Positions 1 through 64,000 of a stretch of DNA of 64,000 nucleotides are shown one piece after another. The translations under genes and the position numbers were made by a program. Origin of the DNA: a virus. The stretch lies in the IMG/VR virus record IMGVR_UViG_3300030060_005695, one strand, 5' to 3'. Every line of letters begins with the position of its first letter. Within the stretch, counting starts at the first letter, position 1. Under the pieces are notes generated by a model. That model was given only the letters and a program-made list of their open reading frames with translations, made no database searches and was not told where the DNA came from.

Positions 1-2610
1 GGAGCATCCAATTATGGGTACTTTGAACATCAAGCATCATACCAGTCTGGACCGGGAGAATATTTTAAAATGATTGATAATACAAAAAACGAACAAGAAG
101 CTTGGAGTTTTAATGAACAATCTATATATGAAACAATTGAAGTTCTTAGAGGTGTATTTAATAAAGAACAATTGGATGAGTTTGAACAAAAATTTTTAGT
201 TTTTTCTAGGCCAGGAAGTTCTACAGATTTAGGTGGTTCTTTAAAGAGTATAGTTAAAGAATTAGTTGTTGTTGAAAACACCTGGGTTAATATGGTAACA
301 AACAGTCTAGTCACCCCAACCAGTAAAATATTAGCCGAAGCACAACTTCTAAAATTTAATAATTCTATGTTTCAGTTTTTAAATAAGAAAGTAGAATATA
401 TCCACAGAAGTACAACAAACCTAGACCTAGTAATAAATAATGAAACATTACTACAAAGAATCCATCAAATCCATGACATCAATAATAATGATTCTGATGA
501 TTATAATAACATAACTGAAATATATGGTAGTTACAGTAATGGACAAGCAATCCCATTAGCTGGTGGATTTTTTCCAGCGGGTAATATAGAACACCAAACA
601 ATGAGACTTGAAGTGGGTGAATTTTATCCAGACAACTCAAATCAATTCGCTATGTTAATCCCAGCTGACCAGTCAAACCCCATGTATAATTTTTTCCAAA
701 CTATTAATAATATAACCCCAGATGGGATGGAATTTAACACTAATAATATTAAATTGTTTGCTCCTTTTATTAAGTTGTATGCAAGTTACGTTAGTTTAAA
801 TGGGGCCACTCCAGCTAGTACATTCTTAAATATTTTTATGAATGACGTAATTAGTTCACAACAAACCCAATCAATTTATATTAATAATCTATTAACTGAA
901 TTACAAAAAAGTATAAAACAAAACTTAGAAACTGATGATGTTACAATAGATGTTGTTACTGATGATAGACCAGAACTTAAATCAGATGAAATAAAATTAG
1001 AACTATATAATCAATTTAAAACAATAAACGATAGGTGGGTTTCTGGAACTAATTTAACCGACCAAACACTTTTTGAAAAGTTTTTATTTTTAGATAGAGC
1101 AAATCAGGACATAGGAGATGAAGCCATAATTAATATTTGGGACATACTACAATTAGATTCACCATTTACGGACACCAATTCCAAAACCCTAACACAAAGT
1201 GTCTCAAGTTATTTAAGTATTATATTAGCTAATAACTATTTTAATTTTATACCGTTACCTTCTTATATAAATTTCTTTAATGTAGAAAAAAAAGGTACAG
1301 ACACACAAGCTCAAGGAAATGCTATGTTTGGGACATTTAAAACAGTAGATTTTATAGACTCAGCACCAGCTTTTCTATGTCAGTATGTTGGTAAACCTTC
1401 ATCACAACTAAACGCAAAAACACCAAATAATGGGTATAATAATGACTCTTTTAATTATAACTCACCTAACTCACCTTTAATAACACAAGAGTGTGGTAAT
1501 AAAGAACAATCAAATAAAGTGATGGGATTCAATGTAGACTTTGGTATACCTAACCAAAACATTTTTGAATCAATAACACTAGACCAATCACAATTTCAAA
1601 ATACCTCCGAGAGTTTTAAGATACTACAAAGTATGGCAGATTCAGGTGGAGGAAATTCTACATCACCAGCATCAGTCTCTTTATTTAATGTATATGCTAG
1701 TAGGTCCTATACCGCAAGAGTAACATGTGTTGGAAATGTAACGATACAACCAACACAATACTTCCAACTAAGATACTTACCTATGTTTAATGGACCTTAT
1801 TTAATTATTAATGTTGAACATGAAATTAGACCAAATAGTATAGAAACAACTTTTGAAGGTGTTAGAGTTCCAAAACCAACTCTACCAGCTATAAGTGATT
1901 TAGTACAAAGAGTTAATGTTAAGTTGTATGAAAAGGCAGAGGACAGACTAGAAAAAATACCTATAGATTTATACTATGATGGACTCAGTGCGACAGAAAG
2001 TCAGAAAAAACTAAACCCAAATCAAAATAATTATATAGCGACTGGAGTAACCTACGAAACCCCACCATTAGACCTTGACAATGTTAGGTGGAATGACGTT
2101 ACTTTAAGTGCGGGTACATTTATTGTCACACCAAACGAAGACCCAGAAAAACAACATTTAGGTGTTGATATTTGTCCTACTTCGGATAATATAGATTTTG
2201 CGAACGATGAAAATGGTGGTATTGAAATTTATCCTTCAGTTTATGGTATAGTGACTAAAGTTGTTGATGGTTGTAAGCCATTACAAGAAAGTGAAAGTTG
2301 TTCTAAATATGGAAATCATGTTGAAATTAAAACCATTTTAAACACTGACCCACCAGAAGAAGGAACATCATATTATTTAACTAGATATGCATTTTTAAGA
2401 GAAGGTATAACAGTAAATGTGGACGACTCAATACAAAGAGGAGAAGTTGGTCCTGGTATATTAAACAAAGTAATTGGTATAATGGGTAATAGTGGATTAT
2501 CTAAAAGTACTCATTTACATTTTGAAATAAAAAGAGGGGTAAAACAAGAAGGTAAAATAGTAGAACACTATTTAAATCCAGCTGAATTCTTACCTAGAAC
2601 ACGTCAATAA
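1..2610 (+). CDS. Baseplate hub-like protein (gp27/late-control-D-like) with C-terminal M23 peptidase domain; 5'-truncated by window edge
   Basis: Frame 1 is open from base 1, so the true start lies upstream of the listed ATG at 70. Hub-like segment SYTARVTCVGNVTIQP...FNGPYLIINVEHEI...TTFEGVR. M23 motifs HLGVD, YGNHVEI, GNSGLS..THLHFE. Confidence 0.7.
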   Translation, partial: GASNYGYFEHQASYQSGPGEYFKMIDNTKNEQEAWSFNEQSIYETIEVLRGVFNKEQLDEFEQKFLVFSRPGSSTDLGGSLKSIVKELVVVENTWVNMVTNSLVTPTSKILAEAQLLKFNNSMFQFLNKKVEYIHRSTTNLDLVINNETLLQRIHQIHDINNNDSDDYNNITEIYGSYSNGQAIPLAGGFFPAGNIEHQTMRLEVGEFYPDNSNQFAMLIPADQSNPMYNFFQTINNITPDGMEFNTNNIKLFAPFIKLYASYVSLNGATPASTFLNIFMNDVISSQQTQSIYINNLLTELQKSIKQNLETDDVTIDVVTDDRPELKSDEIKLELYNQFKTINDRWVSGTNLTDQTLFEKFLFLDRANQDIGDEAIINIWDILQLDSPFTDTNSKTLTQSVSSYLSIILANNYFNFIPLPSYINFFNVEKKGTDTQAQGNAMFGTFKTVDFIDSAPAFLCQYVGKPSSQLNAKTPNNGYNNDSFNYNSPNSPLITQECGNKEQSNKVMGFNVDFGIPNQNIFESITLDQSQFQNTSESFKILQSMADSGGGNSTSPASVSLFNVYASRSYTARVTCVGNVTIQPTQYFQLRYLPMFNGPYLIINVEHEIRPNSIETTFEGVRVPKPTLPAISDLVQRVNVKLYEKAEDRLEKIPIDLYYDGLSATESQKKLNPNQNNYIATGVTYETPPLDLDNVRWNDVTLSAGTFIVTPNEDPEKQHLGVDICPTSDNIDFANDENGGIEIYPSVYGIVTKVVDGCKPLQESESCSKYGNHVEIKTILNTDPPEEGTSYYLTRYAFLREGITVNVDDSIQRGEVGPGILNKVIGIMGNSGLSKSTHLHFEIKRGVKQEGKIVEHYLNPAEFLPRTRQ

Positions 2611-2667
2611 TAGATAATATTGACTATTAATGAATTTACGTATATTTATAGGTATACTAAACATATT

Positions 2668-2907
2668 ATGATAACAGAACAACTTAGACAAAAATTAGGA
2701 AATTTTTTATGTAAAAAAACAGATAATATTGTTGAAAACGGACAAACACCCGAAGGACAACAAGTTTGTGATTTAGATACTGGTATTTGTTATACTATTA
2801 GAAGTAGAGATGGTTTAATAGAAAGAGTAGAAAATAGTATTAGAGTTAATAGAAAAGTACAAGTAGAATCCCCATCCGGACAAGTAAAACAATTATTAAA
2901 TGGCTAA
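2668..2907 (+). CDS. Hypothetical phage protein (CDLDTGIC motif)
   Basis: ORF 2620-2907. ATG at 2668 is preferred over the TTG because it follows the TATTTAT motif at 2643. Overlaps the next gene. Confidence 0.6.
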   Translation: MITEQLRQKLGNFLCKKTDNIVENGQTPEGQQVCDLDTGICYTIRSRDGLIERVENSIRVNRKVQVESPSGQVKQLLNG

Positions 2908-3655
2908 AGAAGTAGAAAAATCTATCCTAGAAGAACTTAAAAGATTTAATCAAATCAGTCACAATAGTGATAATTTGAATGAACAAAGAATTAGTGCTAT
3001 TGGTGATGATATTGGTGGTCTTAGCAATCTTGGTATGGGAAGTCATGTCGAAAGATTAGCGAAAAAATTTGGTATGGAAATGGCTGAACAAGAAGTCCCA
3101 GAATTAGAAGATGAAGAATTAGAAGTTGATACTGAAGAAGTACCGGTTGAAGATGAAGGTGGTGAAGGGGATGTGGCTGTTGAAGATGAAATGGATTTAG
3201 ACACTGATATAGATACTGATATGGGTACTGAAGAAGACACTACAGAACTTGATGTTACTGATTTGGTGAGTAAACAAGATGAGGTAAATACAGAACTATC
3301 CGACCAAAAAGATATATTATCTAAAAACACACAAAGTCTAGATGATTTAATGACAAAACTTTCAGACCTAGAGAACCAACTCTCCTCGATGGAAGATGTC
3401 GCTACTAAAATTAGTAGTCTAGAAGATAAATTAGAAGAATATAGACCAAGAACACCAGAAGAAAAATTAGGTTTAAGAAAACATGATAGTGGTCCTTATA
3501 ATAAGACACTAAGTGATTTTTTTACTGACAAAGAAGAAGTATTTGATAAAACTGGTAAAAAACAATATGTTTTAACTAAAGACGATGTAGAAGACTATAG
3601 TACTGTTGACATCCAAAAAAGTTTCGGAGACCCAGACGCGGAAGACGAAGACTAA
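2900..3655 (+). CDS. Acidic coiled-coil hypothetical protein, possibly head/scaffold-associated
   Basis: 251 aa, D/E-rich middle, heptad coiled coil, ILEE/LNEQ/MAEQ motifs. Confidence 0.55.
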   Translation: MAKEVEKSILEELKRFNQISHNSDNLNEQRISAIGDDIGGLSNLGMGSHVERLAKKFGMEMAEQEVPELEDEELEVDTEEVPVEDEGGEGDVAVEDEMDLDTDIDTDMGTEEDTTELDVTDLVSKQDEVNTELSDQKDILSKNTQSLDDLMTKLSDLENQLSSMEDVATKISSLEDKLEEYRPRTPEEKLGLRKHDSGPYNKTLSDFFTDKEEVFDKTGKKQYVLTKDDVEDYSTVDIQKSFGDPDAEDED

Positions 3656-3673
3656 ACTTTCCCCCATATTTAT

Positions 3674-3704
3674 TTGACATAACAATAATATATGTGTACA
3701 TTTA
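3674..3704 (+). promoter_or_regulatory. Host-type (Bacteroidota-like -33/-7) promoter for the replication operon
   Basis: TTG(ACA) at 3674, 20-nt spacer, TACATTTA at 3697-3704; the same geometry recurs at 48688, 52771, 55731 and 59025. Confidence 0.7.
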
Positions 3705-3745
3705 TACATATGTTTATTAATTAATAATATTTAAAAAGAAAATTT

Positions 3746-4615
3746 ATGAGTAATAGTTTAGATGCAGTTTTAGCTCAATACGAGAAAAACAAACAAAGTG
3801 GTGGTTCCACGAAACCACAAATGACATCAGAAGAAAGAATGAAACAATATCTTTCTATTATGTTACCAAAAGGAACAAAACAAGGAGAAAAAAGAATTAG
3901 AATCGTACCAACAACAGACGGTTCATCACCATTTAAAGAAGTATTCTTCCATAATGTACAAGTACAAGGAAGATGGCAAAAACTTTATGACCCAGGAAAA
4001 AATTCAGACGGAAGACCATCTGGTGAAAGAAGTCCATTAAATGAAGTTGAAGAGGCTTTAAGATTAGCAGGAGACGCACAATCTAAAGAATTAGCACGTT
4101 CTTATCGTTCACAAAAATTCTACATTGTTAAAGTAGTAGATAGAGATAACGAAGAAGATGGTGTTAAGTTTTGGAGATTTAAACATAACTGGAAAGGAGA
4201 TGGACCTATTGATAAAATCATCCCTATTTGGAGAAATAAGGGAGATGTTACTGACGCTAAAGAAGGTAGAGACCTTATATTAGTTCTACAGGCAGTACCT
4301 TTACCAGGAGGTAGAGGGGAATATACTACAGTTTCTGCGGTTATGTATGAAGACCCAGCTCCATTATCTACAGATGAAGCACAATCTAAAGAGTGGGTGG
4401 GGGATGAAAGAACTTGGAAAGATGTGTATTCACAAAAACCTGTTGAGTACTTAGAAGCGATTTCTAAAGGACTAGACCCGGTATGGGATTCTGAACTTAA
4501 AAAATATGTTTATGACGACCCAAACGCTACTAAAAATACTACTAATACAACAACATTAGGTAGTACTACAGACCCACAGGCAAATGACCCACAAGACGAA
4601 GACTTACCATTTTAA
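3746..4615 (+). CDS. Single-stranded DNA-binding protein, T4 gp32-like
   Basis: KRIRIVP..DGSSPFKEVFFH, YIVKVVDRDNEEDGVKFWRF, GDVTDAKEGRDL; acidic tail ending DEDLPF; lies next to recA. Confidence 0.85.
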   Translation: MSNSLDAVLAQYEKNKQSGGSTKPQMTSEERMKQYLSIMLPKGTKQGEKRIRIVPTTDGSSPFKEVFFHNVQVQGRWQKLYDPGKNSDGRPSGERSPLNEVEEALRLAGDAQSKELARSYRSQKFYIVKVVDRDNEEDGVKFWRFKHNWKGDGPIDKIIPIWRNKGDVTDAKEGRDLILVLQAVPLPGGRGEYTTVSAVMYEDPAPLSTDEAQSKEWVGDERTWKDVYSQKPVEYLEAISKGLDPVWDSELKKYVYDDPNATKNTTNTTTLGSTTDPQANDPQDEDLPF

Positions 4616-4624
4616 CTAGGGGAT

Positions 4625-5629
4625 ATGGCATTGAAAAAAAGAACATTTTCAGACTTGAAAAATAAATTCTCAAAGAAAGCTAACTTTAAACCAGAAAGAT
4701 TTTTTGATTTAGGGAAAGCTTTCCTTGATGCTACTGGTTTACCAGGACCAGCTATGGGACACTTACAAATGTTTTTAGGACATTCGGATACTGGTAAAAC
4801 AACTGCTTTAATAAAAGCAGCGGTAGATGCACAAAAAAAAGGAATTCTTCCTGTTTTAATTATTACCGAACAAAAATGGGGTTTTGAACACGCAAAACTT
4901 TTAGGTTTTGATTGTGAAGAAGTTGTGGACAAAACAACAGGAGAAATAGATTGGGACGGATTCTTCCTTTTTAATAACGATTTCCAATACATAGAAGAAA
5001 TTACAGATTATATTAATACACTACTTGACGCACAAGATAAGGGTGAATTAGAATATGATTTATTATTTTTGTGGGATTCTGTTGGTTCTGTACCTTGTAA
5101 AATGACTTTTGAAGGTAAAGGTGGAAAAATGCATAACGCAGCAACCCTAGCGGATAAAATAGGTATGGGACTCAACCAAAGAATCGGTAAATCAAGAAGA
5201 CAAGATTCCAAATACACTAATACATTAGTTGTCGTCAACCAACCTTGGGTGGAATTACCAGACAATCCATTTGGACAACCTAAAATTAAAGCAAAAGGTG
5301 GAGAATCTTTGTGGTTAAATTCTACTTTAGTGTTTAGATTTGGAAACCAAAAAAATGGTGGTACAACAAATATTACCGCGGTTAAAGAAAAACGAAAAGT
5401 AAAATTTGCTACTAGAACAAAAATAACCATTATGAAAAATCATGTTAATGGTTTGGGTTATGAAGATGGTAAAATCCTTATAACACCACATGGATTCATT
5501 GCTGGAAGAGAAGCTAGTGAAGAAAAGAAATCAATAGAAAAATATAAACAAGAAAATGCTACCTTCTGGTCTGAACAATTAGGGGTTGGTGGTGATTTCG
5601 ATTTAAAAATAGAAAAAGAAAATGACTAA
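4625..5629 (+). CDS. recA: RecA/UvsX-like recombinase
   Basis: Walker A GHSDTGKTT, Walker B FLWDSVGS, VVVNQ and KAKGG motifs, KITIMKNHV. Confidence 0.9.
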   Translation: MALKKRTFSDLKNKFSKKANFKPERFFDLGKAFLDATGLPGPAMGHLQMFLGHSDTGKTTALIKAAVDAQKKGILPVLIITEQKWGFEHAKLLGFDCEEVVDKTTGEIDWDGFFLFNNDFQYIEEITDYINTLLDAQDKGELEYDLLFLWDSVGSVPCKMTFEGKGGKMHNAATLADKIGMGLNQRIGKSRRQDSKYTNTLVVVNQPWVELPDNPFGQPKIKAKGGESLWLNSTLVFRFGNQKNGGTTNITAVKEKRKVKFATRTKITIMKNHVNGLGYEDGKILITPHGFIAGREASEEKKSIEKYKQENATFWSEQLGVGGDFDLKIEKEND

Positions 5630-6056
5630 AATAAAAACAGGAGACAAAGTAAAAGTACACTATATAGGTACCCTAAAAGATGGTTCTAAATTTGATAACT
5701 CAAGAGACAGAGGAGAAGGGTTAGAATTTGTAATTGATGACGGTCAACTACTAAAAGGTTTTAATGATGCTGTTAAAGACTTAGAGATTGGTGGTACCGC
5801 TAAAGTAGATATTAAAGCTAAAGAAGCTTATGGTGAATATATTAACGAGGCAATCATATCAGTTAATAAAAGTGAATTCCCAGAATCACTAAACTATGAA
5901 TTGAATGGATTCATCCAAGGGCAAGACCAGAACGGTAGACCCGTCCAAGGACAAGTAGTAAAAATTAATGAGGAAACTGTAGAATTAGATATGAATCACC
6001 CCTTAGCTGGTGAAGATTTGAGTTTCGAAATTGAATTATTAGAAGTAGTAAAGTAA
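5622..6056 (+). CDS. FKBP-type peptidyl-prolyl cis-trans isomerase (SlyD/FkpB-like, no His-rich tail)
   Basis: VKVHYIGTLKDGSKFDNS, EAYGE, insert-in-flap region, LDMNHPLAGEDLSFEIEL. Confidence 0.93.
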   Translation: MTKIKTGDKVKVHYIGTLKDGSKFDNSRDRGEGLEFVIDDGQLLKGFNDAVKDLEIGGTAKVDIKAKEAYGEYINEAIISVNKSEFPESLNYELNGFIQGQDQNGRPVQGQVVKINEETVELDMNHPLAGEDLSFEIELLEVVK

Positions 6057-6086
6057 AAAAATTGTTTAACCCTTTAAGAATGTGTT

Positions 6087-7088
6087 TTGACAAGAACATT
6101 ATTAGTTGACGGAAATTCCTTACTAAATACAGGTTTTCATGGTATAAAAAATATGTATAATGGTACTGACCATATAGGTGGTCTATACCATTTTCTTAAT
6201 ACCTTAAGAAAACTAATAGACACCTATCTATTAACTAAAATTGTCGTTTTTTGGGATGGGGAAGATAATACAAAGCCCCGACTTGAACTATACCCAGATT
6301 ATAAATTAAATAGGAGGTTAAAACCCAAACCACAAGATGACCTACAATCATACGCTAAACAAAAGTTAAGAGTACAAGAATATCTAGAAGAACTTTATGT
6401 CCGACAAGCAACATTCAAATGGTGTGAAGCCGATGATTGTATAGCACACTACATCAAAAAAACCCAAAAAGAAAACATTATTATATTAACTTCAGATAGA
6501 GATTTATTACAGTTAATTGGTGAAAATGTTTCTGTGCATATAATTTCTTTAAACAAATTATTTAAATATGGTGAGAAAGTACCTTTAAATGGTGTTAACA
6601 TACCATCATCTAATGTTAGGGTTGTAAAAACCATATGTGGAGATTCTTCTGATAATATATATGGGATAAAAATGGTTGGGGTAAAATCATTAGTAAAAAT
6701 AAAACCAGAAATTTTAGAGGAAAAAGTAAGTCTAGAGGATATATTAAAAACAATACAATCTAAAAAGAAAATAAATAAAAAAGAAAAAAATATATTAGAA
6801 GGTGTGACACAAAAAAAACCAGATAGTTCTATATTAGAAACAAATTATAAAATTATTGGTGTTGGGGAACAATTTCTAACTAAAGATGCCGTAAACGGAA
6901 TAAAAGACCTATCAAAAGAAGCTATAGACCCAGAAGGAAGACACTGGAAAAATGCTTTGGACTTGATGATGTCAGATGGAATTCTTAATATTTTACCAAA
7001 GAAAGATGACTCTTGGGTAGATTTTGTGAGACCATTTTTAAGATTAACAAGAATAGAAAAAGATTTTTATAAAAATAAAAAAAGATGA
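6087..7088 (+). CDS. 5'-3' exonuclease / flap endonuclease (T4 RNase H / PolI N-terminal-like)
   Basis: LLVDGNSL, VFWDG, YKLNR, EADDCIA, SDRDLLQL, GDSSDNIYGIKMVGVK. Confidence 0.92.
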   Translation: MTRTLLVDGNSLLNTGFHGIKNMYNGTDHIGGLYHFLNTLRKLIDTYLLTKIVVFWDGEDNTKPRLELYPDYKLNRRLKPKPQDDLQSYAKQKLRVQEYLEELYVRQATFKWCEADDCIAHYIKKTQKENIIILTSDRDLLQLIGENVSVHIISLNKLFKYGEKVPLNGVNIPSSNVRVVKTICGDSSDNIYGIKMVGVKSLVKIKPEILEEKVSLEDILKTIQSKKKINKKEKNILEGVTQKKPDSSILETNYKIIGVGEQFLTKDAVNGIKDLSKEAIDPEGRHWKNALDLMMSDGILNILPKKDDSWVDFVRPFLRLTRIEKDFYKNKKR

Positions 7089-7534
7089 GTAAAATTAAAC
7101 AAAAAGGAGAAAATACACAAAAGTGTGAATTCGTATTAAAATTAGGTAATAATATAGTTTGTCAGAGATTCTTTTCAGTTAGGAACTTTAACAATAGAGC
7201 AACTAACTCAATAGACTTACATTATGCTGTACAAGGTGTAGTTAATGATATTGTGGATGACTTAAAGCTTAAAACTTTATATTTATTAGAAAGTAACTTC
7301 AGAGAAAATGTTTTAGATGAAGGTTCAGAAGATGAGTATTTTACGATAACTATAAAAAAAGGAAACAAGGTAATTTACGACACAATTACACCTGCCAACA
7401 TCTATCCCCCAAAAGTTAGATACACGGTAGATATAAGACCACAAATATCTTATATATTAAGAGAATTGACCGGAGTACTATCACAAAGAAAAGTTACAAC
7501 CAACTACCAAGATTATGACCTAATGGTCAACTAA
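7085..7534 (+). CDS. Conserved hypothetical phage protein
   Basis: 149 aa, translationally coupled; NIVCQRFFSV and YPPKVRYTVDIRP motifs. Confidence 0.6.
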   Translation: MSKIKQKGENTQKCEFVLKLGNNIVCQRFFSVRNFNNRATNSIDLHYAVQGVVNDIVDDLKLKTLYLLESNFRENVLDEGSEDEYFTITIKKGNKVIYDTITPANIYPPKVRYTVDIRPQISYILRELTGVLSQRKVTTNYQDYDLMVN

Positions 7535-7563
7535 TCTAGTATTTATTAAAAGAATAAAAAAAT

Positions 7564-8943
7564 ATGACAGACAATAAAAATTTTGGTTATTTAGGTTATA
7601 ACTTTCAGTTAAAATTAATTAACCTAATAGTAACAGATAATACTTTTTTCCAGTCAATAATTGATGCGATTATCGCCAAATATTTTGACAACCAGTACTT
7701 CAGATTGATTATGCAATTAATCAAAGAGTATTATGAAAAATACCAAACAGCACCTTCATTTGACGCTTTAGACCAACTAACAAGGATAGAAATTTCTTCT
7801 GAAATGGCAAGAAAAAATATTTTTGACATGTTAAAAGAGATTAAAGAAGTTTCATTTGAAGACCACTTATTTATCAAAGAAAAGTCCATTAAGTTCTGTA
7901 AACAACAAGAACTTAAAAAAGCTATCAGAAAAGTTGAAAATATAATGGAAAAAGGTGACTTTGAAAGTTATGATAAGTGTGAAGAATATATACGTGACGC
8001 TATTAAAATTGGTGATGGTGATATGGGTAGTTTTGAAATTTTTACAGAATTAGAAAAACTATTGGAGGATGATTATAGACATCCACTACCAACAGGAGTT
8101 GACGGACTAGATAATATATTAAATGGTGGTTTAGCTAAAGGGGAAATAGGTGTGGTTTTAGCACCCACAGGTGTTGGTAAGACAACTATGTTAACTAGAT
8201 TTGCTAACACAGCATTTAATATGGGTTATAATGTATTACAAATATTTTTTGAAGATAACCCTAAAATTATACAAAGAAAACATTTCACCTGTTGGACAGG
8301 AATACCTAACGATGAGTTAAGTAACCATAAAGAAACTGTATTAGATAAAGCAGATGAAATGAAAAAAACTGGGGGTAAATTAATATTAAAAAAATTACCT
8401 TCAGATGAAATGACAATGTTACAGATTAAAAATCAAGTAAGAAAAATTATATCTGAAGGAACTAAAATAGATATAGTATTAATTGATTACATTGACTGTA
8501 TATTACCAGACCGTTCATTTAATGACGAATGGAAAGGTGAAGGTTCTGTTATGAGAAAATTTGAGGGTATGTGTCACGAATTAAATATAGCAGGGTGGAC
8601 AGCAACACAAGGGAATAGAAGTTCTATTTCTTCAGATGTTGTAACCACAGACCAAATGGGGGGTTCTATTAAGAAAGCACAAGTGGGACACGTAATTATT
8701 TCAGTCGCAAAGACTTTACAACAAAAAGAAATGGGATTAGCAACTATAGCTATTGTAAAATCAAGACTAGGAAGAGATGGTGTCATATTTGAAAATTGTA
8801 AATTTGATAATGGAACTTTAGAAATAGACACTGAAACTACACAAACATTCCTTGGTTTTGAGGAAGAAAAAACAAATAGAAATAGAGAAAGAGTAGCTCG
8901 AGCTCTCCAAAGAAGAGAACAAATAATAAACAAAAATAATTAA
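7564..8943 (+). CDS. dnaB: Replicative DNA helicase (DnaB / T4 gp41-like)
   Basis: PTGVDGLDNILNGGLAKGE, Walker A APTGVGKTT, LIDYIDC, WTATQGNR, KSRLG. Confidence 0.92.
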   Translation: MTDNKNFGYLGYNFQLKLINLIVTDNTFFQSIIDAIIAKYFDNQYFRLIMQLIKEYYEKYQTAPSFDALDQLTRIEISSEMARKNIFDMLKEIKEVSFEDHLFIKEKSIKFCKQQELKKAIRKVENIMEKGDFESYDKCEEYIRDAIKIGDGDMGSFEIFTELEKLLEDDYRHPLPTGVDGLDNILNGGLAKGEIGVVLAPTGVGKTTMLTRFANTAFNMGYNVLQIFFEDNPKIIQRKHFTCWTGIPNDELSNHKETVLDKADEMKKTGGKLILKKLPSDEMTMLQIKNQVRKIISEGTKIDIVLIDYIDCILPDRSFNDEWKGEGSVMRKFEGMCHELNIAGWTATQGNRSSISSDVVTTDQMGGSIKKAQVGHVIISVAKTLQQKEMGLATIAIVKSRLGRDGVIFENCKFDNGTLEIDTETTQTFLGFEEEKTNRNRERVARALQRREQIINKNN

Positions 8944-8956
8944 TAAAAAGTAAAAT

Positions 8957-10861
8957 ATGGAAGTATCAAATAAGATTCTGTCGGATATTACTGTCTACAT
9001 GAAGTACGCTAAGTATATTCCGGAACTAAATAGAAGAGAAACGTGGGATGAATTAGTTACCCGAAATAAAAAAATGCATATAAAGAAATATCCGCATTTA
9101 AAAGAAGAAATAGAACAAAAATACAAATTTGTTTATGATAAAAAAGTTTTACCCTCAATGAGAAGTATGCAATTTGGTGGTAAACCTATTGAGATTAGTC
9201 CTAATAGAATCTATAACTGTGCTTATGTACCTATTGACCATATTGACTCTTTTAGTGAGACAATGTTTTTATTACTGGGAGGTACAGGTGTTGGATATTC
9301 GGTACAAAAACACCATGTAAAAAAATTACCCGTAATCCAACAACCATATCCAAAAAGAAAGAAAAGATTCTTAATTGGTGATAGTATTGAAGGATGGGCA
9401 GACGCCATTAAAGTTCTTATGAAAACATATATGAATGGTGGTGGTAGTAGAGTAGAATTTGATTATTCTGATATTAGACCAAAAGGAGCTAGATTAATAA
9501 CATCAGGTGGTAAAGCACCAGGACCTCAACCACTAAAAGAATGTTTAGTGAAAATTGAAGGTTTATTAAATCAAAAAGAAAATGGAGAACAACTTACAAC
9601 TATTGAAGTACATGATATCGTATGTCATATTGCAGACGCGGTATTGGCAGGTGGAATACGTAGAGCAGCTCTTATTAGTTTGTTTAGTGCTGATGACGAT
9701 GCTATGATTGGATGTAAATCCGGTAATTGGTGGGAACTAAACCCACAGAGAGGTAGAGCAAATAATTCAGCATGCTTAATGAGACATAAAATTACTAAAG
9801 AATTTTTTATGGATTTATGGAAAAGGGTTGAATTATCTGGAGCGGGAGAACCTGGAATTTATTTAAACAACGATAAAGATTGGGGAACTAATCCTTGTTG
9901 TGAAATTGCTTTAAGACCAAATCAATTCTGTAACTTATGTGAAGTAAATGTCTCAAATATTGAATCACAAGAAGATTTAAATGACAGAGTTAAGGCAGCA
10001 GCATTTATAGGTACTTTACAAGCAGGATATACTTCCTTCCACTATCTAAGAGAAATATGGCAAGAAACAACTGAAAAAGATGCACTTATAGGTGTGTCAA
10101 TGACTGGTATTGGTTCTGGAAAAGTACTAAAATATGACATGAAAAAAGCTGCTAGTCTAGTAAAAAGAGAAAATACAAGAGTTTCTAAACTTATAGACAT
10201 AAATCCTTCAGCAAGATGTACGACAGTAAAACCAGCCGGAACTACGTCACTGACATTAGGAACATCTTCAGGTATTCATGCATGGCATAATGATTATTAT
10301 ATTAGAAGAGTTAGAGTTGGTAAAAATGAGGCAATTTATACCTATTTAAATATTAATCACCCAGAATTAGTTGAAGATGAATACTTCAGACCACATGATA
10401 CAGCTGTTATTAGTATACCACAAAAAGCACCGAAAGGTTCTATTTTAAGAACAGAGTCACCTTTTGATTTATTAGAAAGAGTTAAAAAGGTAGCTACAGA
10501 GTGGGTAAAATCTGGACATAGAAACGGTTCAAACTCACATAACGTGTCAGCAACAATTAGTTTAAAAGAAAATGACTGGGATAAAGCTGGAGAATGGATG
10601 TGGGAAAATAGAAAATCATATAATGGTCTATCAGTATTACCATACAATGGTGGTACCTATACACAAGCACCATTCGAAGATATCACTGAAGAACAGTATA
10701 ATGAAATGATGAAATCTTTAAAAGATGTTGATTTAAGTAAGGTAGTTGAATTAGATGACAATACAAATTTAACTGGTGAATTAGCATGTGCGGGAGGAAG
10801 TTGTGAAATAGATGTAGATGTTAAATCTCTTGATAAAGAAAAAGAAGTTGAATTAAGTTAA
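8957..10861 (+). CDS. nrdJ: Class II (adenosylcobalamin-dependent) ribonucleotide reductase, monomeric RTPR type
   Basis: RRETW, LPSMR, NCAY, GGTGVG, GGIRRAA, GTNPCCEI, FCNLCE, TTVKPAGT, C-terminal ACAGGSCE; no nrdB nearby. Confidence 0.93.
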   Translation: MEVSNKILSDITVYMKYAKYIPELNRRETWDELVTRNKKMHIKKYPHLKEEIEQKYKFVYDKKVLPSMRSMQFGGKPIEISPNRIYNCAYVPIDHIDSFSETMFLLLGGTGVGYSVQKHHVKKLPVIQQPYPKRKKRFLIGDSIEGWADAIKVLMKTYMNGGGSRVEFDYSDIRPKGARLITSGGKAPGPQPLKECLVKIEGLLNQKENGEQLTTIEVHDIVCHIADAVLAGGIRRAALISLFSADDDAMIGCKSGNWWELNPQRGRANNSACLMRHKITKEFFMDLWKRVELSGAGEPGIYLNNDKDWGTNPCCEIALRPNQFCNLCEVNVSNIESQEDLNDRVKAAAFIGTLQAGYTSFHYLREIWQETTEKDALIGVSMTGIGSGKVLKYDMKKAASLVKRENTRVSKLIDINPSARCTTVKPAGTTSLTLGTSSGIHAWHNDYYIRRVRVGKNEAIYTYLNINHPELVEDEYFRPHDTAVISIPQKAPKGSILRTESPFDLLERVKKVATEWVKSGHRNGSNSHNVSATISLKENDWDKAGEWMWENRKSYNGLSVLPYNGGTYTQAPFEDITEEQYNEMMKSLKDVDLSKVVELDDNTNLTGELACAGGSCEIDVDVKSLDKEKEVELS

Positions 10862-10881
10862 ACTAAGATTTAAAATAAATT

Positions 10882-10919
10882 ATAATAAATGGTGATTCTT
10901 TTGAGTCACCATTTATTAT
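10882..10919. terminator. Long stem-loop, probable (bidirectional) intrinsic terminator after nrdJ
   Basis: ATAATAAATGGTGATTC-TTTT-GAGTCACCATTTATTAT: 17-bp stem with one G.U pair. Confidence 0.75.
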
Positions 10920-10934
10920 CTAATATAAATTAAA

Positions 10935-11141
10935 ATGAAAATAAAAGACGACTGGATTGAAGAATTATATTATAGAGAATTTATAAAACCTAAATTACAA
11001 CCAAAAGATTTTTACTGGGAAGAAGGTAGAATGGTGATGACAGAAGAGTACCACAAAAAAAGAGGCTATTGTTGCGGTAACAACTGTAGACACTGTCCAT
11101 ACCAACCAATCCATCAACAAAACAATAAAGTATTAGCATAA
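10935..11141 (+). CDS. Small Cys-rich DUF5522-like protein
   Basis: DFYWEEGRMVMTEEYHKKRGYCCGNNCRHCPY. Confidence 0.8.
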   Translation: MKIKDDWIEELYYREFIKPKLQPKDFYWEEGRMVMTEEYHKKRGYCCGNNCRHCPYQPIHQQNNKVLA

Positions 11142-11192
11142 CAACCAACACTATAATAAACCAATCTTTGAAGTATTTATTATAAAAAAGAA

Positions 11193-11660
11193 ATGCCAAC
11201 ACAAAGATACGGTATAACATTTCCATTTGTAGATAGTCCAGAAGGATTTTTTTTAGGACTAAACACAGATACGGATAGTGAAGTGAGGTCTAACCTAATT
11301 CATTTAGTACTTACCCCAAAAGGGTCTAGGTATTTTTTACCTGATTTTGGTACTAATTTAAATAAATATGTTTTTGAATTAATGGATACCACCACTAAAA
11401 TATCTATTGAGAGAGAAATAAGGGAAGCGGTCAATAAGTATATACCGGGATTAACCATAAATAGTGTTGAGGTAAAAACTTTAGAAGATTTAAAAGCTGA
11501 AGAAAAATTAAATGAACAAACTACAGATTTATCGATGGATGATGGTAATATGAGTTTTGTTGGTGAAGCACAAAGAAATTACTCCATGAGAGTTAGAATT
11601 GATTACACATCAGGAGATGGTGTGTTTGAAACTAAAGATTTTGTTATAATAGATTTATAG
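11193..11660 (+). CDS. Baseplate wedge subunit, gp25-like
   Basis: YGITFPF, VRSNLIHLVLTPKGSRYFLPDFGTNL..YVFE, IREAVNKYIP. Confidence 0.9.
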   Translation: MPTQRYGITFPFVDSPEGFFLGLNTDTDSEVRSNLIHLVLTPKGSRYFLPDFGTNLNKYVFELMDTTTKISIEREIREAVNKYIPGLTINSVEVKTLEDLKAEEKLNEQTTDLSMDDGNMSFVGEAQRNYSMRVRIDYTSGDGVFETKDFVIIDL

Positions 11661-11661
11661 T

Positions 11662-13500
11662 ATGGCAGAGAAAAAAATAGCATATACAGAAAGAGATTTT
11701 CTAGGAGTAAGAAATGAGTTATTAAGATTAACTAATACTTACTATCCAGATTTAATTAAAAACGCGAATGACGCTTCTATATATTCTGTATTTTTAGACC
11801 TTAATGCTGCGGTAGCAGACAATTTAAACTTCCAGATAGACAGGACATTCCAAGAGACAGTTTTACAATACGCACAAGAAAGAAGTTCTTTATATAATAT
11901 AGCAAAAACTTATGGGTTAAAAATACCTGGTAATAGACCTTCTGTTACGGTTGTAGATTTGTCTATCATAGTACCAGTATTAGGTGATAAAGAAGATTTT
12001 AAATATTTGGGTAGATTAAGAGCTGGTTCACAATTTAGAGGTGCGGGTCAAGTATTTGAATTGGTTGAAGATTGTGATTTTTCATCTCAATATAATGCAG
12101 AAGGAGTACCCAACCAAACTAAAATACCTAATAAAGACGCAAATGGGATAACCCAAAATTACACAATAGTGAAGAGAGAGGTTGTTGTTAATGGGATAAC
12201 TAAAGTATTTAAAAAAGAAATTACAGATGCGGACTCCAAACCGTTCTATAAAATATTTTTACCTGAAAAAAATGTAATTGGTGTAACATCCGTAATACAA
12301 AAACCAGGACTAGGATACCAAACTATACCAGCAAATAGTGAATTCCTATCAACCACTTCTAATAAGTGGTATGAAGTTGAAGCATTAGCACAAAATGAAG
12401 TTTTTGTGTTAGACCCATCTATACCTGCTGATATGCCAGGAATTAAAGTTGGTAAATATATAACAGTACCACAAAGATTTATAACAGAATTTACACCGGA
12501 AGGATTTTTTCATTTAACATTTGGTAGTGGGAACCAAACCTCCCAAGACCTATTAGATAATTTTGCATCTAAAGGTGTTAAATTAAATATGTCTAAATTT
12601 TTAAATAATATAGCTTTAGGTAATTCAGTTAAAGCAAATACCACACTTTTCATACAATATAGAGTTGGGGGTGGTAAAGCCGCAAATATTGGAGCTGGTG
12701 CAGTTAATACGGTGGGCACTATAGATTTTGTGGTCGGTGGTCCCAGTCAACAAATAAACCAAACTGTCGTAAGTAGTTTAGCTGTGACTAATACTACCGC
12801 TGCTATCGGGGGAGCAAACCAAATGACACCAGATGAAATAAGAAATTATATATCTTTTAATTTTGCAGCTCAAAATAGAGGGGTGACAATTAATGACTAT
12901 GTTTCTAAATTAAGAACTATGCCGGCTACATTTGGTGCACCCGCAAAAGTTGGTGTGACAGAAATAGAAAATAAAGTTAACGTTAATGTACTTTCATACA
13001 CCCCAGATGGTAAACTAACTTCATTAGTTAGTGATACTCTTAAAAATAATATAGCAAATTATTTATCTAATTATAGGATGTTAAACGACTATGTTGTTGT
13101 GGGTGCCGCTAGAGTGATAGATTTAGCTTTTTCTATTGACCTAATTTTAGAAAAAGATGCAAATGAAGGTGAAATAGTGACTAATGTTATAACCAAAATA
13201 AGTGATTATTTTGCTGTTGACAAAATGGAATTAGGTGAAGACTTAGCTTTAGGTAACTTAAGAGCTTTTATTATGAACCAACCGGGAGTCTTAAATCTAA
13301 CTGATATTTTAGTTTTTAATAAAGTAGGGGGTAATTATTCACAATCAGTAACAACACAACCTTATGTTAACGCGACTACAAAACAAATAGGGTTAATTGA
13401 CGATACTATCTACGCTCAACCAAACGAAGTACTTCAAATACGTTTTCCAAACCAAGACATCGCAATTAGATACAAGAAACCATCTAAACCAGTACTTTAA
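11662..13500 (+). CDS. Baseplate wedge subunit, T4 gp6 / baseplate-J-like
   Basis: YTERDF, LQYAQERSSLYNIAKTYG, LTFGSG, YRVGGGKAAN, AIGGA, AQNRGVTINDY; follows gp25. Confidence 0.88.
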   Translation: MAEKKIAYTERDFLGVRNELLRLTNTYYPDLIKNANDASIYSVFLDLNAAVADNLNFQIDRTFQETVLQYAQERSSLYNIAKTYGLKIPGNRPSVTVVDLSIIVPVLGDKEDFKYLGRLRAGSQFRGAGQVFELVEDCDFSSQYNAEGVPNQTKIPNKDANGITQNYTIVKREVVVNGITKVFKKEITDADSKPFYKIFLPEKNVIGVTSVIQKPGLGYQTIPANSEFLSTTSNKWYEVEALAQNEVFVLDPSIPADMPGIKVGKYITVPQRFITEFTPEGFFHLTFGSGNQTSQDLLDNFASKGVKLNMSKFLNNIALGNSVKANTTLFIQYRVGGGKAANIGAGAVNTVGTIDFVVGGPSQQINQTVVSSLAVTNTTAAIGGANQMTPDEIRNYISFNFAAQNRGVTINDYVSKLRTMPATFGAPAKVGVTEIENKVNVNVLSYTPDGKLTSLVSDTLKNNIANYLSNYRMLNDYVVVGAARVIDLAFSIDLILEKDANEGEIVTNVITKISDYFAVDKMELGEDLALGNLRAFIMNQPGVLNLTDILVFNKVGGNYSQSVTTQPYVNATTKQIGLIDDTIYAQPNEVLQIRFPNQDIAIRYKKPSKPVL

Positions 13501-13613
13501 TAATCTTTACTATAACCGCATGTTAAGTACTTTTAGTTTTAATGGTGGAACTATTTATGTTATAAGCACCATAAATGCAATAAATTATTTTAGGGGGTGT
13601 AATAATATAAACT

Positions 13614-16600
13614 ATGGGTAAATCATTTAGAGTAAGGACAGATGTTAGAGTTGGTGGAGCAAAAGACAAGAATGTAACTTTTGAACTCAGCCAAAACTTT
13701 GACTTACTTGAAATTCTTAGTCTTTCATTAACACAACAAGATGTTTATACACGTATGTGTGCAGATTTTGGTGTAGTTGTTGGTAGGGTTATAACTAACG
13801 GAGGATTCGGAATACCAAACGCCAAAGTATCTATATTTATCCCACTAACCGAAGAAGATGAACAAAACCTCGTAATAAAAGAACTTTATCCCTTCAAAGA
13901 ACCCTTTGACGTAACTGAAGATGGTAAAAGATATAATCTATTAAGTAGCGAACCAAACTTTGACTGTCATGTTACAGTTGGTAGTTTTCCTACATTAAAT
14001 GATGTTTTAAACAAACAAGAGGTAAAACACGTGTACGATAAGTACTATAAGTATACGGTTAAAACTAATGAGTCAGGTGACTTTATGATATATGGTGTTC
14101 CAGTAGGGGACCAAACTATCATCATGGATGTTGATGTAAGTGACATAGGTTGTTTTTCTTTATTACCAGAAGATTTTAAGATAAAAGGATTTCCAGACTC
14201 TGATTTTGATGGAGCAAAATTTAGAGATGATATAGTTATAGACAGCCTACCTCAAGTACTAAGTCAACAAAAATCTATAGATGTTAGACCTTTTTGGGGT
14301 GACGAAGAATTTTGTAGAGCGGCAATAACTAGGGTTGATTTTGATTTAGGACAAACAGGGTTTAAATTAGAACCTAATGCTGTGTTTATGGGTAGTACCG
14401 CATCTGATACTGACAAAGATTCTGTAAATAAAAACTGTAGACCAAAAGCAGCAATGGGTGAACTATGTAGTCTAATATCCAAACCAGGGATAATAGATTG
14501 TATAAGGTATACCCCATTTTTCCAAGATGACCCAAATGCTTACCCCGCTTATACAGCAGGAGGGTGGGGTGCACCTCTAGGTGGAGAAGTTCCAATACTT
14601 GAAAGATTTTACTTACCTAATGGGGGTAGGGTAATTGACGATACAGGTTCTTTCTTAGTCCACGTACCAATGAATTTAGATTATATGACAACTAATGAAT
14701 TTGGGGAAATGGTACTTTCAGATGACCCAAGTATAGGGGTACCTACTAGAGCGAGATGTAGATTTAGAATAAGACCTGAACAAGCAACGGGAGGAGCAAG
14801 ACAAAGAAGAATAGCTAGTTACCTAGTACCTAACATCAGGGAATTTTATGACCCATGGGCAGGTGACGATAATGGGGATTGGCCAGGTATAGACCCTTCT
14901 TCTTACGCTTTTTCTGTAAATTATAGTGACTACAATCCTTGGGCACAAAGAAATTTAATGCCTGCAGCAAAAGATGTTTTTTATGACATGACATTTAACA
15001 GGGTATATACTTTTTCACAATTTCATGACCATATTAAACATGGTGGTAGAAGAGAATTTGTGGGTATAAAAAATATATTACCTGAAGCGGACCAACAATG
15101 TGCTACCACAGCAATGTTTTTCCCAATAAATAGTGCGGTAAGAGCTCCTAGTTTAATGGTATTCCTTTGGATGTTCCTTATAGATTTTCTAGGGATGATT
15201 TACATGTTCTTAACAATACTAATATCAACACTAGCTGTATTCTTAAGCTTAATACTGGGGGTTATATTATTTATTATGTGGTTATTATGTTGGCTTTGGT
15301 GTGCAATATATTGTATTCGTATCACTCTTTGGGGTTTTACAATATTAGATATGGCTTCCCTAATTGGACCTAATGGTGCACCACCAGAAGAATGTGGACA
15401 AATTTGTATTAGTGGTCCTAATTGTTTTGGTTGTGCTACTGATTGTAGGTATTTTGGTTTAAGAATGGGGTTTGTATTGTTTACTTTAAGACAAACAAAA
15501 TATCCTGAGTGTGAAAAATGTTTATGTAGGACTATGGGTGATATGGCAGTAACAGATTCTCTTATATACCTAGCCTCACAATGGCCTTGCCCTGGTTCAT
15601 TACCATGGGGAGCATCCGGTAATACCACGTCAACTTCCTCATCAACATGTGTACCACAATGTCCACCAGGTAATGGTGCTACTGGTGATGACTTTGGTGG
15701 TAAATGGGAACACGATTGTTGTTCCGAAAGTGACGAAACAAGAGTTTGTTGTCCAGACCATTATGGTTTTAGGTCGGATGATGTCAATGACCCCCAAACA
15801 TCAGGTACTACAAATGATGGGGTTGCGGGTGGTGGCTGCTATGTAAAATTAATATGTTTTAGCCCAGCTTGTATCGGAGCAAACTACAATCTTAAAGTTT
15901 TAATAGAATGGACTAGAAGGGAAAAAATAGCACAAGCATTGTGTAATGGTGTTATGAATTATTTTTGGGAAAATAGTTGGGTAAGTGGATTCTTATACCA
16001 ATTCCAGTTTAGAGCTAAAGTAGAGTATGACCCAGCAAATGATACTTATGCCACAAATTCAACGTGGTGTAAAAAATTAACCTACCTACACCCAACAGAA
16101 CATGCTTTCTATTATAGGTCAACCCCTTTCCAAGTTAGTGGTATCGGTGTAAATCAAGGTAATTATATTGGTGATACTGACGGAGTTTATAAACCATGGT
16201 ATCAGTTCTGGGGTGGTAACAACACAAGTGATATGCATGGTAAAGGTGATATGGATAGACACATACTATTCCCAACGACAATGGTAGATATGGGTTCCAG
16301 AAATCAATGTATACAACAAATCTGTATGGACCCTAATTATGTTAATGAATGTTCAGTTACTGACCAGATAGGTAGTACAACATTCCAAGACATTACAGAA
16401 CTTGTTTCTGACACCTATAACCTTAAAATGCAACAACCACTAGCTTCAATGTCTACTTTCTTCCCACGTCCAGAATACGAAATTGGTGGTGATGTCGCAC
16501 AAGCACTTATGCAAAACTGTATGTTAGGTGTGGTAGGGTATGAAGCTAATGTAGGTACAACAGCTTGTGAATGTGACTACCAACTTAATATATCTACAAC

Positions 16601-17270
16601 ACCAACAAATGTGGCACCAAATAGTGGATTAACATACCCATCACCAAATTTTGTTGGAGGTACATATGTACCAAATGCACTTAATGTAAATGACATAAAT
16701 GACCCAGGAAACTTTACACACACTCTTTTATGGGAACCACTATTATTTACTGCTTCCACTCAAGTGATTATGAATGGTCAAGATTTGATAGATTGCTTAA
16801 CAATGGAATTATCCGCATCCAGTCAAAATGTTCCATTTTATCCATGGCATTTGGATAATGTTAGTTCAACCGCTACCGTAGGTGGTCAACCATACGGAGG
16901 TTGGGGTACAGTTTGGAATGATTGGTTAGGTACTACTGGAGAATATAGATATGCATTTGGTATACCAGGACCAGCAATGTCTATACTACCAGCAATATCA
17001 TTTGATGAAGAAGACGGTTCGGTACTACATCCAGCACCGGCATCTGCACCATATGTGAGTGACGGGAACTTCCAACACTATATGGGTAACCCACCATTTA
17101 CATTTGCCGGTAATAATTATCCTGTCATGAATGGTACTATTCCAGACAGTAGGTCTTATGTGTTCTCTCAACCACTATTTTATTATTTTGGATTAAGACC
17201 AGGTGCTACATCATTTAACACCTTTGTGAGAAAATACGTTGATGAAGAATTAGCTGATACAGTAATATAA
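13614..17270 (+). CDS. Large putative virion/baseplate-associated protein with carboxypeptidase-regulatory-like N-domain, long hydrophobic segment and Cys-rich regions
   Basis: GVVVGRV....GFGIPNAKVSIF, TVKTNESGDFMIYGVPVG; hydrophobic run about aa 514-585; C-terminal YYFGLRPG; position in baseplate operon. Confidence 0.6.
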   Translation: MGKSFRVRTDVRVGGAKDKNVTFELSQNFDLLEILSLSLTQQDVYTRMCADFGVVVGRVITNGGFGIPNAKVSIFIPLTEEDEQNLVIKELYPFKEPFDVTEDGKRYNLLSSEPNFDCHVTVGSFPTLNDVLNKQEVKHVYDKYYKYTVKTNESGDFMIYGVPVGDQTIIMDVDVSDIGCFSLLPEDFKIKGFPDSDFDGAKFRDDIVIDSLPQVLSQQKSIDVRPFWGDEEFCRAAITRVDFDLGQTGFKLEPNAVFMGSTASDTDKDSVNKNCRPKAAMGELCSLISKPGIIDCIRYTPFFQDDPNAYPAYTAGGWGAPLGGEVPILERFYLPNGGRVIDDTGSFLVHVPMNLDYMTTNEFGEMVLSDDPSIGVPTRARCRFRIRPEQATGGARQRRIASYLVPNIREFYDPWAGDDNGDWPGIDPSSYAFSVNYSDYNPWAQRNLMPAAKDVFYDMTFNRVYTFSQFHDHIKHGGRREFVGIKNILPEADQQCATTAMFFPINSAVRAPSLMVFLWMFLIDFLGMIYMFLTILISTLAVFLSLILGVILFIMWLLCWLWCAIYCIRITLWGFTILDMASLIGPNGAPPEECGQICISGPNCFGCATDCRYFGLRMGFVLFTLRQTKYPECEKCLCRTMGDMAVTDSLIYLASQWPCPGSLPWGASGNTTSTSSSTCVPQCPPGNGATGDDFGGKWEHDCCSESDETRVCCPDHYGFRSDDVNDPQTSGTTNDGVAGGGCYVKLICFSPACIGANYNLKVLIEWTRREKIAQALCNGVMNYFWENSWVSGFLYQFQFRAKVEYDPANDTYATNSTWCKKLTYLHPTEHAFYYRSTPFQVSGIGVNQGNYIGDTDGVYKPWYQFWGGNNTSDMHGKGDMDRHILFPTTMVDMGSRNQCIQQICMDPNYVNECSVTDQIGSTTFQDITELVSDTYNLKMQQPLASMSTFFPRPEYEIGGDVAQALMQNCMLGVVGYEANVGTTACECDYQLNISTTPTNVAPNSGLTYPSPNFVGGTYVPNALNVNDINDPGNFTHTLLWEPLLFTASTQVIMNGQDLIDCLTMELSASSQNVPFYPWHLDNVSSTATVGGQPYGGWGTVWNDWLGTTGEYRYAFGIPGPAMSILPAISFDEEDGSVLHPAPASAPYVSDGNFQHYMGNPPFTFAGNNYPVMNGTIPDSRSYVFSQPLFYYFGLRPGATSFNTFVRKYVDEELADTVI

Positions 17271-19054
17271 TGAGTAACGAAAAAAACATAAGAATTGTAA
17301 GAGGTGAAGCTAGATTTGCTGGTTCACCAAATAACGACGTGCAGTTACAACCATTTTTAGAATCTACACAAAAACAAATACATGAGGGGGATAGAAATTT
17401 AGTTTTGGACCTTAGAGACCAATTTGATTTTGAAAGGGCTTATTCAACACAATATAGGTTATATGGAAAAATAGATATACTTTACAATAATATAATTAGT
17501 GGGAGTACTCAGGATACTACATTTATGAGGTCAATGTACTTTATTCCAGATTTTTTGGGTTGTCCACAAACAGCAGGTGTACCACCAACTACCTGCTCGG
17601 GTTTACCACCAGCTAGTACATTTACAATAATACCACCTAAAAGATATGGTATTTTTGCAAGTCAAGCGGGTTGGGAACCACTTTTAGCACATCAAGATAA
17701 TTGGGTACAATATATATCTTATGTTAACGATGCAGACTCCAATCAAAGAATGATGTACTATACCGACTATTCTACGAATTCTGGTATGCAGTTTGTATCG
17801 GGAGATGGTATACCTTTTATACCTATAACAACCAATACAGATGGTAAGGAAGTTTTACAAATAATTACACCAGTAAGACACGGTGTATTACCAGGAGAAT
17901 ATATAGAAATACAGTCAGGAGCTACTACAATGGGTAGTGCAAATCTAATGACTAATGTTACTATTCCAGTAACCTTCCCAAGTCCAGCAGGTCCACAAAC
18001 TATATTCAAAGTAGATTATTTGGGTAACGGTTTGGAAAATTCAGAGGACTACGTGATGAATATTACAACAGTTGGTCTAGACGTAACATCAATACCAGCA
18101 AATCCAGTGGGTACACTTAAAAGAGTAATTAATCCAGAAAATATGTTGGAAACAAAATCTGAATATTATTGCCAAATACATAAGTTAATAACAAACCCAA
18201 ATGACCTTACAGTAGATAAAACAGGGTTTGAAAGAGGAATATATAATAAAAGAGGTAGGGTATTTCCTAGAAAAAGAACACCAGATTACATACAAAAATC
18301 TGTACTAAACCAAGCCTATGATTCATTTTTATGGAATTGTAATTATAATATTAATAGTGATGACTACTATGACCAATTTAATAGACCATTAACTGAATTT
18401 TATTTAACAATTTTAACTACAAATAGAAATCTCATATGGGATTGGAATCCGGGAATCAATTCTCCAGCAGGTTATGGTTGGGGTTGGAATTTTAAAAAGA
18501 ATGGTGTTGTGGACCCATTTGTGGATAATGGGACATCACCAGTTAATTTAACACAAACTGGAAATCAGGGAGTTAATCCACTACCACTTAGTGGTTCTAC
18601 ATTTAGGGGTGCTTTTGCTGAGTATAATCCATTTGAATTAAAAGAAAGGGTAATTTCTGAAATAGGACATTCACTAAAATTTAATAGGAATACTATGTAT
18701 AAAGTAGGGGGTACACCAGGTTATGATTTTGTAGAATCTATATTTAAATACAACCCACACCACAAAATTCCTATAAGAAAATTCTCAAATTATATAAGTT
18801 ATAATGATAGTCTGTTTACATCACCCCAGTATGCTGTTTATTCTTTATCAGAGGAAACATTTAGGTGGAGAGAAATTTTACCGGTAGAAGCTTATGAGGA
18901 TGGGGATAATGGTGTGAGTTATCCTTATTTAAATGATGCACACTACCCATACCATAATTTAGAATTTAAAATAGAGGCTGTAGGACCAGCATTAATCCCA
19001 CTAACCTCAGGAACAATAAGTATATTAACTGAATACACAGATGGCTGTCAATAG
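17270..19054 (+). CDS. Putative structural protein
   Basis: 594 aa, coupled to neighbours in the baseplate operon. Confidence 0.55.
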   Translation: MSNEKNIRIVRGEARFAGSPNNDVQLQPFLESTQKQIHEGDRNLVLDLRDQFDFERAYSTQYRLYGKIDILYNNIISGSTQDTTFMRSMYFIPDFLGCPQTAGVPPTTCSGLPPASTFTIIPPKRYGIFASQAGWEPLLAHQDNWVQYISYVNDADSNQRMMYYTDYSTNSGMQFVSGDGIPFIPITTNTDGKEVLQIITPVRHGVLPGEYIEIQSGATTMGSANLMTNVTIPVTFPSPAGPQTIFKVDYLGNGLENSEDYVMNITTVGLDVTSIPANPVGTLKRVINPENMLETKSEYYCQIHKLITNPNDLTVDKTGFERGIYNKRGRVFPRKRTPDYIQKSVLNQAYDSFLWNCNYNINSDDYYDQFNRPLTEFYLTILTTNRNLIWDWNPGINSPAGYGWGWNFKKNGVVDPFVDNGTSPVNLTQTGNQGVNPLPLSGSTFRGAFAEYNPFELKERVISEIGHSLKFNRNTMYKVGGTPGYDFVESIFKYNPHHKIPIRKFSNYISYNDSLFTSPQYAVYSLSEETFRWREILPVEAYEDGDNGVSYPYLNDAHYPYHNLEFKIEAVGPALIPLTSGTISILTEYTDGCQ

Positions 19055-19985
19055 ATTAAACATAAAAGCTTCTACTAAAGATAAGTCTATAACTATACCT
19101 ATAGGTCAAACTTTTGATGAAATAGGTAATGAACAATTAGTTAGAACTTGGGAAGAAGTCGAGTTACAAGATAATATAAATGTTATACAAGATTATGAAA
19201 CAACTAGATATGCTTATAAAAATAATATTAGTGGTAATACCATATCTTATGAATTTAATTTTTGGGATTATGCAAATCAAGAATACCCAATACCCACACC
19301 AAACTTTAACGTTTTAGGTTTTACAGATAAAGAATTAGCAAAACCTAAAAAAGCATTTACTAGAAGTTTTTTTAAGTTTGATTTTTATGATTCACCATTA
19401 AGAAAAGAACAAAAAATAATGTTCACCAATATAATGTCTTTAAATAATTGTATAAAGGTAGAAACAGCAGTAGACCCATTACAAGACCCCACAGAATATT
19501 ACTCACAAATAGCAGACAACATTCCAATACCAATGTATGGGGTGTATGTTCCTATTGCTTTATTGGGTCCCCTACATGGTAGAAGTGAAAATTATTATAT
19601 ACAATGGTTAAAAGATAGGGAACTAACAGAAATTAATGAGTTTTATATGAGTTGTAAATTTTTTAACGCAAAAACTGGTAAAGTAACCAATATGATAAAC
19701 CAACAACCAACTCTAAGTGAAATTGTAAACGGTGAAATATTAAGTTACCCAGAATGGTTCTATTATAAAGTTAAATTATATATAAATCCCAGTAATGCAT
19801 CTACAACCGACCCAAAATATCGTTATGTGGTCACTGAATTTAATGAAGCAATTATGGCTATGGGTGGTGGTGGTGGAGTAAAAGGGACTGGTTTACCAGG
19901 TCAAACTCCAAGTGGAGCAGTACCAGGTACGTTACAAGTACCCAGTGGAACACCAATAAAATTTTTTGAATATGTAAATCCTTAA
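19041..19985 (+). CDS. Putative structural protein
   Basis: 314 aa; FTRSFFKFDFYDSP, FYMSCKFFNAKTG, PIKFFEYVNP. Confidence 0.55.
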   Translation: MAVNRLNIKASTKDKSITIPIGQTFDEIGNEQLVRTWEEVELQDNINVIQDYETTRYAYKNNISGNTISYEFNFWDYANQEYPIPTPNFNVLGFTDKELAKPKKAFTRSFFKFDFYDSPLRKEQKIMFTNIMSLNNCIKVETAVDPLQDPTEYYSQIADNIPIPMYGVYVPIALLGPLHGRSENYYIQWLKDRELTEINEFYMSCKFFNAKTGKVTNMINQQPTLSEIVNGEILSYPEWFYYKVKLYINPSNASTTDPKYRYVVTEFNEAIMAMGGGGGVKGTGLPGQTPSGAVPGTLQVPSGTPIKFFEYVNP

Positions 19986-19988
19986 TAT

Positions 19989-22900
19989 ATGGAAGTATAC
20001 AAATATAGAATAAAAAGAAATAACCCTAGTGTTTATTTTACAGTACCTTGTACAGGTGGAACCAATTTCTACCCTATTAATACAAGTCCTAACTGTTCAG
20101 GATTAACAATGTACAACTCTACATTTAGTCAAGTACAGGACGCTTTACAAGGTGACATGAATAACTTCCCAACAGAACTAACCGGATGTTCGTCAACAAA
20201 TCCATGTATCCTGTTAAATGATACTACTACTATGCCAGTAATGGGTGCACCACCACCATATGGTAATGTACCAACATTAAATCAACCATTTTGTTTAGAT
20301 GTGGAGTCTCATCCTTATGTTATATTTGCTGGGTTAAATTTATACCAATCTGGGGTAATGACATTTACTGGTGAAAGTTACGACGATTTAATAAGTGTGT
20401 TTTCTTTAACAAATTCTACACTCTCACAACCATTAAATTCCCAAACTAACGCACACCTAACACCAAACACAATATCTTGTTTTTGTCCACCACCTGTTTT
20501 TAATGACTTACATCAAGTTCCAGTTTTTTTAGACCAAGATTTTAATGATATAGGGCATTACGATATTTGGGACGGAAATTTGGGACAAAAAGATATTTTT
20601 TCTAATTTTGTAGTTACCGCTACTACAGCTATGGGTAACCAGATACAAATTTATAATACCACAGATTTTGGTTACTATAAGAGTTATCAGAATTCTCCTT
20701 ACACTATAAATTGGGGTGACTGTCCTTGTGATTGTCCAGTTCCGCCATGTACCAATGCATTTGGTGACCCTTGTTGTGAAACTTTACAATTCCCTAACTT
20801 AACAAATCCTGTACCACACACTTATGCAGGTGTAGGTACACGAAGAATTACCATAACGCATGAAAATGAGTGGGGACCAACATCAGTATCTCAGGCTATA
20901 ACAGTACCCTTTATGCCTTATAATACATTACAAGCTTCTGGTGGTATACCACCTAGTAATGTACCTGTAGTAGGTCCTAGTGGACCAATAGGTACTAATA
21001 CATATTTTGGAGCTTATCCTTTTTCACCTCTAGATTCTGGTACTGACATCTTACAATATAGTGGTATGTCCCCTATATTTGGTGGTGGTAATAACAGTAA
21101 CTGTTTTGATGTTACAGGTAACACACAAAGTTTATTAGGAGCATTTCAATCGTACACATCATTACAAACCGGTAACTTACCTCCCGGATATCAAATAAAT
21201 GTAGATGTACCCTTAATGGGTGAAGTAATAAACCCAATAACCAATCAAATAGAACAGGGAGTTATGGGTAGGATTACTGTGGAAAATACACAATATACCG
21301 CTTACACAATTAGTATAGGTACTAACACACCAATAACATTTTATGATTTTAGTAATGGTGTTACTTTATACGAAGCTACAAGTTGTGGTTTAGATGCTTT
21401 TGCTTTTGGTGCTTTTGATTGTGTAAAATGTGAAATAGGTGATTGCACTTACTGTGAAACAAAAGATGAATATATAGATAGGGTAACAAACCTACCACAA
21501 CCAATAAGTTTTAACCCAATGATTAATACTAATTGGGGTGAATGGTCCGCAACAACAAATTATGTTAAAGGAGATATAGTATTCGACTCAACCTGGGGTG
21601 AGTGTTGTTGTTATATGGCAGTACAAGATATAAATCAGACAGGTGGTACTATAGACCCTTGGGCTGGTATAAAACCAACAGACTTAGTACAAGGAGTTTG
21701 GTGGAATAATGGACAACCTACGGAACATATTTGGGAGGCTTGTACCCCAGAATGTGAAGCATGTCCAGAGTTTACATCCATACCTTGTTATGACCCAACC
21801 AACACTTGGAACGCTTATCCAACTATCTCACCAGTAGGTCCAGCTGGAGTATATAGTAATGGTAATGTATATACTACAGGACAATTTACCTTAGGTCAAT
21901 GGGGTAATTGTTATAGAGCTTTGTCGGGTGGTACTTTACCACCACCATCTGGGTTAACCAACAATCAATACTGGGACTATATTGGATGTTCTAGTTGGGT
22001 GTGTCCACCAGTATCAGCTTTAACAGCATCTAGTCTTTCATGTCAACTAGTACCTGGTACGGGGTCAACTAGTACGGGACCTTGTACAAGTATAGGTTTT
22101 GCCACATTTGAAGATTGTATGGATACTTTTTACTTAGGTAATTGTTGTGAAGATAGATATATTTGTATCGACCAATATTCCTGTCAAGGATGTTCAGCTA
22201 TGACATCAGCACACCCACTATACAATGACCCTAGTGCATTAGACCCAACACAAGGTCCAGTTTTTGATAATGAACTTGATTGTTTAGCGTGGTGTGAACC
22301 ACCAGCGTATTCTTGTGTTACTAGTACCCCAGCAAGTTCTAATAATTGTTGTGGTTTACTTTCATGTACTGATGACCTTATAAATGGTACAACATTTTAC
22401 ATAGATAATGTGTATCCTGTAATGCAAACTTTACCACCTACACCAGCACCTTTTTTAAACTTTATAGACTATGCGGCATTTACCTTTGAATTATTTTTTG
22501 ACCCTTATAATATAAATGATTGTAACGCTGGATTTACAAACTCAGCAGGAACCTATACAGGTTGTTGTGATTATACTATGTGGGTTTATAATTGTGAAGA
22601 AGGATGTGTACCGGTATTTGTTGGTACAGGTTATACAACTGAAGCTGACTGTTACGCTGCTAACCCACAATGGTTAGGTGTAGGTAACACCCCTTGTGGA
22701 TACAAGTGTGACCCACTTTGTGACCCCTGTCAACCTTGTTATACATTAAATTGTGGTTACCCATATACACCACAAGGATTACAAGACTGTGAAATGGTAT
22801 GTTCTTGTGCGACAGAATGTTATGTTTGTGACTGTTTAAATGTTATAAACGGTTCAAACGTACCATGTTACCCATATCAAGACCCAGTTACAAATGCTCT

Positions 22901-25900
22901 AGATTGTCCTTACTGGCCAGTATCTAATACAGGTACTGACCCTTGGGTTCCAGCAGCGTGGACAAACGTACCAACCTTCCTCTCCGCACAACAATGTCAA
23001 AGTGCTTGTACATGTCCTGGTGGATATGATTGTTTTGTTTATGATGATACCAATCCACCCGCACAAATAGGACAACAAGTTGGTGGGTGTATGTATTATG
23101 CTAGTCTATACTTAATGACACAAGTTGGTGTTACTTGGTCTCCAGGTTCACCAACAGACCCAGCTGGTAATCCTACAGGTTATACTTCTTTTGAAGAATG
23201 TTGTAATGCAACAGAATGTTGTAGGGCGGTATGTGAGGATGACCCACTACAAGCTGGATTCATGGGTTACACATCTTTTACAACTACTGGACCTGCACTA
23301 CAAGGTGGTGGAGGTGGACAAACCCCATGTTATTGGATATCACAAACTGATTTAGATGATACAACTGGTCCTGGTTTCGTTAACTGTTGTTCTCCAGCTT
23401 ACGTAAATACAATGAATGGACTAACTGGTATTGTGCAGTGTTTCGCGGACAATCCAGGTTTACCTTATTGTGATATGGTAGATTGTGTTAACTCATTATG
23501 TCCAGACCCACTAAGTACAACAGGTATGACTTGTTGTGCACCACTAGAAGAAACTTGTAATTGTGCATGTGAAGATTGGTTAACTGTAAATGGAATACCA
23601 ATTACCACTGGATTTACTTGGATGGGACCATGGAGTAGTAGTATTAACACTTATAATATATATGAAACGGTAAGTTACGGTGACGCAAATACAGCTGAAT
23701 GTTGTTGGATATGTATGTGTCCGATTGATACAACTGGTTTACCACCAGGAGCAGGAGGTGCTTATGATTGTAACTCTAGTCCACCAGATGACGGGCCTTA
23801 CCCTGACGGAACACCAAATTGTTGGCAAACATGTGAAAGATTACCATCTTTTGACCCATCTACACCAACACCAGTTATTGGGGACCCTTGTGGTCCTTGT
23901 GAAGGACCTACTTCAGCACAAACGTATCAATGTACAACTTCTGGTTGTGTAACTTCTAATTGTGTGTTTAACCCACCAGCTGCCATGAACATCTCTATAT
24001 GGCAAACACAAAATAATTGTTATACCGCGTCTACTTGTGGTACACCATTAATTGGTGTTTCCAATGACCAATGTAGAGCTGATTGTTATTGTGCAGACCC
24101 TGGACCACCAACAGGAGGACCAGCAGAAATTTCAAACTGCACAGTTTTACAAGATTATTTAAATGATATATATTCACCAGGAACAGGTGATTTAGGGATT
24201 TATTTTAATGGGTATTCACCATTCCCATTTACTTATCCACCTGTACAACCAGGTATAGTTTTCCAGGTTACAAGTTCATATTTTTGGCCTTACGATTCTT
24301 TAGATACATGTCAAACACAATTGTCCACAGGATTATTTGATTGTTGTACTGGTTCTACAACTGGCATAACCACTTGGGAATGTGACCATAGTTGTAACTG
24401 TCCAACTGTAAATGGTAATCCTTGTGTGGGGGGTGTAGGTTGTTATCCAGTTTATGGTACCGGAGGTACATTCTCTAGTTTAAGTGGGTGTCAAGAATGG
24501 TGTACCTGGGAGTGTAATACTCAAGGTGCACAAACTTGTCAATTCATACCAATGTCTTTAGCGGCAGTTACTTATCCTTCAGCTGCGGCTTGTGAATTGG
24601 CAAATACCGATTGTTTATGTCAAAACCAAGTTGAAGAATGGTGGTGTGACCATGCGGGTGCGGATGCCGGACTTTACAATACCCCAGGGTCTCAACCATG
24701 TCAACCTAGTTCATATTTCGCATCACAATCATCATCATATCAATCACAAGCTTATGGTCAAGGAGCTGGTGGACCTTCAGACCCAAACAATAACTATAAT
24801 TGGGCAGTAGCTTTAGGTAATTTACCTGTAGGTCAGGGATTCCCATCACAAGCACAATGTCAAGAATTTTGTAGATTTTGTTGTGATTGTGCACCTCCAG
24901 GTACTGGTTTCTGTGATTTATGTGGTGACCCAGCGGTTGTAGCATGTTCATGGGGTGACCAATTCTGTAGTGGTGGAACTGCATCTTGTGGGACAGGATT
25001 ACCAAGTTCATTATCACCAGGTGATTGTGGACAACAACAACAAACAATAACTGGTACTAAAACTTGTTTTGAACCACAAACAGAATATTGTTGTCACGCA
25101 ATTGATGGATGTATATCTTATATAGGTGCAGCACCAACAGGAAGTGATGGTAATCCATGTGTATCTTTCTATGGTACTAATGCTGCAGCATGTACTAACG
25201 AATGTAATTTTGTTTGTGGGGACTGTGTACAACCAACACCACAATGTCAATGTACTTTTGTACTTGCACCAATTTCACCTTCATGTGCACCTTATCCATT
25301 TTCTAATATGGCTGATTGTGATATCTACGTTCAAGGATTAACTTTATTAGGTGATGATGGTACTTGTTGTGAATGTTATGAATGTACTACAAATAGTCCA
25401 ATAACTTATCAAATGTGGGACGTAGGTACTGCTAGTTGGGTACTTGGTTCTACACCAGTTAATATGATTACTGGAGCTCCAGCGTGGGTTTCAGGACAAG
25501 CGTATAATCCAGGTGATGTTGTGACATTTAGTTTTGATAATACTAGATGTTGTTATGTTTGTGTTTGGGAATATACACCAGATTGGACAATACCACCTTA
25601 TTTCTATTATCAAGCATACATTAATGATTTAAGTACAAATACACCTGTTTGGCCAGGAGGTGGAACTGGAAGTTTAATGTGGGTACCGTGTGACCCTACA
25701 TGTGTGCCAGGTGTTATACAAAACACTTATGATTGTATACCGGGTGTTAGTACTGATAGTTGTTCTAGCCTAACAAAAATTACACCAACAACCACACTAT
25801 TAGACCAACATGATGTACTACAAATGATAGGAAATCCTAGTGGAGTACCTTACTTACAAACTACTAACATATATAATATTAAATTTCCTTATGGGGGATT

Positions 25901-28697
25901 CCCATTTAGCCCAACTAATCCATGTTTAGACAATGGATTACCAGTAGTTACTCCAGGTGGACCAATAAGTATACATATCAGTGCTCAAATGACTCTAGGA
26001 ATACCTCAAACTTATAACACATGGAGTTCCATGATTACTAGTTTAGCAGGTGCTGGTGTAACATCACCAACTGGTACACTATTGAGTTTGTCAAGTAGTT
26101 TTGATGATGTGTGTTTAGGGATAAATCTTGTATGGGGTTCTAAAACTAGAGACAAATGTATGACTATAACACTAGACCCATGTGAGTGTAGACAAAGTCC
26201 ATGTACTTGTGTTATGATTACTGGTCCTACAGGAGCTTTTAATAATCTACCCGATTGTCAAGCTACTTTAAATAATGACCCTTGTTGCGGTAGTTGGAAA
26301 TGTGACCCAAAAATTTGTGACTGTGTATTCATTCCAAATGACATAACAGGATTTAGTTCTCAAACAGAGTGTTACAACTCTCAAAATTGTTGTAAGGTAA
26401 GGTATGATGAGTATGAGTGTAGACAAATTCCAGTTATAGGTCCTGTAGGTGCACATAATTTTAAATGTGAATGTGTTGTTGTACCAGCAGGGATGGGTAG
26501 TTATACCGGACCAAACGCTTTATTTGATTGTGAAAATGACCCAACTACATGTTGTTCAGGTAACACAATGCCAGATAGATGGAAATGCACACCTGATTGT
26601 AATTGTGTTCTAGGTGGGCCTTTTGACCAATATGCAACTTTACACGATTGTCAGACAGCTGTAAACCATAATTGTTGTTATACTGGAGTAACTAAAGAAT
26701 GGGAATGTATAGACTTCGGTACACCAACAGGGTGTAAATGTGTACAAACAGCTTCTCCTGGTGGTGGATACGCAAGTCAAGCAGATTGTGAAGCTCAAGT
26801 TAATGAGTGTTGTTATACAGGAAAAACAAGATGGGACTGTGTTGTGGGTAATAATGGTTTATGTAAATGTGTAGCCAATCCTCTGTTTGGTACATATTCT
26901 TCCCTATCTGATTGTCAAAACGGAATACCAATATCAAATTGTTGTGAAATACAATCAGATGACTGTGCTAAAGAGTGTCCACCGTCTTCTTTTATAACAC
27001 CTACTTACATCAAACATAATGGTACATATAGTATAGGTTTTACACAAACTCTTCCACTAGCCTCAACAAATATTGTGGGTCTTTGGTTTGCAGCAACCAT
27101 ATATAATGCATTTGATATAGTCCAAGACCCATATGATGATTGTTGTTATGTCTTAGTTTGTGATAGTTGTCATTTTACTGGTAGTGATATTATGAATTAT
27201 TCACCTAGTCAAATCTACCAAAACCACTTATTAGGATTATTTTATAATGGTACAACAACACCAGCAACAACCCAAGAACAAAATGCTCAAAATAGAGGAC
27301 CAATATGGTGGCCTTGTGACCCACTATGTCCAACAACACCACCAGATATAGGTTACGATTGTGTTAATTGTCCTGGTACGTGTAATTGTGTTCAAAATAA
27401 TACAGGTACAGCTCAATACCAAGGACCAAACGCTTTATCACTATGTGTAGCAGATTGTAAATCAGGTTGTGAAGATTGTGCACAAACCTTATCTGGTTAT
27501 TTATCAGGACCTATAGATTATGAAGGTATATGGTACTCCACATTCAACCCACACTATGTAGAAAATGATTGTGTGACAGACCCAACTGACGGTTGTTGTT
27601 ATTGTTGTGTTAGAGCTTTTACCGGACCAGACCCACATGATGACGACCATGCAATTACAAGGAATGATGGTACTATATCTCACTCAGGTCCAGGAGGTTC
27701 AGGTCCAGGAGGTTCAGGTCCAGGAAATTCAGGACCTACACCATCAAAACCAATCTGTAAATCCCAACATCAACCATCATTACATGTAGGTGTAAATATA
27801 GGTGGGGGAATGTGGATGGGTTGTAAAATCACAACTGACGGAGGTCCTTGCAACTCAACTACGGGGACAACAGTAGATTGTGATAATTGTGACACTTACA
27901 TGGCTACTAACTGGGGAGCAACTTTACCTTTACAGTGGAAAACCGTAGGACATCAACATTTTACAAATAACCAGTGTGTCGTAGACCCAACTGACGGTTG
28001 TTGTTATTGTTGTATGGAATCATCAGACGTAGATGATTTTGGTGAGGCGTGGGCATCTGACCCTCATTCTCAATCTCAAGCTTGTAGTATATACGATATG
28101 AATGGTGATGGAATATTAGAATATTATGGAATGTATTCTACATTTACCGGAAAATGGACTGGTTGGGTTAGTTGTTCATCTACAGGGGTATTCCCATGTA
28201 ATAACGGTGGTACTCTAAAATACGATTGTGTACATAGACCACTTTTAGGTAACCCAAGTAATTATGACTGCATACCAACACAAGGTGGTGCATATAGTAG
28301 TTTACAAGCATGTCAAAATGCACCTTGTCCACCACCAGACCAACCATGTGAAGAGTGTTGTGGAAAACTTAAAAAAGATGGTAGTTGGAGTTACCAAACC
28401 CTAAATACCTCATCTGTTCCTTGTGATTGTGAGTTTTGGTTGGGTATTGGTTGGACTTCACAATCACCATCCAAGTGTTGCGTACCACCATCGTGGGCAT
28501 GTCCTCTGGGACAAGTTTGGTCACAAGCAGATTGTAGTTGTGTACCAATAGTTATTGGACCTGGAGGACCTATCGATGATTGGGTGACCGAAGAACCTTG
28601 TATACAAACTGAAAGTTGTGCTAAGGGGTATTACTGGGATTGGAATGAATGTAAATGTATGCCTTCTGTGAGTGATGGTCCTACAGAGTTAAGTTAA
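19989..28697 (+). CDS. Giant cysteine-rich modular virion protein (PKD-like N-region, CBM5/12-like aromatic modules, many small Cys repeats)
   Basis: 2902-aa uninterrupted ORF in the tail operon. YTINWGD...HTY PKD-like signature, W-x4-5-Y-xx-GD.V modules, recurrent (Y/F)x(S/T)xxxCxxxC units. Confidence 0.8.
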   Translation: MEVYKYRIKRNNPSVYFTVPCTGGTNFYPINTSPNCSGLTMYNSTFSQVQDALQGDMNNFPTELTGCSSTNPCILLNDTTTMPVMGAPPPYGNVPTLNQPFCLDVESHPYVIFAGLNLYQSGVMTFTGESYDDLISVFSLTNSTLSQPLNSQTNAHLTPNTISCFCPPPVFNDLHQVPVFLDQDFNDIGHYDIWDGNLGQKDIFSNFVVTATTAMGNQIQIYNTTDFGYYKSYQNSPYTINWGDCPCDCPVPPCTNAFGDPCCETLQFPNLTNPVPHTYAGVGTRRITITHENEWGPTSVSQAITVPFMPYNTLQASGGIPPSNVPVVGPSGPIGTNTYFGAYPFSPLDSGTDILQYSGMSPIFGGGNNSNCFDVTGNTQSLLGAFQSYTSLQTGNLPPGYQINVDVPLMGEVINPITNQIEQGVMGRITVENTQYTAYTISIGTNTPITFYDFSNGVTLYEATSCGLDAFAFGAFDCVKCEIGDCTYCETKDEYIDRVTNLPQPISFNPMINTNWGEWSATTNYVKGDIVFDSTWGECCCYMAVQDINQTGGTIDPWAGIKPTDLVQGVWWNNGQPTEHIWEACTPECEACPEFTSIPCYDPTNTWNAYPTISPVGPAGVYSNGNVYTTGQFTLGQWGNCYRALSGGTLPPPSGLTNNQYWDYIGCSSWVCPPVSALTASSLSCQLVPGTGSTSTGPCTSIGFATFEDCMDTFYLGNCCEDRYICIDQYSCQGCSAMTSAHPLYNDPSALDPTQGPVFDNELDCLAWCEPPAYSCVTSTPASSNNCCGLLSCTDDLINGTTFYIDNVYPVMQTLPPTPAPFLNFIDYAAFTFELFFDPYNINDCNAGFTNSAGTYTGCCDYTMWVYNCEEGCVPVFVGTGYTTEADCYAANPQWLGVGNTPCGYKCDPLCDPCQPCYTLNCGYPYTPQGLQDCEMVCSCATECYVCDCLNVINGSNVPCYPYQDPVTNALDCPYWPVSNTGTDPWVPAAWTNVPTFLSAQQCQSACTCPGGYDCFVYDDTNPPAQIGQQVGGCMYYASLYLMTQVGVTWSPGSPTDPAGNPTGYTSFEECCNATECCRAVCEDDPLQAGFMGYTSFTTTGPALQGGGGGQTPCYWISQTDLDDTTGPGFVNCCSPAYVNTMNGLTGIVQCFADNPGLPYCDMVDCVNSLCPDPLSTTGMTCCAPLEETCNCACEDWLTVNGIPITTGFTWMGPWSSSINTYNIYETVSYGDANTAECCWICMCPIDTTGLPPGAGGAYDCNSSPPDDGPYPDGTPNCWQTCERLPSFDPSTPTPVIGDPCGPCEGPTSAQTYQCTTSGCVTSNCVFNPPAAMNISIWQTQNNCYTASTCGTPLIGVSNDQCRADCYCADPGPPTGGPAEISNCTVLQDYLNDIYSPGTGDLGIYFNGYSPFPFTYPPVQPGIVFQVTSSYFWPYDSLDTCQTQLSTGLFDCCTGSTTGITTWECDHSCNCPTVNGNPCVGGVGCYPVYGTGGTFSSLSGCQEWCTWECNTQGAQTCQFIPMSLAAVTYPSAAACELANTDCLCQNQVEEWWCDHAGADAGLYNTPGSQPCQPSSYFASQSSSYQSQAYGQGAGGPSDPNNNYNWAVALGNLPVGQGFPSQAQCQEFCRFCCDCAPPGTGFCDLCGDPAVVACSWGDQFCSGGTASCGTGLPSSLSPGDCGQQQQTITGTKTCFEPQTEYCCHAIDGCISYIGAAPTGSDGNPCVSFYGTNAAACTNECNFVCGDCVQPTPQCQCTFVLAPISPSCAPYPFSNMADCDIYVQGLTLLGDDGTCCECYECTTNSPITYQMWDVGTASWVLGSTPVNMITGAPAWVSGQAYNPGDVVTFSFDNTRCCYVCVWEYTPDWTIPPYFYYQAYINDLSTNTPVWPGGGTGSLMWVPCDPTCVPGVIQNTYDCIPGVSTDSCSSLTKITPTTTLLDQHDVLQMIGNPSGVPYLQTTNIYNIKFPYGGFPFSPTNPCLDNGLPVVTPGGPISIHISAQMTLGIPQTYNTWSSMITSLAGAGVTSPTGTLLSLSSSFDDVCLGINLVWGSKTRDKCMTITLDPCECRQSPCTCVMITGPTGAFNNLPDCQATLNNDPCCGSWKCDPKICDCVFIPNDITGFSSQTECYNSQNCCKVRYDEYECRQIPVIGPVGAHNFKCECVVVPAGMGSYTGPNALFDCENDPTTCCSGNTMPDRWKCTPDCNCVLGGPFDQYATLHDCQTAVNHNCCYTGVTKEWECIDFGTPTGCKCVQTASPGGGYASQADCEAQVNECCYTGKTRWDCVVGNNGLCKCVANPLFGTYSSLSDCQNGIPISNCCEIQSDDCAKECPPSSFITPTYIKHNGTYSIGFTQTLPLASTNIVGLWFAATIYNAFDIVQDPYDDCCYVLVCDSCHFTGSDIMNYSPSQIYQNHLLGLFYNGTTTPATTQEQNAQNRGPIWWPCDPLCPTTPPDIGYDCVNCPGTCNCVQNNTGTAQYQGPNALSLCVADCKSGCEDCAQTLSGYLSGPIDYEGIWYSTFNPHYVENDCVTDPTDGCCYCCVRAFTGPDPHDDDHAITRNDGTISHSGPGGSGPGGSGPGNSGPTPSKPICKSQHQPSLHVGVNIGGGMWMGCKITTDGGPCNSTTGTTVDCDNCDTYMATNWGATLPLQWKTVGHQHFTNNQCVVDPTDGCCYCCMESSDVDDFGEAWASDPHSQSQACSIYDMNGDGILEYYGMYSTFTGKWTGWVSCSSTGVFPCNNGGTLKYDCVHRPLLGNPSNYDCIPTQGGAYSSLQACQNAPCPPPDQPCEECCGKLKKDGSWSYQTLNTSSVPCDCEFWLGIGWTSQSPSKCCVPPSWACPLGQVWSQADCSCVPIVIGPGGPIDDWVTEEPCIQTESCAKGYYWDWNECKCMPSVSDGPTELS
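27578..28013 (+). repeat. 31-nt perfect direct repeat (27578-27608 and 27983-28013) encoding DPTDGCCYCC
   Basis: AGACCCAACTGACGGTTGTTGTTATTGTTGT occurs twice. Confidence 0.9.
27684..27737 (+). repeat. 15-bp tandem repeat encoding an SGPGG linker (about 3.5 copies)
   Basis: TCAGGTCCAGGAGGT x2, TCAGGTCCAGGAAAT, TCAGGACCT. Confidence 0.9.
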
Positions 28698-28698
28698 T

Positions 28699-29331
28699 AT
28701 GAGTATAAGGAGAGAAATAGAATTTGGAAGATTTTTTAAATTTGAAGTAGGGCCTATATCAGTAAATAAAAAAATATATAGACCAACGCTAAGAAGATTT
28801 GAAAAGTGGTTAAACATTGTGGAAAAAAAATCCTATTTTAACCAATTTGATGTGTTGTTAACAGGTTCTTTTCCTAATTATATTAATGGTAACATACATT
28901 GGAGTAGTTGGGACATAGACATTATTTTAATAGATGACGGTAATAATAAATTAGAATTAATTAGAGATACTTTAGTAGATTTATCTAGGGTAGCACTAGA
29001 AGAATGTGATTTTTATATAGACGTATACTACCAAAATAGAGAAAATGTAGAATTAAATAAAATTTGTTATAGGGGAGGTATAAAAGATTGTGAACCTTAC
29101 AGCTTTGAAAAAGTAGGTCTAGCTTACGCTCCACATGTTAAAAGAAATGGTATGATAGTTTCTAATTGGAATATAGAAGAAGAGGTTATTGAAGGTCTTT
29201 GGGTTACAAAATTACAATTTCCATCGGTAAAACAAATAAAGAGAATAAATAACGGATTTAAATACGACGATGAAATTTACCTAAGAGACTATAAAAAATA
29301 TTTTCCAGCAACAGAATTAGTAGGGAAATAA
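28699..29331 (+). CDS. Pol-beta superfamily nucleotidyltransferase-like protein
   Basis: hGS motif LLTGSF, DxD motif WDIDIIL, third acidic strand FYIDVYY. Confidence 0.65.
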   Translation: MSIRREIEFGRFFKFEVGPISVNKKIYRPTLRRFEKWLNIVEKKSYFNQFDVLLTGSFPNYINGNIHWSSWDIDIILIDDGNNKLELIRDTLVDLSRVALEECDFYIDVYYQNRENVELNKICYRGGIKDCEPYSFEKVGLAYAPHVKRNGMIVSNWNIEEEVIEGLWVTKLQFPSVKQIKRINNGFKYDDEIYLRDYKKYFPATELVGK

Positions 29332-29360
29332 GTGTTATGATATTTATTATAAAATAAGTA

Positions 29361-29582
29361 ATGGCATTAACAGAAGTAAAAACAGTAGGATGTATTTTAC
29401 CCCTAACAAAATTAGAGGTATTAATGAATGTTTGCCAAAGACCGGAAGTAAGGTCAAATATATTTATTGAAAGAGGTAAAATAACCGTATTTGAAAAACC
29501 ACAAAGATTAGGGCAAATAAATAGTACTGGAGATTTAGAACTACACGGGTACGGATATTATAAAATAGAAAAACAACCATAA
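29361..29582 (+). CDS. Small structural protein, possibly the detached C-terminal domain of the 19989 gene family
   Basis: 73 aa, PEVRSNIFIERGK...RLGQINSTGDLELHGYGYY; has its own TATTTAT motif at 29341. Confidence 0.6.
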   Translation: MALTEVKTVGCILPLTKLEVLMNVCQRPEVRSNIFIERGKITVFEKPQRLGQINSTGDLELHGYGYYKIEKQP

Positions 29583-29585
29583 ACT

Positions 29586-30506
29586 ATGGCATTAGGAGCA
29601 TACGGAATTAAAAGACCAGCGGACGTAAAAGTTGAAGACGTACAAATACTAGTACACCAACAGGCAAACCGAGATGCAAGTTCCCCTGTTTCTGTTTTTG
29701 AAATAAACGCAGCAAGTGTATTAACACCTATAGTACATAATGGACTACAAACAGGTGGACCAGCAGGAGAAATATTGGGTGGCTTGTACGATTTAAAATT
29801 ACCTTCAGCTGTATTTTCTAATAAAGGTGTATATACTGTTTATATAAGACCAATAGAAATAAGAACTACTATATTAGATTGTGGTATATTATCATCACTA
29901 CCTAATGTGAAAGGTCTGGTATTTGATTTAAATAGTATACCTATACAATTTAGAAATAGATTTTCACCTATGGATTTAGTAGGTTATAGAATAGAATATT
30001 TAGATGCAGATAGTGGAGCAAAAATAAATAATTTTTACAGAATAGTTACTTCTAATTTTTATTGTACAACAGTAGAACAAAATAATACCAACCCTAGTCA
30101 AACATCACCTAGATACGTATATACAAATGCAAAGACTAATTTGGTTTATTGTACCCTAACACCTACAAGTGCACCATCTAATAACCCAAATGCTATTCCT
30201 TTTATAGGACAACCAGGACAATCAGTCATAATCACTAACACTTACTTTAACCCAACCGTACTCGACATAGAAATGGTAGACCACGATTTCGATACACTAG
30301 CTATCGCACTGTATGGAAATCAAGCCAAATCTATCGATAATGGAATTTACACTCTCTATGATTTATCTGGTGCTGACAACATATACATGCAATATGACTT
30401 ATATGAAGTAAGAGACCAGTTTAATGGACAATTATATGAAGTAAAACAAAATAGAGGAAACAATATTGATTTTAGTCAAGCGTTTAGTACAATAACTAAC
30501 TTTTAG
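29586..30506 (+). CDS. Putative structural protein
   Basis: 306 aa; MALGAYGIKRPADV, LGGLYDLKLP, in tail operon. Confidence 0.6.
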   Translation: MALGAYGIKRPADVKVEDVQILVHQQANRDASSPVSVFEINAASVLTPIVHNGLQTGGPAGEILGGLYDLKLPSAVFSNKGVYTVYIRPIEIRTTILDCGILSSLPNVKGLVFDLNSIPIQFRNRFSPMDLVGYRIEYLDADSGAKINNFYRIVTSNFYCTTVEQNNTNPSQTSPRYVYTNAKTNLVYCTLTPTSAPSNNPNAIPFIGQPGQSVIITNTYFNPTVLDIEMVDHDFDTLAIALYGNQAKSIDNGIYTLYDLSGADNIYMQYDLYEVRDQFNGQLYEVKQNRGNNIDFSQAFSTITNF

Positions 30507-30511
30507 TAATT

Positions 30512-33500
30512 ATGGCTAGTAATCGATTTAGATATCCACCGGCCCCTAATAACGGAGGGGATACCTTCAGTGATTTTTTAGTGGGGAACCAATTCATGGG
30601 GTCCCAACAAATGACATTAGGTAATTTTTATACCCAACCTTCATATAATCAACCAAATACACCAGAATACAATCTAGGAACATTCTCAAATCCAATAACC
30701 CTAGAATCCCTAAGTAACGAAAGCTTAGCCTTAGCTCAAAAATTAACAAGTAATAGTTTAGAGGTTTTTGTTAATAATGATATGAGTGAGATATCTAGTT
30801 TTGTTTTATACGGGTCACTAAAAAAACGTTTAGCTGTAGCAACACAAAATGTGGTTAATTTTTTTCCCGCAGCTTTATTTATAGACGGAGTTAATATTAA
30901 TCTAGTTTCAGGTAACACTACAGCTTACGATATTCTATATGACTATAGTACAGAAGAAACTACATTTAAAACTAACGTAAACACACTATCCAACCCCTTT
31001 AGTTTAGAATTTACCACAAATGGAGATTTATTAAATGGTGTAATAAGTAAGGAACAAATATTAAATAATTTTAATACTTTTGGAGTTTCTGCTGATACCC
31101 TACTAAATATTGCTGACGGAACTGTAGCACCAATTAGAAATATTACACAACATTTTAAAAAATACGCTTTGAGTTTTAGCGGCCAAATCGGTGAAAAAGA
31201 GTATATAGTTAAAGAATTTAAACCACAAACAACAACCACAGACTACATAGAATTTACTGTAGAAGGTAACCCATTTAACTTACCATTAACAGGTGGCACA
31301 GCAGTAACCTCAACAACAGAAACATTCTACATAAAACCAACTCAAAACCAAACAGAAGAAGAGTTTAAAAATTTAGACAATGTAGAAAGGTTTTTAGTTA
31401 ATAGAGACATCACACCCATATATACATCAGTATTTCAAGTCGTAAAAGAAACAACTAACGGTGTAAAATATTATGATAAAGTAAAACAAACTTGGCCTTT
31501 AGAAGATAATGTAAATATAGATATAATTAGTGATAGATATACTAACTACCTAATAAAATTAGCGGATTTAGGTGATGAAATTGATAAAGAAAAAACAAAT
31601 TTAGTTTCTAGATTTTTAACATCACCTCAGTTAAAAGAATTTGACGGAACCAACCAACACGTAGAAAAAACTTTACAAATTTACGGTAGAAGTTTTGATG
31701 ATATAAAAACTTTTGTTGATGGGATAGCTTATATGACAAATGTAACCTATGATGGTAAAAATAGTATACCTAATGAATTAATAAAAAATTTCGCAAAAAC
31801 ACTAGGATGGTCAACACCTAGTACATTAAATAACACAACATTTTTAGATAGTGTGTTGGGTGTAAGTGTACCAGAATACTCAGGTACTAGTATGTCTCAA
31901 ACACCAGCAGAACTGGACATTGAATTGTATAGAAGAATATTGTTAAACACAGCTTACTTATTTAAGTCAAAAGGAACTAGAAAATCTATAGAATTTTTAC
32001 TCACCCTACTAGGTGCACCAGAAGCTTTAGTTGAATTTAATGAATATGTGGTCATAGCGGGAGCTCCAATAAACATGAATCCAGGTATGAGATTTGAGTG
32101 GGTTCAAACAGCAGCCGGTGAAGTTCCTAGTTACAAAAAAATACAAAATAGATTTGATTACCAGTGGGAAAAAATATCAGGAGGTTCCTACACTACTGAA
32201 ACACTAAATTATAGTATACCATTTAATCAATATTATGTTTCTACAGGTACTACTTTTAATCCTTTCATCTTAGATGACTATCCTATAGATGAACAGGGAT
32301 ACCCAACAAAACCAAGACTCACAGAAAGTTACTTTTTTCAACGAGGTGCCGGTTGGTTTGAAATGACAGAAGAACATAAATCAGATTTAGTTTTAAATCT
32401 AAGTGCTTCCACTTTGACTGGTTGTACACCTAACGCGGTAACTAAGTATGCTGAGTTCACATGGGGAGGTTTTTGGACTATGGGCCAATACTCTAATTTA
32501 GTTAAAGCACCTTATCTTGATAGATTTAGAAGATTTCCACACATGTCATTTGGTTTTGGTCTTACCAGAATTAACGATGATAAAAAATCTTGGGTCTATA
32601 AAGAAGGAAAACAAGATAGAGATTATTCTTTTAACAATAGAGACGCTTACTACCAAACATTAAATGAAAAACTAGTATTAAATGTAAAAAATGTTGACTT
32701 ATCATTAAATATAGGACAAGGTTTAACTTATGATGTATGGCAACAGTCGGTTAAGTCGGATTGTTTCTTTAGTGGTGGTACATTACCTTCACCCTATCCT
32801 AGGCCAGGAGGTGTTTGGGATTCTACGAATCCAAAAATAAATGCAAAAACCTTAGACTTTAAAACATTTAAAAATAATTTTTGGAAAGTTTTTATAGACG
32901 CCAAAAATAGAATGACTATAAACGACGGTAAGACAGGAGGGTACCCAACACTACAACAAATTTATTTAGATTATTTGCATAAAAATTGTGGTGAAAATAA
33001 TCAGTACACATATCAAAAGATGATTGATTACGCTCAAGCATTAGGTGACTATTGGATAAAAATTGTAGAACAGATGGTACCTACTACAACATTATGGACT
33101 AGTGGGGTTAAGGTAGAAAATTCTGCATTTCATAGAGATAAATTTGTTTATAAATGTTTTAGTGTAAGTGGTGACCCACTACAAAGTGTGTACTCAATGA
33201 CGTTTACTACTTCCGCAAGTGGTTATACTGGTTATCCATGGCCGTTATTTAGTAACTCAGCTAGAATGATGTCTATGCCTACACCCCCACAATCTGGTAC
33301 AACTTACTATAATAATTTATTTTCTGGTTCAGGAACCATACCACTTTCTAGTTATGCAAATTCTTACAATATAAACAATCAAGGTAGATTTACGGGTAGT
33401 CCACTTCTTAGTAAAGAAACAAATAAACTATCAAATAGTTTTCAAACCAACAGAACAAAATTTACATCTAAGGCAGTCTTTACAAAAAAAGGAAGTACAG

Positions 33501-33703
33501 ATAATTTATTATGTATAAAAGGTTTGAAAGAATTAGGTTTTGATGACCTAAGTTGGTTAGAAAACTACACTTTAACCCCTACAGAAAACACACAAACTCT
33601 TAGAAGTGGTGTAGGTAGTAGTATAAACACAAATAGACCATCTAGTCCTTCTGGAGGAATGTCAACAGGAGGAGGTATGTCTAGTGGTGGTGGTGGATAT
33701 TAA
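30512..33703 (+). CDS. Baseplate wedge protein, T4 gp7 / P2 gpI-like core
   Basis: IPNELIKNFAKTLGW...YRRILLNTAYLFKSKGTRKSIEFLL motif; Gly/Ser tail ending GGGGY. Confidence 0.65.
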   Translation: MASNRFRYPPAPNNGGDTFSDFLVGNQFMGSQQMTLGNFYTQPSYNQPNTPEYNLGTFSNPITLESLSNESLALAQKLTSNSLEVFVNNDMSEISSFVLYGSLKKRLAVATQNVVNFFPAALFIDGVNINLVSGNTTAYDILYDYSTEETTFKTNVNTLSNPFSLEFTTNGDLLNGVISKEQILNNFNTFGVSADTLLNIADGTVAPIRNITQHFKKYALSFSGQIGEKEYIVKEFKPQTTTTDYIEFTVEGNPFNLPLTGGTAVTSTTETFYIKPTQNQTEEEFKNLDNVERFLVNRDITPIYTSVFQVVKETTNGVKYYDKVKQTWPLEDNVNIDIISDRYTNYLIKLADLGDEIDKEKTNLVSRFLTSPQLKEFDGTNQHVEKTLQIYGRSFDDIKTFVDGIAYMTNVTYDGKNSIPNELIKNFAKTLGWSTPSTLNNTTFLDSVLGVSVPEYSGTSMSQTPAELDIELYRRILLNTAYLFKSKGTRKSIEFLLTLLGAPEALVEFNEYVVIAGAPINMNPGMRFEWVQTAAGEVPSYKKIQNRFDYQWEKISGGSYTTETLNYSIPFNQYYVSTGTTFNPFILDDYPIDEQGYPTKPRLTESYFFQRGAGWFEMTEEHKSDLVLNLSASTLTGCTPNAVTKYAEFTWGGFWTMGQYSNLVKAPYLDRFRRFPHMSFGFGLTRINDDKKSWVYKEGKQDRDYSFNNRDAYYQTLNEKLVLNVKNVDLSLNIGQGLTYDVWQQSVKSDCFFSGGTLPSPYPRPGGVWDSTNPKINAKTLDFKTFKNNFWKVFIDAKNRMTINDGKTGGYPTLQQIYLDYLHKNCGENNQYTYQKMIDYAQALGDYWIKIVEQMVPTTTLWTSGVKVENSAFHRDKFVYKCFSVSGDPLQSVYSMTFTTSASGYTGYPWPLFSNSARMMSMPTPPQSGTTYYNNLFSGSGTIPLSSYANSYNINNQGRFTGSPLLSKETNKLSNSFQTNRTKFTSKAVFTKKGSTDNLLCIKGLKELGFDDLSWLENYTLTPTENTQTLRSGVGSSINTNRPSSPSGGMSTGGGMSSGGGGY

Positions 33704-33708
33704 AAGTT

Positions 33709-36700
33709 ATGGCAAATAAAACATATAAATCATATATAGACTTGAGAGTATTGGGTGATGAGATAAAATTTTTACTTTTACTCTCTAACACACCAGACAA
33801 TACTACAAGTAGGGCTTACAATAAGAAAAAATGTATGACCATAACTTACAATACTGAAAATTTAGTAGAAGCTATTTGTATGTATCAGGGTGAAGAAGAA
33901 AGGTTGTTCCTGAGATTTTCTGCCAACCATTTAAAAATTAAACAACATTCTTATGCTCCTAGAGGTACCCAAAACTCTAATGTTATAAACTTAAGAAAAA
34001 CAGATATGTTCCTAGAGGTATTCAAAACCAATAAAGGAGTACATAGTTTTGAAAGTGTTAAAGGTAATGGTTTTGGAGCCTTTTTATCGCACCCAAACTA
34101 CTTTTCTACAGAAATATCAAAAAATGCTGTTAGGGGTGTAGGGGCAATGCTACCATTCCAAAACATGGTTATGGGCAAATTTCACTCACTACAAATGTTA
34201 TTACCCGGAGCTTACATGCCAAAAAATGTAGCTAATATGTATTCTTTTGATTTGGATATACACATACAGTCCGAAGGTCAATTCATAAAATCTTTAGGGT
34301 TTAAAACACAAAAAGAAGAGATAACTATAGTACAAGGTACAGAATTACCTATTGTTTCACCGGAACCTATAATAAATGTAACACCTAACATAAAATTAGA
34401 TACGACATACATACCTTTAAGTAGTAATGATTTAGCTTCTAGAGAAATTATTTTTGATTACAATAAAGAATTAGTTAAACAAAATGTTGACGCATCTTCA
34501 TTAACATTAATGAGTAGTGAAGTATACACTATAAAAAACCCACAAAATTTAAATACAAATTTAGAAAATGTGGGGTTAACTGATAGTAATATTATTGAAA
34601 TACCTTACAATATATCTAGAGAAGTAGAATATGGTAAAATAAAAACAAGTAGAAAGGTAATAAAAAACGGTAAAGAAATGTATCCCCTAGGTTGGATTAA
34701 TGAACTTAGAGATAATAAAATTGTTTCCAGAAGTGATAAATGCTTTTCTTTATCATTTAATAGTAGAGAACAACTTATAGCGTTTTCAGAAAAACTAAAA
34801 AAACAACAAATAGGTAATATAGAAACTTATCCCGTAGTCAACAAACAATCTGATAGTAGGGATACGATAGTCCGACCTAAAAAAACTTACAGTAAAATAT
34901 CCCAGTGGATTGAAAGGTCTTTATTAGATGAATACAATGATGTTAGATTTACTTATGACAGTGACGCTTACATAGAGAGTATACTGATTTGCCCAAGGAA
35001 AAAAACAAAGGTAAATAATAATGCTGGAGTCACAAAAGAAATGTATAGCGATGGTACATTACTAAGACAACTTAATGGAGAACCATATATTGGTGATTAT
35101 CACTACAACCCAAAGTTAGGACCTGTTACAGGTAAAGATAGTAATAGTACAAACCAACAACTACTAACAGAATTATATTGTTATGCACCAATTAGTGCAA
35201 ATAGTACTACCGATTTTTATTTGACTACTTATGGTATGAAAAAAGTGGACATATATTCATCATTTACCTCCACCACAAGTTCTAGTTACGAACCAAATTA
35301 TACCTATGATTTACATATAAGTGGTGATTCATTCTCAGCACATTCAGCTACTACAGGAACCACAAGCATACCAATAAGTAATATGGATAGAGAATATATC
35401 TGTCCAATGATAAATGATGTTAACAAACAATATAAACCCTATAGTTTTAGTGGGGTTTATAGTGGTAATACTGGTGGGTCTTTAGCTTTAGATGAGAATG
35501 ACCCTAAACACTATATGACTTATACTGTTAAGAGTAGTGGAGTGTATAGATTTACCTATAAAGCATTTTTAAATGTTAAATACACAGACACTAAATGGTG
35601 TGATTATGTAAGTCGTATATGTCCTAGTGCGGTTACAGCAACTACCGGAATTTTTCCACAAAATGATTACCAGACTAAAAGACTAATAAACACATCTATC
35701 ATTCAAGGAGGAGAAGATGAAACTAGAACAACCTTACAAGATACTGGTGGTAAAGCTCATCCAGGTTATAGATTTAAGAGACCAGGTGATGGTTGGTGGG
35801 ACCAAACACCAATCAATAGTGGTATTATGAAATTTAATTTTGAGGCTTCTATATTAAAATATAGTAGTGGTTCTACAACAGAAGGTACTGTTACAGGAGG
35901 TACCTCTGGTACACCTTCTACGATAGTGAGTAGTAGTGTTAAAAGAGCGAATATTGATGGATATGCGGATAACTATCTAACACTAGACGTTAGTGAAAAT
36001 GATAAATACTCCAACACATACAATGTTTGTATAACCACAGGTGCATCAGCAACAACTATTTTTTCTAAACAAATACCAATTGTTCTAGATACCGGACTAA
36101 TAAGTTTAGCTGCGGGAGACATAATAGAGTTAGCTTATGATTTAAATTGGGAATCAATATCTAAAGGTAATTACTTTGGTGGAGGTGGTACTACAAATTT
36201 AGATATTAATCTAGGACATGAAATAGATAATTTAGGTAATAAAATAGCATCACCATGGTATAGAGGTGTTAAATTATCTAGTTCTATAATATATAAAAAT
36301 TTATTTTTTGACGCAAGTAAACAATCTAAACCATTTTTAATGAAAACAGATGGTATGGATAAAGAAGTTAGGTTAGATGGTACTTTATATTTATCCGACC
36401 GTAAATGTGGTAATATAAAAAGACCAACCATAACACCACAATCATTTTTAAACCAAACCTTTTTAGATAGTTCTGCACCTAACCATAAATTAGTTTGGGA
36501 TATAACATCACCGACACCAGTAAATAATTGGAAAAATTTACTAGAAGATAATATTATAAAAGACTACCAGTTAACAAATAGCCCACAAAATAAATTAACG
36601 GCTATGAAAAAAGAAGGAATATTCTGTTTCTACCTACCAACCTATAATAGTGAATTCGGAGCAAAATGTGATTTTAATTTTCCACAAATAACACAATCCT

Positions 36701-37674
36701 ATGTTATTATTAATAAATTTAAAAACTTTTTTGGTAATGATTTAACACACTATCTAGTTGTTACACCAACATGTAATTTTTATAAACCATGTTCAGGAAC
36801 TAAATTATTAAGTGATTATGATATTTTACATAAGACAAGACCAGATAGATGGAAAGTACAAAACGTAGATAAAAAAATAACAATAGACGGTAAAGAAATA
36901 ACCATATTAAGTAGTGAATCACACTCTAATCCTAAACCAAAAACCCTTTCCAACCAGACTATATGCAAGTACTTTTGTGATTGTGGACAAGATGTTGCGG
37001 AACATTTAGAAATAGACCCTATATATGGTATAACAGATTTATTTACTGATTTAGAAGGACAAAATTGTACTGATTGTGTAGAAAATTCTAGAAAACATTG
37101 TAGTCAAATACACGCAAAATGTAAACCAGTTATAATAGAAGACTGTTCAGAACTTAAAGACTATGCACAATCTACAACAGAAACAGGGATACCAATTAAG
37201 TTAAAAGGAACTATTATTGTTAACCCCGCAACTACAACTGGTGGTGGAAAACCTAAACCAGATGACAAAGATGATGATGTAGAAATAGAAGGAAAAGCAG
37301 ACGTAAAAGGTCCAGGAGGTACTAGTGAGATAGAAATATTCTATACTTGTAAGGGTGGATTATGTATCCAAGATACAAGAGGAATTTACAGTAGTTTGGA
37401 TGAATGTATCGCTAGGTGTGAAAGAGTAGATAATACTAGCGACCCATCTAAACCCAAAGAACCTGTAAGTCCAACAGAGGAAGCAGCAACTGAAGCGGTC
37501 ATAGATAGTAGAGCAGTAGTAGAAGAAGGTGTAAAAGGTAAACCAACATCTAAAGATGAAATAACACGGATTTTAAAAGAATCCATAAAAGAAAAAGAAG
37601 AAGCCGGTGTTTGTAAAAAAGGTTATTATTGGTGTGAAAAAAGAGGGTGTATACCATTAAAAGAAGAATGTTAA
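33709..37674 (+). CDS. Large mosaic putative virion protein with C-terminal Cys modules
   Basis: 1321 aa; GEPYIGDYHY..GPVTG motif; C-terminal YSSLDECIARC and CKKGYYWC..GCIP modules shared with the 19989 protein. Confidence 0.55.
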   Translation: MANKTYKSYIDLRVLGDEIKFLLLLSNTPDNTTSRAYNKKKCMTITYNTENLVEAICMYQGEEERLFLRFSANHLKIKQHSYAPRGTQNSNVINLRKTDMFLEVFKTNKGVHSFESVKGNGFGAFLSHPNYFSTEISKNAVRGVGAMLPFQNMVMGKFHSLQMLLPGAYMPKNVANMYSFDLDIHIQSEGQFIKSLGFKTQKEEITIVQGTELPIVSPEPIINVTPNIKLDTTYIPLSSNDLASREIIFDYNKELVKQNVDASSLTLMSSEVYTIKNPQNLNTNLENVGLTDSNIIEIPYNISREVEYGKIKTSRKVIKNGKEMYPLGWINELRDNKIVSRSDKCFSLSFNSREQLIAFSEKLKKQQIGNIETYPVVNKQSDSRDTIVRPKKTYSKISQWIERSLLDEYNDVRFTYDSDAYIESILICPRKKTKVNNNAGVTKEMYSDGTLLRQLNGEPYIGDYHYNPKLGPVTGKDSNSTNQQLLTELYCYAPISANSTTDFYLTTYGMKKVDIYSSFTSTTSSSYEPNYTYDLHISGDSFSAHSATTGTTSIPISNMDREYICPMINDVNKQYKPYSFSGVYSGNTGGSLALDENDPKHYMTYTVKSSGVYRFTYKAFLNVKYTDTKWCDYVSRICPSAVTATTGIFPQNDYQTKRLINTSIIQGGEDETRTTLQDTGGKAHPGYRFKRPGDGWWDQTPINSGIMKFNFEASILKYSSGSTTEGTVTGGTSGTPSTIVSSSVKRANIDGYADNYLTLDVSENDKYSNTYNVCITTGASATTIFSKQIPIVLDTGLISLAAGDIIELAYDLNWESISKGNYFGGGGTTNLDINLGHEIDNLGNKIASPWYRGVKLSSSIIYKNLFFDASKQSKPFLMKTDGMDKEVRLDGTLYLSDRKCGNIKRPTITPQSFLNQTFLDSSAPNHKLVWDITSPTPVNNWKNLLEDNIIKDYQLTNSPQNKLTAMKKEGIFCFYLPTYNSEFGAKCDFNFPQITQSYVIINKFKNFFGNDLTHYLVVTPTCNFYKPCSGTKLLSDYDILHKTRPDRWKVQNVDKKITIDGKEITILSSESHSNPKPKTLSNQTICKYFCDCGQDVAEHLEIDPIYGITDLFTDLEGQNCTDCVENSRKHCSQIHAKCKPVIIEDCSELKDYAQSTTETGIPIKLKGTIIVNPATTTGGGKPKPDDKDDDVEIEGKADVKGPGGTSEIEIFYTCKGGLCIQDTRGIYSSLDECIARCERVDNTSDPSKPKEPVSPTEEAATEAVIDSRAVVEEGVKGKPTSKDEITRILKESIKEKEEAGVCKKGYYWCEKRGCIPLKEEC

Positions 37675-37688
37675 AAAAGAGATAAATA

Positions 37689-40600
37689 ATGTCAATATCG
37701 TATGTAGGTAATATGAAATTAAATGGTTATAAAATAACCAACACTTTAAGTGGTTCTTGTAATGGAAGTATTATAGGAGCCAATATATCTGCGAGTACTA
37801 ATAGTGCACCTTACCTAGTAACTTGGTCAGGTACTAATACTTTATATACAGCAGATACTTTTGATATTAGTAATTTATGTGCTGATGATTACGTAGCTAC
37901 TATAACAGATTATACGGGAGCTACTGCAACTACCACAATAACACTTAGTGCTTTCACAGTACCTAGTATAGAAGCTAGTTTAACTAACGATGATTGTGTA
38001 CTAGACCCAAATAAAAAGGGGGAAATAACAGTATCAGACTCTACTACCACCACACCCACATATACATATGAGTTAAGAAAAAATAATAAATTAGTAGACA
38101 TTTATTATGGTAATACAGGAAATACACGTCATGCTTTCAGTGGTATAGAAAATGGTTTATATACTGTTACAGTAATGGAAGAAAAAATAATAGATTTTGA
38201 TACCAGACCATCACAAAGTGGTTGTACAGCATATAATTTTAATGACAATGGAGCCAATTATGGTTGGTTACTACCTAATATAATCGGTAATACATGGGAA
38301 AATTTTCTTCCTAACGCACCTTTTCACTTAACATTTAAAAATGGTTGGGGTCCCGCTACAGGTGGTACCCAAATATATTATGAAACAGGAATATTACCAG
38401 ATGGTACTATAGATAGTGACAACCCTTATGTTTGGTTTTATACTGGTGATACTTTAACTAGAAAAACAGATTTGGGAAAAAATTGGTATTTAGGTGTTAG
38501 TGCATTAACTAAAGAAGAGGGTGATAATAATGTAGGCCCTGTTATGGCTAGGACCGCAGCTAACATAGGGTATTTTTATTACAATAGTGTGATTAACAAA
38601 TTTGAATATCTATGGCCAACATATGGTGCTGTTATAAGTTGGATAACTTACGACCCACGTCAAAATTATGGGATACCAGGTAACCCTAGAAGTTCTAATT
38701 TAACAGGAGCAACATCAGGATTTTCAATAGCTAACGTCTCAGCTATTGATGTTACAATTGACCCAGGAAGTGGTACAGTAGAACAATTTGGTGGTATATA
38801 TCCTGACAGTGGAACTAATGGTAAATTTTATGCTAGCTCTACAGCTAATAATGCTAGTGTTGGTGGTATGTTAAGTTTATGTTCGTATAATAATTATTCG
38901 TGGGAAACTACATTTAATGCTACTTCAGACAACGATAGTCTCTATATATTTTTGGCTGCATTTAGAGACGATGACGCAAAATATGGACCATCTGGGTTTA
39001 CATATAGTTTGTATTTACAAGCTAATGGTACATCAGGAAAAATTACTATAGGTCACAATGCGGGTAGTAGCGGTTTTGGTTTTAAAAGAGACGGTTATCA
39101 ATTTAGAGATTGTTTCCAAGGTGCATGTACTACTGTAAATCCTAACGCTGGTAAAGTAAGTATAGCTAATTTTGATGGTTATCTTACACCTTTTAGTGCG
39201 GGAACCGGAGCTTGGCAAGCTATGGGAGCAGTAAGAGTTAAAATAAATCGCTCAGGTACTACAGGAGAACACTTTCATATACAATTTACTGAAACAATGG
39301 GTACAGGTGCGAGTGCAACTAGAGCGATAGGACAAACAAACGGATATAATCCAAGGTACGACATTAATTTTAATCTTTTAGATAGAACTACATGGTCTGG
39401 AAACTCTTTTTCTGCTTATGATGAATATGATTGGTTACAAAGATATGATTTATGTAAATTTTTAGGTTCTAAAAGAATTGGTTATGGACAATCTTCACAA
39501 CCTAATTTGAGTTTCTATCATATTACTTTTACAGGTAACCCATCACAACAAGAAATTCTACCACCAGACTGTGGAAATAGTTTAGGTCCCGCAAATACAG
39601 TAACTATTACAGCTACTACTGGGACAACCACTAATGTAATACAAACTAATGATACTAGTAGTTACTCTTCTACGGAACCCAATGTCCCGAAAGTTAATCC
39701 AAGAGTCAATGTGTCTTTACAAACAATGCCATCACCTAGTGTTAGTATTGTTGGTTTAAGTAAACCAAATGTCAAACTAAGTACACAAATAGGTAATAAA
39801 CCAGCATTATCAGTTTATAATGCAAGTCAAGGTGGTGGTGGTGAAATAAAAGTATATTACGGGGGTAATAACACCGATATGTTATTCGGTAATATGTACC
39901 CAAAGTTTAGAATATATCCTTATATAACAGAAGAAGATAGAATCGCAACTTCACCAGTCTATGAAGCTATTTTTGATACTTTACCTAGTTATTATGATGA
40001 AACCAGTCAAAGTACTATAATAAGTGGAAGTACTTTTATTCCATGGTCAGGTTTCTGTACCGGAAGTAGTTGGGAATACATTGTAAGACCAAGTTACTTA
40101 TTTAAAGATAAAACATCACCTAACGATGTGTGGATTGACACAGCATTTTATCCACCACAAGAATTGGTTTCCACAAGTCAGGATTTTTACATGGCTCTAG
40201 TAAAAGACCCACCAGTACCAAGTCTATCATTAGACGATTTCAGACTACCATTTTCTGTACCACAGATGATGATAGATACTACCGTGGTAACTAATATGCC
40301 ATCACCAACCACACCTCAGTTTAGTAGTGCTACATATAGACACGAAATTAGAAGTGCTAGACCTAGTGTTCCACTAGTTACAGTTAATGGTATTGTAGTG
40401 TCAGAAGGAATGTCAGGTGTTACAGCGGTAGATTCTTTAACTGACGCTGGAGGTACCGATGTTTCTAATTACCACACCATACTACCTACTGGTGACTATA
40501 AATTATCTTTAGGTAATAGAGCAGTCACATTCTTTCCAGAGACAGTTCAAAACGGAGACCAACTACAATTTATTTATGATGCTGCGGGAGGTTCATGGGC

Positions 40601-41237
40601 ACAATTTTTTACAATGCCAGCAACTGTTAGTACAACAGATACTGAAATGATATTTGAGGAAAATGGTTATTACTATATTAATTTAGAAAAACAATCATTT
40701 GGGGGTGTATCATTAGCTATAAATGGTGTCACTCAAGGAGAAGGTTTAAGTGGGTATACTAAAGTAAGTGACACAAGAATACAATTATTGTCTTCTACAG
40801 ACACATATCAATCAGGTGATACTTTTGCGTTATTTTACAAAACTATTTACATGTTAGCGGGTCTTAGTATGAATAAAGAACCACAAATACCTATAAATTA
40901 TTTAAAAGATAAAGCATTAATTGATGTTGTTAGAGTTAGATTATTTAATGATGACGGTAATGTAGTACAACAATTAAGTAAGACAATACCAGCCGAAAAA
41001 GTAGGTGCTGTTTATTGTTCTTTCACATTATTACCACCAGAACCAGGTAATTACAAATATAGAGTAAGTATCACCAGACAATATCCTTTATTAAATGGTG
41101 AAAGTGTATATTCTACAAGTCAAACGGATGTAGTTCCATTTGAAATAACAAGAAATGTATTTTATTCCCCTTCAGGTATAAATCCACGTAATGATACGGG
41201 TCCAGGTGGAGCTGAGGGATTTAGGGGTGGATATTAA
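37689..41237 (+). CDS. Tail appendage/adhesin-like protein with N-terminal SprB-like repeats and a lectin-like region
   Basis: CNGSI...APYLVTWSG...ISNLCADDY..TITD; second repeat FSGIENGLYTVTV; DNDSL motif; VNG...DY beta-sandwich repeats; ends GGY. Confidence 0.6.
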   Translation: MSISYVGNMKLNGYKITNTLSGSCNGSIIGANISASTNSAPYLVTWSGTNTLYTADTFDISNLCADDYVATITDYTGATATTTITLSAFTVPSIEASLTNDDCVLDPNKKGEITVSDSTTTTPTYTYELRKNNKLVDIYYGNTGNTRHAFSGIENGLYTVTVMEEKIIDFDTRPSQSGCTAYNFNDNGANYGWLLPNIIGNTWENFLPNAPFHLTFKNGWGPATGGTQIYYETGILPDGTIDSDNPYVWFYTGDTLTRKTDLGKNWYLGVSALTKEEGDNNVGPVMARTAANIGYFYYNSVINKFEYLWPTYGAVISWITYDPRQNYGIPGNPRSSNLTGATSGFSIANVSAIDVTIDPGSGTVEQFGGIYPDSGTNGKFYASSTANNASVGGMLSLCSYNNYSWETTFNATSDNDSLYIFLAAFRDDDAKYGPSGFTYSLYLQANGTSGKITIGHNAGSSGFGFKRDGYQFRDCFQGACTTVNPNAGKVSIANFDGYLTPFSAGTGAWQAMGAVRVKINRSGTTGEHFHIQFTETMGTGASATRAIGQTNGYNPRYDINFNLLDRTTWSGNSFSAYDEYDWLQRYDLCKFLGSKRIGYGQSSQPNLSFYHITFTGNPSQQEILPPDCGNSLGPANTVTITATTGTTTNVIQTNDTSSYSSTEPNVPKVNPRVNVSLQTMPSPSVSIVGLSKPNVKLSTQIGNKPALSVYNASQGGGGEIKVYYGGNNTDMLFGNMYPKFRIYPYITEEDRIATSPVYEAIFDTLPSYYDETSQSTIISGSTFIPWSGFCTGSSWEYIVRPSYLFKDKTSPNDVWIDTAFYPPQELVSTSQDFYMALVKDPPVPSLSLDDFRLPFSVPQMMIDTTVVTNMPSPTTPQFSSATYRHEIRSARPSVPLVTVNGIVVSEGMSGVTAVDSLTDAGGTDVSNYHTILPTGDYKLSLGNRAVTFFPETVQNGDQLQFIYDAAGGSWAQFFTMPATVSTTDTEMIFEENGYYYINLEKQSFGGVSLAINGVTQGEGLSGYTKVSDTRIQLLSSTDTYQSGDTFALFYKTIYMLAGLSMNKEPQIPINYLKDKALIDVVRVRLFNDDGNVVQQLSKTIPAEKVGAVYCSFTLLPPEPGNYKYRVSITRQYPLLNGESVYSTSQTDVVPFEITRNVFYSPSGINPRNDTGPGGAEGFRGGY

Positions 41238-41279
41238 ACATTTTGAAATAAAATGTATTTATGTATAAAGTAAAAAACT

Positions 41280-43688
41280 ATGAGTTATATAATTAAAAAC
41301 AGTACACAAGGAGCGATAGTCGCTCGTCTTACCGATGCCGGTAGAAGAAAACTATCAGAAGGAAAATTAAACATCGGACTTTTCCAAATAGGTGATAGTG
41401 AAGTTAACTATGATTGTTACGCGCAACAACCAGCAGCAAGTCCAGGTTTATTTATATTACAGGCAGAACACAATGCACAGAACTTAAACCCTATGCCTGA
41501 AAAAAATAAAGGTCATGTGAAATACCCATTAGTGGGTGGGTTAAGTAGTGGTGATACCTTTGGCCCAACTATACCACAACACCAACAAAACGATGTTTAT
41601 AATACTGCAACTCTAAGAGGATTTTTTACTGGAACAACTGATAATACTGCTGCAGGACAAGGTTCTTATACTTATTTTTCTGCTAATACTGGTGGTTCTT
41701 ATACATTATCATCAGATTGGTTATTTTGTACCTCTGCAATGACAGGTGGAAGTCAGATGTTGTTACATACAGCTTATACTATATGTTCTTTACAACAATA
41801 TTCACCAGTAATTGGTGATTTATTATCGGTTACGTATGAATTTTCAGGTGCTAACTGTTCACAACTTAACTATAGTGCAGCTTCTACAACATTATTCTAC
41901 CAAGTGGTAGCTGGTAATAGTAATTCCGCACAGACCAATGCGGCACTATATCTCACAGTAGATAGGGCACTCCCTAATTTTAGTGGGGTGACCACTCAGA
42001 TGGATGATGTTTGTATGAGAGTACGAGTATATCCAGCATCATCTGCTAATTCTACTACCCTATCTAGTATATATAATACCGCTAGTACTATTAATTGTTG
42101 GTGTGACGATACATTATCTTTTAACAATTGTTGTGACACATCTAACTCAGATGTTAAAATATGGAATATGAATATAAATTGGACACATCAAGTAGCGGGA
42201 GTAGCATCACCAACAAATGGTGTTTTTGTAGGGGTGGACAATTATGGTTCTAGTGGTTATTGTGGGTCCAAGGAATATTTTGGTTTAGAAAGTAACGATG
42301 GACAATCTTTTACGAATCAAGTTACTGATACTTACCACCCTTCAGTTATTGGTGGTACTTTTTACTTTGATTCTTTTTATAATACAAGAGTGGTTTTACC
42401 AGAAGACCAGAAATGTGCTGGTTTCATACACTACACAAATAATTCTACTACAGATTTTTATGGTGAAAAATTTGCCATGAAAGATACTACCATGACTACT
42501 ATTGGAGAAGCTAAAAACTTTAAATTACATTTACCTTGGTTAATGTGGCATAAAAAGAGTTCACAGGGTTCAGGGGTAGGAACTGGTGCGGGTAATGAAA
42601 CCATATTAGGTCAAACTTTTTATGTAGACCCACAATCTTACCCAGATGTATTTCCAGTCAATCCTCACTTAATGTTATCTAGTAAAAACATAAACATGAA
42701 TGATGATGGTTTAAGATATTATCATTTGTGGGATGACAATATAGGTAGTGGAGCAACACCTAATAGAGTAGGTAAAGTATTCCCAGACTATAAAATGATT
42801 GTTATAGATGATGAAGAATTATTAGCTGCTATGTCTTATAAATCTAATAGAAGTTGGACTTTACCAGCACCTAGAACCCAAAAAGTTCCAGCTGGTACAG
42901 GATGTCCTACTGGTGCGTGTGCTACATTTGGAGCGGTACAAAATCCGGGGGATACACTATATATGACTTACTTATTTGAAAATAATACAGTTGGTAATGC
43001 TGGAGTGGGTACTGGTTTACATTGTAATTATTATGTTAATGAAACTTTAGAACCAGGTGAAACTGCATTTGATGTTGGGATTACCTTAGGTGCAGAATTC
43101 CCTTATTTAAGAGATAATTTTGCTCTAACTGGTACTGGGTGGGAAGCGGACACATTACATATATTATGGCAAATAGTACCAAACGGACAAAAAGTTTCTC
43201 CACATGGTTGGAACATGAAAGATATTACAGGTGACATCCCAGGACACACAGTAGGAACTAAAATAGCTGCAACTAACATCATAAATCAAACATTTTTTCT
43301 AACTGGAAATGACACAGACCCAACGTGTAATCCAACACCTACAAATTATAGTTTAAATGATTATATCACTATACCACAAAATGGTGATTTAGCGGGATTG
43401 AATTTTGGTGACGAATATTTCTTTTATGGTAGTATAGAAACTGATATTATGGCAACCATATACGAAATGAAACACGTGGTACAGTTAGGTGCTAATCAAT
43501 ACGTTACCTCCACCAACCCAACATGGTTAGATTATACAGCCGTTAATGGTTACACCAATCCAAGGTTAACCGAAATTGGTTTATATGATAATGAGAACGG
43601 GTTCCCAGACTTAATGGCTATAGCAAAATTGCAGTCACCTGTTGAAAGAACAAGTACTCAGCAATTTACTATATCTATTGATTTTTAA
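41280..43688 (+). CDS. Tail-collar-fibre-like (DUF3751-like) structural protein, N and C halves separated by a large insertion
   Basis: N-terminal LTDAGRRKL...FQIGDSEVNY and C-terminal TEIGLYD...LMAIAKLQSPVER. Confidence 0.55.
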   Translation: MSYIIKNSTQGAIVARLTDAGRRKLSEGKLNIGLFQIGDSEVNYDCYAQQPAASPGLFILQAEHNAQNLNPMPEKNKGHVKYPLVGGLSSGDTFGPTIPQHQQNDVYNTATLRGFFTGTTDNTAAGQGSYTYFSANTGGSYTLSSDWLFCTSAMTGGSQMLLHTAYTICSLQQYSPVIGDLLSVTYEFSGANCSQLNYSAASTTLFYQVVAGNSNSAQTNAALYLTVDRALPNFSGVTTQMDDVCMRVRVYPASSANSTTLSSIYNTASTINCWCDDTLSFNNCCDTSNSDVKIWNMNINWTHQVAGVASPTNGVFVGVDNYGSSGYCGSKEYFGLESNDGQSFTNQVTDTYHPSVIGGTFYFDSFYNTRVVLPEDQKCAGFIHYTNNSTTDFYGEKFAMKDTTMTTIGEAKNFKLHLPWLMWHKKSSQGSGVGTGAGNETILGQTFYVDPQSYPDVFPVNPHLMLSSKNINMNDDGLRYYHLWDDNIGSGATPNRVGKVFPDYKMIVIDDEELLAAMSYKSNRSWTLPAPRTQKVPAGTGCPTGACATFGAVQNPGDTLYMTYLFENNTVGNAGVGTGLHCNYYVNETLEPGETAFDVGITLGAEFPYLRDNFALTGTGWEADTLHILWQIVPNGQKVSPHGWNMKDITGDIPGHTVGTKIAATNIINQTFFLTGNDTDPTCNPTPTNYSLNDYITIPQNGDLAGLNFGDEYFFYGSIETDIMATIYEMKHVVQLGANQYVTSTNPTWLDYTAVNGYTNPRLTEIGLYDNENGFPDLMAIAKLQSPVERTSTQQFTISIDF

Positions 43689-44470
43689 TGGGGTATTTAG
43701 GGATTTACAATAATACATTATCTGGTAACACATTTAGGTTATATCTTTCCGATTATGGTAGAAGCGTTATTGGTACAGGAAATGGTTTAATGGACGCAAT
43801 AGCACAATTTGGTTTGGGTGATTCTGATATTGATTATCGTAGATTTGTTGGTAGTGGTAGTTGTAGTGGTCAAACAGGTTTAAGTGCTTTTACAGGTTCA
43901 TGTTTTTATGATTTACCAGATGCAAGAGGTGGAGAACCAACAAGTACTAAACAAAGTTTTGGTACACTACCCTCGATTTTTAGAGGAGCAAGAACTAATA
44001 TTAAATCAGGTGTAGTATCTTTATTAGATACAACCCTAGGTGTTGGACCCACGAATACTAGTACACTTTGGGCAAAATACAAAAAACCAGAAAAACCGGA
44101 AGAAATAGAAAACCCAACCAGTGGAAATTTTGACACATGTTGGGAAGTAGGTCACAACGTGACAGAATTCTACCCCTCATATTGTGTGAGTTGTGCTGAC
44201 TTTAACGGAGATGGTATGGTAGATATAAAAGATTTAATAGTTTTTTTAAATTTAATAGGTACTGAAGCTAAAGTAGGTAATGAATTAATTGGGGATTTTA
44301 ACGGTGACGGTATTGTAGATAAAAAAGACTTGATGATTTTTATGGAATGTTTAAGGTATAATAATAGAAGTATAGAAAGTTATTGTAAAAATAAAGAAGT
44401 TTATTGTTTATTATGTAAACATTTAGGTGGTGAATCACCATGTAATGGTGATTGTTTAAAATGTGTGTAA
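43688..44470 (+). CDS. Tail-collar N-half paralog with C-terminal dockerin/EF-hand-like duplicated Ca-binding motif
   Basis: MGY...LSDYGR...FGLGDSDIDY; DFNGDGMVDIKDL and DFNGDGIVDKKDL; Cys-rich end. Confidence 0.65.
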   Translation: MGYLGIYNNTLSGNTFRLYLSDYGRSVIGTGNGLMDAIAQFGLGDSDIDYRRFVGSGSCSGQTGLSAFTGSCFYDLPDARGGEPTSTKQSFGTLPSIFRGARTNIKSGVVSLLDTTLGVGPTNTSTLWAKYKKPEKPEEIENPTSGNFDTCWEVGHNVTEFYPSYCVSCADFNGDGMVDIKDLIVFLNLIGTEAKVGNELIGDFNGDGIVDKKDLMIFMECLRYNNRSIESYCKNKEVYCLLCKHLGGESPCNGDCLKCV

Positions 44471-44522
44471 TAATGGTAAGAAATCGTTTAACGAGATAAT
44501 TATATAGTAAGAGAATAATAAT

Positions 44523-46394
44523 ATGGGTTATATAAGTGCACAAACAGCAACAACATTGACAGTTCAGTTAACTGAACAAGGTCGTCAATTAATGCTATCA
44601 ACAGGTAGTTTTATAAGTTTATTTGATAAATTTGTTATTTCAGATGGTAACATTGATTATAGAAATACACAAGCACATGGTGATAGTAGTAGCACCGCTA
44701 ACAATTCTGCACAATTAGGTTATATACCTGATGCAACAGGACAAGATAACAATTATAAGAACTCTATAAGTAATGGGTATACTATAAATAATGCAGTATG
44801 GCAAACACCATCCTCAAATAAAGTATTCACCAGAGATAAAAAATATGTTTCAGTGGGAGTTAGAGGAACAGATAACCTAGTAAAATACTATAGAAATGAA
44901 GTTGAGATAGATGTGTATTTGTCAGACTACTATGTTCTATGTAAATTATTAGCAGCCAAATATATAGACGACCACAAAGACATCCTATCTTCTGCAGCAA
45001 CAACAATCTCAACAGCTACAACTAATTATTTTGAAAATACATTAAATATTCGTAACAATAGTGATTATACTAATTTCTTAAATGAGTTATCACAACATGG
45101 TGTAGGTCAATATATTGACTATGTAGATTCAGTTAAAATATATGACGGAACTAATTTTACAACAAGTGGTATAAAATTAGTACCATTAAAGGATAGTAGT
45201 TATTATAATGCACTTGCAATGGCTGGGGGTGCATTTATGAATAGAGGACAACATACTGGTATTGATTTTACGGGTACAAACTTAAAAGGTTTACAACTAC
45301 CATCACCATTCTCTTTAGTATTTTCTCCTGGATTAGACGAAAATGGTACAAGATATTTAAGGGGTGCTGGGAGATATGGAATTGGATTCGCAGCATTTGA
45401 TGTTGGGTATTTAAATTGTGGAGGAATGTCAACATGGAACCAAAACGGACAATCTTACCCAACATTTAATATGAATTCAACACAAAACGGCTGGGTAAGT
45501 GATTTAGCAAATGAAGTAGAACCATTAATAGGATTTGTAAGTACTATAGATATGGAAAGAGAAGTAAGTATAACTGAAAGTGGGTTCAACAGTCCAGCTT
45601 ATAAAAATATAAACATAACTATACCAACTACAAGGTTAGTGATTAACGTGACAAATTCTAATTATTCACCAACGTACTACCCAATAAAACTAAAAAGATT
45701 AACACAAAATCAAGGTGAATATGTAGATATTAATAAAGATAATAATAAAGGTATTCGTATAACCTATACCACACACCCATCAGATACGTTTGGGTTATTA
45801 ATGGGTAGTATGGAATATACTGCTAATTGGAATAACAACGAACAAGGACTTAAAAGTGGTGGAGCAGACTTCTCACTATATCCATCTAAAGATAATGGAT
45901 TAAGTATAGTAGCTGGTAACGTTGTTGCGGAAACAGACCCATATTACACATTATTTACTAGACAAGCAAAAATGGCGGATAATATATTTACTACTATTGC
46001 TAGACAGAATAATAGTTATTGGAAAACTGATACTTATAGTGGTGGTTATATAGCTGGGTTAAGTGGTAGTGGATTAACTTCATATAATATTTCAGTACCA
46101 GTAAGTTGGGAAGTACAATCTTCAGAACAAAATGGTGTAGTACCATGTAAATTAACTGTTAGGTTTAAATTTAATAAAGCAGCACTATCACCATCTTTTG
46201 CTTACAAAAACGTTTCATCACAAAATTATTATAGAATGTACGATAACGCAACATTCCGTTTTTATGGTGAAGCGGGTGGAGACAGAAGTTCGTACTCAGA
46301 AGACCCTAGAGGGCATAACAGTTCAAATCCGTGGCAAACAAGTGGGGGTAAAGCTCTATTCTTTAAAGTTACAAGCGGACAAGTAATAAATTAA
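44523..46394 (+). CDS. Tail-collar N-half paralog, putative structural protein
   Basis: MGY...LTEQGRQLM...FVISDGNIDYR...GYIPDATG. Confidence 0.55.
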   Translation: MGYISAQTATTLTVQLTEQGRQLMLSTGSFISLFDKFVISDGNIDYRNTQAHGDSSSTANNSAQLGYIPDATGQDNNYKNSISNGYTINNAVWQTPSSNKVFTRDKKYVSVGVRGTDNLVKYYRNEVEIDVYLSDYYVLCKLLAAKYIDDHKDILSSAATTISTATTNYFENTLNIRNNSDYTNFLNELSQHGVGQYIDYVDSVKIYDGTNFTTSGIKLVPLKDSSYYNALAMAGGAFMNRGQHTGIDFTGTNLKGLQLPSPFSLVFSPGLDENGTRYLRGAGRYGIGFAAFDVGYLNCGGMSTWNQNGQSYPTFNMNSTQNGWVSDLANEVEPLIGFVSTIDMEREVSITESGFNSPAYKNINITIPTTRLVINVTNSNYSPTYYPIKLKRLTQNQGEYVDINKDNNKGIRITYTTHPSDTFGLLMGSMEYTANWNNNEQGLKSGGADFSLYPSKDNGLSIVAGNVVAETDPYYTLFTRQAKMADNIFTTIARQNNSYWKTDTYSGGYIAGLSGSGLTSYNISVPVSWEVQSSEQNGVVPCKLTVRFKFNKAALSPSFAYKNVSSQNYYRMYDNATFRFYGEAGGDRSSYSEDPRGHNSSNPWQTSGGKALFFKVTSGQVIN

Positions 46395-46399
46395 ATAAA

Positions 46400-46831
46400 A
46401 TGGATACAAAAGCTTTAGAATTTTATAGGGGTGAAAGTAAATGTACTGAAAATAGTGTTTTGGTTGGAAAAGAACCTATTTTATATGTAGATAACCAAAG
46501 AATAAGAGGTGCTAGAAATAGATTTGTCGACCAATCTAGAAGTAGTGAGGCCAGTAGATATTATGGTACACCTGGTGAATATAACGCAGTTTTTGCACCA
46601 TCCAAATACATCTCAGTGGTTAGTCCACCAGATAAAGGTAAGTACATGTTTGTTAGTTACACAAGTAGTCCGTCATTAACAACAAATAAAGTATTTCCAG
46701 GAATTCAAAACAATGCAAATGGTAGAACTGAAGGTAGTCCTTTTCATGTGGTACCCCTTTACTTTGCGGGTAGAGCATCTTTAGTTTTAGATAGAGCTAT
46801 AAATTCGAATAATTATAAAAGTTGGGTTTAA
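46400..46831 (+). CDS. Hypothetical protein
   Basis: 143-aa ORF tightly packed in the operon. Confidence 0.55.
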   Translation: MDTKALEFYRGESKCTENSVLVGKEPILYVDNQRIRGARNRFVDQSRSSEASRYYGTPGEYNAVFAPSKYISVVSPPDKGKYMFVSYTSSPSLTTNKVFPGIQNNANGRTEGSPFHVVPLYFAGRASLVLDRAINSNNYKSWV

Positions 46832-46832
46832 A

Positions 46833-48050
46833 ATGGGAAAATTTAAAAAAATAAAAACAAGTGAAAAAAGAATAGAAGCGGTTCTAGTACCTTATAATGC
46901 TTCTGCAAGTACTGGATGGAACTACATAAGTGGGTCAAGCTTACCATTCACAATAATACAAAGAAACCCTTCAAACGGTAGAGCTTTTTCTAATCTATAC
47001 TCTTCCTTTAATATGCCAGCAAATAGTGGGGCAACAAATTCATTCCTATCAACTTGGGCAAATACAGGTTTTAGTGGACTTTCACAAGCACAAGCAATAG
47101 TAGCTGAAATTCCAAAAAGTGAATATGGGGTATTAATAGATGGTAGAACATTAAAACTATTAGTACCTAAAGGAAATCCTGGAGCAGAAGGTAATTATGA
47201 GTTGTATAGTTCTTACTACAATCCAATGCCAACCTCATCCGATAATTCTGATGAGGGTGAATTTTTTGGTAACCCAAAAATATCTGGTAACATAGTTGGT
47301 AATCCCGGACTACCATCAACTAATGTAGCCTTTTTGTTTTGTGATGAAATACTAGGACCTTCCTTATCAGCATCTAACACTAATATAACAAGCTGGTCAA
47401 GTGGGTGGGTTTCAGGAACCACACCAACAGGATATCCTAACGCTGGTGTAGATAATTTTAGATTTACAGAAACAGTCTCATCATCTAAAACACCTAAAGC
47501 TTATGCACAAGTACAAGACCGTCCAGTAGGTATAGCTTATCTAGATAAAGGATTTGCTGTTATAACGGACCCAGGTATTGTTGCTAATTTTAATTATAGT
47601 GGAGCTTCTACTGGAGGTACCTTAGCGTATCCATTCCATAAAGGAAACCCTAACGCGAATACAATGTCATTTGCATCTGCAGCTACTCAGATATATTTTA
47701 CTGGTTCTAGTTCTGCAAATTGTACTTTTTATTCTTTTGAAAAAGAATATAGAATAGTGGTAGATATTGTTGCTGCGGCAGGTGAATTTTATGTTACAGA
47801 AAATCAAACAGCTTCACCAGCGGAAACACCTTATTATGGTGCGGGAGGTGATGACACAGGAATACAATTCCAAACTCCATTTGGTGACGTACATAACATA
47901 TGGGATTTATCAGATGTAAGTTCTTCTTATATAACAGAAATAGGACTATATGACTCATCAAACCGACTAATAGCTGTTGCTATTCCAGATAGACCTATAG
48001 AAAAAGCAAAAAACACACCCGTAAACCTACAACTAGTACTTACTTTCTAA
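46833..48050 (+). CDS. Structural protein carrying the tail-collar C-half motif
   Basis: IPKSEYGVLIDG, VGIAYLDKGFAVIT, C-terminal YITEIGLYDSSNRLIAVAIPDRPIEK. Confidence 0.6.
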   Translation: MGKFKKIKTSEKRIEAVLVPYNASASTGWNYISGSSLPFTIIQRNPSNGRAFSNLYSSFNMPANSGATNSFLSTWANTGFSGLSQAQAIVAEIPKSEYGVLIDGRTLKLLVPKGNPGAEGNYELYSSYYNPMPTSSDNSDEGEFFGNPKISGNIVGNPGLPSTNVAFLFCDEILGPSLSASNTNITSWSSGWVSGTTPTGYPNAGVDNFRFTETVSSSKTPKAYAQVQDRPVGIAYLDKGFAVITDPGIVANFNYSGASTGGTLAYPFHKGNPNANTMSFASAATQIYFTGSSSANCTFYSFEKEYRIVVDIVAAAGEFYVTENQTASPAETPYYGAGGDDTGIQFQTPFGDVHNIWDLSDVSSSYITEIGLYDSSNRLIAVAIPDRPIEKAKNTPVNLQLVLTF

Positions 48051-48090
48051 TATTATTTTATAGTATTATATAAAATAAAAAAGATTACGG

Positions 48091-48687
48091 ATGAATAATA
48101 TAGGAAATACCCCTAAAGTATTAGGTTTAGATATATCAACCAAAACTATAGGATGGGCACTTTTTGATATACAAAAACAAGAACTATTAGAGCTAACACA
48201 CTTCTCACCCAAAGTCAAACCTAAAAGAGAAGATAAAATAGAAGAAATGTTAGTAAAAGCCGACCAATTTCATGACAAATTAATAGACTATAAAAATATT
48301 GGTATAACTAAAGTTATTATAGAAGAACCCCTTATAAATTCTAATAATATTAGAACGGTAGCTACATTAATGAGATACAATTCTTTTATAACTAGAACAA
48401 TATATAATGTATTAGGTATTATCCCTTCATTCATATCAACCTACAACTCTAGAAAATTTGCTTTTCCAGAATTAGTTGCTGAAAATATAAAAGGTAGAAA
48501 AGTATTATTTGGTAAATATGAAGTAGGGTGTGATAAAAAACATATTATCTGGCAAAAGGTATCTAATAAAGAACCACATTTAACATGGGCTTATACGAGA
48601 AATAATACACTTAAAAAAGAAAATTTTGATATGTGTGACGCATATACTTGTGTATTAGGTCACATGAATCAAAATAATCTATGGTAA
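48091..48687 (+). CDS. ruvC: RuvC-like Holliday junction resolvase
   Basis: VLGLDISTKTIGWA, VIIEEP, FDMCDAY. Confidence 0.8.
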   Translation: MNNIGNTPKVLGLDISTKTIGWALFDIQKQELLELTHFSPKVKPKREDKIEEMLVKADQFHDKLIDYKNIGITKVIIEEPLINSNNIRTVATLMRYNSFITRTIYNVLGIIPSFISTYNSRKFAFPELVAENIKGRKVLFGKYEVGCDKKHIIWQKVSNKEPHLTWAYTRNNTLKKENFDMCDAYTCVLGHMNQNNLW

Positions 48688-48718
48688 TTGATTCCTTATA
48701 AAAAATTCCATACATTTA
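48688..48718 (+). promoter_or_regulatory. Host-type promoter for primase
   Basis: TTG-N20-TACATTTA, then 4 nt to ATG. Confidence 0.65.
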
Positions 48719-48722
48719 TCAT

Positions 48723-49637
48723 ATGGAAGATTCACCACTATTATTAGAATTATTACAGGATGTTTTAGGAGAAATAAATTCACATTATCCTAATAAGGGA
48801 CAAATATCTTTTGATTGTCCAGTATGTTCTTACGATATTAAAGGATTAGATAAGGGTGACGGTAAAGGAAACTTTGAAGTAAACTACCAACAAGGAGTCT
48901 ATAAATGTTGGGCTTGTTCTGAAACATACGGTACTCACGGTTCTCTAAACAAATTATTTTTAAAGTGGGGTGATAGGAGACATAAGTCAACTTGGGAGTT
49001 AATAGGTGGTGACTTCATCAAAACAAAGAAAAGAAAGTACGAAGATGTAAAATTACCAAAACACTATATTTCATTTAGTAAAGGTAATAAACTCACAATA
49101 CCATATAAAGAAGCGTATAATTATTTAAGAAAAAGAAATATAAATGATGAGGTAATTTCTAAATATTCTATAGGTTATAGTACAGAAGGTCCCTATAGTG
49201 GTAGAATAATAGTACCATCTTTTGATGAAAATGAAGAAATCAACTACTTTGTTTCACGTTCCTATGTTGGACATAAAAATAAATACAAAAACCCTGAAGC
49301 CGAAAAAGATAAAATAATATTTAACGAACACTTAATTAATTGGGAAGAAAATATATATTTAGTAGAAGGTGTCTTTGATATGTTTTTTGTACCAAACGCT
49401 ATTCCCGTTTTAGGGAAAAGTGTTAGTGACAAACTATGGAATAAATTATATGATAATGCAAAAAAGAATATTATAATTTGTTTAGATGGTGATGCTTGGA
49501 AAGACGCACAAAATTTATATAGAAAACTAGATGGTGGTAAACTAAATGGTAGAATTAGGTTAATTAGATTGCCGTTAGATAAAGATGTTGGTGAATTAGG
49601 TGGGTTAAAAGGACTCAAAGAAATAAAATTATTATAA
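48723..49637 (+). CDS. dnaG: DNA primase (Zn finger + TOPRIM)
   Basis: CPVC...CWAC, YLRKRNI, GRIIVP, KYKNP, LVEGVFD, CLDGDA. Confidence 0.9.
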   Translation: MEDSPLLLELLQDVLGEINSHYPNKGQISFDCPVCSYDIKGLDKGDGKGNFEVNYQQGVYKCWACSETYGTHGSLNKLFLKWGDRRHKSTWELIGGDFIKTKKRKYEDVKLPKHYISFSKGNKLTIPYKEAYNYLRKRNINDEVISKYSIGYSTEGPYSGRIIVPSFDENEEINYFVSRSYVGHKNKYKNPEAEKDKIIFNEHLINWEENIYLVEGVFDMFFVPNAIPVLGKSVSDKLWNKLYDNAKKNIIICLDGDAWKDAQNLYRKLDGGKLNGRIRLIRLPLDKDVGELGGLKGLKEIKLL

Positions 49638-49638
49638 T

Positions 49639-50403
49639 ATGAAAATAACAAGAGAATTAGCAAAATTTAATAATATAAAGTTTCATGATAAGGAACACAT
49701 CTATTATTTAGATGGGGTAAGAACAAAATCTGTAACATCAATAATAGGAAAATATAAACATCCATTTGATAAAGATTATTGGTCACAAAAAAAGGCAGAC
49801 GAAAGAGGTATAACAAAAGAAGAAATCTTAAAAGAATGGAAATATAAAGCGGATTTTTCATGTGAAAAAGGTTCGGCTTTTCACGAGTACGCTGAAAATT
49901 TTTTAACGAATAAATTATTTCCATTTCCAGAATACAGAATAACAGAAGCTTTAGGTAGTAAAGAAAATATGTTAGAATGTAAAGAAGCTGTAAATAAATT
50001 AAAAAAAATGTTTGATGATTTTTACAATAAATCTTTTGGTAAATTAATACCAGTACGAGCAGAGGTTGTGGTTGGAGATAAAGATTGGGGTGTTACAGGA
50101 ATGATTGACCAATTATTCTATAACGAAAAATCACAAAAATTAGAAATTTGGGATTGGAAAACCAATAAAGCTATAAAAGAAAATAATAAATGGCAACAAT
50201 TTAAGGAACCTTTAAGTCATTTAGATGTTTGTGAATTAAATACATATTCACTACAATTATCTTTTTATAAATTAATAGTTGAAAGAAATACAAAACTAGA
50301 TTTAGGTGACAGTTATATCGTATGGTTTAATGAGAATAATGATACTTATAAAATTATTAAATGTTATGATTTTAGAGATGAAATATTAAAAATAATGAAC
50401 TAA
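49639..50403 (+). CDS. PD-(D/E)XK exonuclease (Cas4/RecB-like phage nuclease)
   Basis: SVTSII, GSAFHEYAE, GMIDQLF, IWDWKTN, YSLQLSFY. Confidence 0.85.
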   Translation: MKITRELAKFNNIKFHDKEHIYYLDGVRTKSVTSIIGKYKHPFDKDYWSQKKADERGITKEEILKEWKYKADFSCEKGSAFHEYAENFLTNKLFPFPEYRITEALGSKENMLECKEAVNKLKKMFDDFYNKSFGKLIPVRAEVVVGDKDWGVTGMIDQLFYNEKSQKLEIWDWKTNKAIKENNKWQQFKEPLSHLDVCELNTYSLQLSFYKLIVERNTKLDLGDSYIVWFNENNDTYKIIKCYDFRDEILKIMN

Positions 50404-51212
50404 TGGCAGAAATAACTAAACTAATACAATATGATGAACTTAAAAAAATAAAAATTGGACAAATCAAAGACTCCTGGAGTCACGACCTAAGACCAAGTTA
50501 TGTTAAAAACATTTTAAAAATATTAAGTGTAATTCTATTACTAGACTTTTTTCAAAAAAGAAGACTCAGAAAAATAAAAAATAGTATAGTTGAAAATGGG
50601 TATAATCCCGAAAAATATGGGTATATCCTAATCTTTCAAGAAAAAGGAAATAAAGACCACCCATATAGAGCTAGAGATGGTAATCATCGTTTAAGAATTC
50701 TAAAAGAACTATACGGTAATGAGCATGAAATTACGGTAATGTTAAGTGTTAATGCACCTGATGCAAAAAGAGAAATAGAAACTACTTGGGGTGAACTATG
50801 GGATGGAACCAGTAAACTACCAATAATATTGATACCCTCTATAATATTTTTTCTTTGGTATATGTTTTTAGATGTAATCCTAGTTTCTGTTACCTGTTAC
50901 TTTTTTATGATGTTCACTACAGATATAAGTTCTAGAGCACTAACAGACACACACCCTAAAAAAAGATTAGGGTGGTTACACGATAACGCAAAACTACTGT
51001 ATCAAGGCATAATGACAATTTATTACAACTATAGAAGAATAATATTATTACTCATTATTATTATTTATACTTATCATGTTGTTACTACTCACTTACTTGG
51101 GTTGTTAATTATAGGTGGTATAACAATTTTACTAAGATTAATTTTTGAAAAACTATATAATGACGTAAATATTAGTTTTCCAGAATTAATAGATAAAATA
51201 AAAAGTAGATAA
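50403..51212 (+). CDS. ParB/Srx-like domain fused to a multi-pass membrane region
   Basis: IKNSIVENGY...RARDGNHRLRILKEL; about 4 hydrophobic helices in the C-half. Confidence 0.6.
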   Translation: MAEITKLIQYDELKKIKIGQIKDSWSHDLRPSYVKNILKILSVILLLDFFQKRRLRKIKNSIVENGYNPEKYGYILIFQEKGNKDHPYRARDGNHRLRILKELYGNEHEITVMLSVNAPDAKREIETTWGELWDGTSKLPIILIPSIIFFLWYMFLDVILVSVTCYFFMMFTTDISSRALTDTHPKKRLGWLHDNAKLLYQGIMTIYYNYRRIILLLIIIIYTYHVVTTHLLGLLIIGGITILLRLIFEKLYNDVNISFPELIDKIKSR

Positions 51213-51994
51213 TGATAAATAAAATAATACATTATTCTGATTTACACTTAAAACTCTACAAACAACACAAAAGAGATAAAAAAGTTTTAGAAAAGGCTAT
51301 TGAGGAATGGACAGAACTAAAACCAGACAGAATTGTGTTTACCGGAGATTTCGTACACTCAAAAAATCAAATGACACCAGAGTTAATAAATTTAATGTCT
51401 TGGGTGATGACAGAAACAGCAAAAATTTGCAAGTGTGTTTATATTATAGGAAACCATGACTTTTTAGAAAATAATATGGATAGGATGGACGCTATATCAC
51501 CAGTGGTAGAAAGTTTAGATAACCCCAACATTGTTTACTATAAAGATAAAGGTTGCTACGTAGATGATAATATTTTATGGTGTGTTTACTCACTTACTAG
51601 TCATAATGTAAGTCCGGACATACCTGAAGATACGGATAAATATAAAATAGGTTTATTTCACGGACCGATAGAAGGAGCTTCAAATGACTTCGGATTTGTA
51701 TTTGACGATGGATTTAGTGTTGATAGATTTGATGGGTGTGATGTTGTTTTTGCTGGTGATATACACAAAAGACAAACATTTAAAATTCCTAGGGGTAAAA
51801 AAGCATATATGGTTGGTTCCACTATAATACAAAATTTCGGTGAAAGTATAAAAAATCATGGATATGGAGTTTACAACGTTAACACAGAAAAATATAAATT
51901 TTTTACACTTGATAATAACCAACCATATCTTAATTTTAAGATAAGAGACATTGGGGATATAGAAAAAGAAAAAGAAATTTTAACTAATGATTGA
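51212..51994 (+). CDS. sbcD: SbcD/Mre11-like (gp47) metallophosphoesterase, nuclease domain only
   Basis: SDLH, TGDFVH, GNHD, FHG, AGDIHKRQ, GSTIIQNFGE. Confidence 0.85.
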   Translation: MINKIIHYSDLHLKLYKQHKRDKKVLEKAIEEWTELKPDRIVFTGDFVHSKNQMTPELINLMSWVMTETAKICKCVYIIGNHDFLENNMDRMDAISPVVESLDNPNIVYYKDKGCYVDDNILWCVYSLTSHNVSPDIPEDTDKYKIGLFHGPIEGASNDFGFVFDDGFSVDRFDGCDVVFAGDIHKRQTFKIPRGKKAYMVGSTIIQNFGESIKNHGYGVYNVNTEKYKFFTLDNNQPYLNFKIRDIGDIEKEKEILTND

Positions 51995-52433
51995 AATAAA
52001 TAAAACATTAAAAAAAGAATTTGATGAATATTGTAAATTAAATGAGATAGACAATATATCAGATTTTATTGTTAAATGTGCAAAGGATGGACTAACTTTA
52101 GATAAATACGGTGTTGCACCTTTTTTACCAAAATCTCAGATACAAGAAGTACCTGTAGAAAAAGAAATTATAAAAGAGGTTATAAAAGAGATACCGGTAG
52201 AGAAAGAGGTGATAGTAGAAAAGATAATAACAAAAGAGGTTAAAGACACTCATTTGATAGAAGAGTTAGAAAAAATAAAATTAGAACTAGTGGAGTCAAA
52301 AACCACTATCAACGAACAAAAAAATAAAATAAAAGAACAAGATGATGTATTGGAACACTTTAAAAACGTTACAGTAAATAGAAGGACAAAATACATGAGA
52401 ACATCTAACTTAAACGACACATACTTAGATTAA
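51987..52433 (+). CDS. Hypothetical protein with (V/I)PVEKE-type repeats and coiled coil
   Basis: EVPVEKEIIKEVIKEIPVEKEVIVEKIITKEV. Confidence 0.6.
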   Translation: MIEINKTLKKEFDEYCKLNEIDNISDFIVKCAKDGLTLDKYGVAPFLPKSQIQEVPVEKEIIKEVIKEIPVEKEVIVEKIITKEVKDTHLIEELEKIKLELVESKTTINEQKNKIKEQDDVLEHFKNVTVNRRTKYMRTSNLNDTYLD

Positions 52434-52436
52434 ATT

Positions 52437-52769
52437 ATGGAAACACTTATATGGATTTTAGCAGCTTACGGAATGTCCCAAATATTAGTATTTGGTAGTA
52501 TATTTGACACCACAAGAGAATGGATAACAAAAAAATCAACTTTTTTTGGTGACTTACTTGGATGTATGATGTGTACATCTACATGGGTAGGATTCTTTTT
52601 CTCATTAACGTTCTACTCCCCAACAGAAAGCATGACGTTTATCCCTTACACTAGTATATTTTTTGATGGTATGTTAGCTAGTGGTTCAGTATGGGCAATT
52701 AATGCGATGGTAGAGTGGTTTGAAGAAAATAGACCCAAAGACGAAGACAACGGACCAGGAGTAGTTTAA
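52437..52769 (+). CDS. Small membrane protein, DUF1360-like with CxxC
   Basis: GDLLGCMMCTSTWVG between hydrophobic helices. Confidence 0.6.
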   Translation: METLIWILAAYGMSQILVFGSIFDTTREWITKKSTFFGDLLGCMMCTSTWVGFFFSLTFYSPTESMTFIPYTSIFFDGMLASGSVWAINAMVEWFEENRPKDEDNGPGVV

Positions 52770-52770
52770 T

Positions 52771-52801
52771 TTGATTTATTATCCATAATATTTTATATTT
52801 A
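52771..52801 (+). promoter_or_regulatory. Host-type promoter for DegT-GT2
   Basis: TTG-N20-TATATTTA, then 4 nt to ATG. Confidence 0.65.
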
Positions 52802-52805
52802 AATT

Positions 52806-53993
52806 ATGGATAAAACCCAAATACCCCTATTTAAAGTTTTTATGTCAGAGGAGGCACCTACTGAAGTAGGTAAAATACTAATGTCCGGTTTTGTGGGTGA
52901 AGGACCACAGGTAAAAAAGTTTGAAGATAAATTAAAAAACTATTTTGGTAGTAATAATCTTGTTACATTAAATTCAGCTACTTCAGCTTTACACCTAACT
53001 TTACATTTATTAAAAAACCCAACAAACACCATAGAATCTTCATCTGCTTATGCACCTCAACTAGGTGAGTGGCCTGGTTTAGAAGATGGTGACGAAGTAC
53101 TCAGTTGTCCCCTTACATGTACGGCTACTAACTGGCCTATACTAGCGAATAATTTAAATATAAAATGGGTTGATGTTAATCCAGAAACTTGTAACATGTG
53201 TTTAGATGATTTAGAAAAACAGATATCAGAAAAAACCAAAATCATCATGTTAGTACATTGGGGTGGTAACTCCATAGACTTAGATAGAGTAGAAAAAATA
53301 CAACAAAAATGTAAAAATAAATACGGATTTAGACCCGTAATAATCCAAGACGGAGCTCATGGATTTGGTTCCGAGTATAAAGGTAAAAAATTAGGAAACA
53401 CCAAACACGATACATTCACTATTTATAGTTTTCAAGCTATTAAACACCTTACAACAGTTGACGGGGGGTGTTTAATTCTACCAAATAATAGATACTATAA
53501 AAGAGCAAAACTTTTAAGGTGGTATGGTATTGATAGGGAGGATAATAGGAAAGATTTTAGATGTGAAAATGATATACCTGAATGGGGATTTAAATTTCAT
53601 ATGAATGATATTTCTGCGACCATAGGATTGTGTAATTTTAAACACATAGAAAGTATTTTAGAAAAACACAAACAAAATGCTCTTTACTATAATAAAGAAT
53701 TAAGGGGTTTAAAAAATCTTAAATTAATAAAAAGTGAAAACGAATGTTCTTATTGGATTTATACAATCAGGGTTAAAAATCAAAAAAAATTTATGGACAT
53801 GATGGAATCAAAAGGTATAATGGTTAGTAGAATACATGAACGTAATGACAAACACTCGTGTGTAGAAAAATATAAAAGAAATTTACCAAACTTAGATAAG
53901 TTAGTTAATGAAATGATTTGTATACCAGTTGGATGGTGGTTAAGTAAAGAGGATAAAGAATATATTGTTAAAGCAATAAAAGGTGGATGGTAA
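52806..53993 (+). CDS. DegT/DnrJ/EryC1/StrS PLP-dependent nucleotide-sugar aminotransferase
   Basis: GPQVKKFE, NSATSALHL, GDEV, VHWGG, QDGAHGFG, SFQAIKHLTTVDGG (PLP Lys), GFKFHMND. Confidence 0.93.
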   Translation: MDKTQIPLFKVFMSEEAPTEVGKILMSGFVGEGPQVKKFEDKLKNYFGSNNLVTLNSATSALHLTLHLLKNPTNTIESSSAYAPQLGEWPGLEDGDEVLSCPLTCTATNWPILANNLNIKWVDVNPETCNMCLDDLEKQISEKTKIIMLVHWGGNSIDLDRVEKIQQKCKNKYGFRPVIIQDGAHGFGSEYKGKKLGNTKHDTFTIYSFQAIKHLTTVDGGCLILPNNRYYKRAKLLRWYGIDREDNRKDFRCENDIPEWGFKFHMNDISATIGLCNFKHIESILEKHKQNALYYNKELRGLKNLKLIKSENECSYWIYTIRVKNQKKFMDMMESKGIMVSRIHERNDKHSCVEKYKRNLPNLDKLVNEMICIPVGWWLSKEDKEYIVKAIKGGW

Positions 53994-55021
53994 ATAATAG
54001 TATTTCTTGTGTAGTAATTACAAATGGATTAAATAATAAGTTTTTAACTGAAAGAACTTTATCCAGTATTATGAGTACAACCGACCATATAGGTTGGCAG
54101 ATTGAGTTAATAGTTGTGGATAATAGTCCAGACCAAAACGTTAAAGATATTTTATTAGATGAAGGTTATATAAATGTGGTAAATAAAAGAATAAATGTAA
54201 TAAAATCTTTACCCAATCATTTACCCAAAGCTTTTAATACGGGCGTAATAAATTCACAAAGTAAGTACGTTGCACTTTTTCATGATGATTGTGAAATACT
54301 AGATAATAATTGGGTTAAAAAACTAACAAATCAATTAACTGAAAAAGTATATATGGTGGGTCCTGAGTTACATACAGATATTGAACCACTACAAATTATA
54401 AAACAAAAAAAATATCTAAAAGAAGTACCAGTAGTTTTAGAAAGAGAAAAATTTTTAGAAATAGATGGGTATGATGAAAGTTATTATTGGGGATTTGAGG
54501 ATGTAATGTTTTCTACAAAGATACTAAATCTAGGAAAGCAAATAAAAAAAGTACCAGTACAATACAACCACTTCAACGGAATGTCTACTATTCTTCTACA
54601 AAAAAAATACTTATCATCACCAACAGAGTTTAAAGATACTCAAGATACTTTTGTTAAAATGCTAACCAGAAAAGAATTTAATGAGTTTAAAAGAAAAACA
54701 ATGGGACACATTAAGGTAAAAATAAAAGAAGTAATTAAAAACCCACTACTAATAACCATACTTACTATTCTAAAATTTTCAACTAATTTAAAAATAACAA
54801 AAAATATAGGTGTTAACCTAGGATATATACAACTTTGTAGGTATTGGAAAACAGTACCAACCAAAGTACCTACAGAAATTTTAGTTGGTCTAATGCCTAA
54901 AACACAAAATGATATAGATGTATTAATGGAAGACATTAAACAACAAAAAGATGGGGAACTTTATAGTAAACTAGAAAAATATAAAGGAAAAATTTTTAAA
55001 GATTATTTTAAAACTATCTAG
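53987..55021 (+). CDS. Glycosyltransferase family 2
   Basis: ELIVVDNS, KAFNTG, ALFHDDCE, GYDESYYWGFEDV. Confidence 0.85.
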   Translation: MVNNSISCVVITNGLNNKFLTERTLSSIMSTTDHIGWQIELIVVDNSPDQNVKDILLDEGYINVVNKRINVIKSLPNHLPKAFNTGVINSQSKYVALFHDDCEILDNNWVKKLTNQLTEKVYMVGPELHTDIEPLQIIKQKKYLKEVPVVLEREKFLEIDGYDESYYWGFEDVMFSTKILNLGKQIKKVPVQYNHFNGMSTILLQKKYLSSPTEFKDTQDTFVKMLTRKEFNEFKRKTMGHIKVKIKEVIKNPLLITILTILKFSTNLKITKNIGVNLGYIQLCRYWKTVPTKVPTEILVGLMPKTQNDIDVLMEDIKQQKDGELYSKLEKYKGKIFKDYFKTI

Positions 55022-55724
55022 CGTTAGGGTCACAATACTTACCCTTTCTATTTTCACTACCACCAGCAGGAATAGTATGTCCACCAGCCATCACATTTAT
55101 AGGGTTAACTTTTTTACCACCCTTCCAAATAATGTAATGTAAGTGAGGACCCATAGAATTACCAGCACCTGGGTCACCTTCACCACCACCAGAAACCCCA
55201 ACAGGAAAACCTTTAGGTATTTTTAAACCATACAACTTTTCATTAACAACTTTCATATGGCAATAACCAACAGCATCCCCATTATTACAATCAACTTTTA
55301 TAAAACCACCACAATCACCACCATCATCACTAGCTTTACTAACAATACCCGCACATGCAGATATAAGAGGTTGGTCATTTCTTAAACCAGTAGTATCCAA
55401 ATCCACACCACTGTGTAATCTATTATTACCAGTAGCAGTTCTATACCCATAACAACTATTAATTTTTTTTGGTAAAGTGGGTATTGGGTACAATGTTGGA
55501 GCATCATTATTATCTTTATATTTGGAAGGAATGTAACTTAAAACTTTTTCTAATTTACTTCTAGATAACTCACGTAATATTTTATAATCATTAGGGCTAG
55601 GTTTAGTTAATCTACTGATAACAGCTTCCGCTATTTTTTTAAGTGGGTCAGGAAGATTTTTTATATTAAACCTCTGTTCCTTAACTAATTTAGTGTACTG
55701 ATTTTCGGTTATTCTAATTTTCAC
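55014..55724 (-). CDS. M23 family peptidase (only credible minus-strand gene)
   Basis: HSGVD, YCHM, GNSMGPHLHY, KVNP; GTG start preceded by TATTTAT on the minus strand. Confidence 0.88.
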   Translation of the reverse strand: MKIRITENQYTKLVKEQRFNIKNLPDPLKKIAEAVISRLTKPSPNDYKILRELSRSKLEKVLSYIPSKYKDNNDAPTLYPIPTLPKKINSCYGYRTATGNNRLHSGVDLDTTGLRNDQPLISACAGIVSKASDDGGDCGGFIKVDCNNGDAVGYCHMKVVNEKLYGLKIPKGFPVGVSGGGEGDPGAGNSMGPHLHYIIWKGGKKVNPINVMAGGHTIPAGGSENRKGKYCDPNAR

Positions 55725-55730
55725 TTCATA

Positions 55731-55761
55731 TTGATTTATACTAATAAATATACGATATTTA
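55731..55761. promoter_or_regulatory. Divergent overlapping promoters: host-type for sbcC (+) and TATTTAT-type for M23 (-)
   Basis: TTG-N20-GATATTTA then 4 nt to ATG 55766; ATAAATA at 55744-55750 is TATTTAT on the minus strand. Confidence 0.55.
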
Positions 55762-55765
55762 AGAC

Positions 55766-58093
55766 ATGGAAATAGATAAGTTAGAAAATCCTTTCATTAA
55801 GGTTACATGGGACGACATACCAGAAAATTTTACACAAGAAAGAATTAAAAGAGTTAGAAGTTACTTTCAAAACAAATACAATTCTAAGAATGTAACAGTC
55901 CTTACTAGAGCTATTGATAGAAAGTCAGGAAACGAACTAGATATAGACCTAGAACAAAATGTAATGGACACCACATATCAAAGGAATCTCATGTCACAAT
56001 TTGTTATGGCAAATGATATGAGAGTGGATATAGATTTGTTGAAAAGATTAGATGATAAGGTAAACGCAAAAATTGCGGATGAAGTCGAAATGGACACCAA
56101 ATACAAAAGAGTATATATTAAAAATATAAAATTTTCCAATTTCTTATCATTTGGGGATAATAACACACTAAATGTGGAAAAACTAGGAGGTATTACCGTC
56201 ATAGACTCCAACCCACCCAATTTTGGAGGTAAATCCGTTTTAGCTGTAGACCTAATACTATTCTTATTCTTTAATACCACAACTAAAACTACTAAAGCAA
56301 TCGATATTTTTAATAGATTTAGAAAAAGTAATGAAGTTTTCGTTCAAGGAGAAGTTGAAATAGATGGGAAAGATTATATTATAGTTAGAAAAATTAAAAG
56401 AAGAAAGACAAAAAAAGGGGATTGGTCTGTTAGTACTAGTTTAGAGTTTTTAGAAAGAAAAAAAGACGGTTCATTACAAAATTTTACAGGAGAACAAAGA
56501 AGAGAAACGGAAAAGTTTATAAAGGAATCTATTGGTACTATGAATGATTTTTTACTAACAGTTTTATCTACTGCTGGTAATCTAGAATCACTTATAGAGT
56601 CAAAACCTACAGAAAGAGGTAATGTTTTAAGTAGATTTATAGGTCTAGAAGTTTTAAAAGACAAAGAAAAAACATGTAAAGAAATGTATTCCGCTTGGTC
56701 AAAAAAATTAATATCTAATGTTTATAATATTGAAGATTTAAAACAAGGTATTAAAAAAGAAGAGGAAACAAAAAATACCTTAACACAAAATAACATAGAG
56801 AATGAAAAAAATCTAAAAAAAGTAGAGGTTGAACTGTTAAAGAACAATAAAAATAGGGATGAATTAATAAGTAAAAAATTTATTGATATAGATAGTGAAA
56901 TAGAGAAGGTAAATCCTAGGTTATTAAAAGAAAATTTAGATGAAAATAATTTAAATTTATTAAGTTTAGATTTAAAATTAAAAGCTTATGGGGACAAAGA
57001 AATTCCAGAAGAGATAGACTTAGAAATTTTAAGTCATAAGACAAAAGAAAGGGATAACACCTTACATAAAAAGATACAAAATACAACTAATTTAAAAAAT
57101 TTAAATAAAACATTAAAAAATTTAATAGAGGCAGAAATATGCCCTACTTGTAAACAACCTTTAAAAGATGTAGACCATACAGATGAGATTGAATCCTTAA
57201 AAAAAGAAGTAAATCAACTAACCACTACAATAAATAAGGAAGAAATAAAACTAACTAACTTAAATGAAGATGTAGATAAGCTCACCACCAAAAAAACAAT
57301 TTTTGATGAGTACGAGAAAGAAATGTTAAAAAAAGAAAGATTAGTATTAGAGATAAATAAAAAAGAATTAGATATAAGGGAGTTAAGAAATAAATTAGAA
57401 GAATGGGAAAGTAATAAAAATAAACTTGAAGAAAATGCGGAAATAGATAAAAAAATATTAACCACTAACTCCACCATAGATGTATTAAAAACAAATAAGG
57501 ATTCTTTAATAAGAGATATAGAAAGTAATATTAGTGGGATAAAAGTAGCAGAAGACACTATAGTAGAACATAATACTAAGATAAGTAAAATTAAAAAAGA
57601 AAATGAAGTTGAAGAAATTTTTAGAGCTTATTTAACTGTATTTGGTAAGAATGGGATAATAAAAACAATAGTTAAAAGTGTCGTACCAAAACTTAATAGT
57701 GAATTAATGAGGTTATTATCCGACGTAACTAATTTTATGGTTGAAATAAGGGTTAGTGATAAAAATGAAGTAGAGTTTTGGATGGTAGATAATAATACTG
57801 GCGTAGAAAAATTATTAGTTACTGGGAGTGGTTTTGAAAAAACACTAGCATCTCTTGCTATTAGAACGGTATTGACTAAGGTATCTTGTCTACCACGACC
57901 AAACATAACTGTATTTGATGAAGTATTGGGTAAGGTAAGTAATGAAAATCTTGACCAGGTAGGTACATTTTTTAGTAGAGTTAAAGATTATTTTGAAAAT
58001 ATATTTTTAATCACACATAATCCTTTAGTAAGAGAGTGGTCCGATAATATAATAACAATCACTAAAGAAAGTAATATTTCTAAATTAAAATAA
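55766..58093 (+). CDS. sbcC: SbcC/Rad50-like (gp46) ATPase with an extra ~110-aa N-terminal domain
   Basis: IKNIKFSNFLSFG, NFGGKS, zinc hook CPTCKQ, signature GSGFEK, Walker B FDEVLG, LITH. Confidence 0.92.
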   Translation: MEIDKLENPFIKVTWDDIPENFTQERIKRVRSYFQNKYNSKNVTVLTRAIDRKSGNELDIDLEQNVMDTTYQRNLMSQFVMANDMRVDIDLLKRLDDKVNAKIADEVEMDTKYKRVYIKNIKFSNFLSFGDNNTLNVEKLGGITVIDSNPPNFGGKSVLAVDLILFLFFNTTTKTTKAIDIFNRFRKSNEVFVQGEVEIDGKDYIIVRKIKRRKTKKGDWSVSTSLEFLERKKDGSLQNFTGEQRRETEKFIKESIGTMNDFLLTVLSTAGNLESLIESKPTERGNVLSRFIGLEVLKDKEKTCKEMYSAWSKKLISNVYNIEDLKQGIKKEEETKNTLTQNNIENEKNLKKVEVELLKNNKNRDELISKKFIDIDSEIEKVNPRLLKENLDENNLNLLSLDLKLKAYGDKEIPEEIDLEILSHKTKERDNTLHKKIQNTTNLKNLNKTLKNLIEAEICPTCKQPLKDVDHTDEIESLKKEVNQLTTTINKEEIKLTNLNEDVDKLTTKKTIFDEYEKEMLKKERLVLEINKKELDIRELRNKLEEWESNKNKLEENAEIDKKILTTNSTIDVLKTNKDSLIRDIESNISGIKVAEDTIVEHNTKISKIKKENEVEEIFRAYLTVFGKNGIIKTIVKSVVPKLNSELMRLLSDVTNFMVEIRVSDKNEVEFWMVDNNTGVEKLLVTGSGFEKTLASLAIRTVLTKVSCLPRPNITVFDEVLGKVSNENLDQVGTFFSRVKDYFENIFLITHNPLVREWSDNIITITKESNISKLK

Positions 58094-58105
58094 ATATTTA
58101 TAAGT

Positions 58106-58663
58106 ATGGGACCAAGAGTTAAACAATACCTTTTATTTATGTTCGGTAATTGGAGTATGATTGAAAAAAATTCTGAAGTAGTTAATAATATTAGAGATGT
58201 TATGGAGACTATAGTTACTGAAGAAGAATTTACTTTTATTACCGGAGACCATGTAATAATAATGTGTGTAAAATCTAGATTGTCTTTTGAAGAAATAGAT
58301 GAAATACTAAAAGAATTTCTTTCACCATTTATAAATACTCTATTTCTAATGCCTAAACCTAGAAAACTAGCTTATAGAATGGACGAAAATTTAAAAAATC
58401 ATTTGTTTGGAAAGGCAAAACCAAAATATAAAAACATAGACCCTAAAATTGCCGAGATACTAACTCAACAGTTACAATCAATAGTTAACGACAGAGTAAA
58501 AAAGTTGAAGAAAGACATTGACAAAAGTAAAAATATTAGTACTTTTAAAAAAACAAAGTTAATTCCAATGACCATTGACGGACTTTTGGATAAAATAATA
58601 GAAGAGGGAATCGATAGTTTAACTATAGAAGAAAAAGAATTTTTAAATAAATTTAACAAGTAA
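58106..58663 (+). CDS. Hypothetical protein with C-terminal DUF6576-like helical motif
   Basis: IDGLLDKIIEEGIDSLTIEEKEFLNK. Confidence 0.6.
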   Translation: MGPRVKQYLLFMFGNWSMIEKNSEVVNNIRDVMETIVTEEEFTFITGDHVIIMCVKSRLSFEEIDEILKEFLSPFINTLFLMPKPRKLAYRMDENLKNHLFGKAKPKYKNIDPKIAEILTQQLQSIVNDRVKKLKKDIDKSKNISTFKKTKLIPMTIDGLLDKIIEEGIDSLTIEEKEFLNKFNK

Positions 58664-58668
58664 AAAAA

Positions 58669-59007
58669 ATGAAATTAGATACTAGTAAATATAAAATAAC
58701 TTTAATGACAGAAGCTGTTTGTCCTTCATGTCAAGAAATACAACAATTATTCGACAACAATCTTATTAAATACCAAAATAAATGTATTACAGCACAAATA
58801 CCACCTGACTATACGGTTAATCAAGAAAATGCTGCTAATAGATGGGAATTTCATGATTTAGCTGACAAACATCCAGATAAAGTTAGTAATACTCCAGTAA
58901 TGATAATAGAAGATGTTGATGGGAATCAAGAAATATTTAGTGCTGGTGCAGGTTATGAAACAGCAGAAGAGGCTTTAGAATTAATACAAAAAAATTACTG
59001 CATATAA
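58669..59007 (+). CDS. Glutaredoxin/thioredoxin-fold protein
   Basis: N-terminal CPSC and cis-Pro loop NTPVMII. Confidence 0.7.
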   Translation: MKLDTSKYKITLMTEAVCPSCQEIQQLFDNNLIKYQNKCITAQIPPDYTVNQENAANRWEFHDLADKHPDKVSNTPVMIIEDVDGNQEIFSAGAGYETAEEALELIQKNYCI

Positions 59008-59013
59008 AATAAA

Positions 59014-59031
59014 CCAACAAATCCTTGTTGG
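59014..59031 (+). terminator. Short hairpin after the glutaredoxin-like gene
   Basis: CCAACAA-ATCC-TTGTTGG; the T tract is displaced by about 11 nt. Confidence 0.35.
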
Positions 59032-59055
59032 CCACAAATTAATTTTTTATATTTG
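59025..59055 (+). promoter_or_regulatory. Canonical Bacteroidota housekeeping promoter upstream of the sigma gene
   Basis: TTG at 59025, 20-nt spacer, TATATTTG (TAnnTTTG) at 59048-59055. Confidence 0.7.
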
Positions 59056-59071
59056 TACACATATAATATAT

Positions 59072-59113
59072 CTGACAAAAAGTCAGTTAATATTAAATGG
59101 TACGCTTATTGTA
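59072..59113 (+). promoter_or_regulatory. Palindrome CTGAC-N5-GTCAG plus sigma54-like -24/-12 element
   Basis: CTGACAAAAAGTCAG at 59072-59086; TGGTACG-CTTA-TTGT at 59098-59112 with GG-N10-G(T) spacing. Confidence 0.5.
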
Positions 59114-59145
59114 CTATAGTATAGTAACTAATAAAAATTAATATA

Positions 59146-59943
59146 ATGGCAAAAAATACATTTATAAATCAGGCAGAAATATCACATTACTTAAAAGATG
59201 TGAGAAAAAGAAAAGTACTAACACCAGCTAGAGAAAAAGAATTAGCTAAAATAATGTTAGATAAGAATACCCCGATAGAAAAAAGAGAAGAAGTACATTT
59301 AGAATTACTAGAGGGAAACCTTAGATTTGTTATTAGTGTAGCGAAAGACTATCAAGGACAAGGGGTTGAACTTTCTGATTTAATTGCAGAAGGTAATTAT
59401 GGTTTACTTAAAGCGATAAAAAACTTTGATTGGGATAAAGGTTTTAGGTTTATTTCTTACGCTGTCTGGTGGGTTAAACAATCTATACTACAATGTCTAA
59501 ACGAAAACGCTAGGACTATAAGACTACCGGTGAACATAATTCAAGAACTACAAAGAGAAAAGAAAAAAATTAGTCAGGAAATAGAAAAGTGGAATAGTAA
59601 ACTTGCTATGTTACCAGTAACAATTAACTATGACCGACCAATAAATGAAGAAGGTGATACTCTCATAGATATATTAGTTAATCCAGATGCTGAAAATCCT
59701 GAAGATATTTTTGCAGATGAAGTTAATTTAAAAGATGAACTTTATAAATTAATGTCTAGTCTAGATGAAAGAGAAAGAAACATTATTATAGACTATTATG
59801 GTCTATGTGGTACACCGATGACCCTACAAGAAATTGGGGACGGACTAAGTCTAACTAAAGAAAGAGTAAGACAAATAAAAGAAAAAGTATTAAGAAAATT
59901 AAGAAATGACAGCTACCAACTGTTAGAATACCTGGGTGATTAA
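59146..59943 (+). CDS. RNA polymerase sigma-70 family factor (RpoD/SigA-like, lacking region 1.1)
   Basis: YLKDV, NLRFVISVAKDY, DLIAEGNYGLLKA, GFRFISYAVWWVKQSI, RTIRLP, TLQEIG..LSLTKERVRQIKEK. Confidence 0.93.
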   Translation: MAKNTFINQAEISHYLKDVRKRKVLTPAREKELAKIMLDKNTPIEKREEVHLELLEGNLRFVISVAKDYQGQGVELSDLIAEGNYGLLKAIKNFDWDKGFRFISYAVWWVKQSILQCLNENARTIRLPVNIIQELQREKKKISQEIEKWNSKLAMLPVTINYDRPINEEGDTLIDILVNPDAENPEDIFADEVNLKDELYKLMSSLDERERNIIIDYYGLCGTPMTLQEIGDGLSLTKERVRQIKEKVLRKLRNDSYQLLEYLGD

Positions 59944-59964
59944 TATTTATCAATAAAGATAAAA

Positions 59965-61344
59965 ATGAAAAAAAGACTTTTTCCGTTATTAATTGCGTTA
60001 TCTGCATTGGCAGTATCTGGTTCAGCAGCCTTCTATTCAGTGTTTGGATTAAGTAAACTATTCGCCGGAGCTTCCACCCAAGTAATAATAATGGCAGGTT
60101 CACTAGAATTCGCAAAACTTGTAGTAGCTTCACTCTTATATCAATATTGGGACACAATTAACAGAGCTTTAAAAATATATCTTTCATTAGCCTGTTTTAT
60201 ACTTATCTTAATTACTAGTGGTGGTATATATGGATTCCTATCCGGAGCATATCAAGAAACAGCAACTAAATCTGAGTTATTAGACAAATCTTTAGCAATA
60301 ATAAACCAAAAACAAATTAGATTTGAAGAACAAAAAACGGACTTAACACTCGAAAAAACACAATTAAACCAATCAATCTCAGAACTAAGAATATCCCTAT
60401 CAAACCCAAGTTCAGTATCGTATTATGATAAAGAGGCTGAACAGGTAATTACAACAACTTCTAGTTCTACAAGACGAGCTTTACAAAAAGAATTAGAAAA
60501 CACAATAAAAGATAGAGATGAGATTAACATAAAATTAGAAGCTGTTCTTGACTCTATAAATTCAACTGATGTATTATTGTTAGATAAAGAAGTTAGTAAC
60601 GAAGCTGAAAGAGAATTAGGACCTTTAAAATACTTAGCGGAAACTACCGGTAAACCAATGAATGAGGTAGTTAATTGGTTTTTATTATTAATTATATTTG
60701 TATTTGACCCACTAGCAATCGCATTAGTCGTAGCAGCGAATTTCGCATTTGCACAAATAAAACCAAAAAAAGAAGAATTCATAGTCCAAACCAGTGGGAT
60801 TGACCCTAAAGATGTAAAAATGTCAAAACCAGACGGTTTAGAATTTGATACACCATATACTATGGAAGAAGTGTCAGAAGCTTTTGCAAGACAAGATAAA
60901 AAAGATGAAACTAAAGAGGAAGAACTATTTGAACAGGAAGTTATAGATGACCAATACTTTGAAGACTTAGAAAATTATATAAATTATACATCAGAAGAAA
61001 AACAGATGGATATAGATGAACAAAGAATGAATATCATAGGTCAAAACGGTAATGATGGTTTACATTACGACGAGACAGATATCCCATTAGATAGATTAAC
61101 AGACACCACACAAACTTTAATAGTAGACAGTAAAAAAGATGTGAGGGTTATTAAAACTAATGATGATTTAGAAGAAGAAGAACTAATAGCTTTAAGTAAA
61201 GAAGTAGGTAAAAATGAAATAATTGAAGAAATAAAACCAATAAATCCTACTGAAAAAGAACTTGAAAAATTAGCAGAAGCACTTAATATTAGTAAAAAAG
61301 AACAGGAAGATGACAACAAAACACTTAGATATAAGGGAAGATAA
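59965..61344 (+). CDS. Membrane protein: 3 N-terminal TM helices, coiled coil, 4th TM, acidic tail
   Basis: AAFYSVFGLSKLFAGA, LEFAKLV, ITSGGIYGFLS, ELGPLKYLA, IIFVFDPLAIAL. Confidence 0.7.
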   Translation: MKKRLFPLLIALSALAVSGSAAFYSVFGLSKLFAGASTQVIIMAGSLEFAKLVVASLLYQYWDTINRALKIYLSLACFILILITSGGIYGFLSGAYQETATKSELLDKSLAIINQKQIRFEEQKTDLTLEKTQLNQSISELRISLSNPSSVSYYDKEAEQVITTTSSSTRRALQKELENTIKDRDEINIKLEAVLDSINSTDVLLLDKEVSNEAERELGPLKYLAETTGKPMNEVVNWFLLLIIFVFDPLAIALVVAANFAFAQIKPKKEEFIVQTSGIDPKDVKMSKPDGLEFDTPYTMEEVSEAFARQDKKDETKEEELFEQEVIDDQYFEDLENYINYTSEEKQMDIDEQRMNIIGQNGNDGLHYDETDIPLDRLTDTTQTLIVDSKKDVRVIKTNDDLEEEELIALSKEVGKNEIIEEIKPINPTEKELEKLAEALNISKKEQEDDNKTLRYKGR

Positions 61345-61864
61345 GATAAATCAAATACTGTTATGTAATACTAATAGAGACATTAAAAATTACTTAAAGG
61401 GACTAAAATTTAGAAATAACGGTAAATACGAAAAAATACCAAATTATATAATAGATAAAAAAGGTGAAATTCATACACCAACGGACAAAGATGTCTCTAA
61501 ACACTATCTATTTGGTTATAGAAACGAGGGTGTTATTGTAGTGTGTTTAGAAAATAGGGGTTGGTTAAAAAGAAGAAGTACTGACGGTAAGTATGTTGAT
61601 TGGTTGGGGGATATTTATAGTAGTAAAACATTCTCTAAAAAATGGAGAAATAAACTGTTTTGGGATAAATATACTGATAAACAAATAGAAACAACTAAAA
61701 AACTAATAGATAAAATATGTAAAAATAAAAATATACCTAATGAATTTATAGGTCACAACGTTTTAGTTGATGGTATAGAAAATTTTAAAGGTATAGTATC
61801 TAGAAGTAATTATAATGAATATTGGACAGACATAAACCCATCATTTAATTTTGAAATATTATGA
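61310..61864 (+). CDS. N-acetylmuramoyl-L-alanine amidase-like (Amidase_2 fold), Zn ligands apparently degenerate
   Basis: IPNYIIDKKGEI, VCLEN.GWL, YTDKQIE, GIVSRSNY...TDINPSF. Confidence 0.65.
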   Translation: MTTKHLDIREDKINQILLCNTNRDIKNYLKGLKFRNNGKYEKIPNYIIDKKGEIHTPTDKDVSKHYLFGYRNEGVIVVCLENRGWLKRRSTDGKYVDWLGDIYSSKTFSKKWRNKLFWDKYTDKQIETTKKLIDKICKNKNIPNEFIGHNVLVDGIENFKGIVSRSNYNEYWTDINPSFNFEIL

Positions 61865-62400
61865 AAAAAATAAATAACATAAAAGATTATACCGAGTATA
61901 CTAATAATAGATACGACGAAATGAAATCTTTATTAAACAAATCTAGAAGGTTAACTGAACAAGTCACAGATATTGAAGATATTACTTTAGATAGGGAAGA
62001 AGAAAAAACCAAAGAATATGACGTATCTAGTGGAAAAATTATTGTTCATGGATACACCACTTCAGACATAACTTTAACGGACGAAGAAAAAAATACCTAC
62101 CAAGAAACTATGGACGACTTCATAGAACAAGTTTCTGATTTAGTAGACTATAACGCTTTAAATATATATGATAATAACGTAGAGTGGTCTGGTGTTTTAG
62201 TTAAGTTTGATACTGAATTTTTTTACAGTGTAGGTGAAGAAAATGGTGTTTATATAACTGGAAGTATGGTTAAAATAGATAGTGAAGCATTAGAGATGCT
62301 TAATAAGTTAAAAGATTATTATCAGATTTTTTCTGCAAAATGGGCAGCTGTATTAGCTGATAGAAAATCAACTAAAAAGATGGAGGAAGAAAACGAGTAA
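61861..62400 (+). CDS. Hypothetical acidic protein
   Basis: 179 aa, coupled ORF, RRLTEQ motif. Confidence 0.6.
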   Translation: MKKINNIKDYTEYTNNRYDEMKSLLNKSRRLTEQVTDIEDITLDREEEKTKEYDVSSGKIIVHGYTTSDITLTDEEKNTYQETMDDFIEQVSDLVDYNALNIYDNNVEWSGVLVKFDTEFFYSVGEENGVYITGSMVKIDSEALEMLNKLKDYYQIFSAKWAAVLADRKSTKKMEEENE

Positions 62401-62401
62401 T

Positions 62402-62713
62402 ATGGAATTTTTAAAAAAATCATGGAAATTTATAGTTGGTATCATTGGATTCTTTATAGGGTTTGTTTGGTTCATGAACGCTAACAGCAGTAAAAAAGTT
62501 AAAAAGATTAAAAGAAATATTAAATCTAACGAGAAGAAAACCAAAGAAGTTGATAAAAAAATAGAGAATGTAAAAAAGAAAAAGAAGAAGACAAAGAAAA
62601 AGATTGCGGATACAGATAAAGAACTCAAAGAACTTAAAACTAAAAAACCGGTAGTTAAAAAGAAAACAGGAAAACAGGCAACTAATTCCTTAAAAAATAG
62701 ACTTAAAAAATGA
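62402..62713 (+). CDS. Single-TM, Lys-rich coiled-coil protein (i-spanin-like topology)
   Basis: N-terminal TM FIVGIIGFFIGFVWF followed by a basic coiled coil. Confidence 0.45.
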   Translation: MEFLKKSWKFIVGIIGFFIGFVWFMNANSSKKVKKIKRNIKSNEKKTKEVDKKIENVKKKKKKTKKKIADTDKELKELKTKKPVVKKKTGKQATNSLKNRLKK

Positions 62714-63084
62714 AAAAACTAATAATAATACTACTATTGTTTACTCCAGTATGGGTACTATCACAAACTCACACTTTTACAGAAAAAGAAGTAATTGAAA
62801 TGGACTCCTTATTCCAGGTTTATGAACAAACTGATAGTTTACAGAAATTAGAAATTAAGTTACTTAAAACACAACTAGTAAATTACAAAACATTACACAC
62901 CCAAGACAGTTTACATATAGCTTTTATGGGTGAGAAAACAAACCTCTTAAATCAAAGAATAGATTTATATATAGATTTAACAAAAGAATTACAACCTAAA
63001 TGGTATAATAAACCTGTAGTTCACTTCTTTTTAGGTGCTGCAACAATTGTTACTGCTTCTTGGGTCGTATCCAACGTTAAGTAG
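62710..63084 (+). CDS. Secreted coiled-coil protein with C-terminal TM anchor (possible spanin partner)
   Basis: Signal peptide MKKLIIILLLFTPVWVLSQ, coiled coil, PKWY...FFLGAATIVTASWVV; overlaps the previous gene. Confidence 0.5.
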   Translation: MKKLIIILLLFTPVWVLSQTHTFTEKEVIEMDSLFQVYEQTDSLQKLEIKLLKTQLVNYKTLHTQDSLHIAFMGEKTNLLNQRIDLYIDLTKELQPKWYNKPVVHFFLGAATIVTASWVVSNVK

Positions 63085-63096
63085 TATTTATAGTAT

Positions 63097-63339
63097 ATGG
63101 CATTAACTAACACAGATAAAAGAGAAATCGAAAGAATCGCTCGTAAAGAGATAAAAGATTTCATGAATAAACCCCAGTTTAAAAACGAGGTACAAAAAGT
63201 TGTAGCGGATGAAATTAAAAAAGGGAGAAATACTAGGGCAGAAATCGTAGATATAGTTAGTAAGGTAATGTTAGAATTATATAAAACATTCTGGTTTAGA
63301 CGTAGTATGTGGCAATCAGAAATTAAAAGAGTAAAATAA
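63097..63339 (+). CDS. Hypothetical protein
   Basis: 80-aa ORF after a TATTTAT motif. Confidence 0.6.
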   Translation: MALTNTDKREIERIARKEIKDFMNKPQFKNEVQKVVADEIKKGRNTRAEIVDIVSKVMLELYKTFWFRRSMWQSEIKRVK

Positions 63340-64000
63340 TGGGGATAAAAAATAACTTTGAAAAAGCATTAAAAAAAGCAATAAGTAAAGACCCTATGGG
63401 TTATAAAGCTATTTTAGATGAAGACCATGATTGTGAAAAGATTCATCCAGAAATGACTCATGAGGAATGGAGTAAAACCAAAGAAAAAGAAATGGATGAA
63501 GCGACTACCGCAGCAAGTGCTGGAGCTTTTGTGGCACCTATGGGATTTGACCCTAGATTTGCTGGGGAGAAAAAGAAAAAAAAGAAGAAACAAGAAGAAT
63601 TTGATGAAGCAACTACAGCTGCAAGTTCTGGTGCATATGTCACACCACAAATGTGGGCAAAAGATGAAAAAAACTGGAGAGGAAAAGCAAAAACACAATG
63701 GCCAGGAGGAAAATTTGTAAAAGTAAAGAAAAAATGTAGTACTTTCCCTTATTGTAATCAGGGTGATATTAACGCTTTAGAATTAACAGATAATAAAATG
63801 GTTAAAGCTGCGATAACTGAAGTAGCAAAAAAAACAGGTAAAGATAAAACTTACATAAAAGAACTAGTTAAGAAAGAAATAGAAGAGATTATAAGAAGAA
63901 GTATCTATAAATCTCCTATAACTAGTTTAGTTGGGACAGGTAAAATGAACACACCAATAGGACAAATATATACTATGGGGTCAAATGTTGGTGGAAAATA
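63339..64000 (+). CDS. Hypothetical protein, 3'-truncated (absent from the ORF track)
   Basis: ATG at 63339 overlaps the previous TAA; frame open to window end: MGIKNNFEKALKKAISKDPMGYKAILDEDHDCEKIHPEMTHEEW...DEATTAASAGAFVAP...DEATTAASSGAYVTPQMWAK...KKCSTFPYCNQGDINAL... Confidence 0.8.
   Translation, partial: MGIKNNFEKALKKAISKDPMGYKAILDEDHDCEKIHPEMTHEEWSKTKEKEMDEATTAASAGAFVAPMGFDPRFAGEKKKKKKKQEEFDEATTAASSGAYVTPQMWAKDEKNWRGKAKTQWPGGKFVKVKKKCSTFPYCNQGDINALELTDNKMVKAAITEVAKKTGKDKTYIKELVKKEIEEIIRRSIYKSPITSLVGTGKMNTPIGQIYTMGSNVGGK

Follow-up and report, generated by a model that had tools for sequence, protein, structure and literature searches.

The general O-glycosylation sequon of the Bacteroidota, D-(S/T)-(A/I/L/V/M/T), is used in the periplasm and on exported proteins. 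In the chlorovirus PBCV-1, glycans are attached to exterior insertions of the capsid proteins at a sequon that is specific to the virus, and the enzymes are encoded by the virus itself (PMC9617893). Among the phages, mycobacteriophages have been reported to have glycosylated capsid and tail-tube subunits (PMC12619734, citing Freeman 2023). Phage-encoded glycosyltransferases decorate these virion proteins, and these accounts propose shielding of the particle as the role of the glycans (PMC12619734, PMC13313380). A short motif of Ser/Thr type with a different use, T-A/G-X-T/N, is the ice-binding motif of FfIBP, a DUF3494 protein of Flavobacterium frigoris (bioRxiv 10.1101/2023.03.06.531300).

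Here we analyse a four-residue motif in a 64,000-nucleotide stretch of DNA from an uncultured marine phage (the window, IMG/VR record IMGVR_UViG_3300030060_005695). An earlier, sequence-only reading had described a pervasive (S/T)-(G/A)-x-(T/S) pattern in the virion proteins encoded between 13614 and 48050 and had suggested that it is a tag for glycosylation. From its predicted proteins the virus is assigned to the T4-like jumbo myoviruses, on the basis of PF04965 and phrog_6 in the window and of PF07068 and the phrog_23/PF04984 sheath in its relatives; CheckV completeness corresponds to roughly 320 kb. The features of the window given with coordinates below are on the plus strand, and ORFs are named by their start coordinates.

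A refined four-residue motif in the virion genes

All 14 peptides quoted in the sequence-only reading are present verbatim, and its estimate of well over 100 occurrences is correct. The ORFs of 13614-48050 contain 126 [ST][GA]x[ST] sites against 45.9 expected from whole-protein shuffles, the control that had been proposed, and against 48.7-53.3 expected from local shuffles in blocks of 40, 20 and 10 residues (z 9.8-12.7 across the shuffle controls). Six permutations of the same residue classes occur 48-64 times, close to expectation. These local shuffles and permuted patterns rule out composition and local low complexity as the source of the excess. A DNA-level origin is also rejected, because codon usage at the motif equals the background and the excess is seen in the coding frame (90 versus 22.1) while the other five frames are at expectation; selection at the protein level, as had been claimed, is upheld.

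Analysis of the individual positions reveals that Thr at +3 carries the enrichment. There are 98 [ST][GA]xT sites against 25.5 expected (z 15), whereas [ST][GA]xS is not significantly enriched in these ORFs (28 versus 22.8). Neither Asp/Asn at position 0 ([DN][GA]x[ST]) nor Asn at +3 is enriched. Positions -1 and +4 are hydrophobic, K, E and D are strongly depleted around the sites, and Asp is depleted at -1. The refined motif is Phi-[ST]-[GA]-x-T in an uncharged context. Chaining of sites at 3-residue spacing, noticed earlier by eye, amounts to 15 cases against 1.3 expected. In a scan of all inter-site spacings, d=3 alone is enriched (24 versus 5.1), which corresponds to overlapping tandem copies; nothing is seen at 15-25 residues, and rung periodicity of the beta-solenoid type is rejected for these spacings. 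A literature search for SGxT, TGxT and SAxT motifs returned nothing relevant. The motif excess is confirmed and is stronger than first stated.

Carriers and motif-free proteins

The gp25 gene (11193-11660; PF04965, 1.3e-11) and the gene of the gp6-like baseplate wedge protein (11662-13500; phrog_6 baseplate wedge, 8e-19) contain no sites. The rarity reported for this core is hence complete, and both proteins provide motif-free internal controls. Two ORFs after gp6, of 1218 and 594 aa (13614..19054), show a weak excess (4 versus 1.5 and 3 versus 0.9, p about 0.06 each); their orthologues in G002 have 5 versus 1.2 and 4 versus 0.6. The largest carrier is a giant, Cys-rich virion ORF of 2902 aa (19989..28697) with 30 [ST][GA]xT sites against 7.5 expected (Poisson P 5e-10) and no Pfam or PHROG match. 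It is followed by a conserved pair of ORFs of 210 and 306 aa (28699..30506) with 0 sites each and no PDB sequence match. The 210-aa member has an atlas feature score of 0.95 to NTP_transf_2 clusters at a low shared-feature count, which makes its NTP_transf_2-like nature a lead only, and the 306-aa member is without an assigned family.

The next ORF, a distal tail/baseplate protein of 1063 aa (30512..33703), is motif-rich (10 versus 2.3). Its family of 22 members shares 7 conserved core sites, to which many lineage-specific ones are added (mean 11.9 sites per sequence). The sites of the 1321-aa ORF (33709..37674; 8 versus 2.6) are all located within residues 495-780, and its K/E-rich N-terminal 490 residues contain none. 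The densest carrier is a 1182-aa chain of Ig-like beta-sandwich domains (37689..41237; 20 versus 4.0, P 9e-9); of its 24 sites, 18 are conserved in half or more of the 24 homologues. Class conservation in this ORF is 0.82-0.89 at motif positions against 0.61-0.66 for other S/T/G/A residues. In the ORF of 802 aa, both termini of which are tail-collar-like (41280..43688; 9 versus 2.5), residues 89-270 hold 12 of 13 sites, the densest cluster. Its C-terminus matches (hhalign 94%) the tail-collar-like C-terminus of another motif-rich ORF, of 405 aa (46833..48050; 5 versus 1.2 for the refined and 10 versus 2.7 for the broad motif). The 260-aa ORF (43688..44470; 3 versus 0.6) contains a Cys-flanked loop, residues 59-71, in which four motifs overlap, and its C-terminus is dockerin/EF-hand-like (Pfam Dockerin_1, 1.6e-6); beyond this match, Pfam and PHROG searches of all carriers gave nothing. 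A 623-aa ORF (44523..46394) is moderately enriched (5 versus 1.4, empirical p 0.006).

Outside the 13614-48050 block, the ORFs contain the broad motif 10 times and the refined one 3 times against 7.1 expected, so the proposed contrast between structural and non-structural proteins holds. Active avoidance in non-virion proteins is, at most, a weak and non-significant trend in the window and in G002 (29 versus 38.4 in the latter, z -1.6). Three small ORFs within the block (28699, 29586 and 46400) have no sites. The statement that the motif is confined to virion proteins is better narrowed to those parts of them which are peripheral or added on.

Conservation and turnover in related phages

The motif is present in each of 22 related phage loci from metagenomes, the most distant at 27% identity, with 1238 sites against 377 expected; the homologues were sampled in general marine surveys, TARA among them. 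No excess is found in the syntenic genes of the outgroup phages immuto, Mel-JY01 and LR756508, which are of similar GC, nor in the T4 fibres gp34-38 or the E. coli proteins YeeJ and Ag43. These comparisons rule out that tail fibres or beta-rich adhesins show the excess as a general feature, and the motif is restricted to one clade.

In the structures of T4 gp18 and gp23, variable insertions face outward. In the tail sheath of the relatives, the variable insertion domain, at about residues 100-430, has 67 sites (18.1 expected) and the conserved core 0 (4.4 expected). The gp23-like capsid protein is similar, with 11 sites in its variable insertion (3.5 expected) and 0 in its core (1.1 expected). 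For these two proteins of the relatives the suggested association with outward-facing domains is supported, and the motif appears to be restricted to exterior or insertion domains of virion proteins. Its accumulation has been independent in at least 12 unrelated protein families. In the distal-tail ORFs, no preference for variable over conserved segments was found, the excess being about fourfold in every tercile.

Across 40 core sites in 7 families, position 0 is S in 454 and T in 319 cases (D and N together only 10), +1 is G in 443 and A in 302, and +3 is T in 690 and S in 52. Positions 0, +1 and +3 are under purifying selection. A hydroxyl residue is required at position 0 and exchange between Ser and Thr is tolerated there, the pattern looked for in an O-glycosylation sequon. 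Sites turn over in three families while their density is maintained: lost sites are replaced nearby (28 versus 15.1), and lineage-specific gains keep the density up.

Candidate modifying enzymes

The enzymes proposed by the sequence-only reading are a DegT aminotransferase (PF01041, 2e-69) and a GT2 glycosyltransferase (PF00535, 7e-8, plus Glyco_transf_7C), encoded as a pair at 52806..55021. The DegT protein is nearest to PseC, yet far below the cut-off, and its relatives are taxonomically scattered with no Bacteroidota among them. The GT2 protein (53987-55021) has a single, marginal PDB sequence match, to beta4GalT7; of 5 long relatives that all have the motif, only 2 carry an orthologue of it. 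The clade at large is well supplied, with 3-4 GT2 genes per fragment in 5 of 5 long relatives, including a GT2 of about 270 aa, and DegT in 4 of 5. One relative carries a glycan cluster of about 17 kb with a GT2_5+GT4 fusion, methyltransferases, a kinase, a GDP-mannose dehydratase and a cytidylyltransferase. A PF13712 gene is present in 2 of 2 clade members tested and in 0 of 3 outgroups. The proposal of this particular pair is weak.

Aquatic phages often have GT2 genes, and such genes, other than that of the window, are also found in two of the outgroups that lack the motif. Co-occurrence of glycosyltransferases and motif is a single evolutionary event and therefore not a real correlation. 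The targets of the GT2 enzymes could be DNA or host polysaccharide. We know of no glycosyltransferase that reads Phi-[ST]-[GA]-x-T.

A putative modification sequon and its alternatives

The motif is clade-specific and order-specific and occurs in unrelated exterior domains, which points to a trans-acting reader. Because the clade has 3-4 GT2 genes and one relative has the large glycan cluster, the best reading is that the motif is the recognition tag of a clade-encoded enzyme, most likely an O-glycosylation sequon; we assign this a probability of about 0.4. The motif would be read by a phage-encoded enzyme acting in trans, most likely one of the cytoplasmic glycosyltransferases of the clade, and the hydroxyl at position 0 (or Thr at +3) would be O-glycosylated before or during assembly. 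The targets would be add-on domains that face outward on capsid, sheath, baseplate-periphery and fibre proteins, giving a particle coated with phage-made glycan that may serve in shielding, solubility or adhesion. By its residue tallies the motif seems to behave like a degenerate sequon, with Ser/Thr exchange at 0, Gly/Ala at +1 and Thr nearly fixed at +3, and the overlapping copies at d=3 are as expected if the +3 Thr serves as the next acceptor. Phospho- or nucleotidyl-linked groups may be attached instead, because the glycan cluster of the relative includes a kinase-like gene and the window an NTase-like one. The interpretation given in the sequence-only reading is partly supported: its computational predictions have held, and its choice of enzymes is the weak part. 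Several observations count against a sequon. The DegT/GT2 pair is not clade-universal, and GT2 genes occur in motif-free outgroups; the positional conservation of most sites in the families of ORFs 37689 and 41280, the hydrophobic -1 and +4 residues and the charge depletion also fit a framework beta-element; avoidance in non-virion proteins is weak, and the loop preference in the structural model described next is a mere trend.

Such a beta-element is the alternative that survives best, although we consider it unlikely. Phi-[ST]-[GA]-x-T-Phi would here be a strand-loop junction or short hairpin in fast-evolving all-beta add-on domains of this lineage, left unmodified and kept by selection on folding or stability. 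All carriers look all-beta, the excess is uniform over conservation terciles, and hydrophobic residues flanking small or hydroxyl ones fit cross-strand packing around a turn. The AF2 model of ORF 37689 (pLDDT 66; Foldseek top match GhpA, 9flp) is an all-beta chain of Ig-like sandwiches in which 16 of 19 confident sites have coil at +1 and the sites abut strands; that of ORF 41280, built from an 18-sequence alignment, is poor (pLDDT 43). The loop preference in the first, medium-quality model is a trend (p 0.09), and a sharp register of sites to strand starts is not significant (Fisher p 0.74). No site of this model forms a two-residue hairpin, the loops being of at least 5 residues, nor can every member of a chain at spacing 3 be a strand-loop junction. 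A turn with an obligatory Asx/ST cap or positive-phi Gly would tolerate D/N and disfavour Ala; the free Gly/Ala exchange and the exclusion of D/N at 0 and +1 are atypical of tight turns. Moreover, the grammar of such elements is universal, yet the T4 fibres, the three syntenic outgroups and YeeJ/Ag43 lack the excess; a universal structural preference is disfavoured because the motif is clade-specific.

It is improbable that the motif reflects cryptic common ancestry, namely a small clade-specific domain which was shuffled into many virion proteins and has diverged down to its key residues. Tandem homologous repeats can produce an order-specific excess of S/T/G/A patterns, as shown by [GA][ST]xT in YeeJ (z 5.3) and Ag43 (z 3.6), and mini-modules such as GTGGT[FY] recur in giant ORFs (the G002 ORF at 194122). 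However, comparison of the carriers by BLAST reveals no shared domain, and all-against-all hhalign of the family profiles, self-comparisons included, gives only the tail-collar termini and one weak 54-residue self-match, none of it a shared domain in motif-rich regions; these profiles are thin, with about 20 sequences each, which leaves some room for ancestry of this kind. Paralogy among the carriers is thus unsupported. The motif segments are without the detectable mutual homology of tandem-repeat domains of the YeeJ Big_1 type, and the YeeJ/Ag43 controls behave differently. No inter-site spacing other than 3 is preferred, and the two N-terminal sandwich domains of ORF 37689 carry their sites at positions that are not equivalent.

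A direct binding surface, in which Thr arrays with small neighbours would form uncharged patches for ordered water or ice, polysaccharide or marine gels and let virions stick to host capsule or particles, is also improbable: the near-identity to the FfIBP motif (bioRxiv 10.1101/2023.03.06.531300), the strong depletion of K, E and D around the sites, their exterior location and the agreement of the FfIBP phylum with the host phylum suspected from a Flavobacterium-phage relative speak for it, but the sites form no regular array, Asn at +3 is not favoured, neither DUF3494 nor any other Pfam match points there, and the survey origins of the homologues show no tie to ice.

The sequon reading may be extended, more tentatively, to the whole particle. 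A marine, probably Flavobacteriia-infecting clade of T4-like jumbo phages would then direct a hydroxyl-linked modification through its own sequon onto essentially every exposed virion component, that is capsid, sheath, baseplate periphery, fibres and the giant Cys-rich appendages, and the modification could be a phage-encoded methylated or amino-sugar glycan.

To our knowledge, glycosylated phage virions have been reported only for a few actinobacteriophages, without a defined internal sequon. If the sequon reading is true, no virus-specific code for O-glycosylation had been described before in a tailed phage, and the system would be the equivalent, in viruses of bacteria, of the N-sequon of the chloroviruses. 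Sequence data would then suffice to recognise glycosylated phage particles, by their more than 100 sites per genome, and there would be a concrete substrate with which to study the function of the many orphan glycosyltransferase clusters of aquatic phages. A further suggestion would be that large marine phages, like giant algal viruses, carry a cloak on their exposed surfaces, which could for instance protect them from grazers, host defences or adsorption to debris. Even a purely structural or adhesive motif would be unusual, since a dozen unrelated families of a single virus lineage have converged under selection on one four-residue pattern.

Comparison with known systems

The tetrapeptide described here is nearly the same as that of FfIBP, in which the motif lies on an exposed, uncharged beta surface of a Flavobacterium protein. 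In FfIBP, however, three copies are stacked on one face of a beta-helix, whereas here the sites are scattered without rung spacing, position 0 takes Ser as readily as Thr, and +3 does not accept Asn. In addition, none of the carriers matches DUF3494, and the modelled ORF 37689 consists of Ig-like sandwiches with no rung-spaced stacking.

Our motif resembles the Bacteroidota sequon, which occurs in hundreds of unrelated surface proteins of the suspected host phylum, in being short, degenerate and Ser/Thr-centred. However, the latter needs an upstream Asp, the residue depleted here at -1, and its system acts in the periplasm, whereas phage virions are assembled in the cytoplasm.

The mycobacteriophage glycans are reported at the C-termini of capsid and tail-tube subunits of siphoviruses. 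In contrast, the present virus is a T4-like jumbo myovirus with a dispersed, internal four-residue motif in more than 100 copies in the window.

PBCV-1 differs in that its glycans are N-linked to Asn in the virus of a eukaryotic alga and are proven by structure, whereas here the putative acceptor is a Ser/Thr of a tailed phage; the motif is also found in many virion components besides the capsid. The likeness to PBCV-1 lies in virus-encoded enzymes, here putative, in the location of the sites in exterior insertions, in the number and position of the sites, which vary among paralogues, and in a putative sequon which is unlike the cellular one.

Genome organization and phage clade

All long ORFs of the window lie on the + strand, with a GC content of 28–39%. 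Replication genes come first (gp32-like, 5'-3' exonuclease, DnaB-like helicase and ribonucleotide reductase, with a RecA-like match that is weak and under the Pfam cut-off), followed by gp25 (11193–11660, + strand, PF04965), a gp6-like wedge protein (11662–13500, + strand, phrog_6) and a 34-kb block of very large ORFs (13614–48050). ORFs of the block, named here by their start coordinates, give no Pfam or PHROGs match except for the dockerin/EF-hand-like tail of ORF 43688. Genes for a primase, PD-(D/E)XK nuclease, SbcD-like phosphoesterase, DegT, GT2, M23 peptidase, Rad50/SbcC-like ATPase and sigma factor are located 3' of the block. The closest named phages by gp6, at 27–28% identity, are Flavobacterium phage immuto, Microcystis phage Mel-JY01 and a 484-kb uncultured phage. 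Among IMG/VR contigs 22 are related, and the CheckV completeness of 34–77% for relative fragments of 128–246 kb suggests a jumbo-phage clade of roughly 320 kb, which encodes a gp23-like capsid protein and a sheath of 1130–1160 aa.

An order-specific motif in the structural block

The peptides on which the sequence-only reading based a Ser/Thr-rich motif are all found in the window, and the enrichment of [ST][GA]x[ST] that it proposed is borne out: the block contains 126 sites, against 46 in whole-protein shuffles and 49–53 in shuffles within 40-, 20- or 10-residue blocks (z 10–13). Six permuted patterns of the same residue classes occur 48–64 times in the block, which rules out local richness in Ser, Thr, Gly and Ala as the cause of the excess. 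With the first Ser/Thr taken as position 0, the signal is carried by Thr at position +3, as [ST][GA]xT occurs 98 times against 25.5 expected (z 15) and [ST][GA]xS 28 times against 22.8, while neither [DN][GA]x[ST] nor [ST][GA]x[DN] departs from expectation in the block. A preceding hydrophobic residue gives an observed/expected ratio of 4.1. Motif codons match background usage, in agreement with the varied codons noted earlier, and the excess is confined to the coding frame (90 against 22.1), the other five frames being at expectation.

All ORFs of at least 260 aa in 13614–48050 show a 2.7–5.4-fold excess, significant in eight block ORFs, with the exception of the 306-aa ORF 29586, which like the shorter ORFs 28699 and 46400 has no site. 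Outside the block the window contains 3 sites against 7.1 expected; two of these lie in the 846-aa ORF 70–2610, a probable virion protein with an M23/lysin-like C-terminus.

The same gene families carry the excess in 22 of 22 related loci (1238 against 377), extending to relatives at 27–29% identity with other gene architectures. It is absent from T4 gp34–38 and from syntenic baseplate/fibre regions of similar GC in three outgroup phages (immuto, 33 against 23; Mel-JY01, 11 against 9.7; LR756508, 5 against 4.7).

Anatomy and evolution of the sites

A profile pooled from 329 sites of the window and three divergent relatives is common to the Gly and Ala variants. An aromatic or aliphatic residue or Cys occupies position -1, and the stretch from about -2 to +6 is poor in Lys, Glu and Asp; position +4 is Phe/Tyr/Ala/Ser/Pro with the Gly variant and Ala/Gly/Ile/Leu with the Ala variant. 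Overlapping copies at three-residue spacing are abundant (15 chains against 1.3; 24 pairs against 5.1). Spacings up to 60 are otherwise unremarkable, and hence show no solenoid-like rung periodicity.

Homologues of ORF 37689 (n=24, 28–100% identity) all show the excess (z 4.4–7.7), and the motif persists at 18 of its 24 sites in half or more of these sequences. Class conservation in these homologues is 0.85, 0.89 and 0.82 at positions 0, +1 and +3, compared with 0.63 for other Ser/Thr and 0.61 for other Gly/Ala, and the x position is unconstrained. Residue tallies from 40 core sites in seven families are S 454, T 319 and D+N 10 at position 0, G 443 and A 302 at +1, and T 690 and S 52 at +3. 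The four-residue pattern is order-specific and under purifying selection at three positions, for a hydroxyl, a small residue and Thr. Families 30512, 33709 and 46833 keep only about half of their sites at conserved positions, yet their motif density is still 3–4 times expectation. Loss of a core site coincides with a non-core site at most 6 residues away in 28 cases against 15.1 expected, a number to which alignment slippage may add. The distal-tail ORFs show a roughly 4-fold excess alike in variable, middle and conserved terciles.

The hydrophobic flanks and this positional conservation would also suit a lineage-specific beta-structural element, which we consider rather unlikely, since Gly and Ala interchange freely, Asp and Asn are excluded, copies chain at spacing 3 and the outgroups are negative.

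Independence and structure of the carriers

Cryptic shared ancestry of the carriers is improbable. BLAST among them detects no paralogy, and all-against-all hhalign of family profiles of ~20 sequences, self-comparisons included, matches only short tail-collar-like termini (41280/46833 C-termini, 94% probability; 43688/44523 N-termini, 97%). The repeat proteins YeeJ and Ag43 of E. coli, used as a positive control for the effect of repeats, lack the excess (8 against 11.2; 9 against 5.2) and have a strong excess of another permutation, [GA][ST]xT, which we attribute to their tandem homologous repeats. A tail-collar signature (P2 gpH N-terminal, DUF3751-like) appears split across 41280–48050, with an N-terminal segment common to ORFs 41280, 43688 and 44523 and a C-terminal '...TEIGLYD...' segment common to ORFs 41280 and 46833.

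AlphaFold2 modelling of ORF 37689 on a 24-sequence alignment gives an all-beta multidomain structure (pLDDT 66) resembling chains of Ig/FN3/macroglobulin domains, with GhpA, the Aureispira grappling-hook protein, as best Foldseek match. In this model the sites adjoin strands and, of 19 confident sites, 16 have position +1 in coil. Significance is reached neither by the register to strand starts (p 0.74) nor by the coil preference over other Ser/Thr (p 0.09), and no site forms a two-residue hairpin. The model of ORF 41280 reaches a pLDDT of only 43. The first ~100 residues of ORF 37689 (37689–38228) resemble an SprB-type repeat of Bacteroidota gliding adhesins, which Pfam does not call; the pattern is C-x-G-S-I ... 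P-Y ... W-S-G ... L-C ... Y-x-x-T-I-T-D.

ORF 19989–28697 (2902 aa) is extremely Cys-rich, with many short [YF]-x-[ST]-x-x-[DE]-C...C(C) modules, often after TG or GTG. A second giant of this kind (2948 aa, recurring GTGGT[FY]) is found at 194122–202968 of G002, a related 210-kb metagenomic phage contig. In ORF 43688–44470, residues 145–218 of the C-terminal part match Dockerin_1 and EF-hand calcium-binding loops, and a 13-residue Cys-flanked loop of the N-terminal part consists of four overlapping motif copies.

Location on the particle

Scanning of the whole G002 contig reveals 175 sites against 90 expected. The excess sits in the distal-tail block, the sheath and four more large ORFs (one of 2948 aa, 36 against 11.7) and little else, the remainder having 32 against ~39. 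In five sheath orthologues, 67 of 67 sites fall in the variable insertion (~residues 120–425 and 720–765; 18.1 expected) and none in the conserved N-/C-terminal core recognized by the sheath PHROG (4.4 expected). Likewise, the variable insertion holds 11 of 11 sites of three gp23-like capsid proteins (3.5 expected), with none in the core (1.1 expected). The corresponding insertions of T4 gp18 and gp23 face outward. The sheath (1131–1159 aa; G002 96547–99942, L037:1547–4942, - strand, with orthologues at loci L049–L052) has a ~700-residue variable insertion between conserved N- and C-terminal parts, and the PHROG matches its last ~300 residues only.

Candidate modifying enzymes

The DegT/GT2 pair earlier proposed as possible modifying enzymes is real (DegT, 52806–53993, + strand; GT2 with a Glyco_transf_7C segment, 53987–55021, + strand), but the GT2 has an orthologue in only two of five long relatives. 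PseC is nearest to the DegT, yet far under the family cut-off, and the sole PDB sequence match of the GT2 is marginal (beta4GalT7, E 0.0055). The five long relatives each have 3–4 GT2-family genes, and four have DegT. The SbcD-like phosphoesterase (51212–51994) and Rad50/SbcC-like ATPase (55766–58093) lie ~3.8 kb apart (51212–58093). Between them are the DegT-GT2 pair, an antisense M23 peptidase and two small ORFs, an arrangement reminiscent of an sbcCD operon interrupted by a sugar cassette. The two closest "cellular" DegT relatives (L055 and L056, 57–60% identity) are located in a Promethearchaeota MAG (9-kb contig) and a Gammaproteobacteria MAG (154-kb contig); both contigs may come from phages of a related lineage and have been mis-binned.

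G002 has a ~17-kb glycan-biosynthesis cluster (117858–133486, L038) encoding a GT2_5+GT4 fusion, another GT2, a sub-threshold GT-D-like match, FkbM and three other methyltransferases, an APH-like kinase, DegT, GDP-mannose 4,6-dehydratase and an HMGL-like+cytidylyltransferase protein. Its DegT matches the C-terminal half of the profile only, and dUTPase and PhoH flank the cluster. The two clade members tested both have the GT2_5 family, and three outgroups all lack it; other GT2 genes are present in two outgroups. An alternative modifying enzyme could be the motif-free 210-aa ORF 28699–29331 of the structural block, which is conserved in related loci and starts 2 nt after the stop codon of the giant ORF. 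It has no Pfam, NCBIfam or PDB match and resembles NTP_transf_2 by language-model (Atlas) features only (score 0.95, low shared-feature count).

Interpretation of the motif

A dozen unrelated families have acquired the pattern independently, and it is limited to add-on or presumably exterior domains and to one phage clade. Taken together, the motif properties fit universal rules of protein structure poorly and a clade-specific factor that reads the motif well. There is a small chance that the explanation lies beyond those considered here. A direct binding surface akin to the ice-binding motif T-A/G-X-T/N of FfIBP has slim prospects, as rung periodicity and the DUF3494 fold are absent and Asn is rejected at +3. 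The most economical reading is a putative O-glycosylation sequon (probability roughly 0.4), suggested by the glycosylation genes of the clade and by the precedents of chloroviruses and mycobacteriophages.

Follow-up and report, generated by a model that had tools for sequence, protein, structure and literature searches.

A cysteine-rich modular protein from the baseplate gene block of uncultured marine jumbo phages, a candidate disulfide-stabilised glycan adhesin

Introduction

A 64,000-nucleotide stretch of viral DNA (IMG/VR record IMGVR_UViG_3300030060_005695; hereafter the window) encodes a 2902-residue, 311-kDa protein that we read, with a probability of about 0.6, as a baseplate-anchored, disulfide-stabilised glycan adhesin, a peripheral baseplate protein bearing a flexible chain of mini-domains. 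The particles of tailed phages assemble under reducing conditions, in the host cytoplasm, and cysteine is normally scarce in their proteins; to our knowledge, the disulfides described in phages amount to a handful of inter-subunit staples. The protein described here represents a widespread family of putative baseplate proteins of uncultured marine jumbo phages, built like eukaryotic secreted proteins, in which about one residue in ten is a conserved cysteine that evolves pairwise. Its source is an uncultured marine jumbo myophage with an estimated genome of about 320 kb, and Bacteroidota are a tentative lead as to its host.

An earlier sequence-only reading of the window had proposed, from the letters and their translations, that small cysteine modules and aromatic modules make up most of this protein and that it might represent an undescribed phage appendage system. 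The architecture has held up: we find cysteine-stabilised small domains with interspersed modules of carbohydrate-binding type, encoded by a gene of the baseplate module. "Appendage system", on the other hand, says too much, for conservation extends to a single gene that keeps its place among the baseplate genes, while its C-terminal extension varies.

The gene and its genomic context

The gene is a single open frame on the plus strand (19989..28697, +), exactly where the sequence-only reading had placed it, and its product is strongly acidic (pI about 4.05, net charge about -202). Cysteine, put at roughly 10% by eye in that reading, was counted at 247 residues or 8.51% of the 2902, divided into 16 in residues 1-480 and 231 (9.54%) in residues 481-2902, with a local density of 27 per 200 residues at positions 2101-2300; the remaining 42 open reading frames of the window together hold 214 cysteines in 17,315 residues (1.24%). 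A 19-residue Kyte-Doolittle scan, whose maximum mean was 1.18, gave no signal peptide, in line with the sequence-only reading, and no transmembrane segment, and coiled-coil, beta-helix and collagen trimer motifs are likewise absent from the protein. The one tandem repeat at the DNA level of the gene is a 15-nt Gly/Pro/Ser linker (27684..27733); the search showed no recent duplication, so that collapsed or expanded repeats are no concern. Scanning for promoters and terminators told little, since shuffled sequence scored more hits.

The proposed location in a baseplate/tail operon is borne out by the neighbouring genes. The operon is headed (11193..13500, +) by genes for a gp25-like protein (155 residues; PF04965, E 1.3e-11) and a gp6/Baseplate_J-like wedge protein (612 residues; phrog_6, E 8e-19), which are followed by three conserved genes for proteins of 1218, 594 and 314 residues (13614..19985, +), by the gene under study and by a gene for a 210-residue protein (28699..29331, +) that starts 2 nt past its stop and is kept in close relatives but replaced in distant ones. 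The reading frames of this block overlap or abut. Three contigs, one of 298 kb, one of 279 kb from TARA and an NCBI metagenome contig, share exactly the order RNR, DUF5522, gp25, gp6, three genes for proteins of about 1200, 590 and 315 residues, and the gene under study; their orthologues have 2990, 873 and 1016 residues, respectively. The 1218-residue neighbour has a cysteine-rich insert of its own, with 24 cysteines in residues 559-777, and a phmmer search with it against the PDB returned nothing. In Flavobacterium phage immuto, the corresponding stretch behind the genes for gp25 and the wedge protein runs into tail fibre and tail spike genes, and among the closest deposited phages the open reading frames of at least 250 residues in the matching module have, with a single exception, 0-2.2% cysteine.

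Homologues and conservation

About 50 collinear homologues, 49 of them full-length, were found at 30-98% identity in marine metagenome and IMG/VR contigs; all contain 6-9% cysteine, and the members of the family are all metagenomic. In all of them the gene occupies the place described above, behind RNR, gp25, gp6 and the three genes for proteins of about 1200, 590 and 315 residues. The contigs, up to 424 kb long, are independent: seven IMG/VR loci are collinear with the protein over residues 1-2891, and the proteins of independent assemblies align collinearly with it, some at 98, 78 or 72% identity and the most distant at 30%. These collinear homologues dispose of the chimeric assembly that the sequence-only reading had considered as a way of being wrong, and the gene is real, not an assembly artefact. 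That reading had also considered a match to some described fibre family, and none was found in Pfam, PHROGs, NCBIfam, the PDB or GenBank phages; the design is absent from catalogued phage protein families. In detail, PHROGs v4, searched to E 0.1, has no family that matches the protein itself (P0001), P0069 or P0077, tblastn of the same three against 50,697 GenBank phage records gave no match, NCBIfam had nothing for the protein and Pfam one sub-threshold CBM_5_12 match only, and Foldseek, run on the PDB with both AF2 models (mean pLDDT 67 and 70, a moderate confidence), had no match at E 0.001 or below.

Conservation in the family is above all that of cysteine, with a mean of 0.74 as against 0.46 for tryptophan and at most 0.42 for every other residue, and with values of 0.93-0.99 across most of residues 1-1900. 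Identity drops from the N- to the C-terminus in every pairwise comparison, for example from about 0.75 to about 0.29 in homologue P0011, and the distal third of the protein (residues ~1900-2902; 25686..28694, +) is variable, with an alignment occupancy of 0.34-0.64. The orthologues range from 873 to about 3000 residues, their C-terminal extension varies, and they contain from none to seven of the six-cysteine units and from one to seven of the aromatic modules described below, which is the variation in repeat number that had been suggested as a check on relatives. A conservation gradient of this kind, with an anchor and a variable tip, is also that of phage receptor-binding fibres.

Domain architecture

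The conserved N-terminal region (residues 1-480; 19989..21428, +), which we propose as the baseplate anchor, opens with about 30 very conserved residues, carries the motif QDFNDIGHY and recurs in proteins of 750-1260 residues whose genes occupy this place in the genomes of more distant phages. The sequence-only reading had called it ordinary-looking, which is not quite so, its cysteines being nearly invariant across the family. Its BFVD match is a 364-residue "PKD domain-containing protein" of an uncultured Caudovirales phage (E 5.6e-14), while phmmer against the PDB gave no match at E up to 5 and a profile of the N-terminal domain found no relative in 185,579 species genomes. Within the region, the AF2 model, VIA-align and Foldseek point to an Ig-type beta-sandwich of PKD/FN3 kind at residues 201-309 (20589..20915, +). 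VIA-align compares this segment with PKD and SGBP-B domains at Z 7.9-8.0 (Z 8.0 and rmsd 1.8 over 69 residues for 7kv5; Z 7.9 for the PrtV PKD1 domain), and the PKD matches of Foldseek to the model of the N-terminal region have a probability of 1.0 and target-normalised TM-scores of 0.5-0.68. The Pfam PKD model itself does not score on the protein (P0001); the sequence has a PKD-type motif, INWGDC...HTY...RRITIT...WG, and residues 201-309 agree with the definition of the domain (PF00801/PF18911) as an Ig-like beta-sandwich of about 85 residues with a motif of the type WxFGDG...HxY...GxYxV.

Beyond this region lie seven aromatic modules, at residues 513, 618, 1208, 1827, 2359, 2507 and 2640, in keeping with the earlier count of about seven. 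CBM5/12-like modules are the first (residues 513-589; 21525..21755, +), the second (618-672; 21840..22004, +), the fourth (1827-1905; 25467..25703, +), which has a weak Pfam CBM_5_12 match, and the fifth (2359-2447; 27063..27329, +), with Z 3.3-3.7 to chitin-binding domains of chitinases and to phage fibre or baseplate chains; the third (1208-1245; 23610..23723, +) is shorter, the sixth (2507-2612; 27507..27824, +) contains the Gly/Pro/Ser linker mentioned above, and the seventh (2640-2729; 27906..28175, +) is the last. The likeness to CBM5/12 lies in the motif W-x(5-6)-Y-x2-GD-x-V ... Y-x-C and in a predicted fold that weakly resembles that of the binding domains of Moritella chitinase, V. 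cholerae deacetylase, SmChiB and S. griseus ChiC, to which the modules add a conserved CC(Y)xC cluster and long insertions ahead of the closing W-x-C. The best Pfam score for CBM_5_12 (PF02839), at residues 1832-1847, is 14.8 bits (E 0.03), below the gathering threshold of 26.2 bits, and a sub-threshold match is likewise present in relative P0075. Chitin-binding domains of chitinases have a small three-stranded fold that exposes aromatic residues; by VIA-align an aromatic module matches 4hmc at Z 3.6 and rmsd 1.8 over 46 residues, a weak score for a tiny domain, 4ny2 and 4tx8 at Z 3.3 and 2d49 at Z 2.4; comparison of the modules with chitinase and deacetylase CBM5/12 domains and with solved phage fibre and baseplate chains gives Z 3.3-3.7, the phage chains including those of Agrobacterium phage 7-7-1 (9rkv_M) and the Pa193 baseplate fibre (9b45_2), which have a CBM5/12-like domain as well (Z 3.3-3.4). 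Foldseek aligns 26 residues of a module with a chitinase-type CBM5/12 at rmsd 0.8, PDB profile searches match a CBM5/12-type tail (E 0.056) and the ChiC chitin-binding domain (E 0.2), and many phage proteins in BFVD annotated as "chitin-binding" or "CBM5/12" match the modules. These results are consistent but all weak, since the domain is tiny; the presence of CBM-like modules suggests polysaccharide binding.

The other recurrent element is a six-cysteine unit with the consensus W-x-C ... C-x-C-V ... G-x-Y-x-S-x3-C ... C-C and the cysteine spacing C-x(3-14)-C-x-C-x(13-17)-C-x(6-9)-C-C. Profile searches place six units of 35-50 residues in tandem at residues 2064-2320 (26178..26948, +) and a seventh clear one at residues 2744-2792 (28218..28364, +), so that the "dozens" of such units in the sequence-only reading were an overcount; a loose regular expression for the helix motif gives 26 matches, some 10-20 further stretches match the unit weakly or partially, and most of residues 480-1900 is diverged cysteine-rich sequence without repeats. 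When the six-unit array was run by phmmer against 1.84 billion representatives, the only five matches were to the protein's own family; as far as a single-sequence search can tell, the unit is thus not widespread as a domain. Its predicted fold is a beta-hairpin, a short strand and a helix around an aromatic core (pLDDT 60-83), and its structural look-alikes are only disulfide-rich extracellular domains (Kunitz, EGF, follistatin).

Kunitz domains, which have the cysteine spacing C-x8-C-x15-C-x7-C-x12-C-x3-C and end in the motif F/Y-x-S-x3-C-x3-C, are the best of these matches, at low Z and for a model of pLDDT about 65 (boophilin, bikunin, bungarotoxin B, HAI-1 and TFPI; Z 2.0-3.1, rmsd 1.4-2.2 over 32-39 residues by VIA-align). 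As modelled, the unit weakly resembles them as a six-cysteine hairpin of about 40 residues followed by a C-terminal helix, and some copies end in the same motif. Membership of the Kunitz/BPTI family was nevertheless rejected, because the cysteine spacing differs, the Kunitz model of Pfam (PF00014) finds no match in the protein at E up to 1, and profiles of two unit types (A4 and A5) retrieve from the PDB no Kunitz chain at E up to 10, only chance Ig/Fab matches; as far as the models go, the units are Kunitz-like in topology only. All the CBM5/12 and Kunitz similarities, indeed, lie below family thresholds or at Z < 4. The tandem, beads-on-a-string design is shared with proteins made of Kunitz, EGF or follistatin-Kazal domains, but unlike such extracellular modules this protein is made in the bacterial cytoplasm without a secretion signal.

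Disulfides and other uses of the cysteines

The sequence-only reading had left the choice between disulfides and metal clusters open, and sequence patterns and models now favour the former. Across the homologues, cysteine counts in 13 arbitrary segments step by two (for example 3/5/7/9, 12/14/16 and 6/8/10/12). Over residues 1-1800 the total lies anywhere between 112 and 150, yet 42 of the 49 proteins have an even number, as do 22 of 27 when one protein is taken per 70%-identity cluster (one-sided binomial, ~8e-4), a parity signal that is also compatible with loss or gain of whole modules with an even number of cysteines and is partly confounded by shared ancestry. Paired substitutions of cysteine occur at nearby columns (699/720, 917/922, 1133/1161, 1244/1278 and 1508/1526). 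As the counts differ almost only in steps of two, disulfide pairs fit better than metal sites, although the odd total of 247 in this protein means that at least one cysteine is unpaired. Coordination of zinc or another metal in zinc-ribbon, Zn2Cys6 or metallothionein-like sites that stabilise the small domains would solve the problem of the reducing cytoplasm, where metal-centred folding is workable, and would suit a protein without a signal peptide for which no thiol oxidase was found, since units of four or six cysteines could in principle form Cys4 or Zn2Cys6 sites. Such sites are, however, hard to reconcile with turnover in steps of two rather than four, without replacement of cysteine by His or Asp ligands among homologues, with CxxC spacing at shuffle expectation (z 0.0) and a His content of 1.0%, or with units that have aromatic cores, a regular hairpin-plus-helix fold and look-alikes that are all disulfide-rich extracellular domains. 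The protein accordingly does not qualify as a zinc-ribbon or metallothionein type, and we consider metal coordination quite improbable. Enzyme-made thioether or other cross-links, as in a fibre "stapled" by radical-SAM chemistry, are exceedingly improbable: the open reading frames of the window and five related fragments contain no radical-SAM gene, in a search whose control was positive in 14 of 14 genomes, and the cysteines form no regular CxxxC-type ladder.

The phage redox pathway that the sequence-only reading had allowed for was not found in the window or the five related IMG/VR fragments, which sample their genomes to at most about one-third. Erv/ALR (PF04777) is absent from the open reading frames of at least 100 residues in the window, which is about 20% of the genome, and from the five fragments, 9-34% complete, a search in which the Erv control also matched in no genome; DsbA, VKOR and thioredoxin are absent from the window and the same fragments. 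One thioredoxin-fold open reading frame with a CPSC motif (58669..59007) has only weak matches, far below cut-off (Thioredoxin_2, E 0.003; glutaredoxin-like TIGR02196, E 0.005), and it is more simply read as the reductant of the class II RNR than as an oxidase for the fibre.

Proposed role and alternatives

In the adhesin reading, the N-terminal ~480 residues, with the PKD-like Ig domain, would dock the protein to the baseplate, and the remaining ~2400 would form a flexible string of about 50 small domains with two or three disulfides each, up to about 120 per chain. The seven CBM5/12-like modules spaced along it could bind polysaccharide, either a host surface glycan or a chitin-like or other glycan of particles, with specificity set by the fast-evolving, module-shuffled distal third. 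The disulfides, which might form by air oxidation after lysis or through some oxidase, would protect so thin a chain from proteases and shear in oxic seawater. Synteny makes it probable that the protein is part of the virion, and gene position and domain types suggest an extended shape and a role in glycan binding and adhesion.

In a rival reading the protein would be a structural component of the baseplate or tail and no adhesin: the cysteine-rich chain would form a covalently cross-linked cage, collar or net around the baseplate, with inter-chain disulfides like those of Agrobacterium phage Milano, and would stabilise a very large tail or restrain its contraction. Neighbouring proteins of the baseplate module have cysteine-rich inserts too, the odd cysteine total leaves room for inter-chain bonds, and both Milano and cyanophage Pam3 cross-link baseplate and sheath by disulfides (PMC10811340, PMC9942802). 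We nonetheless consider such a scaffold distinctly unlikely, given the seven modules of carbohydrate-binding type, the orthologue lengths of 873-3000 residues, which are hard to fit to a fixed architecture, and the combination of a conserved N-terminus with a variable, shuffled distal third, which is the signature of host-range proteins and not of fixed scaffolds. More doubtful still is a protein that is linked to the tail operon without being part of the virion, a late product released at lysis or acting on the host envelope or surrounding matrix, for instance in glycan or biofilm binding or as a decoy resembling a protease inhibitor. The Kunitz-like topology of the units and the F/Y-x-S-x3-C-x3-C motif, found in protease inhibitors, would suit such a decoy, but neither the unit profiles against the PDB (E up to 10) nor Pfam recovers a Kunitz domain, all relatives have the conserved N-terminal region of docking type, and the position in the baseplate block, with overlapping frames, is strictly kept down to 30% identity.

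The adhesin reading can be set beside known phage systems. Downstream of gp25, gp6 and a gp7-sized gene, the gene has the position and order of T4 gp9-gp10-gp11-gp12; no similarity to gp9, gp10 or gp12 was detected by profile comparison, hhalign of the family profile giving a probability of 0.2% or less for each. The models have weak Foldseek matches to Milano chains (8fqc_Q1/P1), and known fibres differ from this protein, which is built of disulfide-rich mini-domains (9.5% cysteine) and has no PHROG family. Functional disulfides do occur in tails and baseplates despite cytoplasmic assembly: fibres are disulfide-bonded to the wedge in Pam3 (PMC9942802), a disulfide network joins sheath and baseplate in Milano (PMC10811340), and the tail tube protein gp39 of a siphovirus is cross-linked (PMC13576161). 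These proteins have few bonds each, mostly between subunits, whereas up to ~120 presumably intradomain bonds would be spread over ~50 mini-domains of a single chain here. If the disulfides are real, where and how a phage folds a protein with more than 100 of them becomes a testable question.

A bolder version, which we regard as rather unlikely, makes the proteins ~300-kDa baseplate "tentacles" of about 50 disulfide-knotted mini-domains and chitin-type modules that fasten virions to marine snow, the chitinous or polysaccharide-based particles on which the presumed Bacteroidota hosts feed, a strategy analogous to Ig-mediated adherence to mucus. If this is true, such proteins either fold by an oxidative route, so far unrecognised, within or at the infected bacterial cell, or undergo their oxidative folding, with more than 100 disulfides, entirely after lysis. 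The CBM-like modules bear on how large phages find particle-attached marine hosts, and two undescribed small domain types, the hairpin-helix unit with four or six cysteines and a cysteine-braced CBM5/12 variant, would join the repertoire of phage host recognition; the mini-domains may also prove useful as compact, stable binding scaffolds.

The gene and its relatives

The target gene (19989..28697, plus strand) is a single uninterrupted reading frame of 2902 codons, whose product (P0001) contains 247 cysteines (8.51%). Residues 1-480 have 16 of them, residues 481-2902 have 231 (9.54%, near the by-eye estimate of 10% or more in the sequence-only reading) and residues 2101-2300 have 27; the window's other 42 ORFs, pooled, reach 1.24%. 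P0001 is rich in Thr (10.1%), Gly (9.6%) and Pro (9.0%), and very low in Lys plus Arg (2.1%). With a pI of about 4.05 and a net charge near -202 it is an acidic protein, its mass is 311 kDa, and it has, as first read, no signal peptide, nor any membrane segment (peak 19-residue hydropathy mean 1.18). Except for a 15-nt Gly/Pro/Ser linker, the gene lacks DNA tandem repeats, so its modularity is ancient and no artefact of assembly.

When 5.8 billion proteins were searched by word-seeded HMMER, 49 full-length relatives (1650-3000 aa, 98-30% identity) were recovered. Their contigs measure up to 298 kb and stem from assemblies of JGI, ENA, Logan and TARA; a cluster member also lies on a 424-kb contig. 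All are Cys-rich (6.2-9.1%) and, together with seven IMG/VR loci collinear with the target, they dispose of the chimeric assembly against which the sequence-only reading had cautioned. A related 61-kb fragment is 19% complete by CheckV, which implies a genome of roughly 320 kb. The family was not found among 50,697 GenBank phage records or 185,579 prokaryotic species genomes and has no match in Pfam, PHROGs or NCBIfam, in keeping with the earlier suggestion that it might be undescribed: fibres and adhesins of the phage baseplate are a known kind of protein, and it is the architecture of P0001, with both its Cys-braced domain types, that is uncatalogued in the databases searched. Residues 1-1900 are collinear across all relatives, while residues 1900-2902 are the least identical and occupy the alignment at 0.34-0.64; repeat number, proposed earlier for comparison among homologues, does vary, with 0-7 clear six-Cys units and 1-7 aromatic modules per relative.

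A conserved module in the baseplate block

Replication genes (gp32-like, UvsX-like, FKBP, 5'-3' exonuclease, DnaB and class II RNR) are followed by a gp25 gene (PF04965, E 1.3e-11) and a gp6/Baseplate_J-type wedge gene (phrog_6, E 8e-19), then by three genes encoding unknown proteins of 1218, 594 and 314 aa, and then by the target, with overlapping or abutting frames, which upholds the placement of the gene in a baseplate/tail operon. The order RNR - DUF5522 - gp25 - gp6 - ~1200 - ~590 - ~315 - target - ... - ~305 - ~1000 - ~1180 - ~1300 (sizes in aa) is found again in three contigs, one of 298 kb, one of 279 kb from TARA and one from an NCBI metagenome. In the two distant ones, the target position is occupied by proteins of just 873 or 1016 aa that match the N-terminal ~480 residues of P0001 at 28-33% identity, begin with nearly the same residues and contain the 'QDFNDIGHY' motif. 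Hence, what is conserved is an N-terminal module that keeps a fixed place in the baseplate block and carries C-terminal extensions of very different kinds. An AF2 model of residues 1-480, built with a 42-sequence alignment, predicts a confident alpha/beta domain at about aa 22-165 (pLDDT 85-92), then a beta-sandwich (aa 201-309) and more beta structure up to aa 465. This sandwich is of PKD/FN3-like type (Z 8.0 with an rmsd of 1.8 over 69 residues; Z 7.9 against the PrtV PKD1 domain), and in BFVD residues 1-480 match, over 340 columns, a protein of 364 aa annotated as a 'PKD domain-containing protein' and belonging to an uncultured Caudovirales phage (E 5.6e-14).

In T4, gp6 is followed by gp7-gp8-gp9-gp10-gp11-gp12, and by position and size gp9, gp10 and gp11 have their counterparts in the 314-aa gene, the target and the 210-aa gene, although profile comparison of the target family with T4 gp9, gp10 and gp12 gave no similarity. 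The nearest deposited annotated phage is Flavobacterium phage immuto (gp6 27% identity), where the corresponding stretch leads on to genes for tail fibre and tail spike proteins. Cysteine is scarce in the equivalent modules of immuto, Microcystis phage Mel-JY01 and huge phage LR756508 (0-2.2% in all ORFs of at least 250 aa but one), so the cysteine habit is specific to the P0001 clade.

Cysteine units and aromatic modules

The six-Cys unit (W-x-C ... C-x-C-V ... G-x-Y-x-S-x3-C ... C-C) occurs in six tandem copies at aa 2064-2320 and once more at aa 2744, and a simpler four-Cys form (Y-x-C-x3-GG-x-C ... G-x-Y-x-S-L-x2-C-x3-C) is found elsewhere in P0001, in short relatives and once in a neighbouring 1321-aa protein. 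Where dozens of units had been claimed, seven are clear and about 10-20 degenerate, and much of the Cys-rich sequence has no recognisable repeat. Of the structural checks proposed earlier, AF2 predicts each unit as a hairpin, short strand and helix (pLDDT 60-83), and Foldseek gave a weak list of tandem Kunitz, EGF and follistatin domains; only Kunitz domains resembled the units in structural alignment (Z 2.0-3.1, rmsd 1.4-2.2 over 32-39 residues). Kunitz membership was rejected, as the Cys spacing differs and sequence profiles reach no Kunitz chain; the likeness is one of resemblance.

The aromatic modules number seven, in line with the first count of about seven, with the consensus W-x5-Y-x2-(G)D-x-V-x6-CCY-x-C and usually a closing W-x-C much further downstream. 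Their likeness to CBM5/12 emerges from separate lines that are each weak, the domain having only 45 residues, yet concordant: a Pfam CBM_5_12 match below threshold; matches of the seven-module profile to a dioxygenase tail of CBM5/12 type (E 0.056) and to the chitin-binding domain of S. griseus ChiC (E 0.2); structural alignment of aa 2320-2448, headed by chitinase and deacetylase binding domains and by solved phage fibre/baseplate chains (7-7-1, Pa193 and the Anabaena CIS baseplate; Z 3.3-3.7); and BFVD matches to many phage 'chitin-binding', 'ChiA1-BD' and 'CBM5/12' proteins.

Probable disulfides and a proposed adhesin

In a 50-sequence alignment, Cys is by far the most conserved residue (0.74, with Trp next at 0.46 and all others at 0.21-0.42), reaching 0.93-0.99 across most of the first 1900 residues. 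Where relatives differ in Cys number over thirteen arbitrary segments, they do so by steps of two (3/5/7/9, 14/16/20, 12/14/16, 13/15/17, 6/8/10/12, 5/7/9, 12/14/16 and 11/13/15), the few odd steps being boundary effects offset in the adjoining segment, and single Cys substitutions come as nearby pairs. The total for residues 1-1800 spans 112 to 150 and is even in 42 of 49 proteins, or in 22 of 27 when each 70%-identity cluster contributes one (one-sided binomial about 8e-4), the exceptions being the shortest, worst-aligned members; whole-module gain or loss also preserves parity, and shared ancestry inflates these counts. In P0001, CxxC spacing lies exactly at shuffle expectation, with CxxxC, CC and CxC mildly enriched, and His amounts to 1%. 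The stepwise counts, parity, paired substitutions, unenriched CxxC and low His, with the predicted mini-domains, favour disulfides over Cys4 metal sites; of the two options offered by the sequence-only reading, disulfides would thus stand, and domains stabilised by metal appear improbable. Thioethers made by an enzyme are least probable of all, scarcely to be expected: neither the window's ORFs of at least 100 aa nor five related fragments, which cover at most one third of a genome, include a radical-SAM protein. Nor was a thiol oxidation enzyme found, the same ORFs having no Erv/ALR, DsbA/B or VKOR and the same fragments no Erv/ALR, DsbA or VKOR. By default, we assume that the disulfides would form by oxidation after lysis in oxic seawater. 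Published cases establish that disulfides do occur in phage tails, as a few bonds between subunits: Pam3 (PMC9942802), Milano (PMC10811340) and a siphovirus tube (PMC13576161).

We propose that the giant protein is most likely a baseplate-anchored, flexible, disulfide-hardened glycan adhesin, since a conserved docking region, a fixed position, orthologue lengths of 873-3000 aa, shuffled distal modules and modules of carbohydrate-binding type form a host-range/adhesion pattern. If there are about 50 domains and each spans 2.5-3 nm, the chain might reach some 130-160 nm; no trimerisation motifs are visible. The odd Cys total of P0001 (247) leaves at least one Cys free or bonded between chains; a cross-linked structural cage is an unlikely alternative, if the least unlikely one. 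That the protein is released and forms no part of the virion, considered beside its N-terminal module fixed in the baseplate block, seems more doubtful than either the cage or metal.

Neighbouring genes

Three candidate folding or redox helpers that might act on the giant protein are encoded in the window: an FKBP-type prolyl isomerase with an insert (5622..6056, plus strand, E 1.9e-20), which could plausibly assist a protein with 9% Pro; a CPSC thioredoxin-fold protein of 112 aa (58669..59007, plus strand), whose glutaredoxin-like matches are weak and which is more simply a candidate reductant for the class II RNR; and a DUF1360 membrane protein of 110 aa that has a CMMC motif (52437..52769, plus strand).

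Cysteine richness extends to other structural genes. The 1218-aa protein at the 'gp7 position' (13614..17270, plus strand), with no Pfam, PHROG or PDB sequence match, has a strongly hydrophobic Trp/Cys-rich stretch at about aa 541-580 and a Cys-rich insert of its own (24 Cys in aa 559-777), and is kept in distant relatives (1180-1220 aa, 2.7-2.9% Cys). The 1321-aa structural-module protein (33709..37674, plus strand) has a Cys-rich C-terminal ~300 aa with one clean four-Cys unit (FYTCKGGLC...GIYSSLDECIARC, nt 37339..37419), after which come a linker rich in Lys, Glu and Pro and, at the end, a cluster of Cys, which makes the unit a mobile module of more than one virion-module protein. In the distant NCBI metagenome contig MDSZ01072492.1, a second Cys-rich protein (13045..16245, plus strand; 1066 aa, 61 Cys, 5.7%) directly follows the 1016-aa orthologue, so Cys-rich baseplate proteins come in sets in this phage group. 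A 260-aa protein (43688..44470, plus strand) has two Ca-binding repeats of dockerin/EF-hand-like type (Dockerin_1 E 1.6e-6, above the cut-off) and 12 Cys, half of them within its last 40 residues; similar repeats near the N-termini of two P0001 homologues (P0077 and P0075) hint that virion proteins may dock with one another in a Ca-dependent way.

A DegT/DnrJ/EryC1-type sugar aminotransferase (E 2e-69) and an adjoining family-2 glycosyltransferase (52806..55021, plus strand), close to the structural block, may provide phage-encoded glycan modification. The window further encodes a sigma-70 family factor with regions 1.2, 2 and 4 (59146..59943, plus strand, E about 1e-16), an M23 peptidase domain at the C-terminus of an 846-aa protein (70..2610, plus strand), an Amidase_2 protein (61310..61864) and a second M23 peptidase domain (55014..55724), the latter in the only sizeable minus-strand gene.
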